Source of the DNA: a virus
Taxonomy: Duplodnaviria > Caudoviricetes
Virus record (IMG/VR): IMGVR_UViG_3300033148_005125
Coordinates: 1-54,791 of that record
DNA length: 54,791 nucleotides
Direction: 5' to 3' (one strand)
The translations under genes were made by a program, and so were the position numbers. How positions within the stretch are numbered: the stretch's first letter is position 1; every line of letters starts with the position of its first letter. The notes beneath the pieces are model-generated. The model saw only the letters and a program-made list of their open reading frames with translations. It was not told the origin of the DNA and searched no databases. Shown here piece after piece: positions 1 through 54,791 of this stretch.

Positions 1-2
1 AT

Positions 3-224
3 TATCAGGAATATCTTGAATGGCTCAAACTGGGTAATACTCCAATAGTAAAACAGCCTTCTGAGTTTCACAAATTAGTTGGTGATGAGTGGGTTCTGGA
101 TAGTGAAGCTAAAACTAAAGCTAATCAAGAAGTACTTATCCAAGCTAAAATAAGAGACCTTGCTATTGACTCTTTGAAAGTTGAAGGAAAACTTCCATCA
201 TATTTTTCGGATAATAAAGCATAA
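3..224 (+). CDS. 3' end of putative tail fibre assembly/chaperone-like protein (partial)
   Basis: Open frame from the window edge reads YQEYLEWLKLGNTP...PSEFHKLVGDEWVLD...TAA(222-224). YQEYLEW..GNTP and P...H...G..WV are typical of phage tail fibre assembly proteins. Not in the ORF track. Confidence 0.5.
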   Translation, partial: YQEYLEWLKLGNTPIVKQPSEFHKLVGDEWVLDSEAKTKANQEVLIQAKIRDLAIDSLKVEGKLPSYFSDNKA

Positions 225-310
225 TTGGGGCATATAGTTTATGACAACTTTATCAAACTTATTTAATATAAAGGTTGTATAAATATAAATTTAAGTAAAG
301 GACGTGTAAG

Positions 311-847
311 ATGATTCGAGTAGACATAGGAGAACAATTTCCGATTGTAGTATCTCTTATAGATGAACAAACAGGACAAAATGCTTCTGGGCAAACTGTT
401 TATTATGATATAAGGGATAACAATGATGACTCGTTATCTCCAACTTTGGCGGGAACACTTTCAGAATCTTCTGTGGAATCTGGAATATACAGGAAAATAA
501 TAGTTGGTGGTATAAGTACTTCGGGTATATACACAATATACGCCACTTGTTCTGGGTTTACTACAAATACAGAAGAATTAATTGTAAATCCAGAAAATAT
601 ATATGAATTAACTAAGCAAAACAGGCATTATAATATTAGTGTAGAAGATGTAGTTAGAACTAATGCTGTAGCTACTGCGTCACAGATAGCTAGGAATGTT
701 CCGCTTAATAAAACAGATTATATTCTGACTATAATTAAAGAGGATGATGTTGTTGATTGGAGTTCAGCAACTGTTTTGGGGACAACTTATGCTTGGTATT
801 TAACTGTTGATGATGAAGTCCCATATAAAATTGGAGGGCCAAATTAA
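311..847 (+). CDS. hypothetical virion protein (beta-rich, acidic)
   Basis: 178-aa ORF with AAGGA upstream; composition resembles neighbouring structural proteins. Confidence 0.55.
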   Translation: MIRVDIGEQFPIVVSLIDEQTGQNASGQTVYYDIRDNNDDSLSPTLAGTLSESSVESGIYRKIIVGGISTSGIYTIYATCSGFTTNTEELIVNPENIYELTKQNRHYNISVEDVVRTNAVATASQIARNVPLNKTDYILTIIKEDDVVDWSSATVLGTTYAWYLTVDDEVPYKIGGPN

Positions 848-1029
848 TGGATGTTAGATTAATAGCGTGGGCCGGATACGAATTAAAAGGATCGGCTACT
901 GTTACTGTAGATAATTATATTCCAGTTTGTGACCCTGAAATGACAGCATATGAAGACGGTGTTTTACATGTTTATGCTGAAGATTATAGACCATCAATTA
1001 AAGCAGAGATAGAAGAAGAAGATTCTTAA
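847..1029 (+). CDS. small hypothetical protein
   Basis: 60 aa; TAATG overlap with the upstream stop; GGAGG at 832-836. Confidence 0.55.
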   Translation: MDVRLIAWAGYELKGSATVTVDNYIPVCDPEMTAYEDGVLHVYAEDYRPSIKAEIEEEDS

Positions 1030-1051
1030 TTAAAATTGGGGGAAAGATACA

Positions 1052-1954
1052 ATGATTCGTTTAACAATTACTGTAGAAAATATATCAACAGTTATACAAG
1101 TTTATGATCGCGTTCGGGTACGAAGTAGTGCTATTGAAACTGCTGATTGGGATACTTTAACTGATTTGACAAATATAATATTGTTATCTGGACAATCTAA
1201 TTATTATTATAATGACACGATAGGTACTGCTTCTACTTATTATGCATCTCAATATTGGTTATCCACTGATCCTGATGTAACAAGTGGTTGGTCTGACCCT
1301 ATATTAGGTGAAGCAGGGGATATATATTATAATCCTTTATATCCATCAGAGGCTAGTTATGGCACAGCTGATCAACTTGTTATTGATAGAATAAGGCGTT
1401 TAATAGGTGATCCTATTGATTTAAGAAGAGAATATGGTGAAGATGCTGCTTCCTCGATACACCCTGATAATAAAACGTATGAGTTAGATGAAAAAGGATG
1501 GCCTGCAAATATTCGTATGAATAATGAGCCGTATAATGATAGTACAAATCCTGTAGTTAATGGTTATAGATATTTAGTATTTAGTGAAGATATAGAAGAA
1601 ACAACTTGGTCAGGTTGTACTGAATATGGTGTAGATATTTGGTATTATACTTTCAGATGGTCTGATAGAGAGATAATGGAGGCCTATGATAATTGTCCAC
1701 CACCAGTTGGGTTGACTACAATTACTGCTAATTCTGAAGCATATATGCTTCAAACAGCTATAGAACTTCTTTATTCTGAGGTATGGGAATCTTCAGTGGA
1801 AGATGGTGCTGTAATAACTGATGAGGGAACGAGATACGACCCATCTCCAGGTTTAGATACCAGAAAAGGTTTGTTAGATAATTTACAGAAAAAATTAGAT
1901 AAGTTAACACAATCTCTTACATTAACTGGTATATCTGGAGTTTTACTTGATTAA
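1052..1954 (+). CDS. putative head-tail adaptor/neck protein
   Basis: IDRIRRLIGDP and RWSDREI motifs plus a helical C-terminus resemble phage connector/adaptor proteins; first gene of the neck block. Confidence 0.5.
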   Translation: MIRLTITVENISTVIQVYDRVRVRSSAIETADWDTLTDLTNIILLSGQSNYYYNDTIGTASTYYASQYWLSTDPDVTSGWSDPILGEAGDIYYNPLYPSEASYGTADQLVIDRIRRLIGDPIDLRREYGEDAASSIHPDNKTYELDEKGWPANIRMNNEPYNDSTNPVVNGYRYLVFSEDIEETTWSGCTEYGVDIWYYTFRWSDREIMEAYDNCPPPVGLTTITANSEAYMLQTAIELLYSEVWESSVEDGAVITDEGTRYDPSPGLDTRKGLLDNLQKKLDKLTQSLTLTGISGVLLD

Positions 1955-1979
1955 CAATTAATTTTATGGGAGATAACCA

Positions 1980-2606
1980 ATGCGTAATAGAGTCAGCCCA
2001 AAAACTAAAAATAAACATAGGAAAGCCATTAGGGATATTATTAAAGGTCTTAGTAGAAAAATTCTTATTTATAAGCAGCCAATCAAGAGTGAGTGTAGTA
2101 ATTGCTATTATGATAAATTAACTAACCGTTCTACAGGTAAATGTAAGTGGACAATAACTGAAGCTGAAGCTAAACAAGCAATTTATTCAGGTGTTAATCC
2201 TAATACAGAAACTTGTTCAACAAAATCACCAACCAATATAAGATATAAATGGTTTAAATATGGTAGATGTCCTATATGTAATGGTAAGGGTTATCTTGAA
2301 GTGAAAAGAAGAACTTGGGCTGATTGTTTGGTTACTTGGGACCCAAGATCGCGTGGTGGAGCAAATGAAATTATTTATACCCCGGCCGGAACAGAAGGGT
2401 CAACTGTTGTTCAGTTAAAAACAGACCCTAAATACTTTGATACATTTAAAAATTGTGATTATTTAGTTGTAGATGGTATAAATTGTAAGATATCAAGACC
2501 ACCTATTCTAAGAGGTTTAGGTGTACAGGCTGTGTTGGTAGTAACTGCCTTTACAACAGATAAACCTAAAGTTGATAGTAGTGAAATAATTAAGGATTAT
2601 ATTTAA
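1980..2606 (+). CDS. putative head-closure (stopper) protein with Zn-binding insertion
   Basis: CSNC...CPICNGKGY Cys pairs and a C-terminal 'DYLVVDG...RGLG' beta region; follows the adaptor gene. Confidence 0.45.
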   Translation: MRNRVSPKTKNKHRKAIRDIIKGLSRKILIYKQPIKSECSNCYYDKLTNRSTGKCKWTITEAEAKQAIYSGVNPNTETCSTKSPTNIRYKWFKYGRCPICNGKGYLEVKRRTWADCLVTWDPRSRGGANEIIYTPAGTEGSTVVQLKTDPKYFDTFKNCDYLVVDGINCKISRPPILRGLGVQAVLVVTAFTTDKPKVDSSEIIKDYI

Positions 2607-3223
2607 TGGATAAAGAAATAAGAAAATTTAATGGTTTATTGGAAACAGATTTAATTATTAAACTTGAAGACTTACGAGATCAGTTTATAGATTTTATAAT
2701 GGGGTCTTATGATGTTGATTTAACAGTTACTGAGCCAAAAAGTAAAGCTGATCCACAGTTATATAGAGATGAATTTATAGAACGTTTAAGTAGTTTTGAG
2801 TATTTTGAGATGATGGGTAATAGGTTAAAATTTAGATTACCAACTATAGATACTTTTGATTTTGGAGGTAGGTTGGGAATTATAAAACATATTTTAGAAG
2901 GAACAGTTGGTATTTATGCAGAGGTAAGTGCTGAAGATTATGAAAAAATGTTTGGTAAAAGAATATATACAAGAGATCCATTAGATGCTACAGTACCCAA
3001 AAAAGAATTAATTTATATAATGAGATACAATGGTGTTCTTAGAAAAGCTGAAATTAATACGTTTAATAGTAATAAATACCTGATAGTATATCCCTATTCA
3101 AACACACCACCATTTAGAATATTTGAAGAGGGAGCAGAGTTTATAGAGAATATGATGGATATATTAGTTAATGATGTTACTAAAAATACTGTTAAGAAAT
3201 ATAAAAAAAATAGCATAAGGTAA
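2606..3223 (+). CDS. putative neck/tail completion protein
   Basis: 205-aa ORF with TAATG coupling, between the closure-like and terminator-like genes; assigned by synteny only. Confidence 0.35.
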   Translation: MDKEIRKFNGLLETDLIIKLEDLRDQFIDFIMGSYDVDLTVTEPKSKADPQLYRDEFIERLSSFEYFEMMGNRLKFRLPTIDTFDFGGRLGIIKHILEGTVGIYAEVSAEDYEKMFGKRIYTRDPLDATVPKKELIYIMRYNGVLRKAEINTFNSNKYLIVYPYSNTPPFRIFEEGAEFIENMMDILVNDVTKNTVKKYKKNSIR

Positions 3224-3230
3224 ATTAGAT

Positions 3231-4160
3231 ATGACTTACGAAATGAAAAATCTCAGAAAAGAAGACATCTCGTTACATTTTTACTTGAAGCACAAAGTGT
3301 TAGTAGATTTTATAGAAAAAGAAGAGTATATACCATTGGAATTTATTTCTTCTGCCTCATGTTATGAAGATGGTTATGTTTATTCTGCTTTAACTGAGAT
3401 GATTCCTTCTCCAATCGATCGTGGTAGAGGGTGGGTATATTTTGATACTTGTTCTGGTACAACTACAATATGTAATTTAGATGATTCAGGAAATGTATTA
3501 CCAGACCCCTATACTACGATGTCAGGAATAAAAGAACAATCTAATAGAATTATTGTATATGATGAGAGTGATTCTATTATTCCAGACACTGAATATATAA
3601 TTGATTATATTGATGGCAGGATAGTAACATCTGGAACAGTAACTCCTGCGCGTGTTGATTATTACTTTAATTATATTAGTTTAGTGGATGAGTGGGCGGC
3701 TATTGAAGCAGCAGACCCACCTGTAGTTGTTATAGATGTGATGGGCACAGATAAAGGTGGTTATCAGTTGGGTGGTGGTAAGCGTGTGGTAAGAAAAGTT
3801 GATATACATGTATTTGCCTCAGATACTGCAGAAAGAAATGATATAGTGGAAACTATATATGATGGGTTATATTTAAAGAGTTGTCCACTTTATACTTTTA
3901 CAGAAGGTTCGGTTTTGGAATATGATGGTACTTGGCATGGTAGAAAGGGAAGTATGAATAAATTAGAAACGTTATTTGACACAAGTTATATTACTGGTTA
4001 TTTAGGTGGTAGATGTACTTTACAATTTGAAAATGTTACTACAAGGCACATAAGTTTACCTTTAATTATGACACAAAGTAGAGATGAAGTTATGTTGAGT
4101 GATTTAAATGCTTATAGATCTAAAATAAGTTTTGATATGGTTTCTTATACTGAAGGATAA
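3231..4160 (+). CDS. putative tail terminator protein
   Basis: PPVVVIDV...YQLGGG...VDIHVFASDTAERNDIVETIYD pattern is typical of tail-terminator folds; directly precedes the tube gene. Confidence 0.55.
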   Translation: MTYEMKNLRKEDISLHFYLKHKVLVDFIEKEEYIPLEFISSASCYEDGYVYSALTEMIPSPIDRGRGWVYFDTCSGTTTICNLDDSGNVLPDPYTTMSGIKEQSNRIIVYDESDSIIPDTEYIIDYIDGRIVTSGTVTPARVDYYFNYISLVDEWAAIEAADPPVVVIDVMGTDKGGYQLGGGKRVVRKVDIHVFASDTAERNDIVETIYDGLYLKSCPLYTFTEGSVLEYDGTWHGRKGSMNKLETLFDTSYITGYLGGRCTLQFENVTTRHISLPLIMTQSRDEVMLSDLNAYRSKISFDMVSYTEG

Positions 4161-4170
4161 AATAATTAAC

Positions 4171-4191
4171 TAACCTCTATATTAAATAGAG
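4171..4191 (+). promoter_or_regulatory. TAACCT-hairpin intergenic motif (candidate phage promoter), copy upstream of the tube gene
   Basis: TAACCTCTATATTAAATAGAG contains the inverted repeat CTCTAT/ATAGAG; similar motifs at 34919, 43150, 46610 and 48227. Confidence 0.45.
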
Positions 4192-4354
4192 ATAGATAAT
4201 TTTTATTGAGTTATAAAATTCAATAGGAAAGGGATAAGGTTTGTTGTCTTTTGGACACGCCTCTGTTCGATCTCAACAAAAAGGATAGCTTTTTTAAAAA
4301 AAACCAACCTGAAAATTTTTTTTAAAAAATGGATAATGGGAGGATTAAAAGATT

Positions 4355-5959
4355 ATGGCTAGAAACAGAATAATTTATGCGAGTCAGTCTGTATGGTGTA
4401 ATGGTGAAGTACTTTACAGAGTGCAGTCACTTGGTAGTACCACTACATTCACGTCTGAAGATATCTTTGAACTTGGTCATTTAGATATTATTGATGTTGT
4501 TGATGACGTTCCTGCAGTGGCGGTGACTTTAAACACCAATGATTTTGGTGACTTGCGTACACTGGCTACTTTAGCTCAGCTAACTCCTGCAAAGAAAATG
4601 ATGGCTGCTACAGCAACAAGCGATAATGCGAATTTAGTTGTTGTTAGTGGTACCAATCTTGTAGAAACAGATACCTATCTTCATGGTGTTGCTTTAGCTG
4701 ACTTTGCTATTGTGTGTGGTAATTTACCTGGTGTTAGTGTTTGGGCACCTGTCCAAGATGAGTGTTCTCTTGGTACGCTGGCTAATAATATTGACCAATC
4801 CTTGTTCTTGGATGAAGTATATATTAATAGCTTGGAATTTAGTTATACAACCGGCGCTAATGCGACTGAAAACTATGGAGCTGAAACAGATAATAAAATG
4901 TGGCTGTTGAATGAGGGCCGTTTTGTTAACTGGGATGCTTACACATTAGAAAATGCTGATATTACTAATATGTATGTAGACCTAACATTAGTTTCTGGTA
5001 CTATTGTAACTCCTCTGTCTGATGGTGGAGCATCAGCTTTTTTGAGAAAGGATGATAATGGTGCTGCTGGAATAAGTTGGTATGATACTTCAGAAAATGA
5101 AGTTACTAATGTTGAGATCTCTACATCTAGTGGTACTGCTACATATTGGTATGAAAAATTAGATACTGGAATTACCAGAGTTCATTTCCCATCCACTGGT
5201 CTTTATATACCGGCAGAAACAGATAGGCTTGAAATACTATATGCTGCTAATGGATATGGATCTGCTGCTACCAGTACTTATTTTTCAGCGTTAGCTGATA
5301 TTGACAGACCTGATATGATTGGTGCTTTGAGACAGGGTCAAGTGGAAGTTTATATTGTGGCAAGTGATGATGTAGCTTTTGATAATGCTTGGAGATTAAC
5401 TGGTTGTACTATTTCGGCAGACCTTACACGTGAAGCTCTTAGTGAATTAGGACATCTTGCTCCATATGACCGACCACTGACTTTACCTATTCCTATCACA
5501 GTAACTGTCGATACTACTGCTGGTGATCTTGAAAATTGGTCTAAAGTGGCTAATAAATTGAGTGAGTTTGACGCTTTGACACTTAATGATATTGATCTTA
5601 CAGATCTTACCAAGTCGGAGTCTTTAAAATTAGTTATAAAAGTATTTGCTCAAACTGATGAGGAAGCTGGAGGAACTGCTTCTAATAGAACTATTTTTGC
5701 TGGTTCACCTTTAGTTGGACAGACTTCTATGTTAGATGGTGTAGAAAATGGTGTTTATATTTCTACTAATACAGAGTATGCTTTGAAAACCATAGTTGTT
5801 GAGCATTTAAAGATTACTGATGAAGGTAATACATTGGATGTGGGTGCTAATATGACCCAAACATTCGGTTTCAGATCTACTAACGATCTATTTGTTGTTA
5901 AAGGTGATGTGTCTATTGGTAATATCACTGGTGATTTAAAAATTAGAAGAAACGGATAA
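4355..5959 (+). CDS. major tail tube protein (two tandem tube-like domains)
   Basis: Strong SD (GGGAGGA); lies between the terminator-like gene and the chaperones/TMP; followed by a terminator hairpin; duplicated ELGHL and GANxT motifs. Confidence 0.7.
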   Translation: MARNRIIYASQSVWCNGEVLYRVQSLGSTTTFTSEDIFELGHLDIIDVVDDVPAVAVTLNTNDFGDLRTLATLAQLTPAKKMMAATATSDNANLVVVSGTNLVETDTYLHGVALADFAIVCGNLPGVSVWAPVQDECSLGTLANNIDQSLFLDEVYINSLEFSYTTGANATENYGAETDNKMWLLNEGRFVNWDAYTLENADITNMYVDLTLVSGTIVTPLSDGGASAFLRKDDNGAAGISWYDTSENEVTNVEISTSSGTATYWYEKLDTGITRVHFPSTGLYIPAETDRLEILYAANGYGSAATSTYFSALADIDRPDMIGALRQGQVEVYIVASDDVAFDNAWRLTGCTISADLTREALSELGHLAPYDRPLTLPIPITVTVDTTAGDLENWSKVANKLSEFDALTLNDIDLTDLTKSESLKLVIKVFAQTDEEAGGTASNRTIFAGSPLVGQTSMLDGVENGVYISTNTEYALKTIVVEHLKITDEGNTLDVGANMTQTFGFRSTNDLFVVKGDVSIGNITGDLKIRRNG

Positions 5960-5984
5960 TGATTTAGGGTATTTAGTTTATAGG

Positions 5985-6014
5985 ATGGGTGGTGCTTTTG
6001 CACCACCCATTTAT
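5985..6014 (+). terminator. intrinsic terminator-like hairpin after the tube gene
   Basis: Perfect 11-bp stem ATGGGTGGTGC-TTTT-GCACCACCCAT followed by a short T/A tract. Confidence 0.75.
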
Positions 6015-6040
6015 AAAATAATTATGGGAGGAATATAGGC

Positions 6041-6289
6041 ATGGCAAGTAATAATAAAAGTAAGGAAAGAATGAATCGGTTAGTGGCAGATGAAGTTACT
6101 AAAATGTTTGAACATGCTCTTGATTATGCACAAGTTGCCTGCCCTACTGCAGATACATATAAAGTTCTAAGATCAAAAATTCTTAGAGTAGGTAATAATT
6201 GTATAAGAAATATTAAAAGAAAAATAGAACATTATGATGTTGAATATAAGGATATCTCTGAGGATATAATAGAAATTCCTGAGAGATAA
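6041..6289 (+). CDS. hypothetical protein
   Basis: 82 aa; SD GGGAGGA upstream. Confidence 0.7.
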   Translation: MASNNKSKERMNRLVADEVTKMFEHALDYAQVACPTADTYKVLRSKILRVGNNCIRNIKRKIEHYDVEYKDISEDIIEIPER

Positions 6290-6324
6290 TAAATAAAAAG
6301 AAAAGGTAATGGAGGAGGTTTATA

Positions 6325-7095
6325 ATGGCAGAGGAAAAAAGAGATGATAGAAGAAGTTTTTTAGGACCTGATGGGGTAATTACTTACTATATAACACCAC
6401 CTAATGCAGAAGATATTAGAGGTGCTGATTGGCATTATAGTAAAATGTATACCCGCAGTTTGGTGGAAGGGATAACGACTAGTGCTGAAATGATGGATAT
6501 TCTAAGACAGAGAGGTATTATAGGACCTGAATTTGAGCAGCGCGCTACAGAATTACAAAAAGAATTGGGTGAAAAATTAGATCTTTTATATAAAGCTACT
6601 GATTTAGAAATAAAAAGAAATTTATCCCTTGAAGTGTATAACGCTAGAGAAGAATTATTTCAATGGAATCAAAGACTTTCTGGACCCATGAATAATACAT
6701 GTGAACAAATATCTGATGATGCTAGGTTAGAATATTTAACTTCTTGTATGATTCAAACAGAAGATGGTAAAAAAGTTTGGGATTCTTATGATAGTTTCTC
6801 TAAAGAAAAGAATACTGATCTGGCTGCGTTAGCTGTGAGATCTAGACTTGAAGTAATGTTATATTTACAAGGTTTAGAATCTGATTTTCTTGATAAGACA
6901 CCAGAGGCTATGGCTATGCGTGAAGTTGAAGAAGATATTATTAAGAGAGCCGAAGAGGCTTTAAAAGCTGCTGACGCAATAATACAGGAAGAAAAAGAGA
7001 TAGTAGAAGCAGATAAAAAAGCCGAGGCTAAAGCAAAGCCTAAAACCACTAAAAATAAAAAAATAACTAAAACAAAGAAGAATACTGACAACTAA
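6325..7095 (+). CDS. putative tail assembly chaperone (gpG-like)
   Basis: Helical protein between the tube and TMP genes; SD GGAGGAGG; Lys-rich C-terminal tail. Confidence 0.55.
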   Translation: MAEEKRDDRRSFLGPDGVITYYITPPNAEDIRGADWHYSKMYTRSLVEGITTSAEMMDILRQRGIIGPEFEQRATELQKELGEKLDLLYKATDLEIKRNLSLEVYNAREELFQWNQRLSGPMNNTCEQISDDARLEYLTSCMIQTEDGKKVWDSYDSFSKEKNTDLAALAVRSRLEVMLYLQGLESDFLDKTPEAMAMREVEEDIIKRAEEALKAADAIIQEEKEIVEADKKAEAKAKPKTTKNKKITKTKKNTDN

Positions 7096-7098
7096 AAA

Positions 7099-8121
7099 AT
7101 GGATGTTACTCACGAAGAAACAGAGAAATGTCTATGTAAGATTTTTACAGGTAGTGACTTATTATATATTAAATATGGCGACGAGGATACTCATATTGAA
7201 TTTAGGCAGCCAAGCAATAATATCCGATTAAAAGCCAATATTGTTTATAATGAAGCATACGATAAAGCTATATCTGAAGGTATGTTGTCTACTGAAGATT
7301 TAAAAGCGTTGCTAAAAGAAAGAAATATTTTTACTCAAGAGGAAGAAGATCAACTTAACAGATTAGAATCAAAATTAAAAGGCCAAGAGGTTTTATTAGC
7401 TAAAACGATAGTTGTAAAAGCTAGACAAGACAGATTAAAAAAAATTGTGTCTGATTTAAAGAGTGAGATAAATGTTTTACAAGCTAAAAAAATTTCTATG
7501 CTGATGATGTCTGCTGATGCAAAAGCTGAGGAAGAAAGAACTTTGTATTTATGTTGGTCTTGTACATATAATAATGATACATTTGAATTGTATTGGAAAA
7601 CTTATAGGAATCTTTTGAAAGAAGATAATTTAGTATTTAAGGATGAAGTTTTATCAAAGTTTTTAAGGTTTTATAGGGGTGTAGATACTAAACTTATTAG
7701 ACATATAGCAAGAAGTAATTTATGGCGAATAAGATATATTACTAGTCAAAAGACGTCGGACCCTTTGTTTGGGGTACCAACGTCACAATATACAAATGAT
7801 ATGTTAAATTTGGCTTATTGGTCAAATTACTATCAAAATATTTACGAGATGCTTCCAGAAGATAGACCCCCAGATTTAATCATCGATGATGATGAAGCAT
7901 TAGATGCTTATATGCAGAGTTATTATGATGATAGAAGTAGGGAAAATGCGGCAAGGCGAAGTAAGGTTAAAACTAAGGGGAAACTATCAGCTTTTGATAA
8001 AGAGGAAGTAATCGTAACTCAATCGAATGAATTATATGAAGATATAAAATATGACAAACCAAGAGAAGCACGAAGAATTAAAAACAAAGCAGCAATAAGG
8101 AAAAAAACCAGGTCTGGTTAG
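7099..8121 (+). CDS. putative tail assembly chaperone (gpGT-like), paralog of the upstream gene with a C-terminal extension
   Basis: N-terminal ~190 aa align by eye to 6325..7095; extra C-terminal region (YEMLPEDRPPDLIIDDDEALDAY); immediately precedes the TMP. Confidence 0.55.
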   Translation: MDVTHEETEKCLCKIFTGSDLLYIKYGDEDTHIEFRQPSNNIRLKANIVYNEAYDKAISEGMLSTEDLKALLKERNIFTQEEEDQLNRLESKLKGQEVLLAKTIVVKARQDRLKKIVSDLKSEINVLQAKKISMLMMSADAKAEEERTLYLCWSCTYNNDTFELYWKTYRNLLKEDNLVFKDEVLSKFLRFYRGVDTKLIRHIARSNLWRIRYITSQKTSDPLFGVPTSQYTNDMLNLAYWSNYYQNIYEMLPEDRPPDLIIDDDEALDAYMQSYYDDRSRENAARRSKVKTKGKLSAFDKEEVIVTQSNELYEDIKYDKPREARRIKNKAAIRKKTRSG

Positions 8122-8184
8122 GAATGATAGGATAAGAATAATAATGTTTTTGGTTTAAACTAATGTTTAATGGAGGTGCTGTTC

Positions 8185-11100
8185 TTGGCTAAAGACGAAT
8201 ATACATTTACTTTCCTAAAGGGTTCTACACAATCTACAGGTGGTGGCGCAGCCAAAACTAAGTCACAAGCCGGTGATTCTTCTATGAAAGATCTTCGTAG
8301 AACCCTTGAAAAAATCTTTAGAGAAAGTTCTAAAGATAATTCCAATACACTTGCAAAATCACTAGAAAAAATAATTATAAAATTTGCTAAGATACAAACG
8401 CAAGTTAAAGGTACTGCTGCGTCCGCAGGCCTTAGTGGTGCTGATGCACGTAGAATAGCCAAAGAGGTAGCCTCTGAAATTGTTAATCAACAAATAAGAC
8501 AATTAGCCAAATCATTTCCATCAAAAACTACCACCACAAAACAATCAGATGATAAACTTATAAAGTCTATAGAAAGAAGTGCTGATAGACAAGCAAAAAC
8601 TATTATTGGTGGTCTTAATTCTATTTTATCTAGACATGGTGTACAGCTTGAAAACATTAAAGATTTAGAAAGAGCCATATCTGGAGCTGTAAAAAATGCT
8701 ATTCCTAAAGATACCAGTATGGGTATCAAAGAAATAGGTAGAGCAGTGACATCATTAAAATCTGGATTTAATGAAATAAACAAGCTTTCCAGACAAATAA
8801 TGTCTATGCGTAAAAGTGGCGGTGGTATAGATGTAAAAGAAATAAAAGAAATGATGAGTTCATTTCAAAAACTTAATAAAGATTTTAAACAAATAACTGA
8901 TTCTACTGTAAAAGCTGGTAAAGCAATAGAAAGTGTAACTAATGATGTTGTTGGGTTTAAGAAAAGTTTGTCAGAAGTAAAAAAAGCTGCTACATCAAAA
9001 GTACGTGGGGTTAGAGAGAGAGCTGAAGCAGATCCTTCTAAGTTTGCAAAAACAGCAGCTGTGGCTATAGGACAAACTTTAGAAAGAGCACTTCAAAAAT
9101 CACCTGGTTTTAAAGGAAGTGATTTAGAACGTAACATAAAAAAGTTAGGTGATAATGTAAAAGATATAGGGGATGTTTTAGATAAATTTAAAAAAGTACA
9201 GGCTGATATAACTACATCAACTAAAAAAGGTAAAATATCTATTGATACAAAGGCAATTATTGGTTTATCCAAAGACTTAGGTAATTTACCAGATAAAATT
9301 GGAGTTGATATAGATACTAAAGGATGGAAAGATTTAACTAAAGGTCTTGAAAATTTTGCAAAAACCGCAGATTTTATAATAAGTTCTTTAAAAAAATTAA
9401 AGGTATCCGTTGATGTAGATACTAAACCAATAGAAAAGAAAGTTGAAAGTGCAGTAAAAAGTGGTGTAGAAAAAGGGTTTTCAAATAATATCAAAGCAAT
9501 AATGAAAGAAGCAGATACTTCTTTTAATAAAGTTATAAGTGAAATGCGGGTTATGTATAAAGCATTACCCAAAGAAAGCCCCATAAGATCACGTTTTGAA
9601 AAAGCAGGCAAAGCATTAACAGTTGCTAAAGAAAGAGGAGATTATCTAGAGATAGCTAAACGTATTACTGGAATACAAGATGTTGTTAAAGCTCCAGTTC
9701 TAAACAAAGCTATAAATGAGTTAAAAGGTGTTATAGTAGAAATTACATCAGAACTTAAAGGGGCTGGTGTTGATGATGTATCAGGCGCATTAAAGAAAAG
9801 TGGTAAAGCTGTTGATGAGTTAACTAATACCATACTTAAAAAGAAAAAAGAGATAGATCAATTTCCTGCTAAAAAGTTTAATATATCTGGAGCTATGGAT
9901 AAAGTTAAATTTTTACAATCTACATCCAGACAATTCCCACAAGAATATATAAAACCAGGAAAAGAGTTTGAATTAAAGGGCACTGATATAGGATTTGGTG
10001 CAAATGTTAGACAGGCGGTAAAAGAAAAAGCAGATTCTTTAGCTAAATCTTTAGGGGCACTTGAACAAGATTTAATATCTGGTTTGGAAGCAGGTCCTGG
10101 ATTTCAGAAGGGCGGTTGGAAACTATTAGATAAAGAACTTAAAAGAGTGGGCCAACAATGGACTTTACAGATGGCCCAGATTGGTGGAGAAGAAGGAATT
10201 GAAGGTTTATTAAAACAATTAGATAAGACTTATATAAAAATCAAAGATCCAAAAAAGTTGTTAGCAGAGTATAAAAGTAAAAGAAAAGAAAAAATAACTA
10301 ATGTTGTAAAAGAGGATTCAAAGAGAGCAACAGAGGTTGGTAAATGGCTTATTCAAAGAAATGAAGATGATATAGAAAAATTATCTTTATCTAAACCTAT
10401 GGCAGGAACAATTAAAAAGTCACTTAAAACCATTAAATCTAAATTTAAAGGTACTGAAGTTGGCGAGATCATGCGTTCAGAATTAATTAGTAGTTTAGGA
10501 ACATCTTTAGAGGAGGTATTTAAAGAGACTTTCGCCGCAGATTTAGTTAAAAAAGAATTGGCTACTGATAGGGGTATAAAAGGACCACTTGTAAGAAGAA
10601 TGGCTATCCCAGCAGCAAAACTTTCTGAAACAGGTACTGCCACATTTAAAACTAGATATGGTACTGAGAGGGCTTTACCTAAATTTGCTACTTATAAAAC
10701 AGGGTTTGAAGAATTATATGATAAAATGACTAAACAACAAGCTATGGTGGGCGAGGAGGCTCGTAAATTTCAAAATGCTATAATTGATATAGGAATGAAG
10801 CCAACTAGTCCAAAAGCTTTTTCAAAAGCAAAAGATGTTTCTAAAGATATGTTAACCAGAATGGCTAAAACTGGTCCACAGCAGTTAGATTTTGTTATAG
10901 AGCAGTATAAAGAAGCTGCTACAATGATAGGTGCTAAAAGACAACAGGCTGGTGTGGGTTCTATAGAAAGTTATGAGAAGAAAATAAGTTCTGGGATAAA
11001 TAGTTTTAGAAATAAATATACTGATTTACCAGAGGTATTTGACAAATTCGTGGTTGAAATGGAAGATCTTGGTCTTTCTGCATATGATGTAGTTAAGTCC

Positions 11101-14100
11101 CTTGAATCTATAAAATTTGAAAATGTTTATGATATCTATAGAAAAGTTTTAAAAGGTAAAGTTTATAAAGGAAAAGGTGGTAAAAAAGATGTATTTGAAG
11201 GTCCTACCCCAGAAGTGTCACAATACCCTGGATCTAGACGAAATCTTAGACGGTTTGATCAGGCTGTTGCTCAAGTAGAACAGTTAATGCCTATAATAGA
11301 AAAGGCTAAGGTTAAAAGAGGTAAGCATCAGGAAGAAGTTACCACAACATTTTTTCAAACATCACCTATGTATAAAGGTTCCGAAAAAGAACTTAAATTT
11401 GATGCTGATAAACAAAAAGATAAAATATTATCTATAAATATGAATTTGAGAGACATGCTAAAAGAATATGAGACTTTGTCTCAGTCTGGCGCTGAAATGT
11501 CAATGCAAACAGCAAAAAGATTAGAACGATATGCTGGTGTTCCAAGGGGAGTAAAAACAATTTCAACATTAGGTCCTCCAGAAGAACAGGCATCTAAATA
11601 TACTGAATTTAGAGGTGGTAAGTTTGCAGAGAAGGCTAGATCTTTAGCACCATTAGAATCTACAGCTATAAAATTATATACAGAAAAACTATTGGATCAG
11701 GCACCGTTCGGTGAGTTTAGTAGACTTGGTAAACAGATAGGTTATGTAAACAGTGCTATGTCAAGTTTGAGTGATGATGCAAAGAAAGTTTTTAGTGTTG
11801 CTGGGATTACTACAGAAGAACCCAAATTTAGAACAACAAGAGAGCGAGAACTTACTTCTGCTGGTAGATACGGTTCTACTGGTTATGGTTTTAATGTTAT
11901 AGCAGAACTTAAGCATTCTGCTGATACTTTTGAAGATCAAGTTGTGGTCTCTGGCAATTTAGCAAAAGCATTAACACAAGCTGTTAGTACTTTAGTTAAA
12001 CCAGGTCCTAAAGGTAGATTAGGTAGTATGGCCGGAGCTCATGTTACTGATATTGAAAAGGGCCAGGTGTTAAGAGATACCACAGTTAAAGAGATAGGTA
12101 AAGTATCCAAACAATTTATGGAGATACTTGGTGTACCACAAGAATATAAGAAAGAAGCTGATAAAGCTTTAATAGAAACTGTAAAAAAAGAAATAATTAA
12201 TGTTAGGGGTCAGGATGTAGAAATTCAGAAGGCTCAATTAGCTGAAGTTTTTATGAATTATTTCGGTAGAAAGTTCACCACAAGGTATGGTTCTAAAGGT
12301 GTTAGTATAAGTAAGGAAGATTTAGGTACAGCTAAAATACCTAAATCAATGGGCCAGTTAGCGTCTGATATTATAGGTAAAATGGAGGAAGAAGGTAAGG
12401 CTCCTAAATTTGGTAAATTAAAAAATATTGCTGGTATACAGAAGGAATTAGTAGAATCAGGTAATAAGTTTATGATTAGTATGTTTAGTGATGCTACTAG
12501 TCAAGTTGCTAAAGGATTAGGTGTAGAAGAAGAAATAGAGAAACAAGCTAAGATATATAAAATGTTTACAGGTCTTATAAAACGGGTTTATGGTGAAGAT
12601 TTACCAAAAGATGTTGAGGGTATACTTAAGTTAAAAAGTCTTTATAAACAAAAAGTTGGTGGAAAGCTTTTTGAAGAAAAACCTATTGATATAAGAATAA
12701 GTGCACGTGGTGCTATTAAACGTGGTTTACAACCAGAATTTATAGAAACCATGATGGGTAATGTTATAGGTGCAGGAGCTAAAGAAACTACAGTTCAACC
12801 AAGGATTGAAAAAGGCGTTTATGAAAAAATATTAGGTACTAAAGGAAAAGCAGGGATGCTAAGCAGATATAGCAAAGCACTGGGTTTTGAGTCCGCCGGA
12901 CCTAAAAAGAAAGAAATAGAAAAAGAACTTTTTAAAACATTTAAAGCGGCCGGCAAAACCGATGAAGAAGCTAAAGTTATGGCTGAGAGAGCAGCCGCTT
13001 TTGAAGCATCCGCTAATTATTACACAACAGTTAAAAATGAATATGGAAAAGCAACTAAAAGTATAATAGGGCCTAAATTTGTTCAGATAATAGAAGAACC
13101 ACATGAGACAGAAAAGTGGTCTGCTAAAGGAGTAAAGGAGTTAAAGAAAGGAGCTAAAATAAATTTAGCTGCTTACTCTGCTTATGCTGGTGTTTTTGGT
13201 GAACAATCTTCTTTAATGAAGCAAATAAAAGGTGGGACTACTTTAGAGTCTAAAAAACAGTTTGAATATATAAAAGCCTTAGAAGCAATGGCTGTAAAAG
13301 GCCCAGGCAAAGAGATGGCAGATGCTTTAATGCAGGGTGTTAGAAAAGTTCCTTTGGGAGAACTACAAGAATTTGAACCACGTACAGGAACATTCAGTAA
13401 GGAGGATCTTGAAAGAAGTTTAAAAGGAACAGTTCTAGATATAGAAAAATATGCATCTGATTTTGCTGTAGATTTACCAGCTGGCAAGGGTGCTAAAGGT
13501 GAGATGTTAACAAAGCCTTTTTATATCCCAGGGCCATTAGCTAGACAAACATACCCAGAAGAATTATTAGCGGGCGAATATGGCATGGATGAAATAGCAA
13601 GATACTTACAGATGGTGATTAACACTGCTAAGGAAACAGAAGCAGCATTCTCTGGTGAAGGATCTAAAGTAAAAGATGTAAATAAGGTTATTAGAGATAA
13701 AGTTTTATCCGCTATAGCAAAGGCACAAGAAGGTGGTGTTACAGAAAAAACAGATGTACTTAATAAACTTTGGCAGGGTTTACAAGATATTGAAGTTGAT
13801 TTTGCTTTCAGAAAAGAAATGGGAGCTCCTGAAGGTACAACAGAAAAACAATATATAACTAAATATTTTGAAAAATTTAAAAGTAGATATGCTCAAACAC
13901 CAGGCAAAACTGAAGAAGATGCAATGTTGCAAACTATTCGTAGGATGGGTGATATATTAGTAGGTCCTAAACTAGGAGCTAGAAAAGATATAGCGGCCAC
14001 TAAACCAAGGTTAGCTAAAGAAGTAGAAGCTGGTACTACAGCAGCTTTTGCAAAAAGATTGGGTATAGATATAACTGATGATGAATTTATAGATAAAAAA

Positions 14101-17100
14101 TTAGATCAGTTGAGAAGAGCTAAAGTTACTTATATGAGTGCTTTAGCCAAATCTTTATTGGGTAAAAGCGGCGCTGTACAATCTACATTTTTCGAAAGAA
14201 AAGCACCAGCGGTTATGGGTAAAGCTATAAATGCTGTTACTGATAGAACATCCGAGTTAAAAGAATTTAGTAATACATTAAGAAAGTTAGCATCAGAAGC
14301 TGGGTTCGAAAAATATATAGAAGCATTTGGCAGTATAGCTAATGTTGTTGATGAAATAGGTGCTGAACACGCAAATATTATATCTAAATATAAAAAATCA
14401 GGTGTTCCTGTTTTAAAACAAGAAGAGCTTGGAATACCAGAGTCTATGGCTAAAAAAATGCCAGTCACATTTGAAAAAAGATATGAAATGACATCTGGTA
14501 TGCCTATACTAACTAATAAACCCAAAGCGGCTACTACTGTAGAATCTAATCTTTCTAAGATGTTGGATTATAAAAAAGAACTAGAAGAAGGTTTAAGTAA
14601 AGTAGATATTAAGTCAGACGTAAATGCTATTAAAGATTTCATAGAACAAGAATTAGTTCCTCATGTAGAAACTATGAGGTTCCCTTTCACAGGTGTTTCT
14701 TCATTACAACCATATAAAGCCAAAGTATTAAAAGAAGAAGATTATCCAAAAGGAAAATTTGCATACGCAGTGCCGGGTGTGCCTGAAATGAGAATGGCTA
14801 CTGAGGGTGATAAAACTGGTTTTGTTGAAGTAGTTAAAAAATTAGAAGGAATAAGAGATGATTTTATAAAAGCCAGAGAAGGATTACATACAACATCAGA
14901 AGCTGCAGGAATGGAAGCAGATCCATCAAGAGTAAAAGAACTTACTGATAAAATAGGAATGTTAGATGAAGCAATATCAAATGTGTTGCCTAGATATACA
15001 GCCATACAACAAAAATTAGATTTTGACGGTGATGAAATAGAAGCACATTCTGGTGTATTAGCGGGGGCTAGACGGGATATAAAGAAACATTTTGATACAC
15101 TCAATAAATCTACAGACTCTATTGAAACTGCTTGGAGACAAGTTAGAGGTTTTGAAGAAACTACACCAGGAGCCACTAGTTCTAGATTTCCATTTGCTGA
15201 TTTATTAACATATTTTGAAAGTAAGTGGAAACCTGAAAAAGGATATGAGTTTCTAAAAAGACCAGAAATAACTGAGAAATTAGAATTTTTAAAACCATCA
15301 GAAAAATTAGATATTTTATCCGGTGGCGAGCCACAAAAAATAGGCATGTTGTTGAAGGATATTACTTCAAGACAAGTTACAGAGTCAGGTCCTAGAGAAG
15401 AGATATTTGCTACTATAGATAAAAATATAAATGAAGGTAATAATACTTCCAAAGCATTATTAGAAGCTATAAAGATGTTAGATTCTGATTTTTCTAAGTT
15501 GATAGAAGCAGGTGTTAACGAAAGTCTATATCAGCAAAAATATTCGGATGCTATAATTGGTCAGTTATATAAATTACACACAGGACCAGATGTAGAGGCT
15601 GTATATAGAATGCAGAGAGTATCTGAATCTAGAATGGGTTTTGGTGGAGGTATGATAGCACCTGAAGAAGGTGGTTATAGAACCAATGTTTCTGATACTT
15701 TCAGAAAAAGGTGGCCAACAGGTTTAAAAATGTTAGGTAAAGTTTCACCTGAATCTGAGATAAGTACCTTCATGAATGAAATAAGTCGTTTTGCACAGCA
15801 AAAAGGTATGGATGTTAAATTAGCTGGTGAAAAACCAGTTGGTGGTGAGATGACTTCTTTATTAGGTAAGGGAACAGAGGGTATGGACATCCTGTTAGAA
15901 AAAATAGGTTTAGCAGGAGAAAAAGCTAATGATGATTACAAGCAATTAAAAGAATTTGCTGATACAAGTTCTAAAGTTATAGAAAAAAGACTAGGTACTT
16001 TACCCACAGAGGCAATAAAGAAAGAAGTTTCTGGATTAAGAAAAGTAAGAGGTATGCCAGAAATTACAATGGGAACCAGAAAACAAGCCGTGGATGAAGC
16101 TGTAAAATTGATAGGTTTTGAAGGTTTTCTTAGAGAGTTATCCAAACAAATAGAAGAAGATGCTGTAGAAGCTCTCACTGCTCAACTAGAGGCTATGCCT
16201 GAACATAAAAGAAAAAAACGTATGAGTAGAAAATCTTACCTGTCTACCAAAGAATTTGCTGAAGAAGAAATACAGACTAGCGAGAAAATAGGAAAGAAAT
16301 CTCCTACTGGAATAAGTACGTCTAAAATAATGCAACAGAGAGCACCTTTATATGGTTTTAGGAGCTCTAGCGCTACACAAGATGATATAGTAAAAGCATA
16401 TAGAGATACTGCAGAGCCAGTTGTAGCTCCAAAGTATTTGAAAGGTGATACTGCTTTAAAATATGAAAAAGCTCAGGAAGTTGCTTTAAGTATAGCCAGA
16501 TCTTTAAAAGAAGTAGGTCAAATGAGACCTGGTGGTGCTTATAGTGATTTAGTGTTGTCTACTATAGACAATATGTACAAAGAACAAGCAAAGAAAGAAT
16601 CCACTTTAAACGATTTAAGACAGGAAGGTTATAATATAGGTATAAAACGTGAGACATCTGATATACCACAAAGAATGTTTGAAGAAGGTATGCCTGACAT
16701 ACCATCATTTATTAGAGAACTTATAGATCCTTCAAATACTGCAGCTAACTCTTTACAAGAACTTAAAAAAGAAGTTGATGCTCTTTCTTTATTAGCAGGG
16801 GTACCCCCACTTAGTGCTGAAACCAGAAAGCAAATTAAAATAGATATGCCAGAATTAGGTGCCGCTGCCAGAGCAAAATATCCAGAAATAGTAGAAGAAA
16901 GTGAAATTGCTAAATCTGAACGAGAGAGTAAAATAAGTGAATTTACTGATTTACTAATTCAAAAGGCTCAAGCAGTTGCTCAAATGGATAGAGCTATAGC
17001 TTCTTTAATATCTTCAAAAGGTTTTGAAACTAAATTATTACCCCCAAAAGAGGATGTTAAAAGAGCTTTAAATGAAACTATAAAAGCTACAATAAAAGCC

Positions 17101-20100
17101 CCAATAGGTAGACCAACTATTGTTGAACCATCAACTACTAGAGAACTTAGACAAGGTATAGAAAAAGCAAGTGATATGTTTTTTTCAAAAACACAAGAGG
17201 TAAGTAGAATGCCTGTTGTTGGTGGTCCTACCGGTCCAAGCGATATAGGTCCTAGTGGAACATTAGCTGGAAGGCTTAGTGATGAGGTAGTACGTGTTCA
17301 TATACAAAGTGTTCAAGAAGGTATAGGGCTATCTTTTACACCTGCCGGCGCCATGCAGGATGTTATAGAGTCTAGAAAACCAGATAGAAAAGGATATACA
17401 GATGAATTAAAAGAATTACAAAGAAGATCTGCTGGGGTAACTCAAACTTTAGAAGAAACTTATGCAAATGTTTATAGAGCAAGTGCTCTATCTGGTGGTG
17501 GTATATACGGTAGTAAAAAAGGTAGTAGAGAACAACAACAAGTTGAATCTATAAAAGAATATATGAGAACCGGTAAAAAAGAAGTTCCGCCAAAAGCTGA
17601 AGCTATGGCATTTGAGGGAACTGTTATACATAAAAAGGAGCAAGATAGATTAATAAAAGAAATAGAGGCACAGACTGGTGGAAAAGAAAAGTACGATGTT
17701 GAAAGATATGTTAAATACACCAGTTCAATGGCAAAAGATATAACTGGTCATGTAGATCTAATTAAACAAAGATTAGATGAAGATACTCAGGAATATGTTG
17801 ATAATAAAATTATAGACATTAAAACTGTTAGTGATAAAATGGTAAAAAGATTTAAAGATTTAGGTGTAGAAAAATTTTCAGATTTACCAGAACTAAAAAA
17901 GAAAGGTGGATTAACAGAATACGATGTACAAAAATTAGAAGATGTAGCTTCCCAACTTAATTTATACATAGCTGCTGTAGCACAAGCTAATAGTGTTGCT
18001 GCAGATAGTCTTAAAGGCGAAGCTTGGTTTTATGATAGAGATGATATAAAAAATATAGCTAAAGTAAGTTTTGATTTTGATCCTAATAGATTAAAAAAGG
18101 ATATAGACGCTGTATCTAAAGCAAGAAAGTCCATAGTTTCTGAATATGGTAAAGATGCATTTGCTAAAGCTACACATGTAATAGATTTAGAAAAAGCAGA
18201 TGCTAAACGTAAAGCTGGAGTAGAACCATTATCTACTAAAGAATGGAAAAGGTTTGAGAATATATCTAAAGAACATAGAAAGATGGTAGAAGATCCAAGC
18301 AGTGATTATTGGAAAAGAGAAAAAGATGTAAAACCTAGAAGTATTGATAAAGAAAGACTTAGGGAGGAAAAAGGAAGTCAAAGAGCAAGGTTTGAAAGTT
18401 ATACAATACCAGAAGCCCCTGTGATGGGAGAAGCAGTTTATGATCAACTAGAAAACCTTAAACTTGTACATAAAGCAGCTAAAGATTATCAATTAAGATC
18501 TAAAGGTATAAACATGAAAACTGTTGGTACCGATATTCATGAAAGTTTAGCTCCTATAATAGAAAATGTACAAGAAATAGGACCACAGGGTAATGCATTT
18601 TCAGAAGCCATCGAGGATTTAAAATTTGCTGGAATGATTGGTGGTGGTGAAATAAGTAAAGCTTGGAAATATTACAGAATAGCGTTGGGTGATTTTTATA
18701 TAAAACAAGCTGAAGAAGCTAAAAAATTAGAATCTGATTTACAACAACAAGGTGAGTTAGGTGGAGCAAACGAGGCTTATCAGCAAGCAGAACGTACTAT
18801 AAATGATATGAAGAAAAGGATGTCTCAATCATTAGGCAAACCTTCTGATATTTATACTGAAATGAGACGTTATATATCTCCAGATATTATGCAGCAATTA
18901 GGTTTGTATTTAACACCAGAGCAACTTATTACTAAATCTAAAGGTTCTTTAGGGGATGATGAAAAACTTGATAAAATATTTAAAGAAGGTATTGTTGGTG
19001 ATGTATTAGAGGGCGGAAAACTTACTGCTCCTATAGAAAAAGTCAGAGATGCTTTAAAAGGAATTAGTGATTTAGATGAAGACATGGTTAAAGTATTAAC
19101 TGATGCAAACAAGCTTAAAAAGGTAGGACCTGAAATACAAGAAGCTTGGAATTTTGAAAAACTTACTGATAGAGTAACTAAATTAAGAGCGAGTTTAGAA
19201 ACATTTTTAAGATTTAGATTGCAAGAAGATGACGATGTAGTAGGTAGAAAAAATTTAGAAGATACGTTAAAACTTTTAAAGAGTTTAGAAAACCAGTATT
19301 CATCTCTTGGAAGAGTACAAAAAGAAGGCCCTGCCGGTTGGGGACAAATGGGTCTTGTTAAGGTTCCAAAATTTGTTGAACCTAAACAACAATATGCAAT
19401 GCATATGAGAAACGTCCAAAAGACTAGAGAATATTTTGGAAAGATAGAAGAAAAAGGTGGTCCAAAAGCTGGCGAAAGATACAGCTATATGTTTAAAGTG
19501 ATAGGTGAATCTGGCGACACAATAAAAAATGCAGTATATGATTTTAGAAAGTATGGAGATGCTGTAAATTTTGCAGGTGAAAAAGTAGGTGTTTTTAAAG
19601 AAGATCAGCGCGATATGTTTGAGTTCATGCAGGAAGGCGGTAGGACTTTTAGATCTGCTATTATGCGTGCTATTAGATGGGGCGCTGCTTCTAGAATAGT
19701 CTATGGTGGATGGCAGAAATTAGGTCAATCTATAGGATTGCTTGCTGATATTGAAACTGGTATGGCTAATCTAAGAATGGTTATGAGTCCACTAGAAACT
19801 GATTTTGGTGGTTTGGGCAAATCTGCTATAGGTTTTGCTAAACAATATGGTGTACCCATGACAGATGTGCTTAAATCTATGAAGATTTTTGCTCAACAAG
19901 GTTTAAAGCAGGAAGAAGTTGTAGATAGGACTCAAACTGCTACTTTAGCTTCTAACGTTACTACTTTAAGTGCAACTGAGGCTACGGAAGCTTTAACTGC
20001 TGCTATGAAAGTTTTTCGTCAAGAAGGCGAAAGCTCTATGAAATTTATGGACGCTTGGAGTGAGGTTGAAGCTAAGCATGCTATTACATCTGGTGATATG

Positions 20101-23100
20101 GCAAATGCTTTAAAGAAAGCAGCGTCCGCTGGTAAGAATGCTGGATTTTCTTTTGATGAATTAAATGGTGTTGTAGCAGCTATAGGAGCAGTAACTAGAC
20201 AAAGTGGTAAAGAAGTGGGTACCGCTATGAGATTTATTTTTAGAAGACTTACTAGTGAAAAAGGTCCAAAAGAATTAGCTAAAATAGGGATACCTGTTTT
20301 AACTGATACAGGAGAACTTAGAAAAGGTTTTGACGTTCTAGATGATCTGTCTAAATCTTGGAAAGATTTAACCAGTGCTCAAAGAATGAATATAGCACAG
20401 GCTATTGGTGGTACAAGACAATATAATGCTCTCTTAGTTTTAATGGATAATTGGGGTGAAGCTCTTAGTGCTATTAAAGATAGTACTAATTCTAAGGGTT
20501 CAGCTGAGAGACGTAATTTAGAAATAATGAAGACTTTTACTAAACAGATGGCGCAGATGAAACAAGCTGCTACTGAAGTTTATATGTCTTTTGGTAAGAT
20601 TACATTTCCAGCAGCTAAGGTTGGTCTGAAAGGTTTAAAGTTTTTGTTAGAAGCTTTTACTGAGGTGCCTGGTGTTATAAAAGGCGCTATGATAGCGATA
20701 TCTGGTTTCTTTATTTATATGTCTAAGGGTGCTGATATTATAGATTATTTCTTTGAAAGATGGAGAGGTGGTAAATCTATAATAGGTAATGTTATGAAAG
20801 AAATTGGTAATGAATGGACTATGGGAATGTCAGAAATGTTTGGAACTGGCGCTCTTGAGCAGAATTTAAAAACTATAGGTAAAGGTAAAAAAATAAAAAT
20901 ACCTGTGGGTGTTTTTGATGTAAGCCCTAAGGGAGTAGCACAAGAAAGAGTTGTGGAAAGATCAGTACCACAAGGTAAAAAATTAGGAGATTTCCATTCT
21001 GTATTAGGTAAAACAACATTTTTACTTAAACAGACTGGTATGGCTTATAATGATTTTATAGGTGATGTAATTAAAGGAAGCGGAGACCTTGCTAAAGATA
21101 TGGGCGGTCCTTTTGAATATATTTCTAAAAAAATGTATGCTTTAGAGAGTATGTTTAAAAAGCTTACTAGTACTATGGTTAATCCAGAGATGATAATAAC
21201 GGCGTTAGAAACTGGTGGTTTTGTAGATTTAATTCCTGGAATCATCGGTACTGTAGGAATTGTTGCTAGTAAAGCAACTGGTGATGCTACTAAAGCCGTT
21301 TCTAAATTATCAGATTTTGCTGGAGATAAGTTTGGACAGACAGGAAAATCTTTTGTAGAGGGATTTGCTTCCGGTAATACCGATATGGTTAAGGCTTTAG
21401 CTCCGTTGGGTGCTACTATTATTGCTCTTTATCCAGCACTTAAATCTTTAAGTGAATATTATATGAAAACTACACAATCTGCACAAGATTATGAAAAGGC
21501 TATGTATGGTGTCAGACGTGCTAATGAGAGTCAATTAAAAGGTATTAGAGAATTAATGAGTGGTTATTCAGGTTTAGAAAGTTCCATGGCTGATGTTGCT
21601 AAAGTATCAGATCCTAATGTAAAAAAACGAAGACAAGAATTAGGTACTTTTGAAAGTCCATTATTAACTATGTCTTCAATTATTAAAAAATCAAGAGATT
21701 TATCAAATAATTTAGCTGACAGTAATATTAATTTAGTAGTAGGTTATGATAAATTTGGTAATGCTATTTTAAATGTTACTGGAAATCTTAAAGATTATTT
21801 AAAAACTTTAGAAAATATAAAAGTAAAAGAAGTAGCTAAAGTTGAAATAGATATAGCAGCTAAATTTATTACAGATTTAACAGAAATAGAGGGACCAGAA
21901 AAATGGAAATATGCTTTAAAGAATTTACTTAAAGAAGCCCCTGCTTTCGGTGAGGTTTTAGCTAAAGGTATAAAAACATCTCCGGCTAAAGCTATGAATG
22001 TAGTTACTGAAAGATTAAATGATATGTTAGCACTAAAAAAGAAATTTCCTATGTCCACAGCTTTTGATAAAGATATAAATAAACATCAAGCTAATTTAAA
22101 GAAAGTACGTTCTGGTTTCAGCGCCACATATTCTGATTTTAGAAGAGTCTTATCTGATATAACAACAAAAGGTTTAGGTAAAGATGAGATAGCAGCATTA
22201 TTAGGCACTAAAGAACTTCGTAAAGGTTATGAATTAATGATTGAAGTTGAACCTAGATTTAATCTTAAGGAAACAAAAGGTAAAGTTGAATGGCAGGATG
22301 TATTAGGGGCAGAAGTTATGAGAAGAGCATTTCCTTCTTTTGCTGCTACATTTGATGCCACATCAGTTTTAACTAAAGCAAGATTAGAGACTTCCGGAGC
22401 TGTTAAAAGAGAAGGGAAAGCTATGTCTGGTGATGTAGCCTTCTTTATGGATAGTGCTGCTGATAAATATGGTATAGCTGGAAATCAAGCTGTTGTTTCT
22501 CTAAAAGAAACTACTGATGGTGTGTTTGATTGGTTTATTACTTATTTCAATAGTAAAACTCTTAAGATAGAAGAAAAACCATTTACAGAAGATTTACAAG
22601 GTATGGTTGAAAGTATATTCCCAAAGAATAGAATAGAAGAAGAGTTATCTGAGAGAGTGCAATCTCTAAACGAGTTCGTAGCAGGCGCTTCAGCTGGTTT
22701 GAGGGGATTATCTGCTAAAGATTTCAAGAAAGATTTTGGTCTAGGTGAAAGATTTTTCTCTGAAATTCCTACTACTACTATATTACAAGGCCCAAAAGGA
22801 TTTGTTCCTAGCGCTGCCGGCGGAGCGGGTACTTTTGGCCAATCTCCATTTCAAAAAGATTGGAAAGAAACTACTGAACAATTTTTCTTTAAACCAATGC
22901 GTGAATATAGACTTAAAGCTGATCAATTAGATAAACTTAAGCTTGAAGGTTTACAGGGAGGAGAAGTTACTTTAGCAAAAGGTTTATATGAAGAATTAAC
23001 TAAATTACAAAATACATTAAAAAATAATCAAGTAGTTTTACAATACAGAGCTGTTTTTGCTGATTTAACAAAAACACTAGAAGAAGGAACTAGAGCATTA

Positions 23101-26100
23101 AAAGAAAATTTAGCAATTGAGAAAAGCAGGTTGAAACTAAGAAAAGGTGTAGCTGGTTATCAAAAAGGTATCCCAGAAGGTTTAGATGATATAGATCTTG
23201 GCGTTCAAAAATTTTCTGATTTAACTGTAAAACAAAGAGCACTTATGGCAGGACCTGAATATGGTAAATCAGCTATTAGATTTAGAGAATTGGAAACTAG
23301 AAAGGGTGCTGGAGAAGAACAAGTTTACGGTATAGATAGAGCTTTAGTAGCATTAGAGAATATAAGACAAGTTTCTAAGGGGTTTGGTACTTCTTTAAGT
23401 CCTGAAGACATGAAAAAATATACTGAAATAATAGCTAAAACTGATGATACAGGTGCACAATCTATAGCGATAGAGACCAGTAAGGTTGTGGATAACACTG
23501 CTAGCACTGTTGATAGATTAGATCAAATTTTAGAAAATATGGGAGATGTTAGTGTATTAGAAAAACAATTAGAAAATATAGGTAAAATGTCTCCTAGTTC
23601 TATGGTTAGTATGATGGAGAAGGTAGCTAGAGTTAGGGAGAAGAAACTTGAAACTGGTGATAAGGAATCAGTTAGGGCCACTAATAAAACTTTAGATGTA
23701 TTGGTAAATAGTCTTGTTGAACAAGTAGGAATTAAAAAAGCTATGTCTATGGTTGATAATAGTTTTACATTATTTTCTAAGAGGTTTAAACCAGAAGAAT
23801 TTACACAAAGAGCTTTTGGTGGATTAGATTTTAAACAGTTTACAACCAGTATGAAAGAAAATTTACCAACCCAGAGATCATTTTTCAAAAGATTTTTAGG
23901 GATTGGTGAAAATATATCTGGATTTGATAAAGAAATAAAACCATTGGTTAAATTACAAGATAAAAATAATAAAGAACAATGGGTTAGTTCTAAAGAAATG
24001 ATTAAATTGTCTGCTGCCATGGCTGTTTGGTCTTCTTTTAATAAACACCAATCAAGTAGAGTTATAAAAGAATTAGAGGGCCAGAAAAAAGAGTATAAAG
24101 TTGGAAGTAAGGAAAGAGTAGCTATAGAAAAAGCTATAGAAAAAGAAAGAACAAGCGGTATAATGGAAGGGAGAGGTGGGGAAAATGTCTGGAAATTAGC
24201 ACAATCATTTTCTTTCTTAACAGGCACTGTTGGTATGTTTGCTAAAGAATTAGGTATGACTGAAAGACAAATAAAAACATTAGGTGGTGCTTCTGCTGGA
24301 TTATATGCTGGTTTAAAATTAGCTAGTAAAATTACTGGCGATAAATTACCAGAGTCTGCTAAAAAATTTGAAGCTAGTTTAAAAGAAGCAGCACTCACTG
24401 GTAAAAAAGGTCCTTTAATAACTGCTAGTGCTGAGTTAGCTAAAGATGCTAAAAAAATGTTTAAAAAAACTGGCGCTATCTCTGAAGAAGAGTATAAAAA
24501 AACAGCAACAGATAAGGATTTTAAACAGTTTAAAGACGCTCTGGATTCGGCAGTTACGAAACAAGGTGATATGTCTGATAAAGTTGGAGACTTTTTAAGT
24601 AAGGCTAGAAGTCCAAAGGTTGTAGATGAAAGATTTTTAACAAAAATATTAACTACTTATTTAGCAGCAACAGCTGCTGGATATGCTGCCCAAAGAACTG
24701 AAGATGAAACACGATTAGCCACACTTAATTCTCAAGCTGAAAAAGAAGCAAAATTATTCGTGGAGATTGTTGAAAAATACCCTAAAGCTGCACAAAAAAT
24801 GATAGATGCTAGAAAAGAATTAGTAGATAATATAGAAAAAGTAAAACCAGTTCCCACCACAGAGAAATCATTAGTGATGGATACTGAAAAAGAACGGGAA
24901 AAAATTGTTGGTGATCTATCTAAAATTAGAAAAGATATTATAAGTGAACATGAAAAAATGAATAGTGAGTTATCTAAAGTAGCTAAAGAAATGGCTAAAT
25001 TAGAAATAGCAGAAAAGTTTAAGATAGAATTAGAGGAAATGGAACGTGCTATTAAAGATATAGATATTGCTTCAGCCACTCAAAGAGTTTTAGAAACGAG
25101 TTTGTCTGGATTTACTGGCGGTTCTGTTTTTGGTGGTGGTACTATAAGACGTGATTTGGGAACCCAGTGGTCTGGTGATGTTTCTAATATGATAGAAGAT
25201 CGTTTTGAGGATATGTCAAACACACTTAGATTTCCTAAATCTGCTGGTAAGTTAGTTGGTAAATATAAACCCCAATCTGTAGATTATGGTATTAGAGGAA
25301 TAAGTGAAATGACGCCAGAACAGTATATGGTTCATACTGGAAAAAGAGTTGCTTATAAACCATCATTAGGTCAGTTTTTTGGACAAGAAGTTTCAGGGCC
25401 TCAGCGCGGAGAAATGGGAATTGTTACATTATTAAAAGATGTTCTCTCTGGAAAAACTTTAGGTATATCTAAAGTAAGAACTGCTGAAGACATGTTCAGC
25501 AATCTTGAAAATATGCAGAAAAAAAGAGAGGTAACAGAAGCTAAATTTATAGAACATATGTCTAGAAGAGAGGAGCTTAGAGGCAGAAAAGGGAAATTAT
25601 CTGAAACAGAAAGTGCCGAATTAGATAAACTTGATAATATTATAGAATCGCTTGGTGATGGTTTAGTTTCCATGGTAGAAGATATAGCTAAAGCTAAAGA
25701 TGCTTTGAAAACAAGTTTGGAGGAGGCTGCAGATGTTATAAGACAAAGAGTAACAGCTTTTGATGCTTTAAGAGATCTTAATGAATCTAATATAAATAGA
25801 ATGTACGGTAATACAGCTGTTGTGAATAGAGGTTTAGCTGGTTTTGGTGGTGGTTATGATCTACCAATGGGCAAGAGAGAAATGTCATTACAACAACGTA
25901 TTTTTACTGACGCAACTAGCGGTTTCAATGAAAGGACCAATGAGTATGCATATAAATTAAACACTTTAATTCCTAGTATGTCTCAAAATATATCAGAACT
26001 CACACAGATGAGAGAGGATGTACCGGTTGGTGACACTGACAGATATAATGAATTAACCAAACAAATAGAAAAGTCAAAAAGTGCTATGGATAAAATGATT

Positions 26101-29100
26101 GAGAGTACTAGATCTATGGGTGAGGCTCTATTTGTGGCTAATAAATTTGCTGAAGTGATGTATAAGTTCAAAGATGCTATTGAGGATATACAAATAAATG
26201 AAACTGTGGAAGGTTTATCAGGTTTTAAAGGTTTTAGAGAAAGCATGGATAAAGTTTTTGGTGGTGCCCACCCATTAGCCCCAGTACAGGTGTCCCCTGA
26301 AGAGGAACGAAGGGCTGCACAGGTTGGTATAGAACTTAAAGATTTACGTTCTACCCAATTTGATAAGATGGAAGCAGAATCTAGATATAAATTAAGGTAT
26401 GGTGGTCTAAAAGGTAAAGATTATAGAGAAGCAACACAACAATATTTAGACATACCAGAACTTAAAGCTAGAGCGGAAGAAGCTTATAAACAAAGACAAG
26501 AAGTGTCACAACTTCAAAGACAAGCGGCGCCTTTTGAAGAAATATTGAAAATGTTGCAACGTTTATCTGTATCTGAAACCATAACTCCTGAAAGAAGAGG
26601 AGAGGTAATAGCTATGAGGGATTCAATAGCTAATGCTATAGATGGTTTTGGGGATATAATGACTCAACAGCAAAAATTGGATGAGTTAGAAAAAAACAAA
26701 GGAATGTTTTCTAAGGAAGAGTATACACAAGTTAAAAAATCAATAGAAGAAGGAGCACCAGAACAATATAAAGGTTTACAAGCTTTCAGTCAAACTGGAC
26801 TTATGAAAGAATTTGGCGCTGAACTTCAAAAAATGATGCAAGTTACACCGAAACCAGATGATTTAGAAAATATTTTTGGTAAAAGTTTGGGTGATGTTAC
26901 TTCACGTCAAGATACGCAAATAAAAATATTAACTCAGATAGCTCAAAAAGGATTTGGTCTTTCTCCAGAAGACATGGGTATAGTTTCTCCAAAAGACATT
27001 GATAAATCAGGAGTGTTTGAAACTATAATAAGGACACTAAGAAGTGTTGGCAGTGTTTGGGATAAAAAGGCTGGTGGTGGTAGAATTTTTGGGGCTGGTG
27101 GTCCACGCGAAGATAAAGTTCCAGCTATGCTAAGTCCTGGTGAATATGTAGTAAGAGCAGCGTCTGCGCAGAAGTTAGGTTATGGAGCTCTTGAACATAT
27201 GAATCAAAAGGGAGAAGTTCCAGGATTTGCTGAAGGCGGCCGCGCAAAAAGATTTAAAATAGATCAACAGTTTGGCACTATAGAATATACTGCTTATGAA
27301 AAATCAGAAGTTAAAGAAGAAAAGAAAAAAGAAGAATTAGTTGCTAAAGAATTAATGAAAAAAACTAAAATAGGTAAAACACTTTCAGATAGACAAAAAA
27401 GGTTGAAAGAAGCTTTAGGTTATGCGGGTGGTGGTGCTGTTGAAACATTAAGATCTATGGGCATGTCAGAAGAAGATATTAAGAGAGAACTTGGTGGTCT
27501 TGAAGAACCACTGTTAGGTCCTGGTGATATCATAGGTATGGCCGCAGGAGTTGGTAAATTAGCATTAGGTTTAGGTAAAACTGTTGTCAAACAAATAGTT
27601 AAAAAACCTAAAACTTATGAAGAACTTCTCAAACCTGGAACTAAAGATGTGATTGATTTTATTAAGAATAGGTTAGCTGAACCAGGTGATTTAGTTACTG
27701 AGAGCAAAGCAGCAAGAGATGCGTTAAGTAGTGGAAGGGGCGATTTCCTAAGAAGGCAGGGATTACTTCCTTCTAAGAAATTTTCTAATATAAAGAAAGA
27801 ACTTCCTGAATTTACAGGTTTTGCGGACGGTGGTAAAGTTTCTTCTGAGGAAGTTTATGGTTTTATTAAGGAAGCCGGTAGAAAACATAATTTGGACCCA
27901 GAATTGTTGAGAAGAATGGTAGGGGTTGAAAGTGACTTTGATCCAAGAGCTGTGTCTAAAAAATCAGCTATAGGACTTGCACAAGTTTTATTATCAACTG
28001 CTCAAGGAATGGGTTATAAAGGTGATGCTGAAGGACTTAAAGATCCTCGTACAAGTATAATGTATGGAGCACAATATCTTAGACAAATGCTTGATAGATT
28101 TGGCAGCATTGAATTGGCTCTTGCAGCATATAATGCTGGTCCTTATGCAGTTGAAAAACATGGAGGAATCCCTCCATATAAGGAAACAAAAAAGCATATA
28201 CCTAAAGTTTTAAAAGGTTATAAAGGACCTGTTATTTTTCCAGAAGAAAGAAAAACAGGGGCTATGGGGGCACCTAAAAAACTAAAACCAGCAGCTGCTA
28301 CGACAGGGACTATGGGAGCACCTTCTAAAACTGGTAGAATGGGAAGAGGTTTAAATATACCTGTAAAAGACAAAGTTAGATATTTTACAGATGAGGGTGA
28401 AGTGGATAAAGAATTGTATGAAGCAACACTACATGGTGGTTCAGCACAACATAGGACTGATGGATATGAACCAATTTTGGAAGGTAAATCTGTAACTGGT
28501 TTTAAAAGAACTGGCACATGGGATGTAGAGGGTGAAAAGGAATGGGAGGGAAGACAATTAGTTGCTTTAGAGGAAAGATCTAAAAAAACAATAAAAGCTT
28601 TAAATGCTGGAGTTTATGATTATGATGTTGGTACACCTTTAATTGTTCCAGAGAAAAAAATTCAACTAGAAAAATGGGTAGATGATAAAGAATCAATGGA
28701 TTGGATAAATTCTGTGGTTGAAGCCAGACGTAAAGAAAGACAAGAAATAATTAAATCTTACCAATCTGGTGGTTTAATTACAGGAATAGATAAAGAGGAA
28801 GAAGAAAGATTATATAAAGGTTTTGGCCCAAGAATGTATGGTAGAGAAACATCTAAAAGAGTACAAGATACTTTTAGAACAGATGCTTTAGCTAAAGCAA
28901 AACAAAGAGTTAGTGAGGCTACAGCAGATACATTTGAACCTAAAATTGGTGAAACAAAGCGTATAACTCCAGGTAAGGCCAGTGATATAGAGTTTAGAGG
29001 GTATAAAATACCAACACCAATATCAAAAGCCGGTAAAGACCAAATATATGGTGGAACTATAACACCAGGTCCTAAAGTTAAAGGAGAACTATACGAGCTT

Positions 29101-30507
29101 AGGCGAATGCAGGAAAAACTTAAATTTATAGTTGGTAATAAGGAAGAAGTTTATAAACAAAAAGGTTATAATGAAGAACAAAAAGAACAGTTTGATAAAT
29201 ATATTGGATCTCAAAACAATGAAATAAATGATTTAGTTAGTAAAATACAAACTGGCCAAAAATTAAGTGATAATAGAGCATGGGACCCAGAATACAAGAG
29301 GAGTTATTTCCCAGATGTAGAGAAGTATCATTCGTTAAAAGAAGGTTTTACGTTTCCTGAAGGTATTTATAGCACCATAAAGAATAAACAATTAATAGAA
29401 AAATATAAAGGTTTTGAAAAATTAAATGTATTACCATCAGATCCACATAAGAAAATAATTGGTTTGATTAACGAAGGAAAGAAAAAAGAAGCCAAAGAAT
29501 TATATGATGATATGTTGAAAACAAGAAAGACTTTTAGTGATCAAGATCTTAGACGTTTTGATTCAATGTCTTTTGGTGACAGACGTAAAAAGAGTGATGA
29601 TGAATTAGCTAAGTTAAGACTACTTACAGAAGCTACTAGAATTAAAACCTTAGCTGAATTAACGGGTAGAGATCCAAACACAGGTACTTTAGATATTTTA
29701 CGTAAACTTTTTCCAGAGGCAAAAACCGATGATGAAATTTATAGATTATTAAAAAACAAAAATGAATTATTTATAAAAGAACGCGTTGATAAAGCAGGTT
29801 TAAGTGAAAAGACAGCAGCTGAAAATAAACACCATGGCGGAGAAATTAAAAAAACAGGTAATGTTTTTATGCAAAAAGGTGAAATGGTTTATCCTAAAGC
29901 GTTTGCTATGGGAGGACCTGTTTATGGTGAATTAGCTAAAGAAGCTACCACTCAGTCTTTAAATAGTATGATGGAAATTAGATTGGATGCTACTGCGCTC
30001 AATAATGCAATTAGTAAATTACAAACATTGGAATTAAAAATAGAAGATAAAAAACTTGAAATTGTAGAGCTTCCTAAAATAGAAGTTGACACTGGTAATG
30101 TTAATTTAGTAGTAAATGGTGATGAGGCTGCAGCTAAAATACGAGCAGCTGTTGAAGATATAACGATAGATGTTAATTCTACTGGGGCAGTTGGCGCGGA
30201 AGAATTAAAAAATGTATCTGATCAACTTGAAAATAGAATAAATAGTTTAAATGTTAATGTAGAGGATTTACAAAATAATTTTAAGATTATATCCTCTGCC
30301 GGAGAAAATATAGATATAAATGGTTTACTTAATGCTAAAATTAATGAATATACTTCTGACATTAACAGGGATATAAGTGAAGTTAAGTCTGATATGTCTA
30401 ATTTGGAGTCTAAAATATCACAAAATCAAAATAGAGTGAATGTGGTTGCTACTGAATTGGATCGTAAAATAATGCACTTACAAAATTTAACTGGTAGGGG
30501 GATTTAA
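8185..30507 (+). CDS. giant tail tape-measure protein fused to a two-barrel RNA polymerase, a PD-(D/E)xK nuclease and a lytic transglycosylase
   Basis: Single uninterrupted ORF (track start 8170). The likelier start is TTG at 8185, because SD GGAGGTG lies at 8172-8178. TMP position, TMP core motifs, and the enzyme motifs listed as sub-features. Confidence 0.9.
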   Translation: MAKDEYTFTFLKGSTQSTGGGAAKTKSQAGDSSMKDLRRTLEKIFRESSKDNSNTLAKSLEKIIIKFAKIQTQVKGTAASAGLSGADARRIAKEVASEIVNQQIRQLAKSFPSKTTTTKQSDDKLIKSIERSADRQAKTIIGGLNSILSRHGVQLENIKDLERAISGAVKNAIPKDTSMGIKEIGRAVTSLKSGFNEINKLSRQIMSMRKSGGGIDVKEIKEMMSSFQKLNKDFKQITDSTVKAGKAIESVTNDVVGFKKSLSEVKKAATSKVRGVRERAEADPSKFAKTAAVAIGQTLERALQKSPGFKGSDLERNIKKLGDNVKDIGDVLDKFKKVQADITTSTKKGKISIDTKAIIGLSKDLGNLPDKIGVDIDTKGWKDLTKGLENFAKTADFIISSLKKLKVSVDVDTKPIEKKVESAVKSGVEKGFSNNIKAIMKEADTSFNKVISEMRVMYKALPKESPIRSRFEKAGKALTVAKERGDYLEIAKRITGIQDVVKAPVLNKAINELKGVIVEITSELKGAGVDDVSGALKKSGKAVDELTNTILKKKKEIDQFPAKKFNISGAMDKVKFLQSTSRQFPQEYIKPGKEFELKGTDIGFGANVRQAVKEKADSLAKSLGALEQDLISGLEAGPGFQKGGWKLLDKELKRVGQQWTLQMAQIGGEEGIEGLLKQLDKTYIKIKDPKKLLAEYKSKRKEKITNVVKEDSKRATEVGKWLIQRNEDDIEKLSLSKPMAGTIKKSLKTIKSKFKGTEVGEIMRSELISSLGTSLEEVFKETFAADLVKKELATDRGIKGPLVRRMAIPAAKLSETGTATFKTRYGTERALPKFATYKTGFEELYDKMTKQQAMVGEEARKFQNAIIDIGMKPTSPKAFSKAKDVSKDMLTRMAKTGPQQLDFVIEQYKEAATMIGAKRQQAGVGSIESYEKKISSGINSFRNKYTDLPEVFDKFVVEMEDLGLSAYDVVKSLESIKFENVYDIYRKVLKGKVYKGKGGKKDVFEGPTPEVSQYPGSRRNLRRFDQAVAQVEQLMPIIEKAKVKRGKHQEEVTTTFFQTSPMYKGSEKELKFDADKQKDKILSINMNLRDMLKEYETLSQSGAEMSMQTAKRLERYAGVPRGVKTISTLGPPEEQASKYTEFRGGKFAEKARSLAPLESTAIKLYTEKLLDQAPFGEFSRLGKQIGYVNSAMSSLSDDAKKVFSVAGITTEEPKFRTTRERELTSAGRYGSTGYGFNVIAELKHSADTFEDQVVVSGNLAKALTQAVSTLVKPGPKGRLGSMAGAHVTDIEKGQVLRDTTVKEIGKVSKQFMEILGVPQEYKKEADKALIETVKKEIINVRGQDVEIQKAQLAEVFMNYFGRKFTTRYGSKGVSISKEDLGTAKIPKSMGQLASDIIGKMEEEGKAPKFGKLKNIAGIQKELVESGNKFMISMFSDATSQVAKGLGVEEEIEKQAKIYKMFTGLIKRVYGEDLPKDVEGILKLKSLYKQKVGGKLFEEKPIDIRISARGAIKRGLQPEFIETMMGNVIGAGAKETTVQPRIEKGVYEKILGTKGKAGMLSRYSKALGFESAGPKKKEIEKELFKTFKAAGKTDEEAKVMAERAAAFEASANYYTTVKNEYGKATKSIIGPKFVQIIEEPHETEKWSAKGVKELKKGAKINLAAYSAYAGVFGEQSSLMKQIKGGTTLESKKQFEYIKALEAMAVKGPGKEMADALMQGVRKVPLGELQEFEPRTGTFSKEDLERSLKGTVLDIEKYASDFAVDLPAGKGAKGEMLTKPFYIPGPLARQTYPEELLAGEYGMDEIARYLQMVINTAKETEAAFSGEGSKVKDVNKVIRDKVLSAIAKAQEGGVTEKTDVLNKLWQGLQDIEVDFAFRKEMGAPEGTTEKQYITKYFEKFKSRYAQTPGKTEEDAMLQTIRRMGDILVGPKLGARKDIAATKPRLAKEVEAGTTAAFAKRLGIDITDDEFIDKKLDQLRRAKVTYMSALAKSLLGKSGAVQSTFFERKAPAVMGKAINAVTDRTSELKEFSNTLRKLASEAGFEKYIEAFGSIANVVDEIGAEHANIISKYKKSGVPVLKQEELGIPESMAKKMPVTFEKRYEMTSGMPILTNKPKAATTVESNLSKMLDYKKELEEGLSKVDIKSDVNAIKDFIEQELVPHVETMRFPFTGVSSLQPYKAKVLKEEDYPKGKFAYAVPGVPEMRMATEGDKTGFVEVVKKLEGIRDDFIKAREGLHTTSEAAGMEADPSRVKELTDKIGMLDEAISNVLPRYTAIQQKLDFDGDEIEAHSGVLAGARRDIKKHFDTLNKSTDSIETAWRQVRGFEETTPGATSSRFPFADLLTYFESKWKPEKGYEFLKRPEITEKLEFLKPSEKLDILSGGEPQKIGMLLKDITSRQVTESGPREEIFATIDKNINEGNNTSKALLEAIKMLDSDFSKLIEAGVNESLYQQKYSDAIIGQLYKLHTGPDVEAVYRMQRVSESRMGFGGGMIAPEEGGYRTNVSDTFRKRWPTGLKMLGKVSPESEISTFMNEISRFAQQKGMDVKLAGEKPVGGEMTSLLGKGTEGMDILLEKIGLAGEKANDDYKQLKEFADTSSKVIEKRLGTLPTEAIKKEVSGLRKVRGMPEITMGTRKQAVDEAVKLIGFEGFLRELSKQIEEDAVEALTAQLEAMPEHKRKKRMSRKSYLSTKEFAEEEIQTSEKIGKKSPTGISTSKIMQQRAPLYGFRSSSATQDDIVKAYRDTAEPVVAPKYLKGDTALKYEKAQEVALSIARSLKEVGQMRPGGAYSDLVLSTIDNMYKEQAKKESTLNDLRQEGYNIGIKRETSDIPQRMFEEGMPDIPSFIRELIDPSNTAANSLQELKKEVDALSLLAGVPPLSAETRKQIKIDMPELGAAARAKYPEIVEESEIAKSERESKISEFTDLLIQKAQAVAQMDRAIASLISSKGFETKLLPPKEDVKRALNETIKATIKAPIGRPTIVEPSTTRELRQGIEKASDMFFSKTQEVSRMPVVGGPTGPSDIGPSGTLAGRLSDEVVRVHIQSVQEGIGLSFTPAGAMQDVIESRKPDRKGYTDELKELQRRSAGVTQTLEETYANVYRASALSGGGIYGSKKGSREQQQVESIKEYMRTGKKEVPPKAEAMAFEGTVIHKKEQDRLIKEIEAQTGGKEKYDVERYVKYTSSMAKDITGHVDLIKQRLDEDTQEYVDNKIIDIKTVSDKMVKRFKDLGVEKFSDLPELKKKGGLTEYDVQKLEDVASQLNLYIAAVAQANSVAADSLKGEAWFYDRDDIKNIAKVSFDFDPNRLKKDIDAVSKARKSIVSEYGKDAFAKATHVIDLEKADAKRKAGVEPLSTKEWKRFENISKEHRKMVEDPSSDYWKREKDVKPRSIDKERLREEKGSQRARFESYTIPEAPVMGEAVYDQLENLKLVHKAAKDYQLRSKGINMKTVGTDIHESLAPIIENVQEIGPQGNAFSEAIEDLKFAGMIGGGEISKAWKYYRIALGDFYIKQAEEAKKLESDLQQQGELGGANEAYQQAERTINDMKKRMSQSLGKPSDIYTEMRRYISPDIMQQLGLYLTPEQLITKSKGSLGDDEKLDKIFKEGIVGDVLEGGKLTAPIEKVRDALKGISDLDEDMVKVLTDANKLKKVGPEIQEAWNFEKLTDRVTKLRASLETFLRFRLQEDDDVVGRKNLEDTLKLLKSLENQYSSLGRVQKEGPAGWGQMGLVKVPKFVEPKQQYAMHMRNVQKTREYFGKIEEKGGPKAGERYSYMFKVIGESGDTIKNAVYDFRKYGDAVNFAGEKVGVFKEDQRDMFEFMQEGGRTFRSAIMRAIRWGAASRIVYGGWQKLGQSIGLLADIETGMANLRMVMSPLETDFGGLGKSAIGFAKQYGVPMTDVLKSMKIFAQQGLKQEEVVDRTQTATLASNVTTLSATEATEALTAAMKVFRQEGESSMKFMDAWSEVEAKHAITSGDMANALKKAASAGKNAGFSFDELNGVVAAIGAVTRQSGKEVGTAMRFIFRRLTSEKGPKELAKIGIPVLTDTGELRKGFDVLDDLSKSWKDLTSAQRMNIAQAIGGTRQYNALLVLMDNWGEALSAIKDSTNSKGSAERRNLEIMKTFTKQMAQMKQAATEVYMSFGKITFPAAKVGLKGLKFLLEAFTEVPGVIKGAMIAISGFFIYMSKGADIIDYFFERWRGGKSIIGNVMKEIGNEWTMGMSEMFGTGALEQNLKTIGKGKKIKIPVGVFDVSPKGVAQERVVERSVPQGKKLGDFHSVLGKTTFLLKQTGMAYNDFIGDVIKGSGDLAKDMGGPFEYISKKMYALESMFKKLTSTMVNPEMIITALETGGFVDLIPGIIGTVGIVASKATGDATKAVSKLSDFAGDKFGQTGKSFVEGFASGNTDMVKALAPLGATIIALYPALKSLSEYYMKTTQSAQDYEKAMYGVRRANESQLKGIRELMSGYSGLESSMADVAKVSDPNVKKRRQELGTFESPLLTMSSIIKKSRDLSNNLADSNINLVVGYDKFGNAILNVTGNLKDYLKTLENIKVKEVAKVEIDIAAKFITDLTEIEGPEKWKYALKNLLKEAPAFGEVLAKGIKTSPAKAMNVVTERLNDMLALKKKFPMSTAFDKDINKHQANLKKVRSGFSATYSDFRRVLSDITTKGLGKDEIAALLGTKELRKGYELMIEVEPRFNLKETKGKVEWQDVLGAEVMRRAFPSFAATFDATSVLTKARLETSGAVKREGKAMSGDVAFFMDSAADKYGIAGNQAVVSLKETTDGVFDWFITYFNSKTLKIEEKPFTEDLQGMVESIFPKNRIEEELSERVQSLNEFVAGASAGLRGLSAKDFKKDFGLGERFFSEIPTTTILQGPKGFVPSAAGGAGTFGQSPFQKDWKETTEQFFFKPMREYRLKADQLDKLKLEGLQGGEVTLAKGLYEELTKLQNTLKNNQVVLQYRAVFADLTKTLEEGTRALKENLAIEKSRLKLRKGVAGYQKGIPEGLDDIDLGVQKFSDLTVKQRALMAGPEYGKSAIRFRELETRKGAGEEQVYGIDRALVALENIRQVSKGFGTSLSPEDMKKYTEIIAKTDDTGAQSIAIETSKVVDNTASTVDRLDQILENMGDVSVLEKQLENIGKMSPSSMVSMMEKVARVREKKLETGDKESVRATNKTLDVLVNSLVEQVGIKKAMSMVDNSFTLFSKRFKPEEFTQRAFGGLDFKQFTTSMKENLPTQRSFFKRFLGIGENISGFDKEIKPLVKLQDKNNKEQWVSSKEMIKLSAAMAVWSSFNKHQSSRVIKELEGQKKEYKVGSKERVAIEKAIEKERTSGIMEGRGGENVWKLAQSFSFLTGTVGMFAKELGMTERQIKTLGGASAGLYAGLKLASKITGDKLPESAKKFEASLKEAALTGKKGPLITASAELAKDAKKMFKKTGAISEEEYKKTATDKDFKQFKDALDSAVTKQGDMSDKVGDFLSKARSPKVVDERFLTKILTTYLAATAAGYAAQRTEDETRLATLNSQAEKEAKLFVEIVEKYPKAAQKMIDARKELVDNIEKVKPVPTTEKSLVMDTEKEREKIVGDLSKIRKDIISEHEKMNSELSKVAKEMAKLEIAEKFKIELEEMERAIKDIDIASATQRVLETSLSGFTGGSVFGGGTIRRDLGTQWSGDVSNMIEDRFEDMSNTLRFPKSAGKLVGKYKPQSVDYGIRGISEMTPEQYMVHTGKRVAYKPSLGQFFGQEVSGPQRGEMGIVTLLKDVLSGKTLGISKVRTAEDMFSNLENMQKKREVTEAKFIEHMSRREELRGRKGKLSETESAELDKLDNIIESLGDGLVSMVEDIAKAKDALKTSLEEAADVIRQRVTAFDALRDLNESNINRMYGNTAVVNRGLAGFGGGYDLPMGKREMSLQQRIFTDATSGFNERTNEYAYKLNTLIPSMSQNISELTQMREDVPVGDTDRYNELTKQIEKSKSAMDKMIESTRSMGEALFVANKFAEVMYKFKDAIEDIQINETVEGLSGFKGFRESMDKVFGGAHPLAPVQVSPEEERRAAQVGIELKDLRSTQFDKMEAESRYKLRYGGLKGKDYREATQQYLDIPELKARAEEAYKQRQEVSQLQRQAAPFEEILKMLQRLSVSETITPERRGEVIAMRDSIANAIDGFGDIMTQQQKLDELEKNKGMFSKEEYTQVKKSIEEGAPEQYKGLQAFSQTGLMKEFGAELQKMMQVTPKPDDLENIFGKSLGDVTSRQDTQIKILTQIAQKGFGLSPEDMGIVSPKDIDKSGVFETIIRTLRSVGSVWDKKAGGGRIFGAGGPREDKVPAMLSPGEYVVRAASAQKLGYGALEHMNQKGEVPGFAEGGRAKRFKIDQQFGTIEYTAYEKSEVKEEKKKEELVAKELMKKTKIGKTLSDRQKRLKEALGYAGGGAVETLRSMGMSEEDIKRELGGLEEPLLGPGDIIGMAAGVGKLALGLGKTVVKQIVKKPKTYEELLKPGTKDVIDFIKNRLAEPGDLVTESKAARDALSSGRGDFLRRQGLLPSKKFSNIKKELPEFTGFADGGKVSSEEVYGFIKEAGRKHNLDPELLRRMVGVESDFDPRAVSKKSAIGLAQVLLSTAQGMGYKGDAEGLKDPRTSIMYGAQYLRQMLDRFGSIELALAAYNAGPYAVEKHGGIPPYKETKKHIPKVLKGYKGPVIFPEERKTGAMGAPKKLKPAAATTGTMGAPSKTGRMGRGLNIPVKDKVRYFTDEGEVDKELYEATLHGGSAQHRTDGYEPILEGKSVTGFKRTGTWDVEGEKEWEGRQLVALEERSKKTIKALNAGVYDYDVGTPLIVPEKKIQLEKWVDDKESMDWINSVVEARRKERQEIIKSYQSGGLITGIDKEEEERLYKGFGPRMYGRETSKRVQDTFRTDALAKAKQRVSEATADTFEPKIGETKRITPGKASDIEFRGYKIPTPISKAGKDQIYGGTITPGPKVKGELYELRRMQEKLKFIVGNKEEVYKQKGYNEEQKEQFDKYIGSQNNEINDLVSKIQTGQKLSDNRAWDPEYKRSYFPDVEKYHSLKEGFTFPEGIYSTIKNKQLIEKYKGFEKLNVLPSDPHKKIIGLINEGKKKEAKELYDDMLKTRKTFSDQDLRRFDSMSFGDRRKKSDDELAKLRLLTEATRIKTLAELTGRDPNTGTLDILRKLFPEAKTDDEIYRLLKNKNELFIKERVDKAGLSEKTAAENKHHGGEIKKTGNVFMQKGEMVYPKAFAMGGPVYGELAKEATTQSLNSMMEIRLDATALNNAISKLQTLELKIEDKKLEIVELPKIEVDTGNVNLVVNGDEAAAKIRAAVEDITIDVNSTGAVGAEELKNVSDQLENRINSLNVNVEDLQNNFKIISSAGENIDINGLLNAKINEYTSDINRDISEVKSDMSNLESKISQNQNRVNVVATELDRKIMHLQNLTGRGI
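10590..15830 (+). other. single-chain beta/beta'-like (double-psi beta-barrel) RNA polymerase region within the giant ORF
   Basis: Ordered beta-like motifs: IPAAKLSETGTATFKTRYGTER (10606), GFNVIAE..DTFEDQVVVS (11887-11952), GRKFTTRYGSKGV (12265), PIDIRISARGAIKR (12682), IIGPKFVQIIEEPH (13063). Then beta'-like motifs: PFYIPGPLAR..DEIARYLQMVIN (13516), LLGKSG (14155), LGIPESMA (14428), RFP (14677), DFDGD (15019-15033). Confidence 0.88.
17470..18140 (+). other. PD-(D/E)xK (RecB/Cas4-like) nuclease domain within the giant ORF
   Basis: RAS.. GTVIH (17617), E (17701), ITGHVD (D at 17755), IIDIKT (D 17815, K 17821), QLNLY (17953): the complete canonical motif series. Confidence 0.8.
19650..20720 (+). 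other. phage tail tape-measure core domain (TP901-like)
   Basis: DIETGMANLRMVM, AKQYG, FAQQG, VTRQSGKEVGTAMRFIFRRL, GELRKGFDVLDDLSKSW, IAQAIGGTRQYNALLVLMDNW: classic TMP core. Confidence 0.9.
27850..28220 (+). other. SLT-family lytic transglycosylase domain within the giant ORF
   Basis: HNLDPELL...VESDFDPRAVS (catalytic E at 27928), AIGLAQV, GAQYLRQMLDRFG, ALAAYNAGP, GGIPPYKETK. Confidence 0.93.
28255..28350 (+). repeat. short coding repeat TG(A/T/R)MG x3
   Basis: KTGAMGAP / TTGTMGAP / KTGRMGRG; DNA acaggggctatgggggcacct vs acagggactatgggagcacct. Confidence 0.6.
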
Positions 30508-32447
30508 TGGCTACTAATTCTTTTTGGGAATCTTTTGGTGATTCATCTGCATACCAAGAAGTTAGTGATGGATTTACTGGTAGTTTGGCAGCTCAGGTTG
30601 TAGAGTCTTATGGACTGGAATGTTCTACAGATGATATTGGCGGTAGTTTGTCTTCTTTAGATATAAAACAGATGGATGCGTTACAATTAATTAAGATCTC
30701 GTTACTACAAGACTCTATTGATAATAGCCATGGCCCATATGAGGCTTATGTAGATTATTCAGATGGTCGTGTGGAGTTTAGGGAGGTAGGCGCATATTCT
30801 GCTAGTGTATCTGATATTTATTTTGAAACACAAACGTCCAGATTTGTTGAAAGATGTTCTGGAGCACTTGTTTATGGTGGTAAACCATTAATACAAAGAT
30901 TAGAAAAACCATGGGTTTCAGTATTTACTGACGGCAAACAAATTTATGATACTACTAATATGACATCCAATTGTCAGAAAGATGGGTTTTCTGCCAGCGC
31001 TAAAATAGTTTATAAAGATCCTAATTTAAATACAAATTATAATGATGGTATAGATAATTTATATGATGTAACAGATCCATATGAAAGTGTTGTTGGTTAT
31101 GGTAGAATGATTAATACACCTGGTATTAGGGATAATACTACTATTACTCATTCAAGACAAACTAGTGTTCCTGTATTAGTGCCTGATGCTATAACTACTT
31201 TAGTAAGAAGACCATATGTACCAGCAGGCGATGTTGATTTAGGGTCTGATTGTTGGTCGGTGTATTCTGAAGGGGTTGAAGGTGGAACAGAGATACCTGT
31301 AAATGGTGATTTTAGATATAGTACTGCTTACGGTACAACACAAGATAATTTTATAGGTATATCAAAAGTTTATGCTGTAGGAATAGAGTTAGCTGAGTGT
31401 GGTTCTAAACCTAAAACATACGAAGCAATGAAAAAAGCAAAAACTGGAACTGATTCTGAAAATGATCATGAAGTATGGGTTAGTATAGATGATACTCAAA
31501 AGAAAACCATAGTTTTAAGAGAAGGTGAAGATTATGTAATAAACTATGAGGATGGTTCTAATCCTAGAATACAGTTTGCAAACAACGCTATGCGTTATGA
31601 TAAAGCTAAATATGGTAAGGATACTATGTATAATGTTAGACGTAATTGTGAATATACTAGAGGTAAAGATGAATTGTTAAATCAAATTGGAATTATTTTA
31701 CCTACTAAAAATATGGGTATTCTAGTTTCAGAGATTTGGGTTATGGTAGATATAGCTACTCCCTCTATTTTTATAAATGATCCTAATGGTAATGCTAGAC
31801 AAATAGCAGAAAATTTGGAATATGAATTAATGCCTATAGTAATATACGAAGAACCACAACCAATAGGGTTCAATGGTAGATTAATAGACCAAAGAGATGG
31901 TATTACTGATAAAGACCCTACAACAAGGCAGGCCTCGTTTAATGCTACCCAATTGGAGCAGGCTATGCAACAATTAAATGGTGGTGGTGGTATTACATTG
32001 AATTTATCTTTTTTAGATGGCCCAGCAGTTGCTTCTCTTTCAGGTTTATTATATAGATATATGAACAGTGGTGATGGTATTGAGACTGTATATACATGTG
32101 GACCTGATTGTAATCCAAAGTTAGGTGGTTATCATTCGTCTGGTGGAGTCATAAATAAAATAACACATTCATATACTGATAGTGGTTCTTATACTGTTTC
32201 TGTATATGAAAGTAATAGATTAATAGAAGATACTGATTTAGTAGGTATCAGTGGTGGTCCTTATTTTAAAAGATCAGAATCACCTTCAGTACGAGGAACA
32301 GTGATAGCTGATTTAGGTAACCATATTCATTATAGAGTAAGGGTAGATGGTTTTGGTGAACAACTTGCTATAAATTGTCAGTCTGAGGTGTTAAGGGTTG
32401 GAGATAAAATAACTTGTACTATACACAACAATCCAGTGGAACAATAA
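30507..32447 (+). CDS. putative tail tip/baseplate hub protein
   Basis: First gene after the TMP (TAATG coupling); C-terminal OB-fold-like segment (VRGTVIADLG..YRVRVDG..LRVGDKI). Confidence 0.4.
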   Translation: MATNSFWESFGDSSAYQEVSDGFTGSLAAQVVESYGLECSTDDIGGSLSSLDIKQMDALQLIKISLLQDSIDNSHGPYEAYVDYSDGRVEFREVGAYSASVSDIYFETQTSRFVERCSGALVYGGKPLIQRLEKPWVSVFTDGKQIYDTTNMTSNCQKDGFSASAKIVYKDPNLNTNYNDGIDNLYDVTDPYESVVGYGRMINTPGIRDNTTITHSRQTSVPVLVPDAITTLVRRPYVPAGDVDLGSDCWSVYSEGVEGGTEIPVNGDFRYSTAYGTTQDNFIGISKVYAVGIELAECGSKPKTYEAMKKAKTGTDSENDHEVWVSIDDTQKKTIVLREGEDYVINYEDGSNPRIQFANNAMRYDKAKYGKDTMYNVRRNCEYTRGKDELLNQIGIILPTKNMGILVSEIWVMVDIATPSIFINDPNGNARQIAENLEYELMPIVIYEEPQPIGFNGRLIDQRDGITDKDPTTRQASFNATQLEQAMQQLNGGGGITLNLSFLDGPAVASLSGLLYRYMNSGDGIETVYTCGPDCNPKLGGYHSSGGVINKITHSYTDSGSYTVSVYESNRLIEDTDLVGISGGPYFKRSESPSVRGTVIADLGNHIHYRVRVDGFGEQLAINCQSEVLRVGDKITCTIHNNPVEQ

Positions 32448-32459
32448 GGAGGATAATTA

Positions 32460-33041
32460 ATGGGAATTAGTCAGGTAAAGGTAAGAGCAAAAATAACTAT
32501 AGGAACCAGTTTAACTGTGGAGACTCCATATGTATTAAGATTTGATGTAAATAAAGTAAGAGGTCAAATATCTACTTTTAGCGCATCTCTTAAAGTACAT
32601 GGAGATGTTATTACGCAGTCTATAGCTGGTGATAATATTAAAATATATGCTGGTACTTCTTCTAATTATATAAGTAATATAATTTTTTCTGGTATAGTAA
32701 AATCTATACAGATATCTCCTTGTTGGGATGATCCACAATATGTTTTTATGAATGTAAGTGGTGAAGATATTTTAAGTATGTTGCGCGGTAAGAAGTATAC
32801 AAGAAGAAGTACAGCTAGTACAGCTTCTTGGGTTTCTATAGACGGTATAACTAGGAAAGGTTTGAGAAGTGGTAAATTTAAAGCTACATTTGAAAATAGA
32901 GTAGACACCTTACAAGATGATTTAACACATATTACAGCTGTTGAAACTTCAGATATACACGATTCAAAAAAGGCTGATAAACATGTAAACGATACTAAGA
33001 CTCCAAAATCATCTGCTCAGGCAAGCAATAGGATAAATTAA
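32460..33041 (+). CDS. putative hub-like tail tip protein
   Basis: GDNIKIYAG...IFSGIVKSIQ...VSGEDILSMLRG resembles the N-terminal barrel of baseplate hub/gpD-like proteins. Confidence 0.45.
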   Translation: MGISQVKVRAKITIGTSLTVETPYVLRFDVNKVRGQISTFSASLKVHGDVITQSIAGDNIKIYAGTSSNYISNIIFSGIVKSIQISPCWDDPQYVFMNVSGEDILSMLRGKKYTRRSTASTASWVSIDGITRKGLRSGKFKATFENRVDTLQDDLTHITAVETSDIHDSKKADKHVNDTKTPKSSAQASNRIN

Positions 33042-33060
33042 GGAGGAGGGTGGTAATAAA

Positions 33061-33471
33061 ATGTCTAATGATTTTTCTTCACAAACATCTTTATATTTAA
33101 TACCAGGTATGAGAGTAGAACTTTGGATACCTATAAATACTAAAGATAATATAGCAATGTTTCCTACACAGGACGTAAGTTATAAAGTAGGTGATATTGT
33201 TTATGAATTGACTAATAGTTTTTATGAAGAATCACAAGGTACTGTGGGGGAAATAGTAAGGGCTATTCCTGATGAGTACCAAAGATTTGGTGTAGAATAT
33301 TGGCATAAAAAACCAGAAGAAAATACGATATGGTATATAAGTGCTCACCCAGATATAAAACTTATTTGGAATGTAATTGCTGTACCAATTCATGATCACT
33401 CATCTATTGTTCAAGGCGGACCTGCATATGGTACATATTTTAGTGATGACATAGAGGCTGAAGGAGAATAA
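33061..33471 (+). CDS. hypothetical tail tip protein with C-terminal HxH motif
   Basis: SD AGGAGGAGG; VPIHDHSS near the C-terminus. Confidence 0.5.
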   Translation: MSNDFSSQTSLYLIPGMRVELWIPINTKDNIAMFPTQDVSYKVGDIVYELTNSFYEESQGTVGEIVRAIPDEYQRFGVEYWHKKPEENTIWYISAHPDIKLIWNVIAVPIHDHSSIVQGGPAYGTYFSDDIEAEGE

Positions 33472-33472
33472 A

Positions 33473-34102
33473 ATGGCATATATAGTAGGTGGACCTAGAG
33501 GAAGCACAGGTTGTTGTCAGTTAGTTGGTAATTTACATCTATCTGGTTTTAATGGATGTGTAACTTCTATTAGTGTTAGTGCTAATACTGAAATAAATGC
33601 ACAGTGTGCAGAACCTAGAACAGGTCCTACTATAGGTAATGTATCTTTAAGTGGTTATGCGTCTACTAGTACTTATGTGGGTTGTCCAAGCCAGGCTGGT
33701 GTTTCTATAAATTGGATTAGAAAATATGATTGTGTAAATGACATTGTTTATTTTATACATTCAGGGCAAGGATCGTCTTTTATATCAGGACCTCTTACTG
33801 GAATTACTTATGTGCACATGAATCAGAGTACTGGAAGAACTTACCCAATAATTAATGCTAGTTCTAGTTCAGGCCCGACAGGTTTGTATCTAGAAACCAA
33901 TAGGGAAGATGGTTATGGTATGGGATATACCGGCGATATTTTTACTTTTAATACTTCAAATGAAAATGATTTGATAGTATCTAATTTCGGAGTTGGAAGT
34001 GGTGATATGTATTTGCAAAATTTTAGTTTATCGGCAAATCCAGGGAATTATCCAACAGTTTCATATTCTTTTCTATTCACTATTTCTGAAGGGGGTTTTT
34101 AA
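33473..34102 (+). CDS. hypothetical tail tip protein (possible tube-like fold)
   Basis: Ser/Gly/Cys-rich beta protein ending MYLQNFSLSANPGNYPTVSYSF. Confidence 0.45.
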   Translation: MAYIVGGPRGSTGCCQLVGNLHLSGFNGCVTSISVSANTEINAQCAEPRTGPTIGNVSLSGYASTSTYVGCPSQAGVSINWIRKYDCVNDIVYFIHSGQGSSFISGPLTGITYVHMNQSTGRTYPIINASSSSGPTGLYLETNREDGYGMGYTGDIFTFNTSNENDLIVSNFGVGSGDMYLQNFSLSANPGNYPTVSYSFLFTISEGGF

Positions 34103-34447
34103 ATGGCTGACAATGTAATTGTAATAGATGGCTCTACATATGGGTCTAGTTGGTCTGGTGATGGTACTGTTTTTACTGGCCAGCATTATAGATTAAGAGC
34201 TGGTGCTCCTATGCCTATAGCTGGAGGTGGTTTTGTATTACACACATTTAAAGCAGAGCTAACTGATGTAGATGTATATATGTGTACAGAGTCATTACCT
34301 GGAAGTGATCAGTTTAGAGGTCAAAGGGGCGATTATTTATCTGCTAGTTTTTCTAGATTAAATATAAAAGGTGGAAATACTTTTCAAGGTAAAATTACTA
34401 GAAATCTTAGGTATATTACTGAAGGTAGTGTTTTTACATTTGGTTAA
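34103..34447 (+). CDS. hypothetical virion protein
   Basis: 114-aa ORF abutting the upstream stop. Confidence 0.55.
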   Translation: MADNVIVIDGSTYGSSWSGDGTVFTGQHYRLRAGAPMPIAGGGFVLHTFKAELTDVDVYMCTESLPGSDQFRGQRGDYLSASFSRLNIKGGNTFQGKITRNLRYITEGSVFTFG

Positions 34448-34464
34448 TAAAGGAGGGGTTTGTT

Positions 34465-34695
34465 GTGGCATCATTTATAGAATGTACATCATTAAATTTT
34501 TCTTATGATATCCTTGGTTTGGTAACAGTTAGTTATACAATGGTACATAATACCGCTAACTTAACTGTAGATACTAGTATTGATGCCGGCGGACAAACTT
34601 TTAGAGGGTATGTTATGGATGCATCTATGAACCCTATACCTAATACTATTGGATGGTATGAAACACATGTAACTTTAATTGCTACTACTAATTAA
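34465..34695 (+). CDS. hypothetical protein (GTG start)
   Basis: SD AAGGAGG upstream; 76 aa. Confidence 0.6.
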   Translation: MASFIECTSLNFSYDILGLVTVSYTMVHNTANLTVDTSIDAGGQTFRGYVMDASMNPIPNTIGWYETHVTLIATTN

Positions 34696-34709
34696 TAGGG
34701 AGACTATAT

Positions 34710-34916
34710 ATGGCTTGTGGAGGATGTTCTAAGAAAAAAGCTGCTAGGCGAGTAACAGCTGTTAATAAAGATGGTGTTATGGGTGGATATGGACATTTAA
34801 CTGATAGACAAATTAAAGCTAGGTTGGAAGTTTATAAGAAAAAATATTGTAAGGATTGTGATAAACGTTATGAGTGTGATTACAAAATGTATGTAGAATG
34901 TAAAAAAAATAAATAA
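34710..34916 (+). CDS. small basic Cys-rich protein
   Basis: MACGGC...CKDC....C......C; SD GGGAG. Confidence 0.6.
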   Translation: MACGGCSKKKAARRVTAVNKDGVMGGYGHLTDRQIKARLEVYKKKYCKDCDKRYECDYKMYVECKKNK

Positions 34917-34964
34917 AGTAACCTTTGTAATAATAGAGGAATTAACTAATTGAGGAGGTTTATA

Positions 34965-35609
34965 ATGAGCATTGTAATAGGAGCAACTACAACGGTTTCT
35001 TTTCCATATGGTGAATGTGTTGTGTCTGTAAGCTGGGGTTATAATCCAAATGTGCAAAGATTATATTGTTTGGGCAGTTGGGATGTTTTTGATACAATAG
35101 AAAAACCTACTGAAACTTTTAATGTAACCATATATGCTCCTGGAAGTTCAATGAATGTGTTACCCACTGGTGAATGTGCTAATGCCTCTCCTCTAATAAC
35201 AGCTTCAGTTTCACCTACAGTTTGTGGTGATCCTGTGCCGGGCGTTTCCGGCGATTGGTATTTAACAAGTTATGGTTTTAATAAAGACGATCCGGTTGGT
35301 CCAGGACAGGAAACGTGGTCAATGACTAGATGGGTTGCTGGTGGTAGCACACCACTTCCTACTTATGTTATCAGAGGTATAGCCGAAGGCCAAGCCTCTA
35401 ATGTTGATGGTGTAGTTAATTCCGGAGTTATTTTTACTGGGATAACTACAGAAGCAACAACTGGTAGTGTTTCTGCCGGCGCTGTTAGTGTAGGAAGGGC
35501 TTATACTAATACTGTTGGTCAAGTAGTCAGTGTTGGTGGCGGAACAAATGCAGGAGGAGAAACAGGAACAGCAAGTGTATCAATACCATATACACCATTA
35601 TGGTTATAA
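34965..35609 (+). CDS. putative tube-fold tail tip protein
   Basis: Start refined to ATG 34965 (SD GAGGAGG). VSVSWGYNPNVQRLYCLGS..DTIEKPTETFNVTIY parallels the tube-protein N-terminal pattern. Confidence 0.45.
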   Translation: MSIVIGATTTVSFPYGECVVSVSWGYNPNVQRLYCLGSWDVFDTIEKPTETFNVTIYAPGSSMNVLPTGECANASPLITASVSPTVCGDPVPGVSGDWYLTSYGFNKDDPVGPGQETWSMTRWVAGGSTPLPTYVIRGIAEGQASNVDGVVNSGVIFTGITTEATTGSVSAGAVSVGRAYTNTVGQVVSVGGGTNAGGETGTASVSIPYTPLWL

Positions 35610-35621
35610 AGGAGAAGGATT

Positions 35622-36053
35622 ATGGCTAAATTTTTATTATCTGAAAAATACAGGCTTGAGTTTCATTGGAAAAAAGTTAAATATGAATGTGAAGGAATTT
35701 GTAATTTAGAGAAAGCTTATTTTTCTGGTCCAGCTTTATTAGATGCTGAAGAGGTTTTACCTAATGATGAGATTTTGTTAGATTTTTATTCACAATATAT
35801 TGTTTTAGTCAAAAATGTTTATGTAGGAAAATTATCGTGGAGCGCTGTAAAATATAATAAGAATAATATTATAAGTTTAACGGATGCTAAAATAACACAT
35901 ACCACAGAGTTAAATAGAGTCCCAAAACTTAATAATAATGATTACTTAGTTATAGACACAAGAAATCATGAAGCAGCAGTCCACATGTTTAATTTAACTT
36001 ATAAAACATATGTTGTTAATAAAGCTGGAGAACCGTATAATTTTAAAAGATAA
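35622..36053 (+). CDS. hypothetical protein
   Basis: 143 aa; SD AAGGAG. Confidence 0.6.
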   Translation: MAKFLLSEKYRLEFHWKKVKYECEGICNLEKAYFSGPALLDAEEVLPNDEILLDFYSQYIVLVKNVYVGKLSWSAVKYNKNNIISLTDAKITHTTELNRVPKLNNNDYLVIDTRNHEAAVHMFNLTYKTYVVNKAGEPYNFKR

Positions 36054-36064
36054 AGGAATAAAAA

Positions 36065-36565
36065 ATGGCAAGATGTAGACCAGATTGTGTTACAACTTAT
36101 TCAGGCACCAACAGAGAGAAGTGGGACTATGTAAGAAGCCTTTATTTTGGAGATTATGTGGAAATTAGAGCTGTTGATGATGAGGCAAGGATTGCATATG
36201 AAATTGCATTAACGGCTTTGTTTGGTGAGGACGAGGCTTCTTGGCTTGCGCGCGCAGCTAGCACACCATTTGAGAGATGGATGCAGTGGAAATATGAATA
36301 TGGTACTGGGGCTTATGCTAATTTACCACAATATAAAATTGATAACCATGTGGGACGTTGTTATGCTGCATGCCCTTATTCTACAGAAGCAACAGATTTA
36401 AGATCAGAACATATGTTGGGTGCAGTACCAACAAAAGTTACTCATACAGTAGGTGATGTGACACATTATATGGAGATAGCTTATCAAGGAAAATGGGGGT
36501 TTAGATGTACATATGATGGCTGTCCATATTATTTGACAAACGGAGTTAGATATTTTTATTGTTAA
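36065..36565 (+). CDS. hypothetical Cys-containing protein
   Basis: 166 aa; CYAACPY and CTYDGCPY motifs. Confidence 0.6.
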   Translation: MARCRPDCVTTYSGTNREKWDYVRSLYFGDYVEIRAVDDEARIAYEIALTALFGEDEASWLARAASTPFERWMQWKYEYGTGAYANLPQYKIDNHVGRCYAACPYSTEATDLRSEHMLGAVPTKVTHTVGDVTHYMEIAYQGKWGFRCTYDGCPYYLTNGVRYFYC

Positions 36566-36589
36566 AATTATATAGGGGGTATTTAAAAC

Positions 36590-37576
36590 ATGGCTATAAA
36601 TATAAGCACACAAGATTTAATAAATTATCCAGGCACAGTTAAAACTGTTACTGTAGATCAAAGTTCAATAGTTCCTGCAGGGTATGAAGGGGATGAGCAG
36701 TATGTTCAAAAATTTTCTACTACTGCTTATAGTGACATAGCTACTACTACAGCTATTCAGGCTATATATGTTACTAATTTTAAAGCAGGGTGGTGTAAAA
36801 GTTCTGGTTTTGCAGGCGCCGGCGGAAAATTTAGTTTAGATTCAACTCATTATAAACTTAATGTTAAAATAGATGCTACTACAACTACAAGTGGAAGTAG
36901 TATAGGTGATGGTTATTATGAAATATCATTATCCTATAACGTAGATGAAACACCAGTAGATGGTAGTGCTGTTGCTGCTGATATGGAAGAAAAAATAAGA
37001 GCTATATCATTACATACAGAAGACACTGGATTTTCTCTTCCTTATTTAAATGCTTCTGTAGAGTATACAGATGGTAAATTTTATATAGTTTCAGGAAGTA
37101 TAGGTAATTATTTCAGTGGAGATGATAGAAGTTCTGTTAAAGTGATGGCTGCAGCTGCAACTGATTGTTCTATAGAATTAGGATTTAATTTATCATTAGA
37201 TAGTGAAACATTAGATGGTATTGCAATTAAAGAATCTTATATAACATCTAGTTATACTACTGATACTACACCTTTAGTTATAGCTGCCGGTACTGGTGTT
37301 ACAGCTGGTGATTGTTTAATGATAACTGATGGGACTAACACTGATTATTTTACTGCTATATCAGGAACTACTAGTACTAGTGTTGTGGTACCTACTAGTG
37401 GTAATAATAGTTATGTTGGTATAGCTAATGATTATACTACTGTTAGTGGTGCTAGAGTACAAATTCTTAATCAACAAGATCCTGAAGGTACACCCACTAT
37501 GTGGTATAAAGATATAGATTCTATAGTTCGTTGGGGTGTAAAGTCTATTGTTAATCAAATAGATTATTCTAGTTAA
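36590..37576 (+). CDS. virion structural protein (Ser/Thr-rich), shares a domain with 46672..48204
   Basis: AVAADMEEKIRA...YLNASVEY...IELGF parallels SVARDITEKIHA...YENAQCVW...LELGF. Confidence 0.55.
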   Translation: MAINISTQDLINYPGTVKTVTVDQSSIVPAGYEGDEQYVQKFSTTAYSDIATTTAIQAIYVTNFKAGWCKSSGFAGAGGKFSLDSTHYKLNVKIDATTTTSGSSIGDGYYEISLSYNVDETPVDGSAVAADMEEKIRAISLHTEDTGFSLPYLNASVEYTDGKFYIVSGSIGNYFSGDDRSSVKVMAAAATDCSIELGFNLSLDSETLDGIAIKESYITSSYTTDTTPLVIAAGTGVTAGDCLMITDGTNTDYFTAISGTTSTSVVVPTSGNNSYVGIANDYTTVSGARVQILNQQDPEGTPTMWYKDIDSIVRWGVKSIVNQIDYSS

Positions 37577-37597
37577 TTTGTAAATTGAGGTGTTTAG

Positions 37598-38092
37598 ATG
37601 GCACAGTTTTTAATTAGAAATTCACTTAATCCACAAAAAGTGGTTAGTTGTGGTATAACTTTTGAACAAGTAACTACCAAAGGTGGTATGGGTGAGCCAA
37701 TTTGGGTAATAGAGTTGGCTACAGATGAGCCTCATAAAAATGGTGGTAATATACCTCCTGAATTTATAAATTTAACTAGTTTAGATAATTTAGATGAAGA
37801 AATAGAAAAAGCGGTTGAAATACTATCTGAAAAGATTGATTGGACTCCGTTAGAAATTGATTTAAGACCCCCATTTGTTGAATCATGTTACCCATCAAGT
37901 TATGAAGTAGATATAGAAAGTTCTATAGAAATAATTTTAAAAGATTTATTACCAGCCGCCGGAATAGATATAGATAGTATAAACATGACGATAAATGATT
38001 TTGATGTCACATCAGAATTAGAAATAAGTGGTGATCCTTATGAATATACTTTAAAATGGAAACCATTTATACGTGTTTATAGTGAAGAATAA
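37598..38092 (+). CDS. virion protein with C-terminal Ig-like module
   Basis: PPFVESCYPS...IEIILKD...GIDIDSINMTIN module also present in 40413..43139. Confidence 0.5.
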   Translation: MAQFLIRNSLNPQKVVSCGITFEQVTTKGGMGEPIWVIELATDEPHKNGGNIPPEFINLTSLDNLDEEIEKAVEILSEKIDWTPLEIDLRPPFVESCYPSSYEVDIESSIEIILKDLLPAAGIDIDSINMTINDFDVTSELEISGDPYEYTLKWKPFIRVYSEE

Positions 38093-38110
38093 GGTTTATA
38101 GGAGGAATTT

Positions 38111-38560
38111 ATGGTTAAGGCAGAGGAATTTTGGAGTTTTTTATGTAACGAATTAGATTACAGGTTTTTTGCTGGCATACCATGTAAAGGATTAAAACCC
38201 TTATATGATACAATGAGCCCAGAATTTATGCATTATATACCAGCTGTTAATGAACGTGTTGCCGCAGGAATGTGTAATGGTGCTCGTCTTGCTGGTGTGA
38301 AAAGTGCTATGTTAATAGATTTAAAAAATATATATTCTATATTTGATTTAATATTTAATTTTAACAGTATCTATAAGATTCCATTTTTAATTATAGCATA
38401 TGAAAATAATAAAATTAATTTAAATAAAATAGGTTTTGATGTAAAGCATAAATATTTAAGTAAGACTTTATTTAAGCCAAGTTTGAGGAAATTTGTAAAG
38501 GTTGTGGAAGAGGATAATACAACAGGAATTGTAATTATAAAGGAGGGGGTATTAGAATGA
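38111..38560 (+). CDS. ComD / phosphonopyruvate decarboxylase N-domain-like protein (divergent)
   Basis: FFAGIPCKGLKPL...HYIPAVNERVAAGMCNGARLAG and YKIPFLII match the PYR domain of sulfopyruvate/phosphonopyruvate decarboxylases. Confidence 0.75.
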   Translation: MVKAEEFWSFLCNELDYRFFAGIPCKGLKPLYDTMSPEFMHYIPAVNERVAAGMCNGARLAGVKSAMLIDLKNIYSIFDLIFNFNSIYKIPFLIIAYENNKINLNKIGFDVKHKYLSKTLFKPSLRKFVKVVEEDNTTGIVIIKEGVLE

Positions 38561-39153
38561 AACGTTTTACATTAAGTAGACTTTTTTTATCTTTATTGGA
38601 AGATAATGATGTGGTGATTGTAGCTGGAAAAGGTCTGTGTGAAGAGGCTCATAGATATGATAAAAAAGGTTATTTTTATATAGAAAATTCTAATGGTGTA
38701 GCATCATCTTTAGCCCTTGGTATAGCAATACACACAGATAAAAGAGTTTTTGTTTTATGTAGTGATTGTGATTTTTTGAAAGAACTGGGCACCGCACCCC
38801 AAATATCAGTTAGTAGATGTAATAATATTTTTTATGTAATATTTAATGAAGGCATCTATTCTGATGAAGGTAGTTTTCCCACTATAATAGAATCAATACC
38901 TTCTTTCATGGGTATGTTATTTGATTTTGGTTTTGGTGTTAGTAATTATTCAGATTTTTTTTATAAAAAAGGGTCTATGAAGCAATTAAAACATGTCCTT
39001 AGTAGAACAAAAGGTCCAAGGGCCATAGTTATAAATGTAGGTGATGGATACAAAAAATTTGATGAAATACCTTATTCAGAGATAGAATTAAAAGATAGAA
39101 TAAGTGAGTTTATATGTAATATTGATTTAGGAACATCAATGGCTAAAAGTTAG
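38557..39153 (+). CDS. ComE / phosphonopyruvate decarboxylase C-domain-like protein (ThDP motif degenerate)
   Basis: MKRF.., FYIENSNGVASSLALGIA, KRVFVLCSDCDFLKELG, NIFYVIFNEGIY, GP; ATGA overlap with the alpha-like gene. Confidence 0.75.
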   Translation: MKRFTLSRLFLSLLEDNDVVIVAGKGLCEEAHRYDKKGYFYIENSNGVASSLALGIAIHTDKRVFVLCSDCDFLKELGTAPQISVSRCNNIFYVIFNEGIYSDEGSFPTIIESIPSFMGMLFDFGFGVSNYSDFFYKKGSMKQLKHVLSRTKGPRAIVINVGDGYKKFDEIPYSEIELKDRISEFICNIDLGTSMAKS

Positions 39154-39179
39154 TTTTATTACATTGGAGGAATACCAAT

Positions 39180-40400
39180 ATGGCTTATGAGAATATAACA
39201 TTTAGAAAAAGAAACGTGGTTATGGTAGATGGTTATTTTTATATGATTGATGAGGATTTGGATAATTTGGTTGTTAAAACAGATGATGGTACACAAGCAT
39301 TTTCTTATCCTCTTGATACTACTATTACTACAGAAATTTCAAGTTTAGAATATGATGGAAGAAATTTTTGGACCTTAGAAAACTTAGCTGCTAATGATAT
39401 TAGGATTAGAAGATGGTATATAGATAACTATGTTTTAAAGTTGAGAACCACTTTTAGTTTAGTTGAGACAGGCAGCCATAAGTATGAATCTGATGCTTTT
39501 ACTGTTGAGCATTATCATATAGAATTTAGTGGTGATGAGGTTGTTGGACAAAATATATTAAGTATCACAGATGGTTCCAAATTATCAAGTGGTATGACTA
39601 TAACTTTAGGTCCTAATTCTTCTGGTCAAGTAGAAGAATGTACTGTTAACTCGGCAGGCGCTGATTGGGTTCAAATTAATGGAACAACCACATATGCTTA
39701 TAGTAGTGGAGATTCAATTTGTTTTTATAATAATTTTTGGATTTTTAACGATTGGGATGGTTTAGATTCTACTGGTGCATTATATAAATTTAGTGCTTAT
39801 ACTGGATCTCTTGTAACAAAGTATTCTGGCGGAGCTTATGAGTCTGTAGATGCATGTACTTTTTATGATATGTCTGATGTTTATGGCGCAGGATCAGATG
39901 CTATATGTTATATAAAAGGTACCAATATGATATTTTTAGATCCAGATGATATAACTATTAGTTTTGGATCTATGGTGATGGATGCCGTGGAAGATGATAA
40001 TGCAACTGTTATATCTATTTATGATGTGACTATTGAAGGTGATAATGTTTATAGGTTACAATTGAAAGCTACGTATTATGGTACTACTTATACTTTTGCT
40101 AACAGTAACTACAGTTATCAACTTTCAACATTAAATCCATTTATAACAAGTATTAGTTTAAGTGCTGCTCCTGCTATATTACCAGCAGATTTAGTAAGTT
40201 CAAGTATTATTACAGCCATTGTTAAAGACCAATTTTTAAATCCTATTGCAAGTAAATTAGTTTATTTCACCGATGATGATTCTAATGGTTATATTGTTAC
40301 TTCACCTGTTACTACAGATAGTAATGGTGTAGCTACAACAAGTTATAAAGCCGGCAATACAGCTAATGAAGTGAGGATTACTGTAACGGCTCAACAATAA
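39180..40400 (+). CDS. virion protein with C-terminal invasin/intimin-type Ig (Big_1-like) domain
   Basis: SLSAAPAILPAD..SIITAIVKDQFLNPI..VYF..VTTDSNGVATTSY. Confidence 0.65.
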   Translation: MAYENITFRKRNVVMVDGYFYMIDEDLDNLVVKTDDGTQAFSYPLDTTITTEISSLEYDGRNFWTLENLAANDIRIRRWYIDNYVLKLRTTFSLVETGSHKYESDAFTVEHYHIEFSGDEVVGQNILSITDGSKLSSGMTITLGPNSSGQVEECTVNSAGADWVQINGTTTYAYSSGDSICFYNNFWIFNDWDGLDSTGALYKFSAYTGSLVTKYSGGAYESVDACTFYDMSDVYGAGSDAICYIKGTNMIFLDPDDITISFGSMVMDAVEDDNATVISIYDVTIEGDNVYRLQLKATYYGTTYTFANSNYSYQLSTLNPFITSISLSAAPAILPADLVSSSIITAIVKDQFLNPIASKLVYFTDDDSNGYIVTSPVTTDSNGVATTSYKAGNTANEVRITVTAQQ

Positions 40401-40412
40401 AGGACGGTGTAA

Positions 40413-43139
40413 GTGGCTGAAAATATACATTTGAAATATTCAAATTTTTGTTTAGGTCCTAGAGCTACCACTTTTTGTAGTATTAATCAAGATGATGCTA
40501 CAACAATATTGAGAATTAAAAACTCTACTGGTGGTTTGCTTGGTGATTATTTTTTATCTTCTAATATTATAAATGAATTAATACATTTAGAATATGTTGG
40601 GCCTTCTAATCTAACTGAGGAAATAGATGGATTAACTTTTTTTACTATAGAAAAAGTAGATTCTACTAGATGTATTATAAAGCGATACGAAATGCGGACA
40701 AGCTCTAATCAATTAAATATGAAGCAACAAATCGTTAAATATACATCAGGTCTTTATTATTATGATATTAATGCTGCTGCGGTAGAACATTATGAGAGAA
40801 CTTTTTCTCTTCATAATCCTGGAGGAATAAATTATTTAAATATAAATAATACAAATAGGTTAACTTCAGGAACAAGATTATTTTTAGGGCCTAGTAGTGA
40901 TTCAGATAATGTCGGCGCTGCAGAGTTTGTTATAGTTAGTCATATAATAGGAAGCACAGTTTATTTGACATCCGATTTAGTTTATCAATATATTATAGGA
41001 GATCAAATTTCTTTTTATACTGATGTTTATTTGATAAGTAATTTAGGTATGGGTGGGGATACTTCTAGAGGAACTATATTTAAAGTTGATGCAGATAGTG
41101 GAAGTGTCAGTGATATAAATACCGATAAAGTTTATAGAAATATAAGTGCGGCGAGATGGTATCCTCTCAGTGAAACTGTAGCTTCTATAAGCAACAATAA
41201 TTTATTTTTTATAAATCCTTACGCTTCTTATTATAACTGGAAATCAGTGTTTTTAAATAATATAGAAGATGATAATTCAACTTTAATTTCTAATTATGAT
41301 GTAGTATTTGAAGACTATAATATATATCTTTTAGCTAATAAAAAAACTATAAGAGATGATGATGGTAATAGAACTACTGAGGATTGGGGCACTTGGTATA
41401 ATTATGTACCTAATGGTATAGTCCCCTATTCTAATAGTATTGAAATTTATGTTGATGATAATGTAATAATTGGAGATTTAGGTTCTATTACTTTATATGT
41501 AAAAGTAGTAGATCAATTTGGTGTTGGTCTTTCTGGTAAGACTGTTTATTTTACTATGAGCCCTGGTGGGCTTGGTTATTTTACCCCAGTGGGTGCTCAA
41601 GTTGATACAGATATAAATGGAGAGGCTAGTATTATTTTTACTTTTTATGGTGCCGGGGAAGAAGTTGAGAATAGGGATATAGAAATAATGTGTAAAACAG
41701 ATGGTTCATCAGCATCTTTTACTGGTAGCGCTTATATATGGAATTCTATAAAAATTTTTCAAGAATTAAAAGGATTAAATGAAGGAAGATTAGATGCTTG
41801 GGATGATGAATCTGATAGTGAATTAGGTATGATAGCCACTTATTCTGGTATCTCAAGTGAAAATGATATATTTACTAAATCTTTTTTTACTAATCCAGGT
41901 GGTGATTGGTCTCAAAACCCTCAAACAGCTGTACAGGTAGCTACCTATTTACCAGGAATAGTTGTTGGCGATGGTGAAGGACCAGTATATAGTTTTTCAG
42001 CACCTAGTTATTTTTCGAACCCAGATGTATTAAATCCTATGCCAAACAATTTACGACAAGTTGAAGAATTTAATAGTGTAGGTCAAGCAAGGCAGTTAAA
42101 GAATTTTAAATGTTTAACCGAGTATGATGCCGGCGCATTTAAATATGAGGAGCCTTATTCTATAGTACAACAAATAATAGAGTCTTTCGACCTACAACTT
42201 AGTCAGTTAAAAACAAGCGGTCATACATATTGGATTGGAGCAACACCTTATGATTATTTATGGACACATACCAATTTAGATCAATTTATATTTGTAGACG
42301 AAGCTATCCCAGCATTTTGGAGTGTAAAAAATTCAATAGATACAAATATTTGGATAAGACTGAGACCTTATGCTTATAGTTTATCACAAGCGACACTTAG
42401 AATGTTTGTTAGAGAAATTTGGTGGGCCGGAGATACAGGATATGTTGATGTATCTTCTCAATTATCTATAGATGATTTTGATGCTGGTGGTGGTGTATTA
42501 GGTTTAGAGGTAACTTATAATCCAATACAAGATTTTCATAATGATTCTATAGTATATGTTTTTATAGAGGTCTATGATATAGCACCAAGTCCTAATCGTA
42601 TTACAACAAATTATTGGTTTGAAGTAATACCAGATTATAAAGCACCTTATCTTGAAAATTTAAGCCCGAGCCGAGAGCAGGATAATGTTAATGTGGATAC
42701 TGATGTTTATTTTGAAATTAAAGATGATGGTGCAGGTGTAGATATAAATACTTTAGAACTATACATTAATTCAAGAATTGTTACACCAACAAGTATAATT
42801 AAAGTAAGTGATCATCACTACAAGGTTACTTATACACCTTCAACCAATTTCTTTTTTGATAAAAGAATTACAGTTGGAGTTATAGTTGATGATTTAACTG
42901 ATTATGATAATTGGTTAAATGATAGATATGCATTTTATACAATAGAAAGTGATGAAATATATTTTACAGAATTTTCACCTGGTGCTTGTAAGCGTGGTTT
43001 ATCAAGATTTACGGACGTCTCATTTCTCGCGCTGGGAATTGGTTCAGGTGTGGATAGAGATACTCTTAGATTACAAGTAAGAGAGAAGGATGTGACAGAT
43101 CAATCTACAATAGTACCGGTTATTTATAGAATATCTTAA
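40413..43139 (+). CDS. large virion protein, paralog of the upstream gene, with Big_1-like and further Ig-like modules
   Basis: GTG start; shared VEHY, SG..L.LGP.S and DQF motifs; VKVVDQFGVGLSGKTVYF..DTDINGEA; C-terminal APYLENLSP..FEIKDDGAGVD. Confidence 0.65.
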   Translation: MAENIHLKYSNFCLGPRATTFCSINQDDATTILRIKNSTGGLLGDYFLSSNIINELIHLEYVGPSNLTEEIDGLTFFTIEKVDSTRCIIKRYEMRTSSNQLNMKQQIVKYTSGLYYYDINAAAVEHYERTFSLHNPGGINYLNINNTNRLTSGTRLFLGPSSDSDNVGAAEFVIVSHIIGSTVYLTSDLVYQYIIGDQISFYTDVYLISNLGMGGDTSRGTIFKVDADSGSVSDINTDKVYRNISAARWYPLSETVASISNNNLFFINPYASYYNWKSVFLNNIEDDNSTLISNYDVVFEDYNIYLLANKKTIRDDDGNRTTEDWGTWYNYVPNGIVPYSNSIEIYVDDNVIIGDLGSITLYVKVVDQFGVGLSGKTVYFTMSPGGLGYFTPVGAQVDTDINGEASIIFTFYGAGEEVENRDIEIMCKTDGSSASFTGSAYIWNSIKIFQELKGLNEGRLDAWDDESDSELGMIATYSGISSENDIFTKSFFTNPGGDWSQNPQTAVQVATYLPGIVVGDGEGPVYSFSAPSYFSNPDVLNPMPNNLRQVEEFNSVGQARQLKNFKCLTEYDAGAFKYEEPYSIVQQIIESFDLQLSQLKTSGHTYWIGATPYDYLWTHTNLDQFIFVDEAIPAFWSVKNSIDTNIWIRLRPYAYSLSQATLRMFVREIWWAGDTGYVDVSSQLSIDDFDAGGGVLGLEVTYNPIQDFHNDSIVYVFIEVYDIAPSPNRITTNYWFEVIPDYKAPYLENLSPSREQDNVNVDTDVYFEIKDDGAGVDINTLELYINSRIVTPTSIIKVSDHHYKVTYTPSTNFFFDKRITVGVIVDDLTDYDNWLNDRYAFYTIESDEIYFTEFSPGACKRGLSRFTDVSFLALGIGSGVDRDTLRLQVREKDVTDQSTIVPVIYRIS

Positions 43140-43181
43140 ATAAATAATGTAACTTGTCTAATAGGTAGGAGGTAATGAAAC

Positions 43182-43832
43182 ATGGCGACACCAACAATAA
43201 CGTTTTTATTTAATAGTACTGATAGTGATATAGCTTATAGCGGAGCCGGGACCCCCAATGCTACTTATAGCGGTATAAATATCAATTCTGATAAATTAAT
43301 ATTTACTGGAGGTGGTATTCAAGATGATTTACTCACAATACCTACCTGTGCAAGTGGTACAAGATCTGCTACAATAAGACCCAGTGTTACAAGTTATGTT
43401 ATACCAGAAACTTATATTGAAAATTCATTGCTTATGACACATATACCATTAGTAGGTTATAATGCAAATAGATATTGTATGTGTGTATACGTAGATGGTA
43501 CGGCTACAAGTGATGTTTATTTAGAGGCGTGGGATGATAACACACTTTCTACAACCAACCTACCAGTTCTTCAAGGATCTGCAAATTCCAGTAATGAAAG
43601 TTATGTTAATGCTATAAGAACAACTGCTTCTGCGCCGCCTTGGGGACCAGGTTGGGATGGAAACAGTGCTGGAGCAGCTTTTTTAAGAGGTACAAGTGAT
43701 AGAGTAGCTCTGTCAAACACTTCTACGGTGACTGACAAGGCTCTTTATTTTAATATTTATATACGCTTAGAGACAGATTCATCTACATTTCATAATACGC
43801 CAGTATTGGCATTTAGATATTTATATACTTAA
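43182..43832 (+). CDS. virion structural protein, paralog of 44311..45015
   Basis: LEAWDDNTLSTT vs LTAWDDATHSTT; both end Y.YT. Confidence 0.55.
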   Translation: MATPTITFLFNSTDSDIAYSGAGTPNATYSGININSDKLIFTGGGIQDDLLTIPTCASGTRSATIRPSVTSYVIPETYIENSLLMTHIPLVGYNANRYCMCVYVDGTATSDVYLEAWDDNTLSTTNLPVLQGSANSSNESYVNAIRTTASAPPWGPGWDGNSAGAAFLRGTSDRVALSNTSTVTDKALYFNIYIRLETDSSTFHNTPVLAFRYLYT

Positions 43833-43851
43833 AGTTAAGGGAGAGGGGACA

Positions 43852-44295
43852 ATGAATAATTTTAAACATATGACTAAGGAAGATGGAAAGATTTATGGAA
43901 GACATAATGTGGTAACTAGTGTTAATCCACATCAATGTCATTTTGTAGCAGAATATCCAGACGGTAAAATTATAAAAGGAAATAATTTGTTTACAACTGG
44001 TTGGGATAATATTCCTAATGGTTTATCAATGTTAAGATATGTTTTAAGTACTGGGCATTTAATTCAGATACCAAGGTTTAAAGCATACTTACCTTTAATA
44101 GAAACAAGTCTTGGTATGGATGGAAGTAGAGTTTTTCATTCAATAAATGTTAAATGTTTAGGTAATAAAGAGGTTATAATTTATAGAATAATTTTAAGAC
44201 GGGATAATATTTCCAAACTTAAAATAGGTGATGTGGTTATGGGTAAAGAAAAAAGACCAAAAGAATTTAATAAGTCTTGGAAATTTACAAGTTAA
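43852..44295 (+). CDS. hypothetical protein (basic), possibly related to 49568..49876
   Basis: FVAEYPDGKII...WDNIP vs WEVEYVDGTII...WKKIP. Confidence 0.55.
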   Translation: MNNFKHMTKEDGKIYGRHNVVTSVNPHQCHFVAEYPDGKIIKGNNLFTTGWDNIPNGLSMLRYVLSTGHLIQIPRFKAYLPLIETSLGMDGSRVFHSINVKCLGNKEVIIYRIILRRDNISKLKIGDVVMGKEKRPKEFNKSWKFTS

Positions 44296-44310
44296 AAGGA
44301 GAATTAAATC

Positions 44311-45015
44311 ATGGCAGTAACTATAGAAACTAAATTTTATGAAGAACAAGATGAAGACACTCCTGGTGATTGGGAAGTAGGAGAATGGCATACATTATCT
44401 AAAATAGTGTTTACAAGTCCTAATATGGATAGTCCTAATACAGTTGGAACTAGATCTCATATTTTGCCCGGCGGTGGAGTAGATCTGGGACTTTGGTATG
44501 AGGACACATCATATATGTATAGAATAGCTGACTGCCAACAAGTTACATGGGAGCAATACACAAATTGTAGTGGTACTTTGGTTAGTGGAACATGTGTAAG
44601 TGGTAGTGGTTATAGTTGTTTTTGCCAATCTAATTCCGTTAATTTCCAACTGACAGCAGGTGAATGTTATGATTGTAGATTAACAGCGTGGGATGATGCA
44701 ACCCACAGTACTACCCTCAATGAAATTATTCTAGGACAACATTGTAGAGTGTCTGCTTTTGCTTTTAATTACGAAGGTATTGATTTTCAAAATCCATCAG
44801 CCGTAAATGTTGTTCATGCGCCTGTTTATAATAATGTATTGCAAGGTAATGTAGGTGGTAAATATTATGGAGATTTTGATATGGTTTATAGGGCAGCCGG
44901 TGGCGGAACAACCGGAGATTATTTAATATTTAAGCCAATGTTGGATGGTTTACATTCTGGAATTAGTTACGGTGTTCATGATTTTGTGATTGTGCTTCAT
45001 TATTCATACACGTAA
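44311..45015 (+). CDS. virion structural protein (Cys-containing)
   Basis: SD AAGGAG; paralog of 43182..43832. Confidence 0.55.
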   Translation: MAVTIETKFYEEQDEDTPGDWEVGEWHTLSKIVFTSPNMDSPNTVGTRSHILPGGGVDLGLWYEDTSYMYRIADCQQVTWEQYTNCSGTLVSGTCVSGSGYSCFCQSNSVNFQLTAGECYDCRLTAWDDATHSTTLNEIILGQHCRVSAFAFNYEGIDFQNPSAVNVVHAPVYNNVLQGNVGGKYYGDFDMVYRAAGGGTTGDYLIFKPMLDGLHSGISYGVHDFVIVLHYSYT

Positions 45016-45029
45016 TATAGGAGAGGTAA

Positions 45030-46604
45030 ATGCCGGATGGTACAAATAATATATATATTGACGCTACTTTCTCTACAACTTCTGATAATGAAGAGGATGT
45101 TACTAGTGAATTAACTTTAGCAGATGCTGATGTGATCGGCGCATATAATATGCCGGTTATCTATACAACAGCAGTTCTTACTCCGGCAGAACAATTAGTT
45201 AATGTTATATATTCCACAGGTACTGGCACAGTGAGTGGAACTGTAGAAAGATATATAGAATATACCATAAGCCCTTCTGTGAGTGGAATTTATACAAGTT
45301 TAATTGATTATACTATTGGAGCAACAATATCTGGTAGTTCAAGTAAATATGTTGATTGTTTTCTAGCAGGTTATACTGGAATTTCTGGAGTTCCAAATAT
45401 AATACCTGCTGTACAAAACACACTGATTGATTATATTGTAGGTCAGACATTTAATGAATTAGATATAAATATTAACACCTTTTATTGGAACTGGCCAGTT
45501 TTTTCTGGTATAGTAAGTTTTCCAACACAATATACATATTTACCTGGAATAAATACAAGTATAGATAGAACAGCATACATTACTTTAGGCTCGCCATCTA
45601 CAATGTATTCTGGAACACAAACTGGCTATGTGAATGTAGAATTTGCTGGTTGGGTAAATTACCCATTGGAATTTGATTTATATTGTACATTACAAGACAC
45701 AAAATATATTGATTCAGAACTTACAGTTATAAGTGGTGCAGTTAATTTTTACTTGTCAGATATTATATGTGCTGTGTCTGGTACACAAAATTTTGATTTT
45801 GAAACTTATTGTTGTTTAGAAAATTTTTCTAAAATATATTCAGAATTAACAGTCATACTTGGTTCGGTAGATAAATTGAATTGTGATTTTTATTGTTCCG
45901 GCCAAACTGTAGATTATTTAAGTTTTGATATAGATTTACTATCTTTAAAAATTTCAAATTTTTTACCAATAGAAGAAGATTACGCTTATGTTAATGATGG
46001 CATCTCGGTTGATATAACAGATGATGTTTATAATGTTTTAACATCGATGTCAGGAATTCCTTGTTCTGGAACTTGTTGTTTAAAAGTGGATGATGAGGTT
46101 GTTCCAGTAACATTTTCAGGTATAACTGATGGTTATACGATGTATTATAATCCAGTCGATAATTTTAGTTCATTAACAGGAAGCACAACATTTACAGTTC
46201 ACGCAGAAAATTCTAATGGTGATATTTTAGAGAGAGATTATTATCTAACTTATGGTTATTTAGTTGATTATGATAACATAGATAGAATAGGTTTTGATTA
46301 TGGTATTGATACACAAGTTCTTGTAAGAATGTCAGCAGAGAATTTAGCCACGTGCCCTAAGTATTCTGCTGATGCTTATTGGTTTGAAACGAGAGATTAT
46401 TTCCAAAAAGATTTAAATGTAAGTATTATTGGGGAATTACCTGATATTATATCCGATGAAGTTAGTTTGGGAGCGTCAATTAATCCTCAATCAACAGCAT
46501 TTTTCTACGGTAAAATATTTAGAGTAGTACTAAATGCTAAGGATTTTACAGGTAATGAAATGGAATCTTATGAATTTGAATTTAAAATAGAAGATGTTTC
46601 ATAA
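45030..46604 (+). CDS. acidic virion protein with SG-rich motifs and an internal repeat
   Basis: 12 Ser-Gly dipeptides counted; SELTVI repeated 42 aa apart; Ig-like C-terminal part. Confidence 0.55.
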   Translation: MPDGTNNIYIDATFSTTSDNEEDVTSELTLADADVIGAYNMPVIYTTAVLTPAEQLVNVIYSTGTGTVSGTVERYIEYTISPSVSGIYTSLIDYTIGATISGSSSKYVDCFLAGYTGISGVPNIIPAVQNTLIDYIVGQTFNELDININTFYWNWPVFSGIVSFPTQYTYLPGINTSIDRTAYITLGSPSTMYSGTQTGYVNVEFAGWVNYPLEFDLYCTLQDTKYIDSELTVISGAVNFYLSDIICAVSGTQNFDFETYCCLENFSKIYSELTVILGSVDKLNCDFYCSGQTVDYLSFDIDLLSLKISNFLPIEEDYAYVNDGISVDITDDVYNVLTSMSGIPCSGTCCLKVDDEVVPVTFSGITDGYTMYYNPVDNFSSLTGSTTFTVHAENSNGDILERDYYLTYGYLVDYDNIDRIGFDYGIDTQVLVRMSAENLATCPKYSADAYWFETRDYFQKDLNVSIIGELPDIISDEVSLGASINPQSTAFFYGKIFRVVLNAKDFTGNEMESYEFEFKIEDVS

Positions 46605-46671
46605 TAATTTAACCTCATAATAAATAAAGGGTTGATTTTTTTAATCCTATAAAAAAGAAGGAGGAATTAAT

Positions 46672-48204
46672 ATGGCTGCTATAACTAGATGGTGTGAATA
46701 TTCTGTGGCCGCAGAAGGAGTAATAAGTGAAGGTGGTGCCACAATATCAGGAGTAGGAACTCGTGGTTATGTGCTGGCTAATTCTAGTGTGGGAGACTCA
46801 TTTAGTTTAGGGTCATCTAATAATAGATTATATATTGATTTAGATGGTGATACTTCTACATATGTTACATTAGTTAGTGGAACTGATACAGATCCCAGAT
46901 CAGTTGCAAGAGATATAACTGAAAAAATACATGCTACCGGAAAATCAGGCGGGTATGAAAATGCTCAGTGTGTTTGGGAGAATAATAAATTAAAAATCTA
47001 TTCTGGAACTCTTGGTTCAAGTAGTTCAGTTGCAGTTTCAAGTGGTACTAACACAGCACATTTAGAGTTAGGTTTTGGGTCTAAAACTGAAACTGGCGGG
47101 TCAGCATCAGGTAATACTTATGTTGGTGGATTAACTACAAGTGGTACTTATAGTGGATTTTTAGATGAAACGTATCGTATTTTAATAAATAAAGAATTAC
47201 AAATAGGAACGCCAAGTAAAGGTGGAGGTAATAGTTATTTAGGTACTATATCTACTGGGGGTGTATTTCAACACGGCAGTAATATAACTTACGTCATTAG
47301 TATAGATATAACAAATGGTTCTACTATGGGAGCTGGTACTGGTAATGTTCCAAGTATGTCTTGGACATCAACTGGTAGTGCTGATGATGGTGGTCCTATA
47401 GAACTTTTATTCCCTAATTATTGGTACAAACTTGGGACTAAAGGAGTCATGGTTAAATTTACTGATGCTGTATTTAATACCTGTGATCCAGCTTGGACTA
47501 TTATTTGTACTTATGCATCTGAGGCAGTAACTGGTAATGCTCAGGCGGCAGCAGGAACTGCAAAATATATTTGGTCAAGTACTAGAGGAGATGATGCTGC
47601 AGCTGCAATTACAACCTCAGACGCATCTTTTGTTAGATTAGGAACCAGAGGCGTTTATGTAAAATGGACTGGCTCTGGTAATTTTTTAGCTGGTGATGAG
47701 TTCTATGTAATTTGTAAAGCACCACAACCAACTAGTTATGGTATTACAACACTAAATTATGGAAATGTTACTGTTAGCACAAACAGTGCCGTGAAATGTG
47801 TTATGTTTGAGATTATGAGTGGTGGTGTAGAGATGTCTACTGTTAAATTTGGTTTACAAAGTCACGGTACCTTTTCTCATCATGATGCTGGAAGTTTAGA
47901 TACAGAATTTCATTTTGGTACAATAGGTCCTGGTAATAATGCTGGAACAGGTTCTATTGATGGGAAAGAATGGCGTGCAAATGTTACAGCTACAGATATA
48001 AGTAGTGATACTCCACCAAGTTATTTATATGCAACCAAACAAGACTTGGCCGTAGTTGCCGATGCTGATAATAGCGAAGCCATTGGAGCGAGTCATCATA
48101 TGGGAATGGTAGCTGATCCTCTATTTTTGTCAATAAAATTAGGTAGTTCGGAAGTAGGAGCAAATAGTCAAATTAATTATCGCTGCTATTTCGATTATAG
48201 TTAG
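46672..48204 (+). CDS. Gly/Ser/Thr-rich virion structural protein
   Basis: Strong SD AAGGAGG; preceded by the TAACCT motif; internal repeat (KLGTKGVMVKFT / RLGTRGVYVKWT). Confidence 0.6.
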   Translation: MAAITRWCEYSVAAEGVISEGGATISGVGTRGYVLANSSVGDSFSLGSSNNRLYIDLDGDTSTYVTLVSGTDTDPRSVARDITEKIHATGKSGGYENAQCVWENNKLKIYSGTLGSSSSVAVSSGTNTAHLELGFGSKTETGGSASGNTYVGGLTTSGTYSGFLDETYRILINKELQIGTPSKGGGNSYLGTISTGGVFQHGSNITYVISIDITNGSTMGAGTGNVPSMSWTSTGSADDGGPIELLFPNYWYKLGTKGVMVKFTDAVFNTCDPAWTIICTYASEAVTGNAQAAAGTAKYIWSSTRGDDAAAAITTSDASFVRLGTRGVYVKWTGSGNFLAGDEFYVICKAPQPTSYGITTLNYGNVTVSTNSAVKCVMFEIMSGGVEMSTVKFGLQSHGTFSHHDAGSLDTEFHFGTIGPGNNAGTGSIDGKEWRANVTATDISSDTPPSYLYATKQDLAVVADADNSEAIGASHHMGMVADPLFLSIKLGSSEVGANSQINYRCYFDYS

Positions 48205-48289
48205 AAAGTTTATTCTGGTATTAAACTAACCTCTCTATAATATAGAAGGGATATTTTCCCTTTCTAATAAATTATACGGAGGTGTTAAA

Positions 48290-49381
48290 ATGAATTTATG
48301 TAAATGTGGTTGTGGTAGAGAGATAAGAGAAGGTAACTTATATATTCATGGACATAATAGACGTGGATTAGTAAGTTATACTTCTGGTGAAAAGTGGGCG
48401 ATAGAATATGATTGTTGTGTTTCATGTGGTGATATAAAATATGAGCATCAAGGTAATGGATTATGTAAAAGGTGTTATTCAAAAAGTTTTTATCAATTAA
48501 AAAAATCTAGTGTTGGTAAATGGGCAAAAGATTATGATTATTGTGTAGATTGTGGTAGAATTGATAGACCTCATAAAGCAAATGGTCGTTGTAGTACTTG
48601 TTATACAAATTATTTCAACAGACAAAAAGGTATTAAAAAAAGAAATTTTGGCGCTTGGTCTTGGTATTATGATAAATGTCAAAAATGTGGAACCACAGAA
48701 AGACCCCATGCTGTTGAAGGATTATGTTGTGATTGTCATGAAGCTTCAAAAAGGGATTTTTCAGATGGTTATGAAATATGTCCAGTATGTAGTGCAAAAG
48801 TTTTAAACTTAAATCAACATATATCTATGCGTGCTAAGAAATGTGAACAACATAAAAAGTATCAACATGATTTGTTTGAAATATATTTCAAAAGTGATTT
48901 AGGAATGGATGATATAGCAAAGGAATTAAAAATGGATAGACACGCCATATCAAAGAATTTTACAAAATTTTTTGGAAAGGAAAAAACAATTAAACGTAAT
49001 CAATTAGTAAAAAGTTGTTTATGTTCTGAAAAAGCCGCTTTAAATTTTAATAATAAAAATAGATTTGGAACCGTTTCATATTATGATTCATTAAACAATG
49101 GTAAGGTCAGATTTAGATCTAAATTAGAAAAACAATTTGCAGAATTTCTTGATGGGTCTGGAGTCAAGTGGGTCTATGAACACAAAGCATTTCCTTATAT
49201 TGATAAAAAAGGAAAGCGACGGACCTACACTCCAGATTTTTATTTTGTAGATGAAGATCGTTATGTTGAGGTAAAAGGATATAAAAAAGATATAGATGAA
49301 TATAAAGTTAACAAACTTAAAGAAATAGGAATAAATATAATAATGATAGGAAAAGGAGAATTCAAAAATGCCACTATTTGA
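48290..49381 (+). CDS. putative free-standing homing endonuclease: multi-Zn-finger + HTH + PD-(D/E)xK domain
   Basis: CKCGCG N-terminus; three W...YD.C..CG....H...G.C..C repeats; HTH-like GMDDIAKELKMDRHAI; FRSKLE...YE...YTPDF...YVEVKG. Confidence 0.75.
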   Translation: MNLCKCGCGREIREGNLYIHGHNRRGLVSYTSGEKWAIEYDCCVSCGDIKYEHQGNGLCKRCYSKSFYQLKKSSVGKWAKDYDYCVDCGRIDRPHKANGRCSTCYTNYFNRQKGIKKRNFGAWSWYYDKCQKCGTTERPHAVEGLCCDCHEASKRDFSDGYEICPVCSAKVLNLNQHISMRAKKCEQHKKYQHDLFEIYFKSDLGMDDIAKELKMDRHAISKNFTKFFGKEKTIKRNQLVKSCLCSEKAALNFNNKNRFGTVSYYDSLNNGKVRFRSKLEKQFAEFLDGSGVKWVYEHKAFPYIDKKGKRRTYTPDFYFVDEDRYVEVKGYKKDIDEYKVNKLKEIGINIIMIGKGEFKNATI

Positions 49382-49571
49382 TTTTAGATGTAACCATTGT
49401 GATTTTGAAATAGAGCTGCTTCAAAAAATGGACGAGAAACCACCTAATTGTCCCGTGTGTGGACGATCTATGGTTAAGCTTGTGTCTACTACTACTTTTA
49501 TATTAAATGGTAAAAATTGGGAACGTGATGGTTATGGACTAAGATCTAAAAAAGAAGGAGGCAAAAAATGA
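49368..49571 (+). CDS. FmdB-family zinc-ribbon protein
   Basis: MPLFDFRCNHC...E.LQKM....CPVCG...KLVS...FILNGKNW. Confidence 0.8.
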   Translation: MPLFDFRCNHCDFEIELLQKMDEKPPNCPVCGRSMVKLVSTTTFILNGKNWERDGYGLRSKKEGGKK

Positions 49572-49876
49572 GTATAAGGCGGGGGTGGGAGGTAGAGTAC
49601 GTTGATGGAACTATTATAAATGAAAACCAAATGGAATGGAAAAAGATACCTAAAGTTGATATTGTAAGAGTTACCTTACATTTCGATGGCAGACAATGGG
49701 ATATGGAAAATAAAATAGCATACGTCCAGAAAAAAAGAGCCTCTGTTGTACCTGGGGTTGTAGGTAGTTTTATGGTAGAGTCACGTTCGATTGGATATTA
49801 TGAGGGAAATAAAAAAGTTTGGTACACTGTTAATGAATTCACAGGTCAAATGAAAATGGAGGTTAAGGAGCTTTAA
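49568..49876 (+). CDS. hypothetical protein
   Basis: 102 aa; SD AAGGAGG; ATGA overlap. Confidence 0.65.
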   Translation: MSIRRGWEVEYVDGTIINENQMEWKKIPKVDIVRVTLHFDGRQWDMENKIAYVQKKRASVVPGVVGSFMVESRSIGYYEGNKKVWYTVNEFTGQMKMEVKEL

Positions 49877-52800
49877 TGGCCCTTACTGATGATGATATTG
49901 CTGGTATAATAGCACTATGGCAATATAATGAACAACAGGCTGATCCTAGGTCTAAAGAGGAAGACATAGTTTCTGGTCTTAGACAGACCCAACTATTGTC
50001 TTGTCAATATTGGATCAAAGGGTTATCTCCTGTTTGTGATTATTGGAATGGAGGATTTAATAATGGTATTGGTGGTTGTATATTTAAAACACCACCTGAT
50101 GAACAAGGTCCTAGTGGATACAATGGCGGACACTGTGACTACATAGGACGTAAATCTACTTGTGATAGATATAAAACATTTCAAATAGAAGATTTAGAAA
50201 CATACCATTGTATACTTCCAAATATATTTTTATCTGGGATGGGAAAAGCTTCTGGTACCCCAGTTACTGGATTAACTTTAACTGCCATACCAAAGGGAGA
50301 GATTACTGGTTATTGTGATGGTGATTGTGATGGTTTTGGTAGAGGTACTGGCTGTGGTGGTACTCCTGGCACAAGTCCTATAGTTTGTAATTATTTTAGA
50401 CCTTGGCAAATGGGTTTTGGTTCTCTCACACCGCGTGATGTAAGAAGAACAATAGGAGAAGATGGTTCTGTTTATATTTCTCCAGAAGATTTACAAGCTG
50501 CTTATGATGCCGTGCACACTCCTATGGCATATAGACTTCCATTATCTTTTAAAATTTATAATCTAAGATCAGAATTTCAAAAATGTGCTTATTGGAATAG
50601 TGATTATGGTGCTAGATTTGAATTTGATAATGATGGTGATATTTATTTAGATGCAGATTCAGAAGATCCAGATGAAGGTTGTACTTGTACTAATGTTAAT
50701 TGTAGACCTTATTGTACATTAGCCGAAGTGCCTGATGGTGCACAACAATGGATATTAGATCAAGTTTGGTCTCAAGCAGGCACAATTGTATGTAATGGTG
50801 CTAAACCAGAATGCCCTTGTTATACTGGTGAATGGGTTTATTGTAATGATGCAAATATGCTTGTTGGGATGAGAGTTACAGCTAACCAAATTTTTGAACT
50901 GAGATTTTGGTCATCTCAATGGGGGAGTCAGGTAGAATATGATGCATTTTTTGAAAGTAAACCTAATTGGCAAGATGTTCCAACAGCTAATATATATACA
51001 TTTAAAAAATGGCTTCAATTAGGTGAAACTGCTGCAGATAGTGTAGCACAAGGCCAGATATTACATATGTGTCAGCCAGCCCCTATCAATGATAGGAGGT
51101 TTGTACCAAGTTTATATTTAACTGCTAAAGATATTCAATATACAGCTGCTGGAATTAATATGGGTACCACGGCCCCTGAAAATTATGAAATTTATTACCC
51201 AACTTTAATAAGAGATCCAGAGTTTGAGATGGATATTTGGCCAATAGATATAGTTTATCCTTATGCTAGTACAGATCCTTTTTCATCCGAGTTGTGTAAT
51301 AAAGAAACAAATGAAGATCCTTTATGTATAAAAAGAGGATCAAGTATAAATGGTGATACTGTTTCAGTTATAGGAACAACCACAAGAAATAAATCTGTTT
51401 ATGTATTTAATCTTAATTTATTAGATAACACTTTGTCCGAATTTAATAATCATTGGACTGCAAGTACCATTTCTGATGTTGAAACTACAAATGGTGAAGA
51501 CGAGGGTAATTTTTCAGGTCTTAGCCCCCGTGATGAATTTTTTATAAAACTTGATGAGTTTTTAGAAGAAAGTTTGAAAACAAATCCAGATAATATTTCA
51601 ATAGTTACATCTAATTCTGAAACTGGTTATTTTAAAGCGCCCCCTTTGAATTTGAATTATACAGAAGTTAATTACATAGTTGTATGTGTAAAATTTACAG
51701 ATACAATTTGGGATTTTAGAATAAGACCCGTCCTGTCTGTGTGGTATGGCGGTCTTTTAATACAAAATAGTTTTACTCAAGAAGATGATGGTCAATACTT
51801 GCCTAATAGATTTTTCCCAAATGCTCAAATTACCGGTTGTATATACAATCTTGTGTCTACCAGTAAATACAGTGGTTCTCACTGTAATTTAAATTCTATT
51901 GTTCATGTAGCTAGTAATAAATATACTAATGCAGATCTTGGTACCTCTGAAAAATATTCTTATTGTTATAGAAAAATTACTATTAAAGATACATATATTT
52001 ATAACTGGACAAGAATAGGAAATAGTGGTTTAATTTGGGCAGAGTTTGAGGACACTAATATAAATTATTTATTTGAATGGGAAGTTACATCCGCAACAAT
52101 GAGATATAATGCATCTGTAGAAGGGGACACCTCTGAAGATGTAGTGATGGAGGTTGTAGAAGTAGAGACGTTTATAAGTGGTGAGAGGAGCGTTCCTCCT
52201 TCAGCTTGTATATTACAACCAGAAGATAATTCTATTAAAAAAATGTTTTTTAATGATGATTGGATTTTAGAAGTAACTTATTGGTATAAGGAAATAAGTA
52301 GTGATAATTCACAAGAACAATCCTCTGAAAAAGATATTGAAATAGTATCTCCAGATTTTGATGATGATAATATTTTTTTTGATGATAGCAGTATAAATAT
52401 AGAAATAAAAAAGGACACATTTAATATTGATAGTATAGACAACCAAACAGTTGCTGTGATGGGTTTATTTACAGAGGAAGATGGCAGGATAATATCTTCT
52501 ATGGCCACAAAAATGTTGGTACAAGTTTCTATGCTTGAATGTAGAAATGTAGAAATAGATTATAGATATAGTCAACCTGCTAATTGGTATATATTAAAAC
52601 CAGAAACTAGTATGTCACAACTAGCTATTCCACCAACTAGTGAAGAACTTCAAGGAGAATATAGTCCTCGTTATTTTAGACCGTTTTGTGGTGATCATAA
52701 AAATGGTAATCAAGGGTTAGGTAAAGGTCCCATGTGGTATCCTTTTTATACGTGTGAGCAAAATGATTTTTATCAGGCTTTTGCTGGCGCTTCTTATTGC

Positions 52801-54552
52801 ACTAATTGGTTTCCTGGTTGTCCTAGAGATGATATGAGGTTCTGTGGCCCAACTAAATACACTGCTTTTGTAGCGCCCGGAGGCGGTTCTGCGTATGCTG
52901 ATTGTGTTTTAGATTTTCATTATAGATATAGTGTAACTACTGCAGAACCTTATTTTGCTGGTTATGCTAATATTGTAGCTTATGTAAATGTAGCAGAATA
53001 TGCATCACATAATTGGAGTCTTCCTCCGTTTGGTAATAAAGGAAGAGAAATGGCTCGCAAATGGCTTAGCCAAGATAATTGGGTTTACTTATCATATAAA
53101 AACACTGATAGACCATATGTTTCAAGTCAGTGGGTACCTATGGTTCCTGACAATACTGATTTTTATACATCTTTTAATTCTTTTTCTGAATCCTCTGTTA
53201 TTAGTCCAGATGATTTTATGCATGTAAACCAATTAAGTTTTTTTACATCTAATCTTATTGAAGAAGAAATTGGAACAGAAAGAAAAAGATTTGAAGAAGT
53301 TTTTGGTTCGCGTGGAATATGGATGGCTACTTATCCACCACCACTAGTTACACAAGGAATAATACAAAAAACAATACATTATTATTTTTTAGACTCTTCT
53401 ACTGTATGGGCGTGGAGAGAAAGATGGGAAGATATATCATATGTCGACGCTGAAAGAAGTTTTTATTTTTTAACATACGAAAAACCAAATTATGTATATG
53501 ATTATGAAAAACAAGAACATAGATATATATGTGATGAAGGATTGTATGTAGTAAAATTTACTGCACCAGTTATAAGTGGTCCTGTATTACTAGAGTATCC
53601 ATCTTTGCAATTAGGGAATGGCCCAAAACGTTTTTTTGAAATAAGATATAGTGATTATACCACAGGTGATATTGAGTGGAAGGATGAAGGTAGTGGTAAT
53701 GTAGATGGTAGTGTTGAAGATGGAGAAGAAGAAAATATCTATGAAGTTACTTCTCCAAATGCTCCTAATAGTAAATGGAATCATGATGAGGATTGTTTAT
53801 TTGATGGTGAAGCTGTTAGAACCTATGAATTGGCAGAAGCAGCTGGTAGAAAAGTTGAAACCCCGGACGGTGATGGTGGTTTTAATAATGTTTATTATAA
53901 TAGGGGTTTAATTTTTGATATAGAAAAAAGTAATTTAAAAAATTTACCATATGAAGAAGTAGATAGTGTTTTTATGTTTAATACGGTTCCAAAACCTAAT
54001 ATATACTTAGGTAAAGTAGATTATTGTTGGTTTAACACTTCTACTCATATCACTATAGATTTATCTTCTGAAGATTTAGGAACATGTGTTTCAGAAGTGG
54101 TAATAAAAGGTTTTTGGGGTCTTTATATGGTGCAAATACAATTCAGTGCTAAACAACATAATGTTTGTATACCAGGAGTTATTATTAGTGAGACATTTGG
54201 TGATGAAGAAAGTAGAACCGTTGCTTCAAGAGACGAAATAAAATTTGATGAGGATGTTTATGGTGGTATTGGTATAGTTCCTTATACTCTTACTTTTAAA
54301 TTACAGCCAACTGTTGATAGAATGATAAATAAACAAGCTACATTATTAGATATTTATTTAGATTGTGTTACTGCTCAATATATTTATTTACAATCTGTTG
54401 AATTTAAATCTGCCTCGTATGTGGATTCTGTAGAAGTTATACAAGTATATGAGAGGAAATATATAACTTCTACAGCTGATAGTTTAGGTGATCATAATAT
54501 AAATGGTCCTAAAGTAGGAAGTAATTTTGTTTTGTTCTACAATATGAATTAG
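49876..54552 (+). CDS. large acidic Cys-rich virion protein, probably continuing past a frameshift near 54530
   Basis: 1558-aa ORF with dense Cys/Trp/Pro clusters; another frame is open from 54525 to the window end. Confidence 0.6.
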   Translation: MALTDDDIAGIIALWQYNEQQADPRSKEEDIVSGLRQTQLLSCQYWIKGLSPVCDYWNGGFNNGIGGCIFKTPPDEQGPSGYNGGHCDYIGRKSTCDRYKTFQIEDLETYHCILPNIFLSGMGKASGTPVTGLTLTAIPKGEITGYCDGDCDGFGRGTGCGGTPGTSPIVCNYFRPWQMGFGSLTPRDVRRTIGEDGSVYISPEDLQAAYDAVHTPMAYRLPLSFKIYNLRSEFQKCAYWNSDYGARFEFDNDGDIYLDADSEDPDEGCTCTNVNCRPYCTLAEVPDGAQQWILDQVWSQAGTIVCNGAKPECPCYTGEWVYCNDANMLVGMRVTANQIFELRFWSSQWGSQVEYDAFFESKPNWQDVPTANIYTFKKWLQLGETAADSVAQGQILHMCQPAPINDRRFVPSLYLTAKDIQYTAAGINMGTTAPENYEIYYPTLIRDPEFEMDIWPIDIVYPYASTDPFSSELCNKETNEDPLCIKRGSSINGDTVSVIGTTTRNKSVYVFNLNLLDNTLSEFNNHWTASTISDVETTNGEDEGNFSGLSPRDEFFIKLDEFLEESLKTNPDNISIVTSNSETGYFKAPPLNLNYTEVNYIVVCVKFTDTIWDFRIRPVLSVWYGGLLIQNSFTQEDDGQYLPNRFFPNAQITGCIYNLVSTSKYSGSHCNLNSIVHVASNKYTNADLGTSEKYSYCYRKITIKDTYIYNWTRIGNSGLIWAEFEDTNINYLFEWEVTSATMRYNASVEGDTSEDVVMEVVEVETFISGERSVPPSACILQPEDNSIKKMFFNDDWILEVTYWYKEISSDNSQEQSSEKDIEIVSPDFDDDNIFFDDSSINIEIKKDTFNIDSIDNQTVAVMGLFTEEDGRIISSMATKMLVQVSMLECRNVEIDYRYSQPANWYILKPETSMSQLAIPPTSEELQGEYSPRYFRPFCGDHKNGNQGLGKGPMWYPFYTCEQNDFYQAFAGASYCTNWFPGCPRDDMRFCGPTKYTAFVAPGGGSAYADCVLDFHYRYSVTTAEPYFAGYANIVAYVNVAEYASHNWSLPPFGNKGREMARKWLSQDNWVYLSYKNTDRPYVSSQWVPMVPDNTDFYTSFNSFSESSVISPDDFMHVNQLSFFTSNLIEEEIGTERKRFEEVFGSRGIWMATYPPPLVTQGIIQKTIHYYFLDSSTVWAWRERWEDISYVDAERSFYFLTYEKPNYVYDYEKQEHRYICDEGLYVVKFTAPVISGPVLLEYPSLQLGNGPKRFFEIRYSDYTTGDIEWKDEGSGNVDGSVEDGEEENIYEVTSPNAPNSKWNHDEDCLFDGEAVRTYELAEAAGRKVETPDGDGGFNNVYYNRGLIFDIEKSNLKNLPYEEVDSVFMFNTVPKPNIYLGKVDYCWFNTSTHITIDLSSEDLGTCVSEVVIKGFWGLYMVQIQFSAKQHNVCIPGVIISETFGDEESRTVASRDEIKFDEDVYGGIGIVPYTLTFKLQPTVDRMINKQATLLDIYLDCVTAQYIYLQSVEFKSASYVDSVEVIQVYERKYITSTADSLGDHNINGPKVGSNFVLFYNMN

Positions 54553-54791
54553 ACATGGATAATTCAGGCACTTATTATGCTATTTCACCCGAATTAAATT
54601 ATGTTCCAGAGGGTGAAATAGAAGCTAGAGATAAAATGAGGGCTGTTTATGCCAGCCAGCAGTATAGAGAAGATGTACCTTTAGAAATAGATATAAGTAA
54701 TATATTAACAATAGAACAAGAAGAACAAAAAAATCTTTATGGTGATGCTTTTAATAGGGACGTAGATGGTGACGTTATGACATATTTAAGT
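54525..54791 (+). CDS. probable frameshifted continuation of the upstream gene (partial)
   Basis: Frame reads ..VLQYELDMDNSGTYYAISPELNYVPEGEIEARDKMRAVYASQQY.. to the edge; no SD near ATG 54555. Confidence 0.5.

What the first reader, a model, noticed from the sequence alone, without database searches (positions are those of the whole stretch)
8185..30507. 7,440-aa tape-measure polyprotein carrying RNA polymerase, nuclease and transglycosylase
Seen: one uninterrupted ORF at the TMP position with the order N-terminal helical region, RNAP motifs (~aa 810-2550), PD-(D/E)xK nuclease (~aa 3100-3320), TMP core (~aa 3830-4180), long helical region, SLT (~aa 6560-6680), coiled-coil C-terminus. Established: TMPs fill the tail lumen and are ejected into the cell, and C-terminal muralytic domains on TMPs are common. 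A TMP-fused virion RNAP is known from Thermus phage P23-45 (gp96), so the concept has precedent, but I do not know of this four-function architecture. Inference: one chain measures the tail, opens the cell wall and delivers transcription and DNA-processing enzymes with the genome. The enzymes lie N-terminal, which is usually the head-proximal end, so they may be stored in or near the capsid.
Basis: partly seen in the sequence, partly recalled or inferred. Interest (0 to 1): 0.95.

Follow-up and report, generated by a model that had tools for sequence, protein, structure and literature searches.

The report
Giant tape measure carrying RNA polymerase
The 7,440-residue tail "ruler" protein of an uncultured giant phage really does carry a cell-type RNA polymerase and a DNA-cutting enzyme ahead of its ruler part and a wall-cutting enzyme behind it, so the phage probably injects its own transcription start-up kit, a trick shown so far only for one unrelated Thermus phage group.

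Summary
Observation confirmed. Window 8185..30507 (+) is one uninterrupted 7,440-aa frame (7,445 from the ATG at 8170) in a conserved tail module. By profile: TP901-type TMP core (PF10145, aa 3884-4081) and SLT transglycosylase (aa 6566-6675). The front half has no Pfam/PHROG hit of its own. Family evidence shows a single-chain two-barrel RNA polymerase. The beta-like barrel with FEDQ and GSKGV matches a stand-alone phage RNAP profile (hhalign 96.9 %). The beta'-like clamp plus DFDGD barrel matches RNAP largest subunits (Z 10.5-11.5). A RecB/lambda-exonuclease-type PD-(D/E)xK nuclease lies at aa 3080-3340 (pLDDT 94.6; Foldseek E 2.6e-5).

The protein belongs to a metagenome-only family: 95 representatives, 45 IMG/VR loci, genomes up to 269 kb. 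The three catalytic Asp are kept in 69 of 69 giants. The nuclease is in 52 of 61; the SLT in 0 of 61 others.

The closest known system is P23-45 gp96. It works alike, but neither the RNAP nor the TMP part is detectably similar, and this RNAP has a clamp. The fusion is therefore probably independent. Injection and activity are inferred, not shown.

This scan had already noted the same family on other DNA. I found no paper describing it.

The parts
8185..30507 (+). Giant tape measure gene, 7,440 aa from TTG (7,445 aa from the in-frame ATG at 8170). Residue numbers in this report count from the ATG.
   Evidence: no stop; RBS GGAGGTG; homolog N-termini align to the TTG start.
8170..9969 (+). Variable N-terminal region, aa 1-600, lysine-rich, no known family. 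In one sub-clade this region holds a DEDDh exonuclease instead.
   Evidence: Found by BLASTP in only 27 of 61 giants; no Pfam/PHROG hit; RNase_T at aa 307-415 of the L019 giant.
9967..11649 (+). [quoted passage not shown]
   Evidence: Present in 60 of 61 giants; conserved PAA..G..F.T..G..FAT..TGFE block; hhalign to the stand-alone RNAP profile not significant, E 0.25; Atlas gave no usable lead.
11647..13329 (+). Beta-like half of the RNA polymerase (second double-psi barrel), aa 1160-1720, with FEDQ (1254-1257), GRKFTTRYGSKGV (1366-1378) and PIDIRIS..G..KRGL (1505-1520).
   Evidence: Highest conservation of the N-terminal half. hhalign of A2 against the stand-alone phage RNAP profile A6: prob 96.9 %, E 1.9e-10, 183 columns. 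That stand-alone RNAP hits Pfam RNA_pol_Rpb2_6 at E 5.4e-11. The fold model is of low confidence at these motifs.
13303..15168 (+). Beta'-like half of the polymerase, aa ~1712-2333: clamp-like region plus catalytic double-psi barrel, with RFPFTG (2170-2175) and QKLDFDGD..H (2281-2294).
   Evidence: VIA-align: 7ob9_A Z 11.5 with 286 aligned, and 50 of 50 top rows of pdb_via are RNAP largest subunits at Z 10.5-11.4, e.g. E. coli beta' 24-504. Isolated clamp domain 3qqc_A Z 8.8. Pfam RNA_pol_Rpb1_2 in 18 of 32 family members, best E 6.3e-4. DxDGD in 69 of 69 giants.
15169..16449 (+). Conserved region after the catalytic barrel, aa 2334-2760, with the blocks DAI..QL.K.HTG..E..R and QKGMDVK(H/L)AG (2544-2553). 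Candidate bridge helix and trigger loop; not shown.
   Evidence: Conservation; hhalign to the stand-alone RNAP not significant, E 0.19. The window has Leu where the family consensus has His.
17407..18189 (+). PD-(D/E)xK nuclease of RecB / lambda-exonuclease type, aa 3080-3340. Conserved: H3154, E3178, G3193, D3196, D3216, K3218, Q3262, Y3266. No Cys cluster.
   Evidence: Alignment A5. AF2 pLDDT 94.6, pTM 0.91. Foldseek against PDB: 18 hits at E <= 1e-3, including AdnA 2.6e-5, lambda exonuclease 1.1e-4, Cas4, RecE, MGME1. PDDEXK_1 in 5 of 28 members, best E 3.7e-4. Cas4 4r5q by profile, E 0.0049.
19642..21594 (+). Tape measure core, aa 3825-4475 (Pfam PhageMin_Tail aa 3884-4081), followed by two hydrophobic segments at aa 4166-4185 and 4348-4367.
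   Evidence: PF10145 100.4 bits against a cut-off of 33.2; phrog_4211 E 5e-80 and 18 further TMP PHROGs. Hydrophobic segments. Present in 61 of 61 giants at median 62 % identity.
21595..27060 (+). Long region with no known family, aa ~4476-6297, presumed ruler part.
   Evidence: No Pfam or PHROG family at the thresholds used; conserved in 44-61 of 61 giants at 26-37 % identity. Helicity was not tested.
27061..27246 (+). Short conserved C-terminal tape-measure motif, aa 6298-6359 (GG.I.G.GGP..D..PA.LSPGEYV...).
   Evidence: phrog_25241 E 2.3e-9, phrog_973 and phrog_3547, all TMP families; found in 56 of 61 giants.
27865..28194 (+). SLT lytic transglycosylase domain, aa 6566-6675, with the ES, GLAQ and AYNAG motifs present.
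   Evidence: PF01464 84.7 bits against a cut-off of 21.3, E 4.5e-24; phrog_2013 'lytic tail protein' E 1e-23. Motifs read. Absent from 61 of 61 other giants and from the last 2,000 aa of three further giants.
4355..8121 (+). Conserved upstream tail module: a 534-aa candidate tail tube gene (4355-5959) and two small ORFs (6325-7095, 7099-8121, candidate assembly chaperones).
   Evidence: Atlas lead to tail tube clusters (Phage_tube_2 / YomU_Tube), score 0.92, a lead only. The same three genes lie upstream of the giant in 42, 43 and 43 of 43 loci. No Pfam or PHROG hit.

Best explanation
The ORF is the tail tape measure protein of an uncultured jumbo phage. The tail is probably non-contractile. 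Relatives have genomes of 230-270 kb, and this record is about a fifth of one.

Its back half (aa ~3825-7445) is an ordinary, if very long, TP901-type ruler: core, hydrophobic segments and a C-terminal motif. In this phage alone it also carries an SLT transglycosylase that would cut peptidoglycan at entry.

The front half is enzyme cargo. It holds a single-chain two-barrel DNA-dependent RNA polymerase (core aa ~1160-2330, beta-like part first, then a beta'-like clamp and catalytic barrel) and a RecB/lambda-exonuclease-type nuclease (aa 3080-3340).

By analogy with P23-45 gp96, the whole chain would be built into the virion and leave the tail at infection. Its C-terminal part would help form the passage through the envelope. 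The N-terminal polymerase would arrive with the leading DNA and transcribe the first phage genes without host RNAP. Later genes would be read by a second, stand-alone phage RNAP, which related complete genomes encode. The nuclease would act on DNA at entry, whether host DNA, a defence element or the phage's own ends.

Shown here: the frame, the domain identities, conservation of the catalytic residues, the family and its synteny.
Inferred: virion location, ejection, enzymatic activity, which genes are transcribed, and the nuclease's target.
For: Frame and start.

TMP identity: PF10145 at 100.4 bits and 19 TMP PHROGs; conserved tube-like gene plus two small ORFs upstream in 42-43 of 43 loci; two hydrophobic segments after the core.

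SLT.

RNAP, beta' side:
- VIA-align Z 10.5-11.5 over 240-288 residues to RNAP largest subunits of bacteria, archaea, Pol I/II/III/IV, vaccinia, ASFV, AR9 and phiKZ.
- QDE-1 at Z 10.8, spanning model residues 175-1120 across both barrels.
- RNA_pol_Rpb1_2 is the only recurrent Pfam family, in 18 of 32 members, against 3 or fewer for any other.
- DxDGD is kept in 69 of 69 giants at 26-68 % identity.

RNAP, beta side:
- hhalign prob 96.9 %, E 1.9e-10 to stand-alone phage RNAPs, which hit Pfam Rpb2_6 (E 5.4e-11) and Rpb1_2 (E 8.6e-5).
- FEDQ and K..GV are invariant in 32 of 32 sequences.

Nuclease.

Two-polymerase layout as in P23-45: stand-alone 1,088- and 1,109-aa RNAPs in G002 and in G003, which is 269 kb and 100 % complete by CheckV.

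Mechanistic precedent: gp96's N-terminal 1,200 aa is an active RNAP, present in virions as part of the full-size TMP, and transcribes pre-early genes (PMC10770324, sections 6, 7 and 13).
Against: - No single-sequence or profile search links the window's own RNAP region to a known family at significance: Pfam and PHROGs none (part A); PDB by sequence none; only E 1.8 to Pol III RPC1.
- Foldseek on the RNAP model found nothing at E <= 1e-3.
- The model is only moderate (pLDDT 73.5, pTM 0.49). It is below pLDDT 50 exactly at FEDQ, GSKGV and the first residues of DFDGD, so the beta-like barrel is not shown as a fold.
- Bridge helix and trigger loop are not identified. The window has Leu where the family has a conserved His in the candidate trigger-loop block.
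- The polymerase has a clamp-like region, whereas the paper proposes that gp96's clampless flat shape is what lets it pass the tail channel. How this one would travel is open.
- No stand-alone RNAP was found in G001 (89 % complete) or G004 (72 %), and none can be assessed for this 21 %-complete record.
- Absence of a sheath rests on one Pfam model in a phage whose structural genes hit no Pfam family.
- No expression or virion data exist.
Confidence: 0.72

Rival explanations
1. The domains are as described, but the protein is processed. The N-terminal enzyme block would be cut from the ruler during assembly and either stay out of the virion or be packed in the head or neck as separate ejection proteins. 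Only the C-terminal ~3,600 aa would then measure the tail.
For: Natural interrupted forms exist in 3 of 44 loci (L022, L027, L003), so the parts can be encoded apart. The clamp-bearing RNAP may be too bulky for a tail lumen. The ruler part alone would already give a tail of about 0.55 um at 1.5 A per residue (rule recalled).
Against: In P23-45 the RNAP is in virions as part of full-size gp96. In 41 of 44 loci the frame is continuous, which argues for selection on the fusion. No protease domain or conserved cleavage motif was found, though I did not search for cleavage motifs specifically. The three interrupted loci may be sequencing errors.
Confidence: 0.15
2. The RNAP-like module is a catalytically dead relic kept for a structural role, for example as a plug or spacer at the head-proximal end of the tail, and the phage relies on host RNAP or its stand-alone RNAP.
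For: The window's copy has Leu for the family's conserved His in the QKGMDVK(H)AG block. No bridge helix or trigger loop could be identified. The active-site loops are modelled poorly.
Against: The three Asp are kept in 69 of 69 giants, and FED, R/K..G.KGV and RxPFTG are invariant or nearly so across 26-68 % identity. Dead enzymes usually lose such residues. This region is the most conserved part of the N-terminal half.
Confidence: 0.06
3. The protein is not a length-determining tape measure. It would be another kind of giant ejected or internal virion protein that merely contains a TMP-like domain, possibly in a contractile-tailed or otherwise unusual virion.
For: Neighbouring structural genes hit no Pfam or PHROG family. 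The tube assignment is only an Atlas lead. Fusions of virion RNAPs to large non-TMP proteins are known in crAss-like and N4-like phages.
Against: The PF10145 score is three times its cut-off, and 19 TMP PHROGs cover aa ~3700-4700. A C-terminal TMP motif is present. The order tube-like gene, two small ORFs, then the giant is conserved. No sheath model hit in 5 records, one of them complete.
Confidence: 0.05
4. The long frame is an assembly chimera or a read-through of several genes.
For: None found. Public runs gave only short contigs, none spanning the gene.
Against: The same architecture and order occur in 49 giants, 95 representatives and 45 IMG/VR loci. Five large records hold open frames of 7,488-7,760 aa. 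Base composition is even across the ORF.
Confidence: 0.01

Closest known systems
Thermus phage P23-45 gp96 (also P74-26, G20c, TSP4): tape-measure-fused virion RNA polymerase (Chaban et al. 2024, PMC10770324)
   Same: A giant TMP whose N-terminal part is a single-chain two-barrel RNAP with a DFDGD motif. A muralytic domain lies further down the same chain. A second, stand-alone two-barrel RNAP is encoded elsewhere in the genome, seen here in relatives G002 and G003.
   Different: - No detectable sequence similarity: RNAP-core profile against gp96 1-1200, E 0.19; TMP parts, best BLASTP E 0.35.
- gp96 has Peptidase_M23 and no PF10145. This protein has PF10145 and SLT.
- gp96 is clampless. This RNAP aligns with the beta' clamp.
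- DFDGD lies at aa 779 of 5,002 in gp96 and at aa 2284 of 7,445 here.
- This protein adds a PD-(D/E)xK nuclease. The word 'nuclease' occurs 0 times in the paper's main text.
- The host phage here is a ~260-kb jumbo phage, not an 84-kb one.
Stand-alone ~1,100-aa single-chain two-barrel RNAPs of the same jumbo phage group (L045, L053, L054 ORFs; alignment A6)
   Same: Same order of beta-like then beta'-like barrels. They share the FEDQ, G.KGV, RFP..G and LDFDGD blocks. hhalign prob 96.9 % for the beta part and 67 % for the beta' part.
   Different: They are free-standing and compact, and close enough to cellular RNAP to hit Pfam Rpb2_6 and Rpb1_2 directly. The ~890 aa between the two barrels of the giant has no counterpart of that length.
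Virion RNAPs inside other giant ejected proteins: crAss-like phi14:2 gp66, and N4 vRNAP
   Same: A polymerase embedded in a very large virion protein that is delivered at infection (as summarised in PMC10770324, Discussion).
   Different: Those carriers are not tape measure proteins, and N4's polymerase is of the T7 type (recalled). gp66 did not appear among the rows shown in my structure searches, which does not exclude similarity.
Tape measure proteins with muralytic domains (e.g. mycobacteriophage TM4 Tmp; cited in PMC12619734 as Piuri and Hatfull 2006)
   Same: A peptidoglycan-cleaving domain in the C-terminal part of the TMP.
   Different: Those carry no polymerase or nuclease and are several times shorter. 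I saw only the citation, not the paper.
RecB-family PD-(D/E)xK nucleases: lambda exonuclease, RecE, AdnA/AddA nuclease domains, Cas4
   Same: Fold match (Foldseek prob 1.00; TM to target 0.51-0.59 for lambda exonuclease, LHK-Exo and Cas4) and the motif series H, E, GxxD, DxK, QxxxY.
   Different: It is embedded in a virion protein. It has no Cas4-type Cys cluster (read). Its oligomeric state and substrate are unknown.

Membership tests
Two-barrel (cellular-type) RNA polymerases | Catalytic double-psi beta-barrel of the beta' type with the metal-binding DxDGD loop | tested here: met
   DFDGD at aa 2284-2288; DxDGD in 69 of 69 giants. The model aligns to RNAP largest subunits at Z 10.5-11.5, and 50 of 50 top rows in pdb_via are such subunits. 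Designed and VCP DPBB domains reach Z 7.5-8.8. Pfam Rpb1_2 in 18 of 32 members.
Two-barrel (cellular-type) RNA polymerases | Second double-psi barrel of the beta type with its conserved acidic pair and lysines | tested here: met
   Met by profile only. hhalign 96.9 %, E 1.9e-10 across FEDQ...GSKGV to stand-alone phage RNAPs that hit Pfam Rpb2_6. E, D, K and K are invariant in 32 of 32. As a fold it is inconclusive: pLDDT is below 50 at these motifs, and only the QDE-1 row spans both barrels.
Two-barrel (cellular-type) RNA polymerases | Bridge helix and trigger loop after the catalytic barrel | tested here: inconclusive
   Conserved blocks at aa 2455-2490 and 2544-2553 are candidates. hhalign to the stand-alone RNAP gives E 0.19. 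This region was not folded.
Two-barrel (cellular-type) RNA polymerases | Template-dependent RNA synthesis | not testable with these tools
   Needs a biochemical assay.
P23-45 gp96-type TMP-fused virion RNAP (family membership, not mode of action) | Sequence relatedness of the RNAP domain to gp96 / gp64 | tested here: not met
   A4 profile against gp96 1-1200: E 0.19, and the aligned stretch is irrelevant. PDB sequence searches that include the deposited gp96 fragments returned nothing. Only the stand-alone RNAP profile touches gp96's DFDGD barrel: prob 78 %, 70 columns.
P23-45 gp96-type TMP-fused virion RNAP (family membership, not mode of action) | Clampless, flat architecture | tested here: not met
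   Model residues ~513-1134 align with beta' residues ~24-504, which include the clamp. The isolated clamp domain 3qqc_A reaches Z 8.8 over model residues 489-810. This rests on a pLDDT 73.5 model.
P23-45 gp96-type TMP-fused virion RNAP (family membership, not mode of action) | RNAP at the N-terminal side of a tape measure protein, in one chain | tested here: met
Tail tape measure proteins (Pfam PhageMin_Tail, TP901 type) | Match to the family model above its curated cut-off | tested here: met
   PF10145: 100.4 bits against 33.2, full model 2-201 of 201. phrog_4211 E 5e-80.
Tail tape measure proteins (Pfam PhageMin_Tail, TP901 type) | Position in the tail module after the tube gene and chaperone genes | tested here: inconclusive
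   The order is conserved in 42-43 of 43 loci. However, the tube assignment is an Atlas lead only (0.92), and the two small ORFs have no family.
Tail tape measure proteins (Pfam PhageMin_Tail, TP901 type) | Gene length sets tail length | not testable with these tools
   No virion images exist for this lineage.
PD-(D/E)xK nucleases, RecB / lambda-exonuclease branch | Restriction-endonuclease-like fold with the E, D, (D/E)xK catalytic set and QxxxY | tested here: met
   pLDDT 94.6. 18 PDB hits at E <= 1e-3, all of this branch. E3178, D3196, D3216, K3218, Q3262 and Y3266 are invariant or at least 90 % conserved. PDDEXK_1 in 5 of 28 members.
SLT lytic transglycosylases (Pfam PF01464) | Match above the cut-off and a catalytic Glu in the ES motif | tested here: met
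   84.7 bits against 21.3. GVESDF, GLAQV and AYNAGP read; the motif names are recalled.

The most novel reading that the evidence does not exclude
A widespread lineage of uncultured jumbo phages has, independently of the Thermus phages, turned its tape measure protein into a modular injection shuttle. A clamp-bearing, cell-type RNA polymerase and a RecB-like nuclease are fixed cargo. A DEDDh exonuclease at the N-terminus or an SLT near the C-terminus is swappable cargo. Fusing the first-acting enzymes to the tail ruler would then be a recurrent solution to the 'who transcribes the first gene' problem. A full clamp can evidently be carried, which conflicts with the idea that only a flat polymerase can travel through a tail.
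Probability: 0.45. Interest if true: 0.85.

Novelty: new variant of a known kind. Interest (0 to 1): 0.72.

Why it matters
Only one phage group has been shown to inject an RNA polymerase fused to its tail ruler. This gene belongs to a second, much larger lineage. It is known only from metagenomes and has genomes of about 230-270 kb. Both the polymerase and the ruler are unrelated in sequence to the Thermus case, and a nuclease travels in the same chain.

If the fusion arose twice, it is a general strategy for host-independent early transcription. It would also be a natural scaffold for delivering enzymes into bacteria.

It gives concrete tests:
- Can a clamp-bearing RNAP pass, or refold after passing, a tail tube?
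- What does an injected RecB-like nuclease cut?
- Does the ruler rule (1.5 A per residue) count the enzyme part? That would predict tails of about 0.55 um or about 1.1 um.

At 7,400-8,000 residues these are also among the largest phage proteins that I know of.

Tried and rejected
Searches that found nothing:
- Sequence searches of the N-terminal half found no known family: Pfam and PHROGs on eight overlapping 1,200-aa pieces; phmmer of aa 901-2900 against PDB; profiles A2 and A3 against PDB (best relevant row Pol III RPC1 at E 1.8); tblastn of aa 901-3900 against 50,697 deposited phage records (no match).
- Foldseek of the 1,200-residue RNAP model against PDB gave nothing at E <= 1e-3. Beta' chains only crowd the weak rows.
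- gp96, gp64 and gp66 were not among the 50 rows shown in either VIA search. This does not show that the folds differ.
- hhalign of aa 600-1160 (A7) and aa 2290-3080 (A8) against the stand-alone RNAP profile was not significant. I therefore do not assign these regions.
- The Atlas look-up of aa 600-1160 gave no usable lead.
- The neighbours at 311..8121 and 30507..33041 have no Pfam or PHROG hit.
- No direct repeat of 40 nt or more lies in the window, so no terminal repeat. No tRNA.
- No source gives a name for five giants looked up.

RNase_T sub-clade. I first guessed that RNase_T replaces the PD-(D/E)xK block. That was wrong. It sits at aa 307-415 of the L019 giant, which also has the PD-(D/E)xK block. 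L015 and L018 simply lack a domain between the RNAP and the TMP core.

Reads. No RNA holder was listed. Three DNA runs from 2 studies (sediment and subsurface metagenomes) hold short contigs 90-99 % alike in 29-30 of 30 bins. A fourth run, of raw reads, laid nothing. No piece spans the gene, so this neither proves nor disproves the assembly.

Literature. Searches (terms listed in those calls) found only PMC10770324 for a TMP-RNAP fusion. PMC12619734 and PMC13585406 were checked by passages and are not relevant. Supplementary Data 3 and 4 of PMC10770324 (RNAP family alignments and a survey of viral two-barrel RNAPs) were not visible to me and may already list this family.


Full report
THE OBSERVATION

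The window holds one open frame from 8170 to 30507 on the + strand, 7,445 codons without a stop. The likely start is the TTG at 8185. It has GGAGGTG six bases upstream, and the N-termini of related proteins align to it. Residue numbers below count from the ATG at 8170. Base composition is even along the frame. All ORFs of 150 aa or more outside the giant gene lie on the + strand; the only three on the - strand lie inside it.

KNOWN DOMAINS

I scanned eight overlapping 1,200-aa pieces against Pfam and PHROGs.
- A tape measure core: PF10145 at aa 3884-4081, 100.4 bits against a cut-off of 33.2. Nineteen TMP PHROGs match, the best being phrog_4211 over aa 3825-4475 at E 5e-80.
- A short C-terminal TMP motif at aa 6298-6359.
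- An SLT transglycosylase at aa 6566-6675, 84.7 bits against a cut-off of 21.3.
- Nothing at all in aa 1-3600.

Two hydrophobic segments follow the core.

THE FAMILY

The region aa 1500-3400 finds 49 proteins of 4,271-7,998 aa at 26-68 % identity, on contigs up to 325 kb. An exhaustive HMMER search with aa 1650-2849 finds 95 representatives. All of them are such giants or fragments of them, and the match always lies at a similar position.

IMG/VR holds 45 loci. In 41 of the 44 that carry the giant gene, the frame runs uninterrupted to the end of the fetched DNA. The exceptions are L022, L027 and L003. Five large virus records carry open frames of 7,488-7,760 aa. One of these records is 268,764 bases and 100 % complete by CheckV. 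This window's record is rated 21 % complete.

A tube-like gene and two small ORFs precede the giant in 42, 43 and 43 of 43 loci. The tube assignment itself is only an Atlas lead. The frame is therefore real, is not an assembly chimera, and sits in a conserved tail module of a jumbo phage lineage. Public runs added little.

THE RNA POLYMERASE

Conservation across 57 giants peaks at aa 1351-1400 and stays high from about 800 to 2750. The conserved blocks are:
- FEDQ..isG.LA at aa 1254
- GRKftTR.G.KGV at aa 1366-1378
- PId.RIS..G..KRGL at aa 1505
- R.PFTG at aa 2170
- QKLDfDGD.i..H at aa 2281-2294
- QKGMDVKHAG at aa 2544

They recall the short beta (FED, GNKGV) and beta' (NADFDGD) signatures of cellular RNAP. 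That resemblance is recalled, not computed. The three aspartates are kept in 69 of 69 giants longer than 5,500 aa: 68 as D[FY]DGD and one as DHDGD.

Direct sequence tests against known families fail or are marginal, as the P23-45 authors also report for gp96. Three indirect tests succeed.

1. A bridging protein. IMG/VR locus L045 and the large records G002 and G003 encode stand-alone proteins of about 1,100 aa with the same blocks. The L045 protein hits Pfam RNA_pol_Rpb2_6 (E 5.4e-11) and RNA_pol_Rpb1_2 (E 8.6e-5). The giants' beta-like profile matches these proteins at hhalign probability 96.9 %, E 1.9e-10, over 183 columns from before FEDQ to GSKGV. The beta'-like profile matches at 67 %, E 5.2e-5, over RFPFTG and LDFDGD.
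2. Recurrence in Pfam. I scanned the 32 family members one by one over aa 1200-2399. RNA_pol_Rpb1_2 is the only recurrent family, in 18 of 32 with best E 6.3e-4. The next family has 3. The window's own copy does not reach E 1.
3. Structure. An AlphaFold2 model of aa 1200-2399 (32 sequences, pLDDT 73.5, pTM 0.49) was aligned to 48,161 PDB representatives. The top rows are RNAP largest subunits:
   - human Pol I A190, Z 11.5 with 286 aligned
   - Pol II Rpb1, Z 10.9
   - QDE-1, Z 10.8, spanning model residues 175-1120
   - archaeal A', Z 10.8
   - vaccinia, ASFV, M. tuberculosis beta', Pol III, and the AR9 and phiKZ non-virion RNAPs
   - an isolated RNAP clamp domain, Z 8.8
   - small double-psi barrels

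   A second look at Foldseek's candidates gives RNAP largest subunits in 50 of 50 top rows (Z 10.5-11.4), with E. coli beta' residues ~24-504 aligned to model residues 515-1132.

Weaknesses remain:
- Foldseek itself found nothing significant.
- The model is poor exactly at FEDQ, GSKGV and the start of DFDGD, so the beta-like barrel is supported by profile and not as a fold.
- The flanks aa 600-1160 and 2290-3080 could not be tied to the stand-alone RNAP, so bridge helix and trigger loop are unassigned.

THE NUCLEASE

The alignment of aa 3080-3340 with 27 relatives shows GT..H, an invariant E, (I/V)(T/S)GhxD, DIKT and SQ.N.Y. This is the RecB-family motif series; the motif names are recalled.
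- PDDEXK_1 is hit by 5 of 28 members, best E 3.7e-4.
- The profile finds a Cas4 structure at E 0.0049 on the right motifs.
- The domain folds at pLDDT 94.6 and pTM 0.91.
- Foldseek finds 18 PDB chains at E <= 1e-3: AdnA (2.6e-5), a DinG-fused nuclease, lambda exonuclease (1.1e-4, TM to target 0.55), LHK-Exo, Cas4, RecE and MGME1.

There is no Cys cluster.

WHAT VARIES

I surveyed 61 giants longer than 6,800 aa by BLASTP.
- Beta-like part, beta'-like part and TMP core: 61 of 61
- Nuclease: 52
- C-terminal TMP motif: 56
- First 600 aa: 27
- SLT: 0

The last 2,000 aa of three further giants show no muralytic Pfam domain. One sub-clade carries a DEDDh exonuclease (RNase_T) at aa 307-415, ahead of the RNAP, together with the PD-(D/E)xK domain. 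RNAP, nuclease and ruler are therefore the family core. The two ends take different accessory domains, and the 'four-function' form with SLT is particular to this phage.

COMPARISON WITH P23-45 gp96

The paper shows four things (PMC10770324; sections 6, 7, 11, 12 and 13 read):
- gp96 (5,002 aa) has DFDGD at aa 779-783.
- Its first 1,200 aa is an active RNAP.
- The RNAP is in virions as part of the full-size protein.
- It lacks a clamp.

The paper also shows that a second RNAP, gp64, is made after infection.

I fetched gp96 from the deposited genome.
- The giants' RNAP-core profile shows no significant match to gp96 1-1200 (E 0.19).
- The stand-alone jumbo-phage RNAP matches only gp96's DFDGD barrel (probability 78 %, 70 columns).
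- The two TMP portions are not similar (best E 0.35).
- gp96 hits Peptidase_M23 but not PF10145.

This protein therefore works like gp96 but is not a member of its family. Both halves differ, the RNAP has a clamp-like region, and a nuclease is added. That pattern is best explained by an independent fusion. A very old common origin cannot be excluded without a proper dendrogram.

MECHANISM

Most likely (0.72), the chain is a virion protein that measures the tail with its back half and leaves the tail at infection. The SLT would cut the wall and the hydrophobic part would help form the channel. The N-terminal end, which is head-proximal in studied siphophages (recalled), would enter with the DNA. 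There the RNAP would transcribe the first genes and the nuclease would act on DNA. Related genomes supply the second, stand-alone RNAP for later genes. Everything after the domain identities is inference by analogy.

The main rival (0.15) is processing or separate storage of the enzyme block. Smaller rivals are a dead RNAP relic (0.06), a non-TMP ejection protein (0.05) and an artefact (0.01).

NOVELTY

The concept was published in 2024. In four full-text searches I found no paper describing this lineage, its clamp-bearing polymerase, the nuclease cargo or the modular ends.

Earlier AI notes of this scan report the same family on other DNA and reach the same reading. I list them, but I scored only on what I tested here.

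I class the finding as a new variant of a known kind, interest 0.72.

Noticed in passing
window 4163-4195, 46605-46640, 48219-48255 (also 43145-43160): A shared motif TTAACTAACCT(C/A)T (TAACYT core), followed by a short inverted repeat, sits just after stop codons in true intergenic gaps. TAACYT occurs 8 times in gaps against 2.0 expected. It lies upstream of the tube gene homolog in 15 of 33 distinct related loci against a 9 % background, and 9 of those have the long form. It is a candidate promoter for a phage RNAP, or a terminator.
   Followed up: partly
L045:6152-9349; L053:1378-4632; L054:1291-4596 (-): Stand-alone single-chain two-barrel RNAPs of about 1,100 aa, with near-canonical beta and beta' motifs, in jumbo phage records. 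Two of these records also carry a giant TMP-RNAP (G002, G003). None was found in G001 or G004. They are a candidate non-virion RNAP partner, as gp64 is in P23-45.
   Followed up: partly
L027:6365-25146; L022:5331-24184; L003:6218-20743: The giant gene is interrupted in 3 of 44 loci. In L027 the beta-like and beta'-like parts lie on separate ORFs (1,840, 311, 2,522 and more than 1,563 aa). In L022 a 4,530-aa ORF is followed at once by another. L003 stops after 4,842 aa. These may be natural split forms or sequencing errors.
   Followed up: partly
L019:6974-15973 (aa 307-415 of that giant): A sub-clade of the giants carries a DEDDh exonuclease (Pfam RNase_T, E 8e-8) in the variable N-terminal region ahead of the RNAP, in addition to the PD-(D/E)xK nuclease. 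Eight of the 49 proteins list PF00929.
   Followed up: partly
window 48290-49381: A 363-aa ORF with a C-terminal Phage_endo_I (T7 endonuclease I-like) domain (E 3.4e-7) and a weak HTH, lying among structural genes.
   Followed up: no
window 39180-43139: Two adjacent ORFs (406 and 908 aa) with Big_1 / invasin-type Ig-like domains, probably tail fibre or decoration proteins. A 1,558-aa ORF at 49876-54552 has no family.
   Followed up: no
window 6325-8121: The two small ORFs between the tube-like gene and the giant are conserved in 43 of 43 loci and hit no family. I did not test this.
   Followed up: no
window 1-54791: GC skew is strongly positive (0.15-0.34) across the whole window. All ORFs of 150 aa or more outside the giant gene lie on the + strand. 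There is no tRNA.
   Followed up: no

What the first reader, a model, noticed from the sequence alone, without database searches (positions are those of the whole stretch)
10590..15830. Single-chain RNA polymerase keeping cellular beta then beta' motifs in order
Seen, compared with recalled cellular consensus: IPAAKLSETGTATF..GTER ~ IPLMTxxGTFIINGxER; DTFEDQVVVS ~ YNFEDAIxxS; GRKFTTRYGSKGV ~ GDKxxGRHGNKGV (both Lys kept, aa 1368 and 1376); PIDIRISARGAIKR ~ PVDIxLNPLGVPSR; YIPGPLAR..DEIARYLQMVIN ~ VLPPDLRP..SDLNDLYRRVIN; LLGKSGAVQSTFFERK ~ LKGKQGRFRQNLLGKR; LKQEELGIPESMA ~ LKLHQCGLPKxMA; MRFPFTGVSSLQ ~ NRAPTLHRLGIQ; KLDFDGD ~ NADFDGD (all three Asp, aa 2284-2288); FAQQKGMDVKLAG is a possible trigger-loop equivalent. 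Inference: a catalytically intact virion RNAP. It keeps clamp/switch-like motifs and has long insertions between RxP and DFDGD, so it may be a lineage distinct from the crAss-like and P23-45 enzymes.
Basis: partly seen in the sequence, partly recalled or inferred. Interest (0 to 1): 0.92.

Follow-up and report, generated by a model that had tools for sequence, protein, structure and literature searches.

The report
RNA polymerase inside giant tape measure
The 7,445-residue tail "ruler" protein of this uncultured large phage contains a single-chain copy of the catalytic core of cell-type RNA polymerase, so the phage probably injects its own transcription enzyme, an arrangement shown by experiment so far only in one unrelated hot-spring phage.

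Summary
All ten quoted motifs lie in one 7,445-aa ORF (8170-30507) in the stated order. The catalytic ones are conserved: KLD[F/Y]DGD in 29 of 29 homologues, and E1255/D1256, K1368/R1372/K1376 and R2170/P2172 in at least 28 of 29.

The same ORF carries a tape-measure core (Pfam PhageMin_Tail, E 4e-28) and an SLT lysozyme.

Polymerase identity rests on three results:
- The fold model of aa 1716-2333 matches the first ~500-650 residues of RNAP largest subunits (Z 10.2-11.1, 50 of 50 rows).
- A family profile matches only RNAP beta chains in the PDB (20 of 20, best E 0.0044).
- The domain is homologous (E 2e-11, 462 columns) to a stand-alone ~1,100-aa beta-beta' protein in three sister phage genomes, which matches the Pfam Rpb2_6 and Rpb1_2 models.

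It shows no sequence similarity to P23-45 gp96 or phi14:2 gp66 beyond DFDGD.

The kind is known (Chaban 2024). This lineage is large, widespread and unpublished in the library searched. This scan has already noted the lineage on other genomes.

Weak points: the beta-half fold match is weak, the catalytic loops are modelled at low confidence, and activity and virion delivery are inferred.

The parts
8170..30507 (+). Single 7,445-aa ORF: giant tape-measure-type protein that contains everything below
   Evidence: Uninterrupted ORF. 28 homologues of 4,271-7,923 aa. 105 representatives at E<=1e-3 among 1.84 billion proteins.
8170..10536 (+). N-terminal ~790 aa, Lys-rich and helical, ahead of the polymerase
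   Evidence: No Pfam or PHROG family. The family profile hits only coiled-coil and helical-bundle PDB entries here.
10537..13314 (+). beta-like module (aa ~790-1715): lobe-like N-part, the second catalytic barrel, and the beta C-terminal motif
   Evidence: Profile A5 against the PDB: 20 of 20 hits are RNAP beta/Rpo2, best E 0.0044. hhalign to the stand-alone RNAP: aa 1171-1823, E 2e-11, 462 columns. VIA: top 3 rows are RNAP second-largest subunits, Z 6.0-6.8. aa 792-1245 match beta 40-800 at Z 4.4-5.0. All these Z values are weak.
10606..10671 (+). IPAAKLSETGTATF..GTER (aa 813-834), equivalent of beta 127 IPLMT...GTER
   Evidence: P814, G822, T828 and G831 are kept in >=28 of 29. The VIA alignment starts at model 22 (aa 811) against beta 125. 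Beta motif position.
11923..11952 (+). DTFEDQVVVS (aa 1252-1261): ED pair of the beta-type barrel
   Evidence: E1255, D1256 and Q1257 are kept in 28 of 29; the 29th sequence is N-terminally cut. Aligns to NFEDQ of the stand-alone RNAP and to beta 811 NFEDS (that E-value is at noise level).
12265..12303 (+). GRKFTTRYGSKGV (aa 1366-1378): the two active-site lysines of the beta-type barrel
   Evidence: K1368, R1372 and K1376 are kept in 28 of 29. HMMER aligns the family consensus to beta GDKLAGRHGNKGV.
12682..12723 (+). PIDIRISARGAIKR (aa 1505-1518)
   Evidence: HMMER aligns it to beta PVDIILNTHGVPRR. I1506, I1510, S1511, G1514 and R1518 are near-invariant.
13315..15168 (+). beta'-like N-terminal half (aa 1716-2333): clamp-core-like region plus the DFDGD barrel, which carries a ~75-aa helical insertion
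   Evidence: AlphaFold model m00efa6eb69d1. VIA against the PDB: 50 of 50 top entries are RNAP largest subunits, Z 10.2-11.1; E. coli beta' 6wmu_D scores Z 10.8 with 269 residues aligned, model 517-1134 against 24-508. The wide search is led by Pol I A190, Z 10.9. Foldseek: 40 of 50 rows come from RNAP entries, but none has E<=0.001.
14674..14709 (+). MRFPFTGVSSLQ (aa 2169-2180): RxP strand of the DFDGD barrel
   Evidence: R2170 and P2172 are kept in 29 of 29. Aligns to ERFPCLG of the stand-alone RNAP.
15013..15033 (+). KLDFDGD (aa 2282-2288): metal-binding aspartate triad
   Evidence: D2284, D2286 and D2288 are kept in 29 of 29. Pfam RNA_pol_Rpb1_2 weakly matches this spot in 3 of 17 family members (best E 0.0034). 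It also matches in 4 giant frames of sister records (E 0.002-0.004).
15562..15828 (+). Conserved QLYKLHTG (aa 2465-2472) and FAQQKGMDVKLAG (aa 2541-2553): candidate bridge-helix and trigger-loop region, untested
   Evidence: Q2465, L2466, K2468, T2471, G2472, G2546, D2548, K2550 and G2553 are kept in 28-29 of 29. Position 2551 is His in 24 and Leu in 5, including this phage. No fold model covers this part.
19819..20412 (+). Tape-measure core (aa 3884-4081)
   Evidence: Pfam PhageMin_Tail, E 4.1e-28, above the cut-off. PHROG tape-measure families reach E 1e-78.
20665..21267 (+). Two hydrophobic segments (aa 4166-4184 and 4348-4366), the only ones in the protein
   Evidence: Kyte-Doolittle 19-residue window >=1.6. 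A membrane role is inferred.
27865..28194 (+). Lytic transglycosylase domain (aa 6566-6675)
   Evidence: Pfam SLT, E 1.1e-23, above the cut-off. PHROG lytic tail protein, E 2.5e-23.

Best explanation
Residues ~790-2700 of the phage's tape measure protein are a real single-chain two-barrel (cell-type, beta then beta') RNA polymerase with all recognisable catalytic residues intact.

Proposed mechanism:
1. The protein lies in the tail tube with its lysozyme-bearing C-terminal end at the tip.
2. On infection it is expelled. The SLT domain cuts the cell wall and the hydrophobic segments help form the membrane conduit.
3. The N-terminal polymerase leaves last, next to the incoming DNA end.
4. The polymerase refolds in the cell. 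It needs no zinc or disulfides, because it has no cysteine.
5. It transcribes the first phage genes independently of the host enzyme.
6. In complete sister genomes a second, stand-alone ~1,100-aa paralogue is present and probably takes over later transcription.

Shown here: the fusion in one ORF, the domain identities, conservation of the catalytic residues, the paralogue in sister genomes, and the absence of cysteine.

Inferred: enzymatic activity, presence in the virion, ejection, refolding, timing and targets. The orientation in the tail follows general knowledge of tape measure proteins.
For: (1) One ORF carries the polymerase motifs, a tape-measure core (PhageMin_Tail, E 4e-28) and an SLT lysozyme.

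(2) The catalytic motifs are kept in 28-29 of 29 homologues at 29-73% identity, and the window's protein keeps all 138 near-invariant positions.

(3) Fold of the beta' half: 50 of 50 re-aligned PDB entries are RNAP largest subunits (Z 10.2-11.1, 118-286 residues aligned). In the Foldseek-independent search of 48,161 chains, the top two rows and 15 of the 50 rows are two-barrel polymerases aligned colinearly to their N-terminal ~500-650 residues.

(4) The profile of the beta-like barrel region against 177,635 PDB sequences gives 20 of 20 hits to RNAP beta/Rpo2, best E 0.0044, pairing the Lys motif and the PIDIRIS motif with their beta counterparts.

(5) Three of five large sister records encode a 1,088-1,180-aa ORF that matches Pfam Rpb2_6 and then Rpb1_2 in that order, up to 28.2 bits. 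That ORF also matches beta chains in the PDB (E 7e-4). The tape-measure domain is homologous to it: E 2e-11 over 462 columns for the beta half, and E 5.9e-4 over 68 columns for the DFDGD barrel.

(6) Cysteine count:
- 0 Cys in 7,445 aa here, against 1.76% in the other 29 ORFs of the window.
- 48 of 59 giant homologues have none.
- The stand-alone paralogues have 16-18.
- The experimentally proven tape-measure-fused polymerase P23-45 gp96 also has 0 Cys in 5,002 aa.

(7) Precedent: gp96 of P23-45 is a virion RNAP fused to the tape measure and transcribes pre-early genes (PMC10770324; abstract and sections 6, 11, 12 and 13 read).
Against: - No Pfam, PHROG or PDB sequence hit for the window's own polymerase region.
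- Foldseek gave no match at E<=0.001 for either model, and no RNAP among the 50 rows for the beta-half model.
- Beta-half fold matches are weak (Z<=6.8), within what the tool calls background.
- Both models have low global confidence (pTM 0.39 and 0.48). pLDDT is below 50 at the FEDQ, Lys and DFDGD loops.
- I could not read coordinates, so I could not check that the two barrels face one active site.
- hhalign of the family profile against E. coli RpoB/RpoC gives the expected motif pairs only at E 0.2-0.5. Mismatched control pairs score the same. Only DFDGD stands out, at E 0.012.
- The candidate trigger-loop His is Leu in this phage.
- An enzyme of ~1,900 residues with a clamp-like part is far bulkier than the flat, clamp-less gp96, which the authors proposed as an adaptation to the tail channel.
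- There are no virion proteomics, transcript or activity data.
- The record is only about 21% of a genome. Neither a second polymerase nor promoters can be assessed in this phage.
Confidence: 0.75

Rival explanations
1. The region descends from a polymerase but no longer polymerises. It survives as a structural or length-setting module of the tape measure, or as a DNA- or RNA-binding pilot domain.
For: Catalytic loops are modelled at pLDDT<50. The candidate trigger-loop His is Leu here and in 4 close relatives. No activity data exist. The stand-alone paralogue in sister genomes could supply all phage transcription.
Against: The Asp triad is kept in 29 of 29. The ED pair and the two Lys are kept in 28 of 29, the 29th being truncated, across 29-73% identity. 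That pattern is expected under selection for catalysis, not for a ruler. 138 near-invariant positions cluster on polymerase motifs.
Confidence: 0.1
2. It is an active two-barrel polymerase, but not a DNA-dependent transcriptase of early genes. For example, it could be an RNA-templated enzyme like QDE-1, a primase-like enzyme, or a PolD-like DNA polymerase.
For: Two-barrel cores also occur in QDE-1 and PolD (PMC10770324, section 11). QDE-1 appears in the fold list at Z 8.1. Substrate specificity cannot be read from these data.
Against: The best and longest fold matches are to DNA-dependent RNAP largest subunits, including the clamp-side N-terminal ~340 residues. All profile hits in the PDB are RNAP beta. 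The Pfam models matched by relatives are Rpb1_2 and Rpb2_6.
Confidence: 0.06
3. It is an active RNA polymerase that is not delivered through the tail. It could be cut off the tape measure during assembly and discarded or kept in the head, or the giant ORF may not be the functional tape measure.
For: No virion data. The size and clamp-like part seem hard to pass through a tail tube. Tape measure proteins of other phages are known to be processed (general knowledge). Gene neighbours gave no PHROG or Pfam tail annotation.
Against: The fusion is kept in all full-length family members seen: 59 stored proteins over 6,000 aa. Near-total absence of cysteine extends over the polymerase part, whereas the stand-alone paralogue has 16-18 Cys. 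The proven ejected gp96 shares this trait.
Confidence: 0.08
4. The motif resemblance is chance in a long, Lys/Glu-rich protein.
For: Individual hhalign motif matches to E. coli subunits are at noise level. Pfam and PDB sequence searches with the window's protein alone find nothing.
Against: Family-wide invariance of the motifs. Fold matches. The PDB profile search. E 2e-11 homology to a protein that matches Pfam RNAP models.
Confidence: 0.01

Closest known systems
Thermus phage P23-45 gp96 (also P74-26, G20c, TSP4): tape-measure-fused virion RNA polymerase (Chaban et al. 2024, PMC10770324)
   Same: A two-barrel RNAP with a DFDGD motif lies ahead of the tape-measure part in one giant polypeptide. 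A second, separate single-chain RNAP exists in the lineage (gp64 there; the ~1,100-aa ORF in sister genomes here). Both giant proteins have zero cysteines.
   Different: - No sequence similarity beyond 10 columns at DFDGD (hhalign E 0.06; blastp nothing below E 1).
- gp96's polymerase occupies the first ~1,100 residues with DFDGD at 779. Here it starts after a ~790-aa helical region, spans ~1,900 aa, and has DFDGD at 2284.
- gp96 is flat and clamp-less. This model aligns to beta' 24-508, which includes the clamp side.
- gp96 carries a metallopeptidase. This protein carries an SLT lysozyme.
- gp96 comes from an 84-kb Thermus phage. This lineage has ~230-270-kb genomes.
Cellular multisubunit RNA polymerase beta and beta' (E. 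coli RpoB/RpoC; Pfam RNA_pol_Rpb2_6, RNA_pol_Rpb1_2)
   Same: Same order of recognisable motifs: beta 127, 811, 1063, 1093 and 1266, then beta' 245, 332, 361, 424 and 458. The fold of the beta' N-terminal ~500 residues matches.
   Different: - One chain, not two.
- About 1,900 aa against 2,749.
- No cysteines, so no zinc sites (RpoC has 15 Cys).
- Only 113 residues between the ED pair and the Lys motif, against 250 in E. coli, so the large flap-side insert is much reduced.
- ~75 extra residues inside the DFDGD barrel.
- The Pfam models do not reach their cut-offs on this protein.
Stand-alone ~1,100-aa single-chain beta-beta' proteins of sister jumbo phage records (L046, L047, L048), unnamed
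   Same: Closest detectable relatives outside the tape-measure family: E 2e-11 over 462 columns, with the same motif order.
   Different: They are not fused to anything and are half the size. They have 16-18 Cys and no insertion in the DFDGD barrel. They were not found in this 21%-complete record.
crAss-like phage virion RNAP (Cellulophaga phage phi14:2 gp66, PDB 6VR4)
   Same: A virion-borne single-chain two-barrel RNAP inside a very large structural protein, with few cysteines (2 in 2,180 aa).
   Different: DFDID rather than DFDGD. No profile similarity (best hhalign E 0.4). It is not among the 50 rows shown by the fold searches. It belongs to a podovirus cargo protein, not a tape measure.
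Jumbo-phage multisubunit RNAPs (phiKZ, AR9)
   Same: Large phages that carry their own cell-type polymerase. AR9 and phiKZ subunits appear in the fold lists: 7s00_d Z 7.9, 7ogp_A Z 7.4, and 7s00_C Z 4.7 with 20% identity.
   Different: Those enzymes are split into four or five subunits and are not fused to tail proteins.

Membership tests
Two-barrel (double-psi beta-barrel) RNA polymerase superfamily | Barrel with the DxDGD metal-binding triad (beta'-type) | tested here: met
   D2284/D2286/D2288 are kept in 29 of 29. Fold match to RNAP largest subunits: Z 10.2-11.1, 50 of 50 rows. Weak Pfam Rpb1_2 hits in 3 of 17 members and in 4 sister giant frames.
Two-barrel (double-psi beta-barrel) RNA polymerase superfamily | Second barrel with the ED pair and two conserved lysines (beta-type) | tested here: met
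   Met at sequence level: E1255/D1256 and K1368/K1376 are kept in 28 of 29, and the PDB profile search gives 20 of 20 RNAP beta hits, aligned on the Lys motif. The fold evidence is only weak: Z<=6.8, with loops at pLDDT<50.
Two-barrel (double-psi beta-barrel) RNA polymerase superfamily | The two barrels face each other and form one active site | not testable with these tools
   Model coordinates cannot be read. The pTM of the model that spans both barrels is 0.39.
Two-barrel (double-psi beta-barrel) RNA polymerase superfamily | Bridge helix and trigger loop after the DFDGD barrel | not tested
Two-barrel (double-psi beta-barrel) RNA polymerase superfamily | Template-dependent NTP polymerisation | not testable with these tools
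   Needs biochemistry.
Tape-measure-fused virion RNAP (P23-45 gp96 type) | Polymerase and tape-measure core in one polypeptide | tested here: met
   One ORF. PhageMin_Tail E 4e-28 and PHROG tape-measure families down to E 1e-78.
Tape-measure-fused virion RNAP (P23-45 gp96 type) | Sequence homology to gp96 | tested here: not met
   hhalign matches only 10 columns at DFDGD (E 0.06) and blastp finds nothing below E 1. The stand-alone paralogue's barrel does align to gp96 715-788 at E 1.7e-5.
Tape-measure-fused virion RNAP (P23-45 gp96 type) | Flat, clamp-less architecture at the extreme N-terminus | tested here: inconclusive
   The polymerase starts near aa 790, not at residue 1. The model aligns to beta' 24-508, including the clamp side, but model confidence is moderate.
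Tape-measure-fused virion RNAP (P23-45 gp96 type) | Present in virions and transcribes pre-early genes | not testable with these tools
   No isolate or proteome. Indirect support only: zero Cys, as in gp96.
Tape-measure-fused virion RNAP (P23-45 gp96 type) | Paralogous non-virion RNAP elsewhere in the genome | tested here: inconclusive
   Present in 3 of 5 large sister records. Not found in this window, which is about 21% of a genome.
Cellular RNAP beta/beta' (Pfam PF00562, PF00623) | Score above the Pfam gathering cut-off | tested here: not met
   No hit on the window's protein even at E<=10. Relatives reach E 0.002-0.004 only.
crAss-like virion RNAP (phi14:2 gp66) | Sequence or fold similarity to gp66 | tested here: inconclusive
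   hhalign best E 0.4, on non-catalytic stretches. gp66 is not among the rows shown, which does not exclude it.
Phage tail tape measure protein (PF10145) | PhageMin_Tail domain above the cut-off, in a long helical protein with a C-terminal wall-degrading domain | tested here: met
   99.1 bits against a cut-off of 33.2. SLT scores 83.5 bits against 21.3.

The most novel reading that the evidence does not exclude
This lineage is a second, independent fusion of an RNA polymerase to a tape measure. The polymerase is closer in layout to the cellular beta-beta' enzyme and keeps a clamp-side region. That would mean a ~200-kDa, cysteine-free, zinc-free cell-type polymerase is threaded unfolded through a phage tail and refolds in the host. 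It would also mean that the pairing of an injected polymerase with a stand-alone paralogue has evolved, or been kept, repeatedly in long-tailed phages.
Probability: 0.4. Interest if true: 0.8.

Novelty: new variant of a known kind. Interest (0 to 1): 0.66.

Why it matters
A tape-measure-fused, injected RNA polymerase has been shown by experiment in one small group of Thermus phages. This is a different and much larger version with no direct sequence similarity to that one. It is found in at least 105 protein clusters at the 50% identity level and at 41 IMG/VR loci, on genomes of about 230-270 kb.

If the domain is active, three things follow:
- Host-independent early transcription by an ejected tail protein would be a widespread strategy of large uncultured phages.
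- It would give a natural example of a minimal, single-chain, cysteine-free cell-type polymerase.
- It raises a concrete question: how does such a bulky enzyme pass through a tail tube and refold?

The contrast in cysteine content is a simple sequence signature that could help separate ejected from non-ejected phage enzymes. The fused polymerase has 0 Cys and the stand-alone paralogue has 16-18.

Tried and rejected
- Sequence searches with the window's polymerase region alone found no named family. This covers Pfam and PHROGs, PDB phmmer (0 hits at E<=10), tblastn against 50,697 phage records, and Pfam PF00623 on the whole record at E<=10.
- A profile of 17 family members against the PDB hit only coiled-coil and designed helical proteins on the N-terminal helical part. 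None of the 60 rows shown was an RNAP.
- hhalign of the 29-sequence profile against E. coli RpoB/RpoC gave the expected motif pairs. The mismatched controls scored equally, so I do not count those hits as evidence, apart from DFDGD at E 0.012.
- hhalign against phi14:2 gp66 and P23-45 gp96 found nothing beyond DFDGD.
- Foldseek gave no E<=0.001 match for either model. For the beta-half model it listed SRP GTPases and helical repeat proteins, not polymerases. Re-alignment of those rows gave Z<=5.2.
- P23-45 and phi14:2 structures were not among the 50 rows shown. That does not exclude similarity.
- A first low-threshold hhalign against the stand-alone RNAP stretched the alignment and misplaced the beta' half. 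I re-ran the two halves separately and cite those values.
- A single-protein scan of viral contigs found no relative. The alignment-based scan did.
- Pfam phage sheath PF04984 was found in 0 of 5 records. This says little in so divergent a lineage, so I do not claim a non-contractile tail.
- tblastn of the stand-alone RNAP against phage records found only two short beta-like hits, so no cultured relative was identified.
- Neighbouring ORFs gave almost no annotation, so gene order does not independently confirm a tail module.
- Literature: five full-text searches returned only PMC10770324 for a tape-measure-fused polymerase. Passages of PMC7824862 do not mention one.
Supplementary Data 3 and 4 of PMC10770324 list RNAP families and genomes with two RNAPs, and may already include this lineage.
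- Complex prediction, sequencing-run tools, the protein atlas, and the metagenome and genome contig scans were not used.

Full report
What is there. The window is a 54,791-bp linear IMG/VR virus record that CheckV rates about 21% complete. Almost all genes lie on the + strand. The finding lies inside one uninterrupted ORF, 8170-30507, of 7,445 residues. Pfam and PHROGs find nothing in residues 1-2700. They do find a tape-measure core at aa 3884-4081 (PhageMin_Tail, E 4.1e-28; PHROG tape-measure families down to E 1e-78) and a lytic transglycosylase at aa 6566-6675 (SLT, E 1.1e-23). The only two strongly hydrophobic segments lie just after the tape-measure core. So the ORF is a giant tape measure protein whose first third has no annotated family.

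Is the motif pattern more than chance? A word-indexed search found 28 homologues of 4,271-7,923 aa, 29-73% identical over aa 750-2650. An exhaustive phmmer of aa 1200-2399 against 1.84 billion representatives found 105 proteins at E<=1e-3. Nearly all are giants of 6.4-8.0 thousand residues or fragments of them, and none is a normal-sized polymerase subunit. KLD[F/Y]DGD is present in 29 of 29. They include E1255 D1256 Q1257, R1367 K1368 T1371 R1372 G1374 K1376 G1377 V1378, R2170 P2172 F2173 G2175, K2282-D2288, and N2536-G2553. The window's protein has the consensus residue at all 138.

Is it a polymerase? Direct sequence comparison is not enough. The window's region finds nothing in the PDB. 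A 17-member profile hits only coiled coils on the helical N-terminus. hhalign of the family profile against E. coli RpoB and RpoC returns the expected motif pairs only at E 0.2-0.5, and mismatched control pairs score the same. Only DFDGD stands out, at E 0.012. Three other lines are stronger.

(a) Fold of the beta' half.
- An AlphaFold model of aa 1200-2399 has mean pLDDT 68.6 and pTM 0.39.
- Aligned to 48,161 PDB representatives without Foldseek, its best matches were Pol I A190 (Z 10.9, 274 residues, model 514-1124 against chain 19-626) and Pol II Rpb1 (Z 10.6). Archaeal Rpo1 (Z 10.1) ranked fourth, behind one helical row.
- Fifteen of the 50 rows are two-barrel polymerases. They include M. 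tuberculosis beta', vaccinia, ASFV, AR9, phiKZ and QDE-1. The rest are helical bundles aligned to the helical insertion.
- Re-alignment of Foldseek's top chains gave 50 of 50 RNAP largest subunits at Z 10.2-11.1. E. coli beta' scored Z 10.8 with 269 residues aligned, model 517-1134 against 24-508.
- Foldseek itself gave no E<=0.001 match, although 40 of its 50 rows come from RNAP entries.
- Thus aa 1716-2333 correspond to the clamp-side N-terminus and DFDGD barrel of beta'.

(b) Beta half.
- A second model, aa 790-1790, has pLDDT 74.5 and pTM 0.48.
- It gave only weak matches, although the top three rows of the wide search are RNAP second-largest subunits (Z 6.0-6.8, model 461-847). Bacterial beta aligns colinearly to the confident N-terminal part (for example model 22-452 against beta 125-768, Z 4.7).
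- Foldseek listed no polymerase for this model.
- A profile of the barrel region was built from 12 family fragments plus the three stand-alone proteins described below. Searched against all 177,635 PDB sequences, it hit only RNAP beta/Rpo2 chains (20 of 20 at E<=1, best 0.0044). It aligned the family's Lys motif with beta's GDK..GNKGV and PIDxRIS with beta's PVDIxLN.

(c) A paralogue that links the family to Pfam.
- An alignment-based scan found 41 IMG/VR loci with this domain, on contigs up to 268,764 bp.
- In five large records (66-100% complete), Pfam RNA_pol_Rpb1_2 weakly matched the giant frames at the DFDGD site (E 0.002-0.004; four places).
- In three of the five records, it also matched a separate ORF of 1,088-1,180 aa (23.2-28.2 bits). 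That ORF also matches RNA_pol_Rpb2_6 upstream in the same frame (18.5-24.9 bits).
- These ORFs carry NFEDQ, HGNKGV, ERFPCLG and LDFDGD. They hit RNAP beta in the PDB (E 7e-4). They align to E. coli beta 1030-1283 at E 1.6e-4.
- The tape-measure family profile is homologous to them. aa 1171-1823 align with residues 248-753 at probability 97.3%, E 2e-11, over 462 columns. aa 2170-2312 align with 838-905 at E 5.9e-4, with about 75 extra residues in the giant.
- Three of 17 family members also touch Pfam Rpb1_2 on their own (best E 0.0034).

Taken together, I regard polymerase ancestry as established. An intact catalytic centre is very likely.

How it probably works. P23-45 gp96 is the precedent. 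There, the N-terminal ~1,100 residues of a 5,002-aa tape measure are a virion RNA polymerase that transcribes pre-early genes, including that of a second, non-virion paralogue. The authors propose that it acts at the pore formed by the ejected tape measure (PMC10770324; abstract and sections 6, 11, 12 and 13). The present protein has the same logic:
- a wall-degrading domain and hydrophobic segments towards the C-terminal end;
- a ruler core in the middle;
- a polymerase towards the N-terminal end;
- a stand-alone paralogue in sister genomes.

One further observation supports ejection. The 7,445-aa protein has no cysteine, while the other 29 ORFs of the window contain 1.76% Cys. Of 59 giant homologues, 48 have none and the rest have 1-4. 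The stand-alone paralogues have 16-18. gp96 also has none in 5,002 residues and phi14:2 gp66 has two, whereas E. coli beta' has 15. A polymerase that must travel unfolded through a tail and the cell envelope and then refold would be expected to avoid disulfides and zinc sites. That reasoning is my inference. Activity, virion location, timing and targets are not shown.

Relation to known enzymes. The kind, a tape-measure-fused virion RNAP, was published in 2024. This lineage differs in several ways:
- It has no sequence similarity to gp96 beyond DFDGD and none to crAss-like gp66.
- The polymerase lies behind a ~790-aa helical region.
- It is about 1,900 aa long.
- It retains a region that aligns with the clamp side of beta'.
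- It has a much reduced insert in the beta-type barrel and an added helical hairpin in the DFDGD barrel.
- It is found in phages of roughly 230-270 kb.

Whether the fusion arose independently is open, because the stand-alone paralogue's DFDGD barrel aligns to gp96 715-788 at E 1.7e-5, better than to E. coli beta'. Five full-text searches found no paper on this lineage. The supplements of the 2024 paper, which I could not see, might list it. No cultured relative turned up among 50,697 phage records. This scan has already reported the same family on other genomes, so within the scan it is a repeat finding.

Weak points:
- Global model confidence is low, and pLDDT is below 50 at the three catalytic loops.
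- I could not read coordinates to check that the barrels face each other.
- The beta-half fold evidence is weak.
- The bridge-helix and trigger-loop region is unmodelled. Its candidate His is Leu in this phage and four close relatives.
- The record is a fragment, so this phage's own second polymerase and promoters cannot be examined.

Verdict. It is a new variant of a known kind. My confidence is about 0.9 that this is a true two-barrel polymerase domain, and about 0.75 for the full statement, including activity and delivery. Interest is moderate to high: the principle is published, but this version is larger, widespread, closer in layout to the cellular enzyme, and poses a clear physical problem.

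Noticed in passing
window 8170-30507 (whole ORF); also P0002-P0085 and L004 8288-23296: The giant protein has no cysteine at all (0 in 7,445 aa), against 1.76% in the window's other ORFs. 48 of 59 giant homologues also have none. P23-45 gp96 has 0 in 5,002 aa, while the stand-alone RNAP paralogues have 16-18. This may be a general signature of ejected proteins.
   Followed up: partly
L046 1495-5034 (+), L047 1326-4589 (+), L048 1715-5041 (-): Sister jumbo-phage records encode a compact 1,088-1,180-aa single-chain beta-beta' RNA polymerase that is paralogous to the tape-measure domain. It is a candidate non-virion polymerase, with no close match among 50,697 phage records.
   Followed up: partly
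window 15820-15822 (aa 2551): In the conserved GMDVK-H-AG block the His is Leu in this phage and in 4 close relatives (His in 24 of 29). If this block is the trigger loop, this subclade has lost its catalytic His.
   Followed up: partly
family members P0021, P0024-P0026 and 4 of 17 members of alignment A2: Some giant homologues carry a Pfam RNase_T 3'-5' exonuclease domain (best E 2.2e-14). It was not detected in the window's protein.
   Followed up: no
window 49876-54552 (+): A 1,558-aa ORF with no Pfam or PHROG family is rich in cysteine, in sharp contrast to the tape measure.
   Followed up: no
window 1-8121 and 30507-48204: 28 of the 29 other large ORFs tested have no PHROG family, and 26 have no Pfam family. 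The only hits are Big_1 Ig-like domains (39180-43139) and an endonuclease I-like domain (48290-49381). The lineage is very far from annotated phages.
   Followed up: partly
window 8170-10536 (aa 1-789): A ~790-aa Lys-rich helical region precedes the polymerase. In the PDB it resembles only coiled-coil and helical-bundle proteins. Its role is unknown; it could be a spacer, a packaging part or a tail-terminator contact.
   Followed up: no
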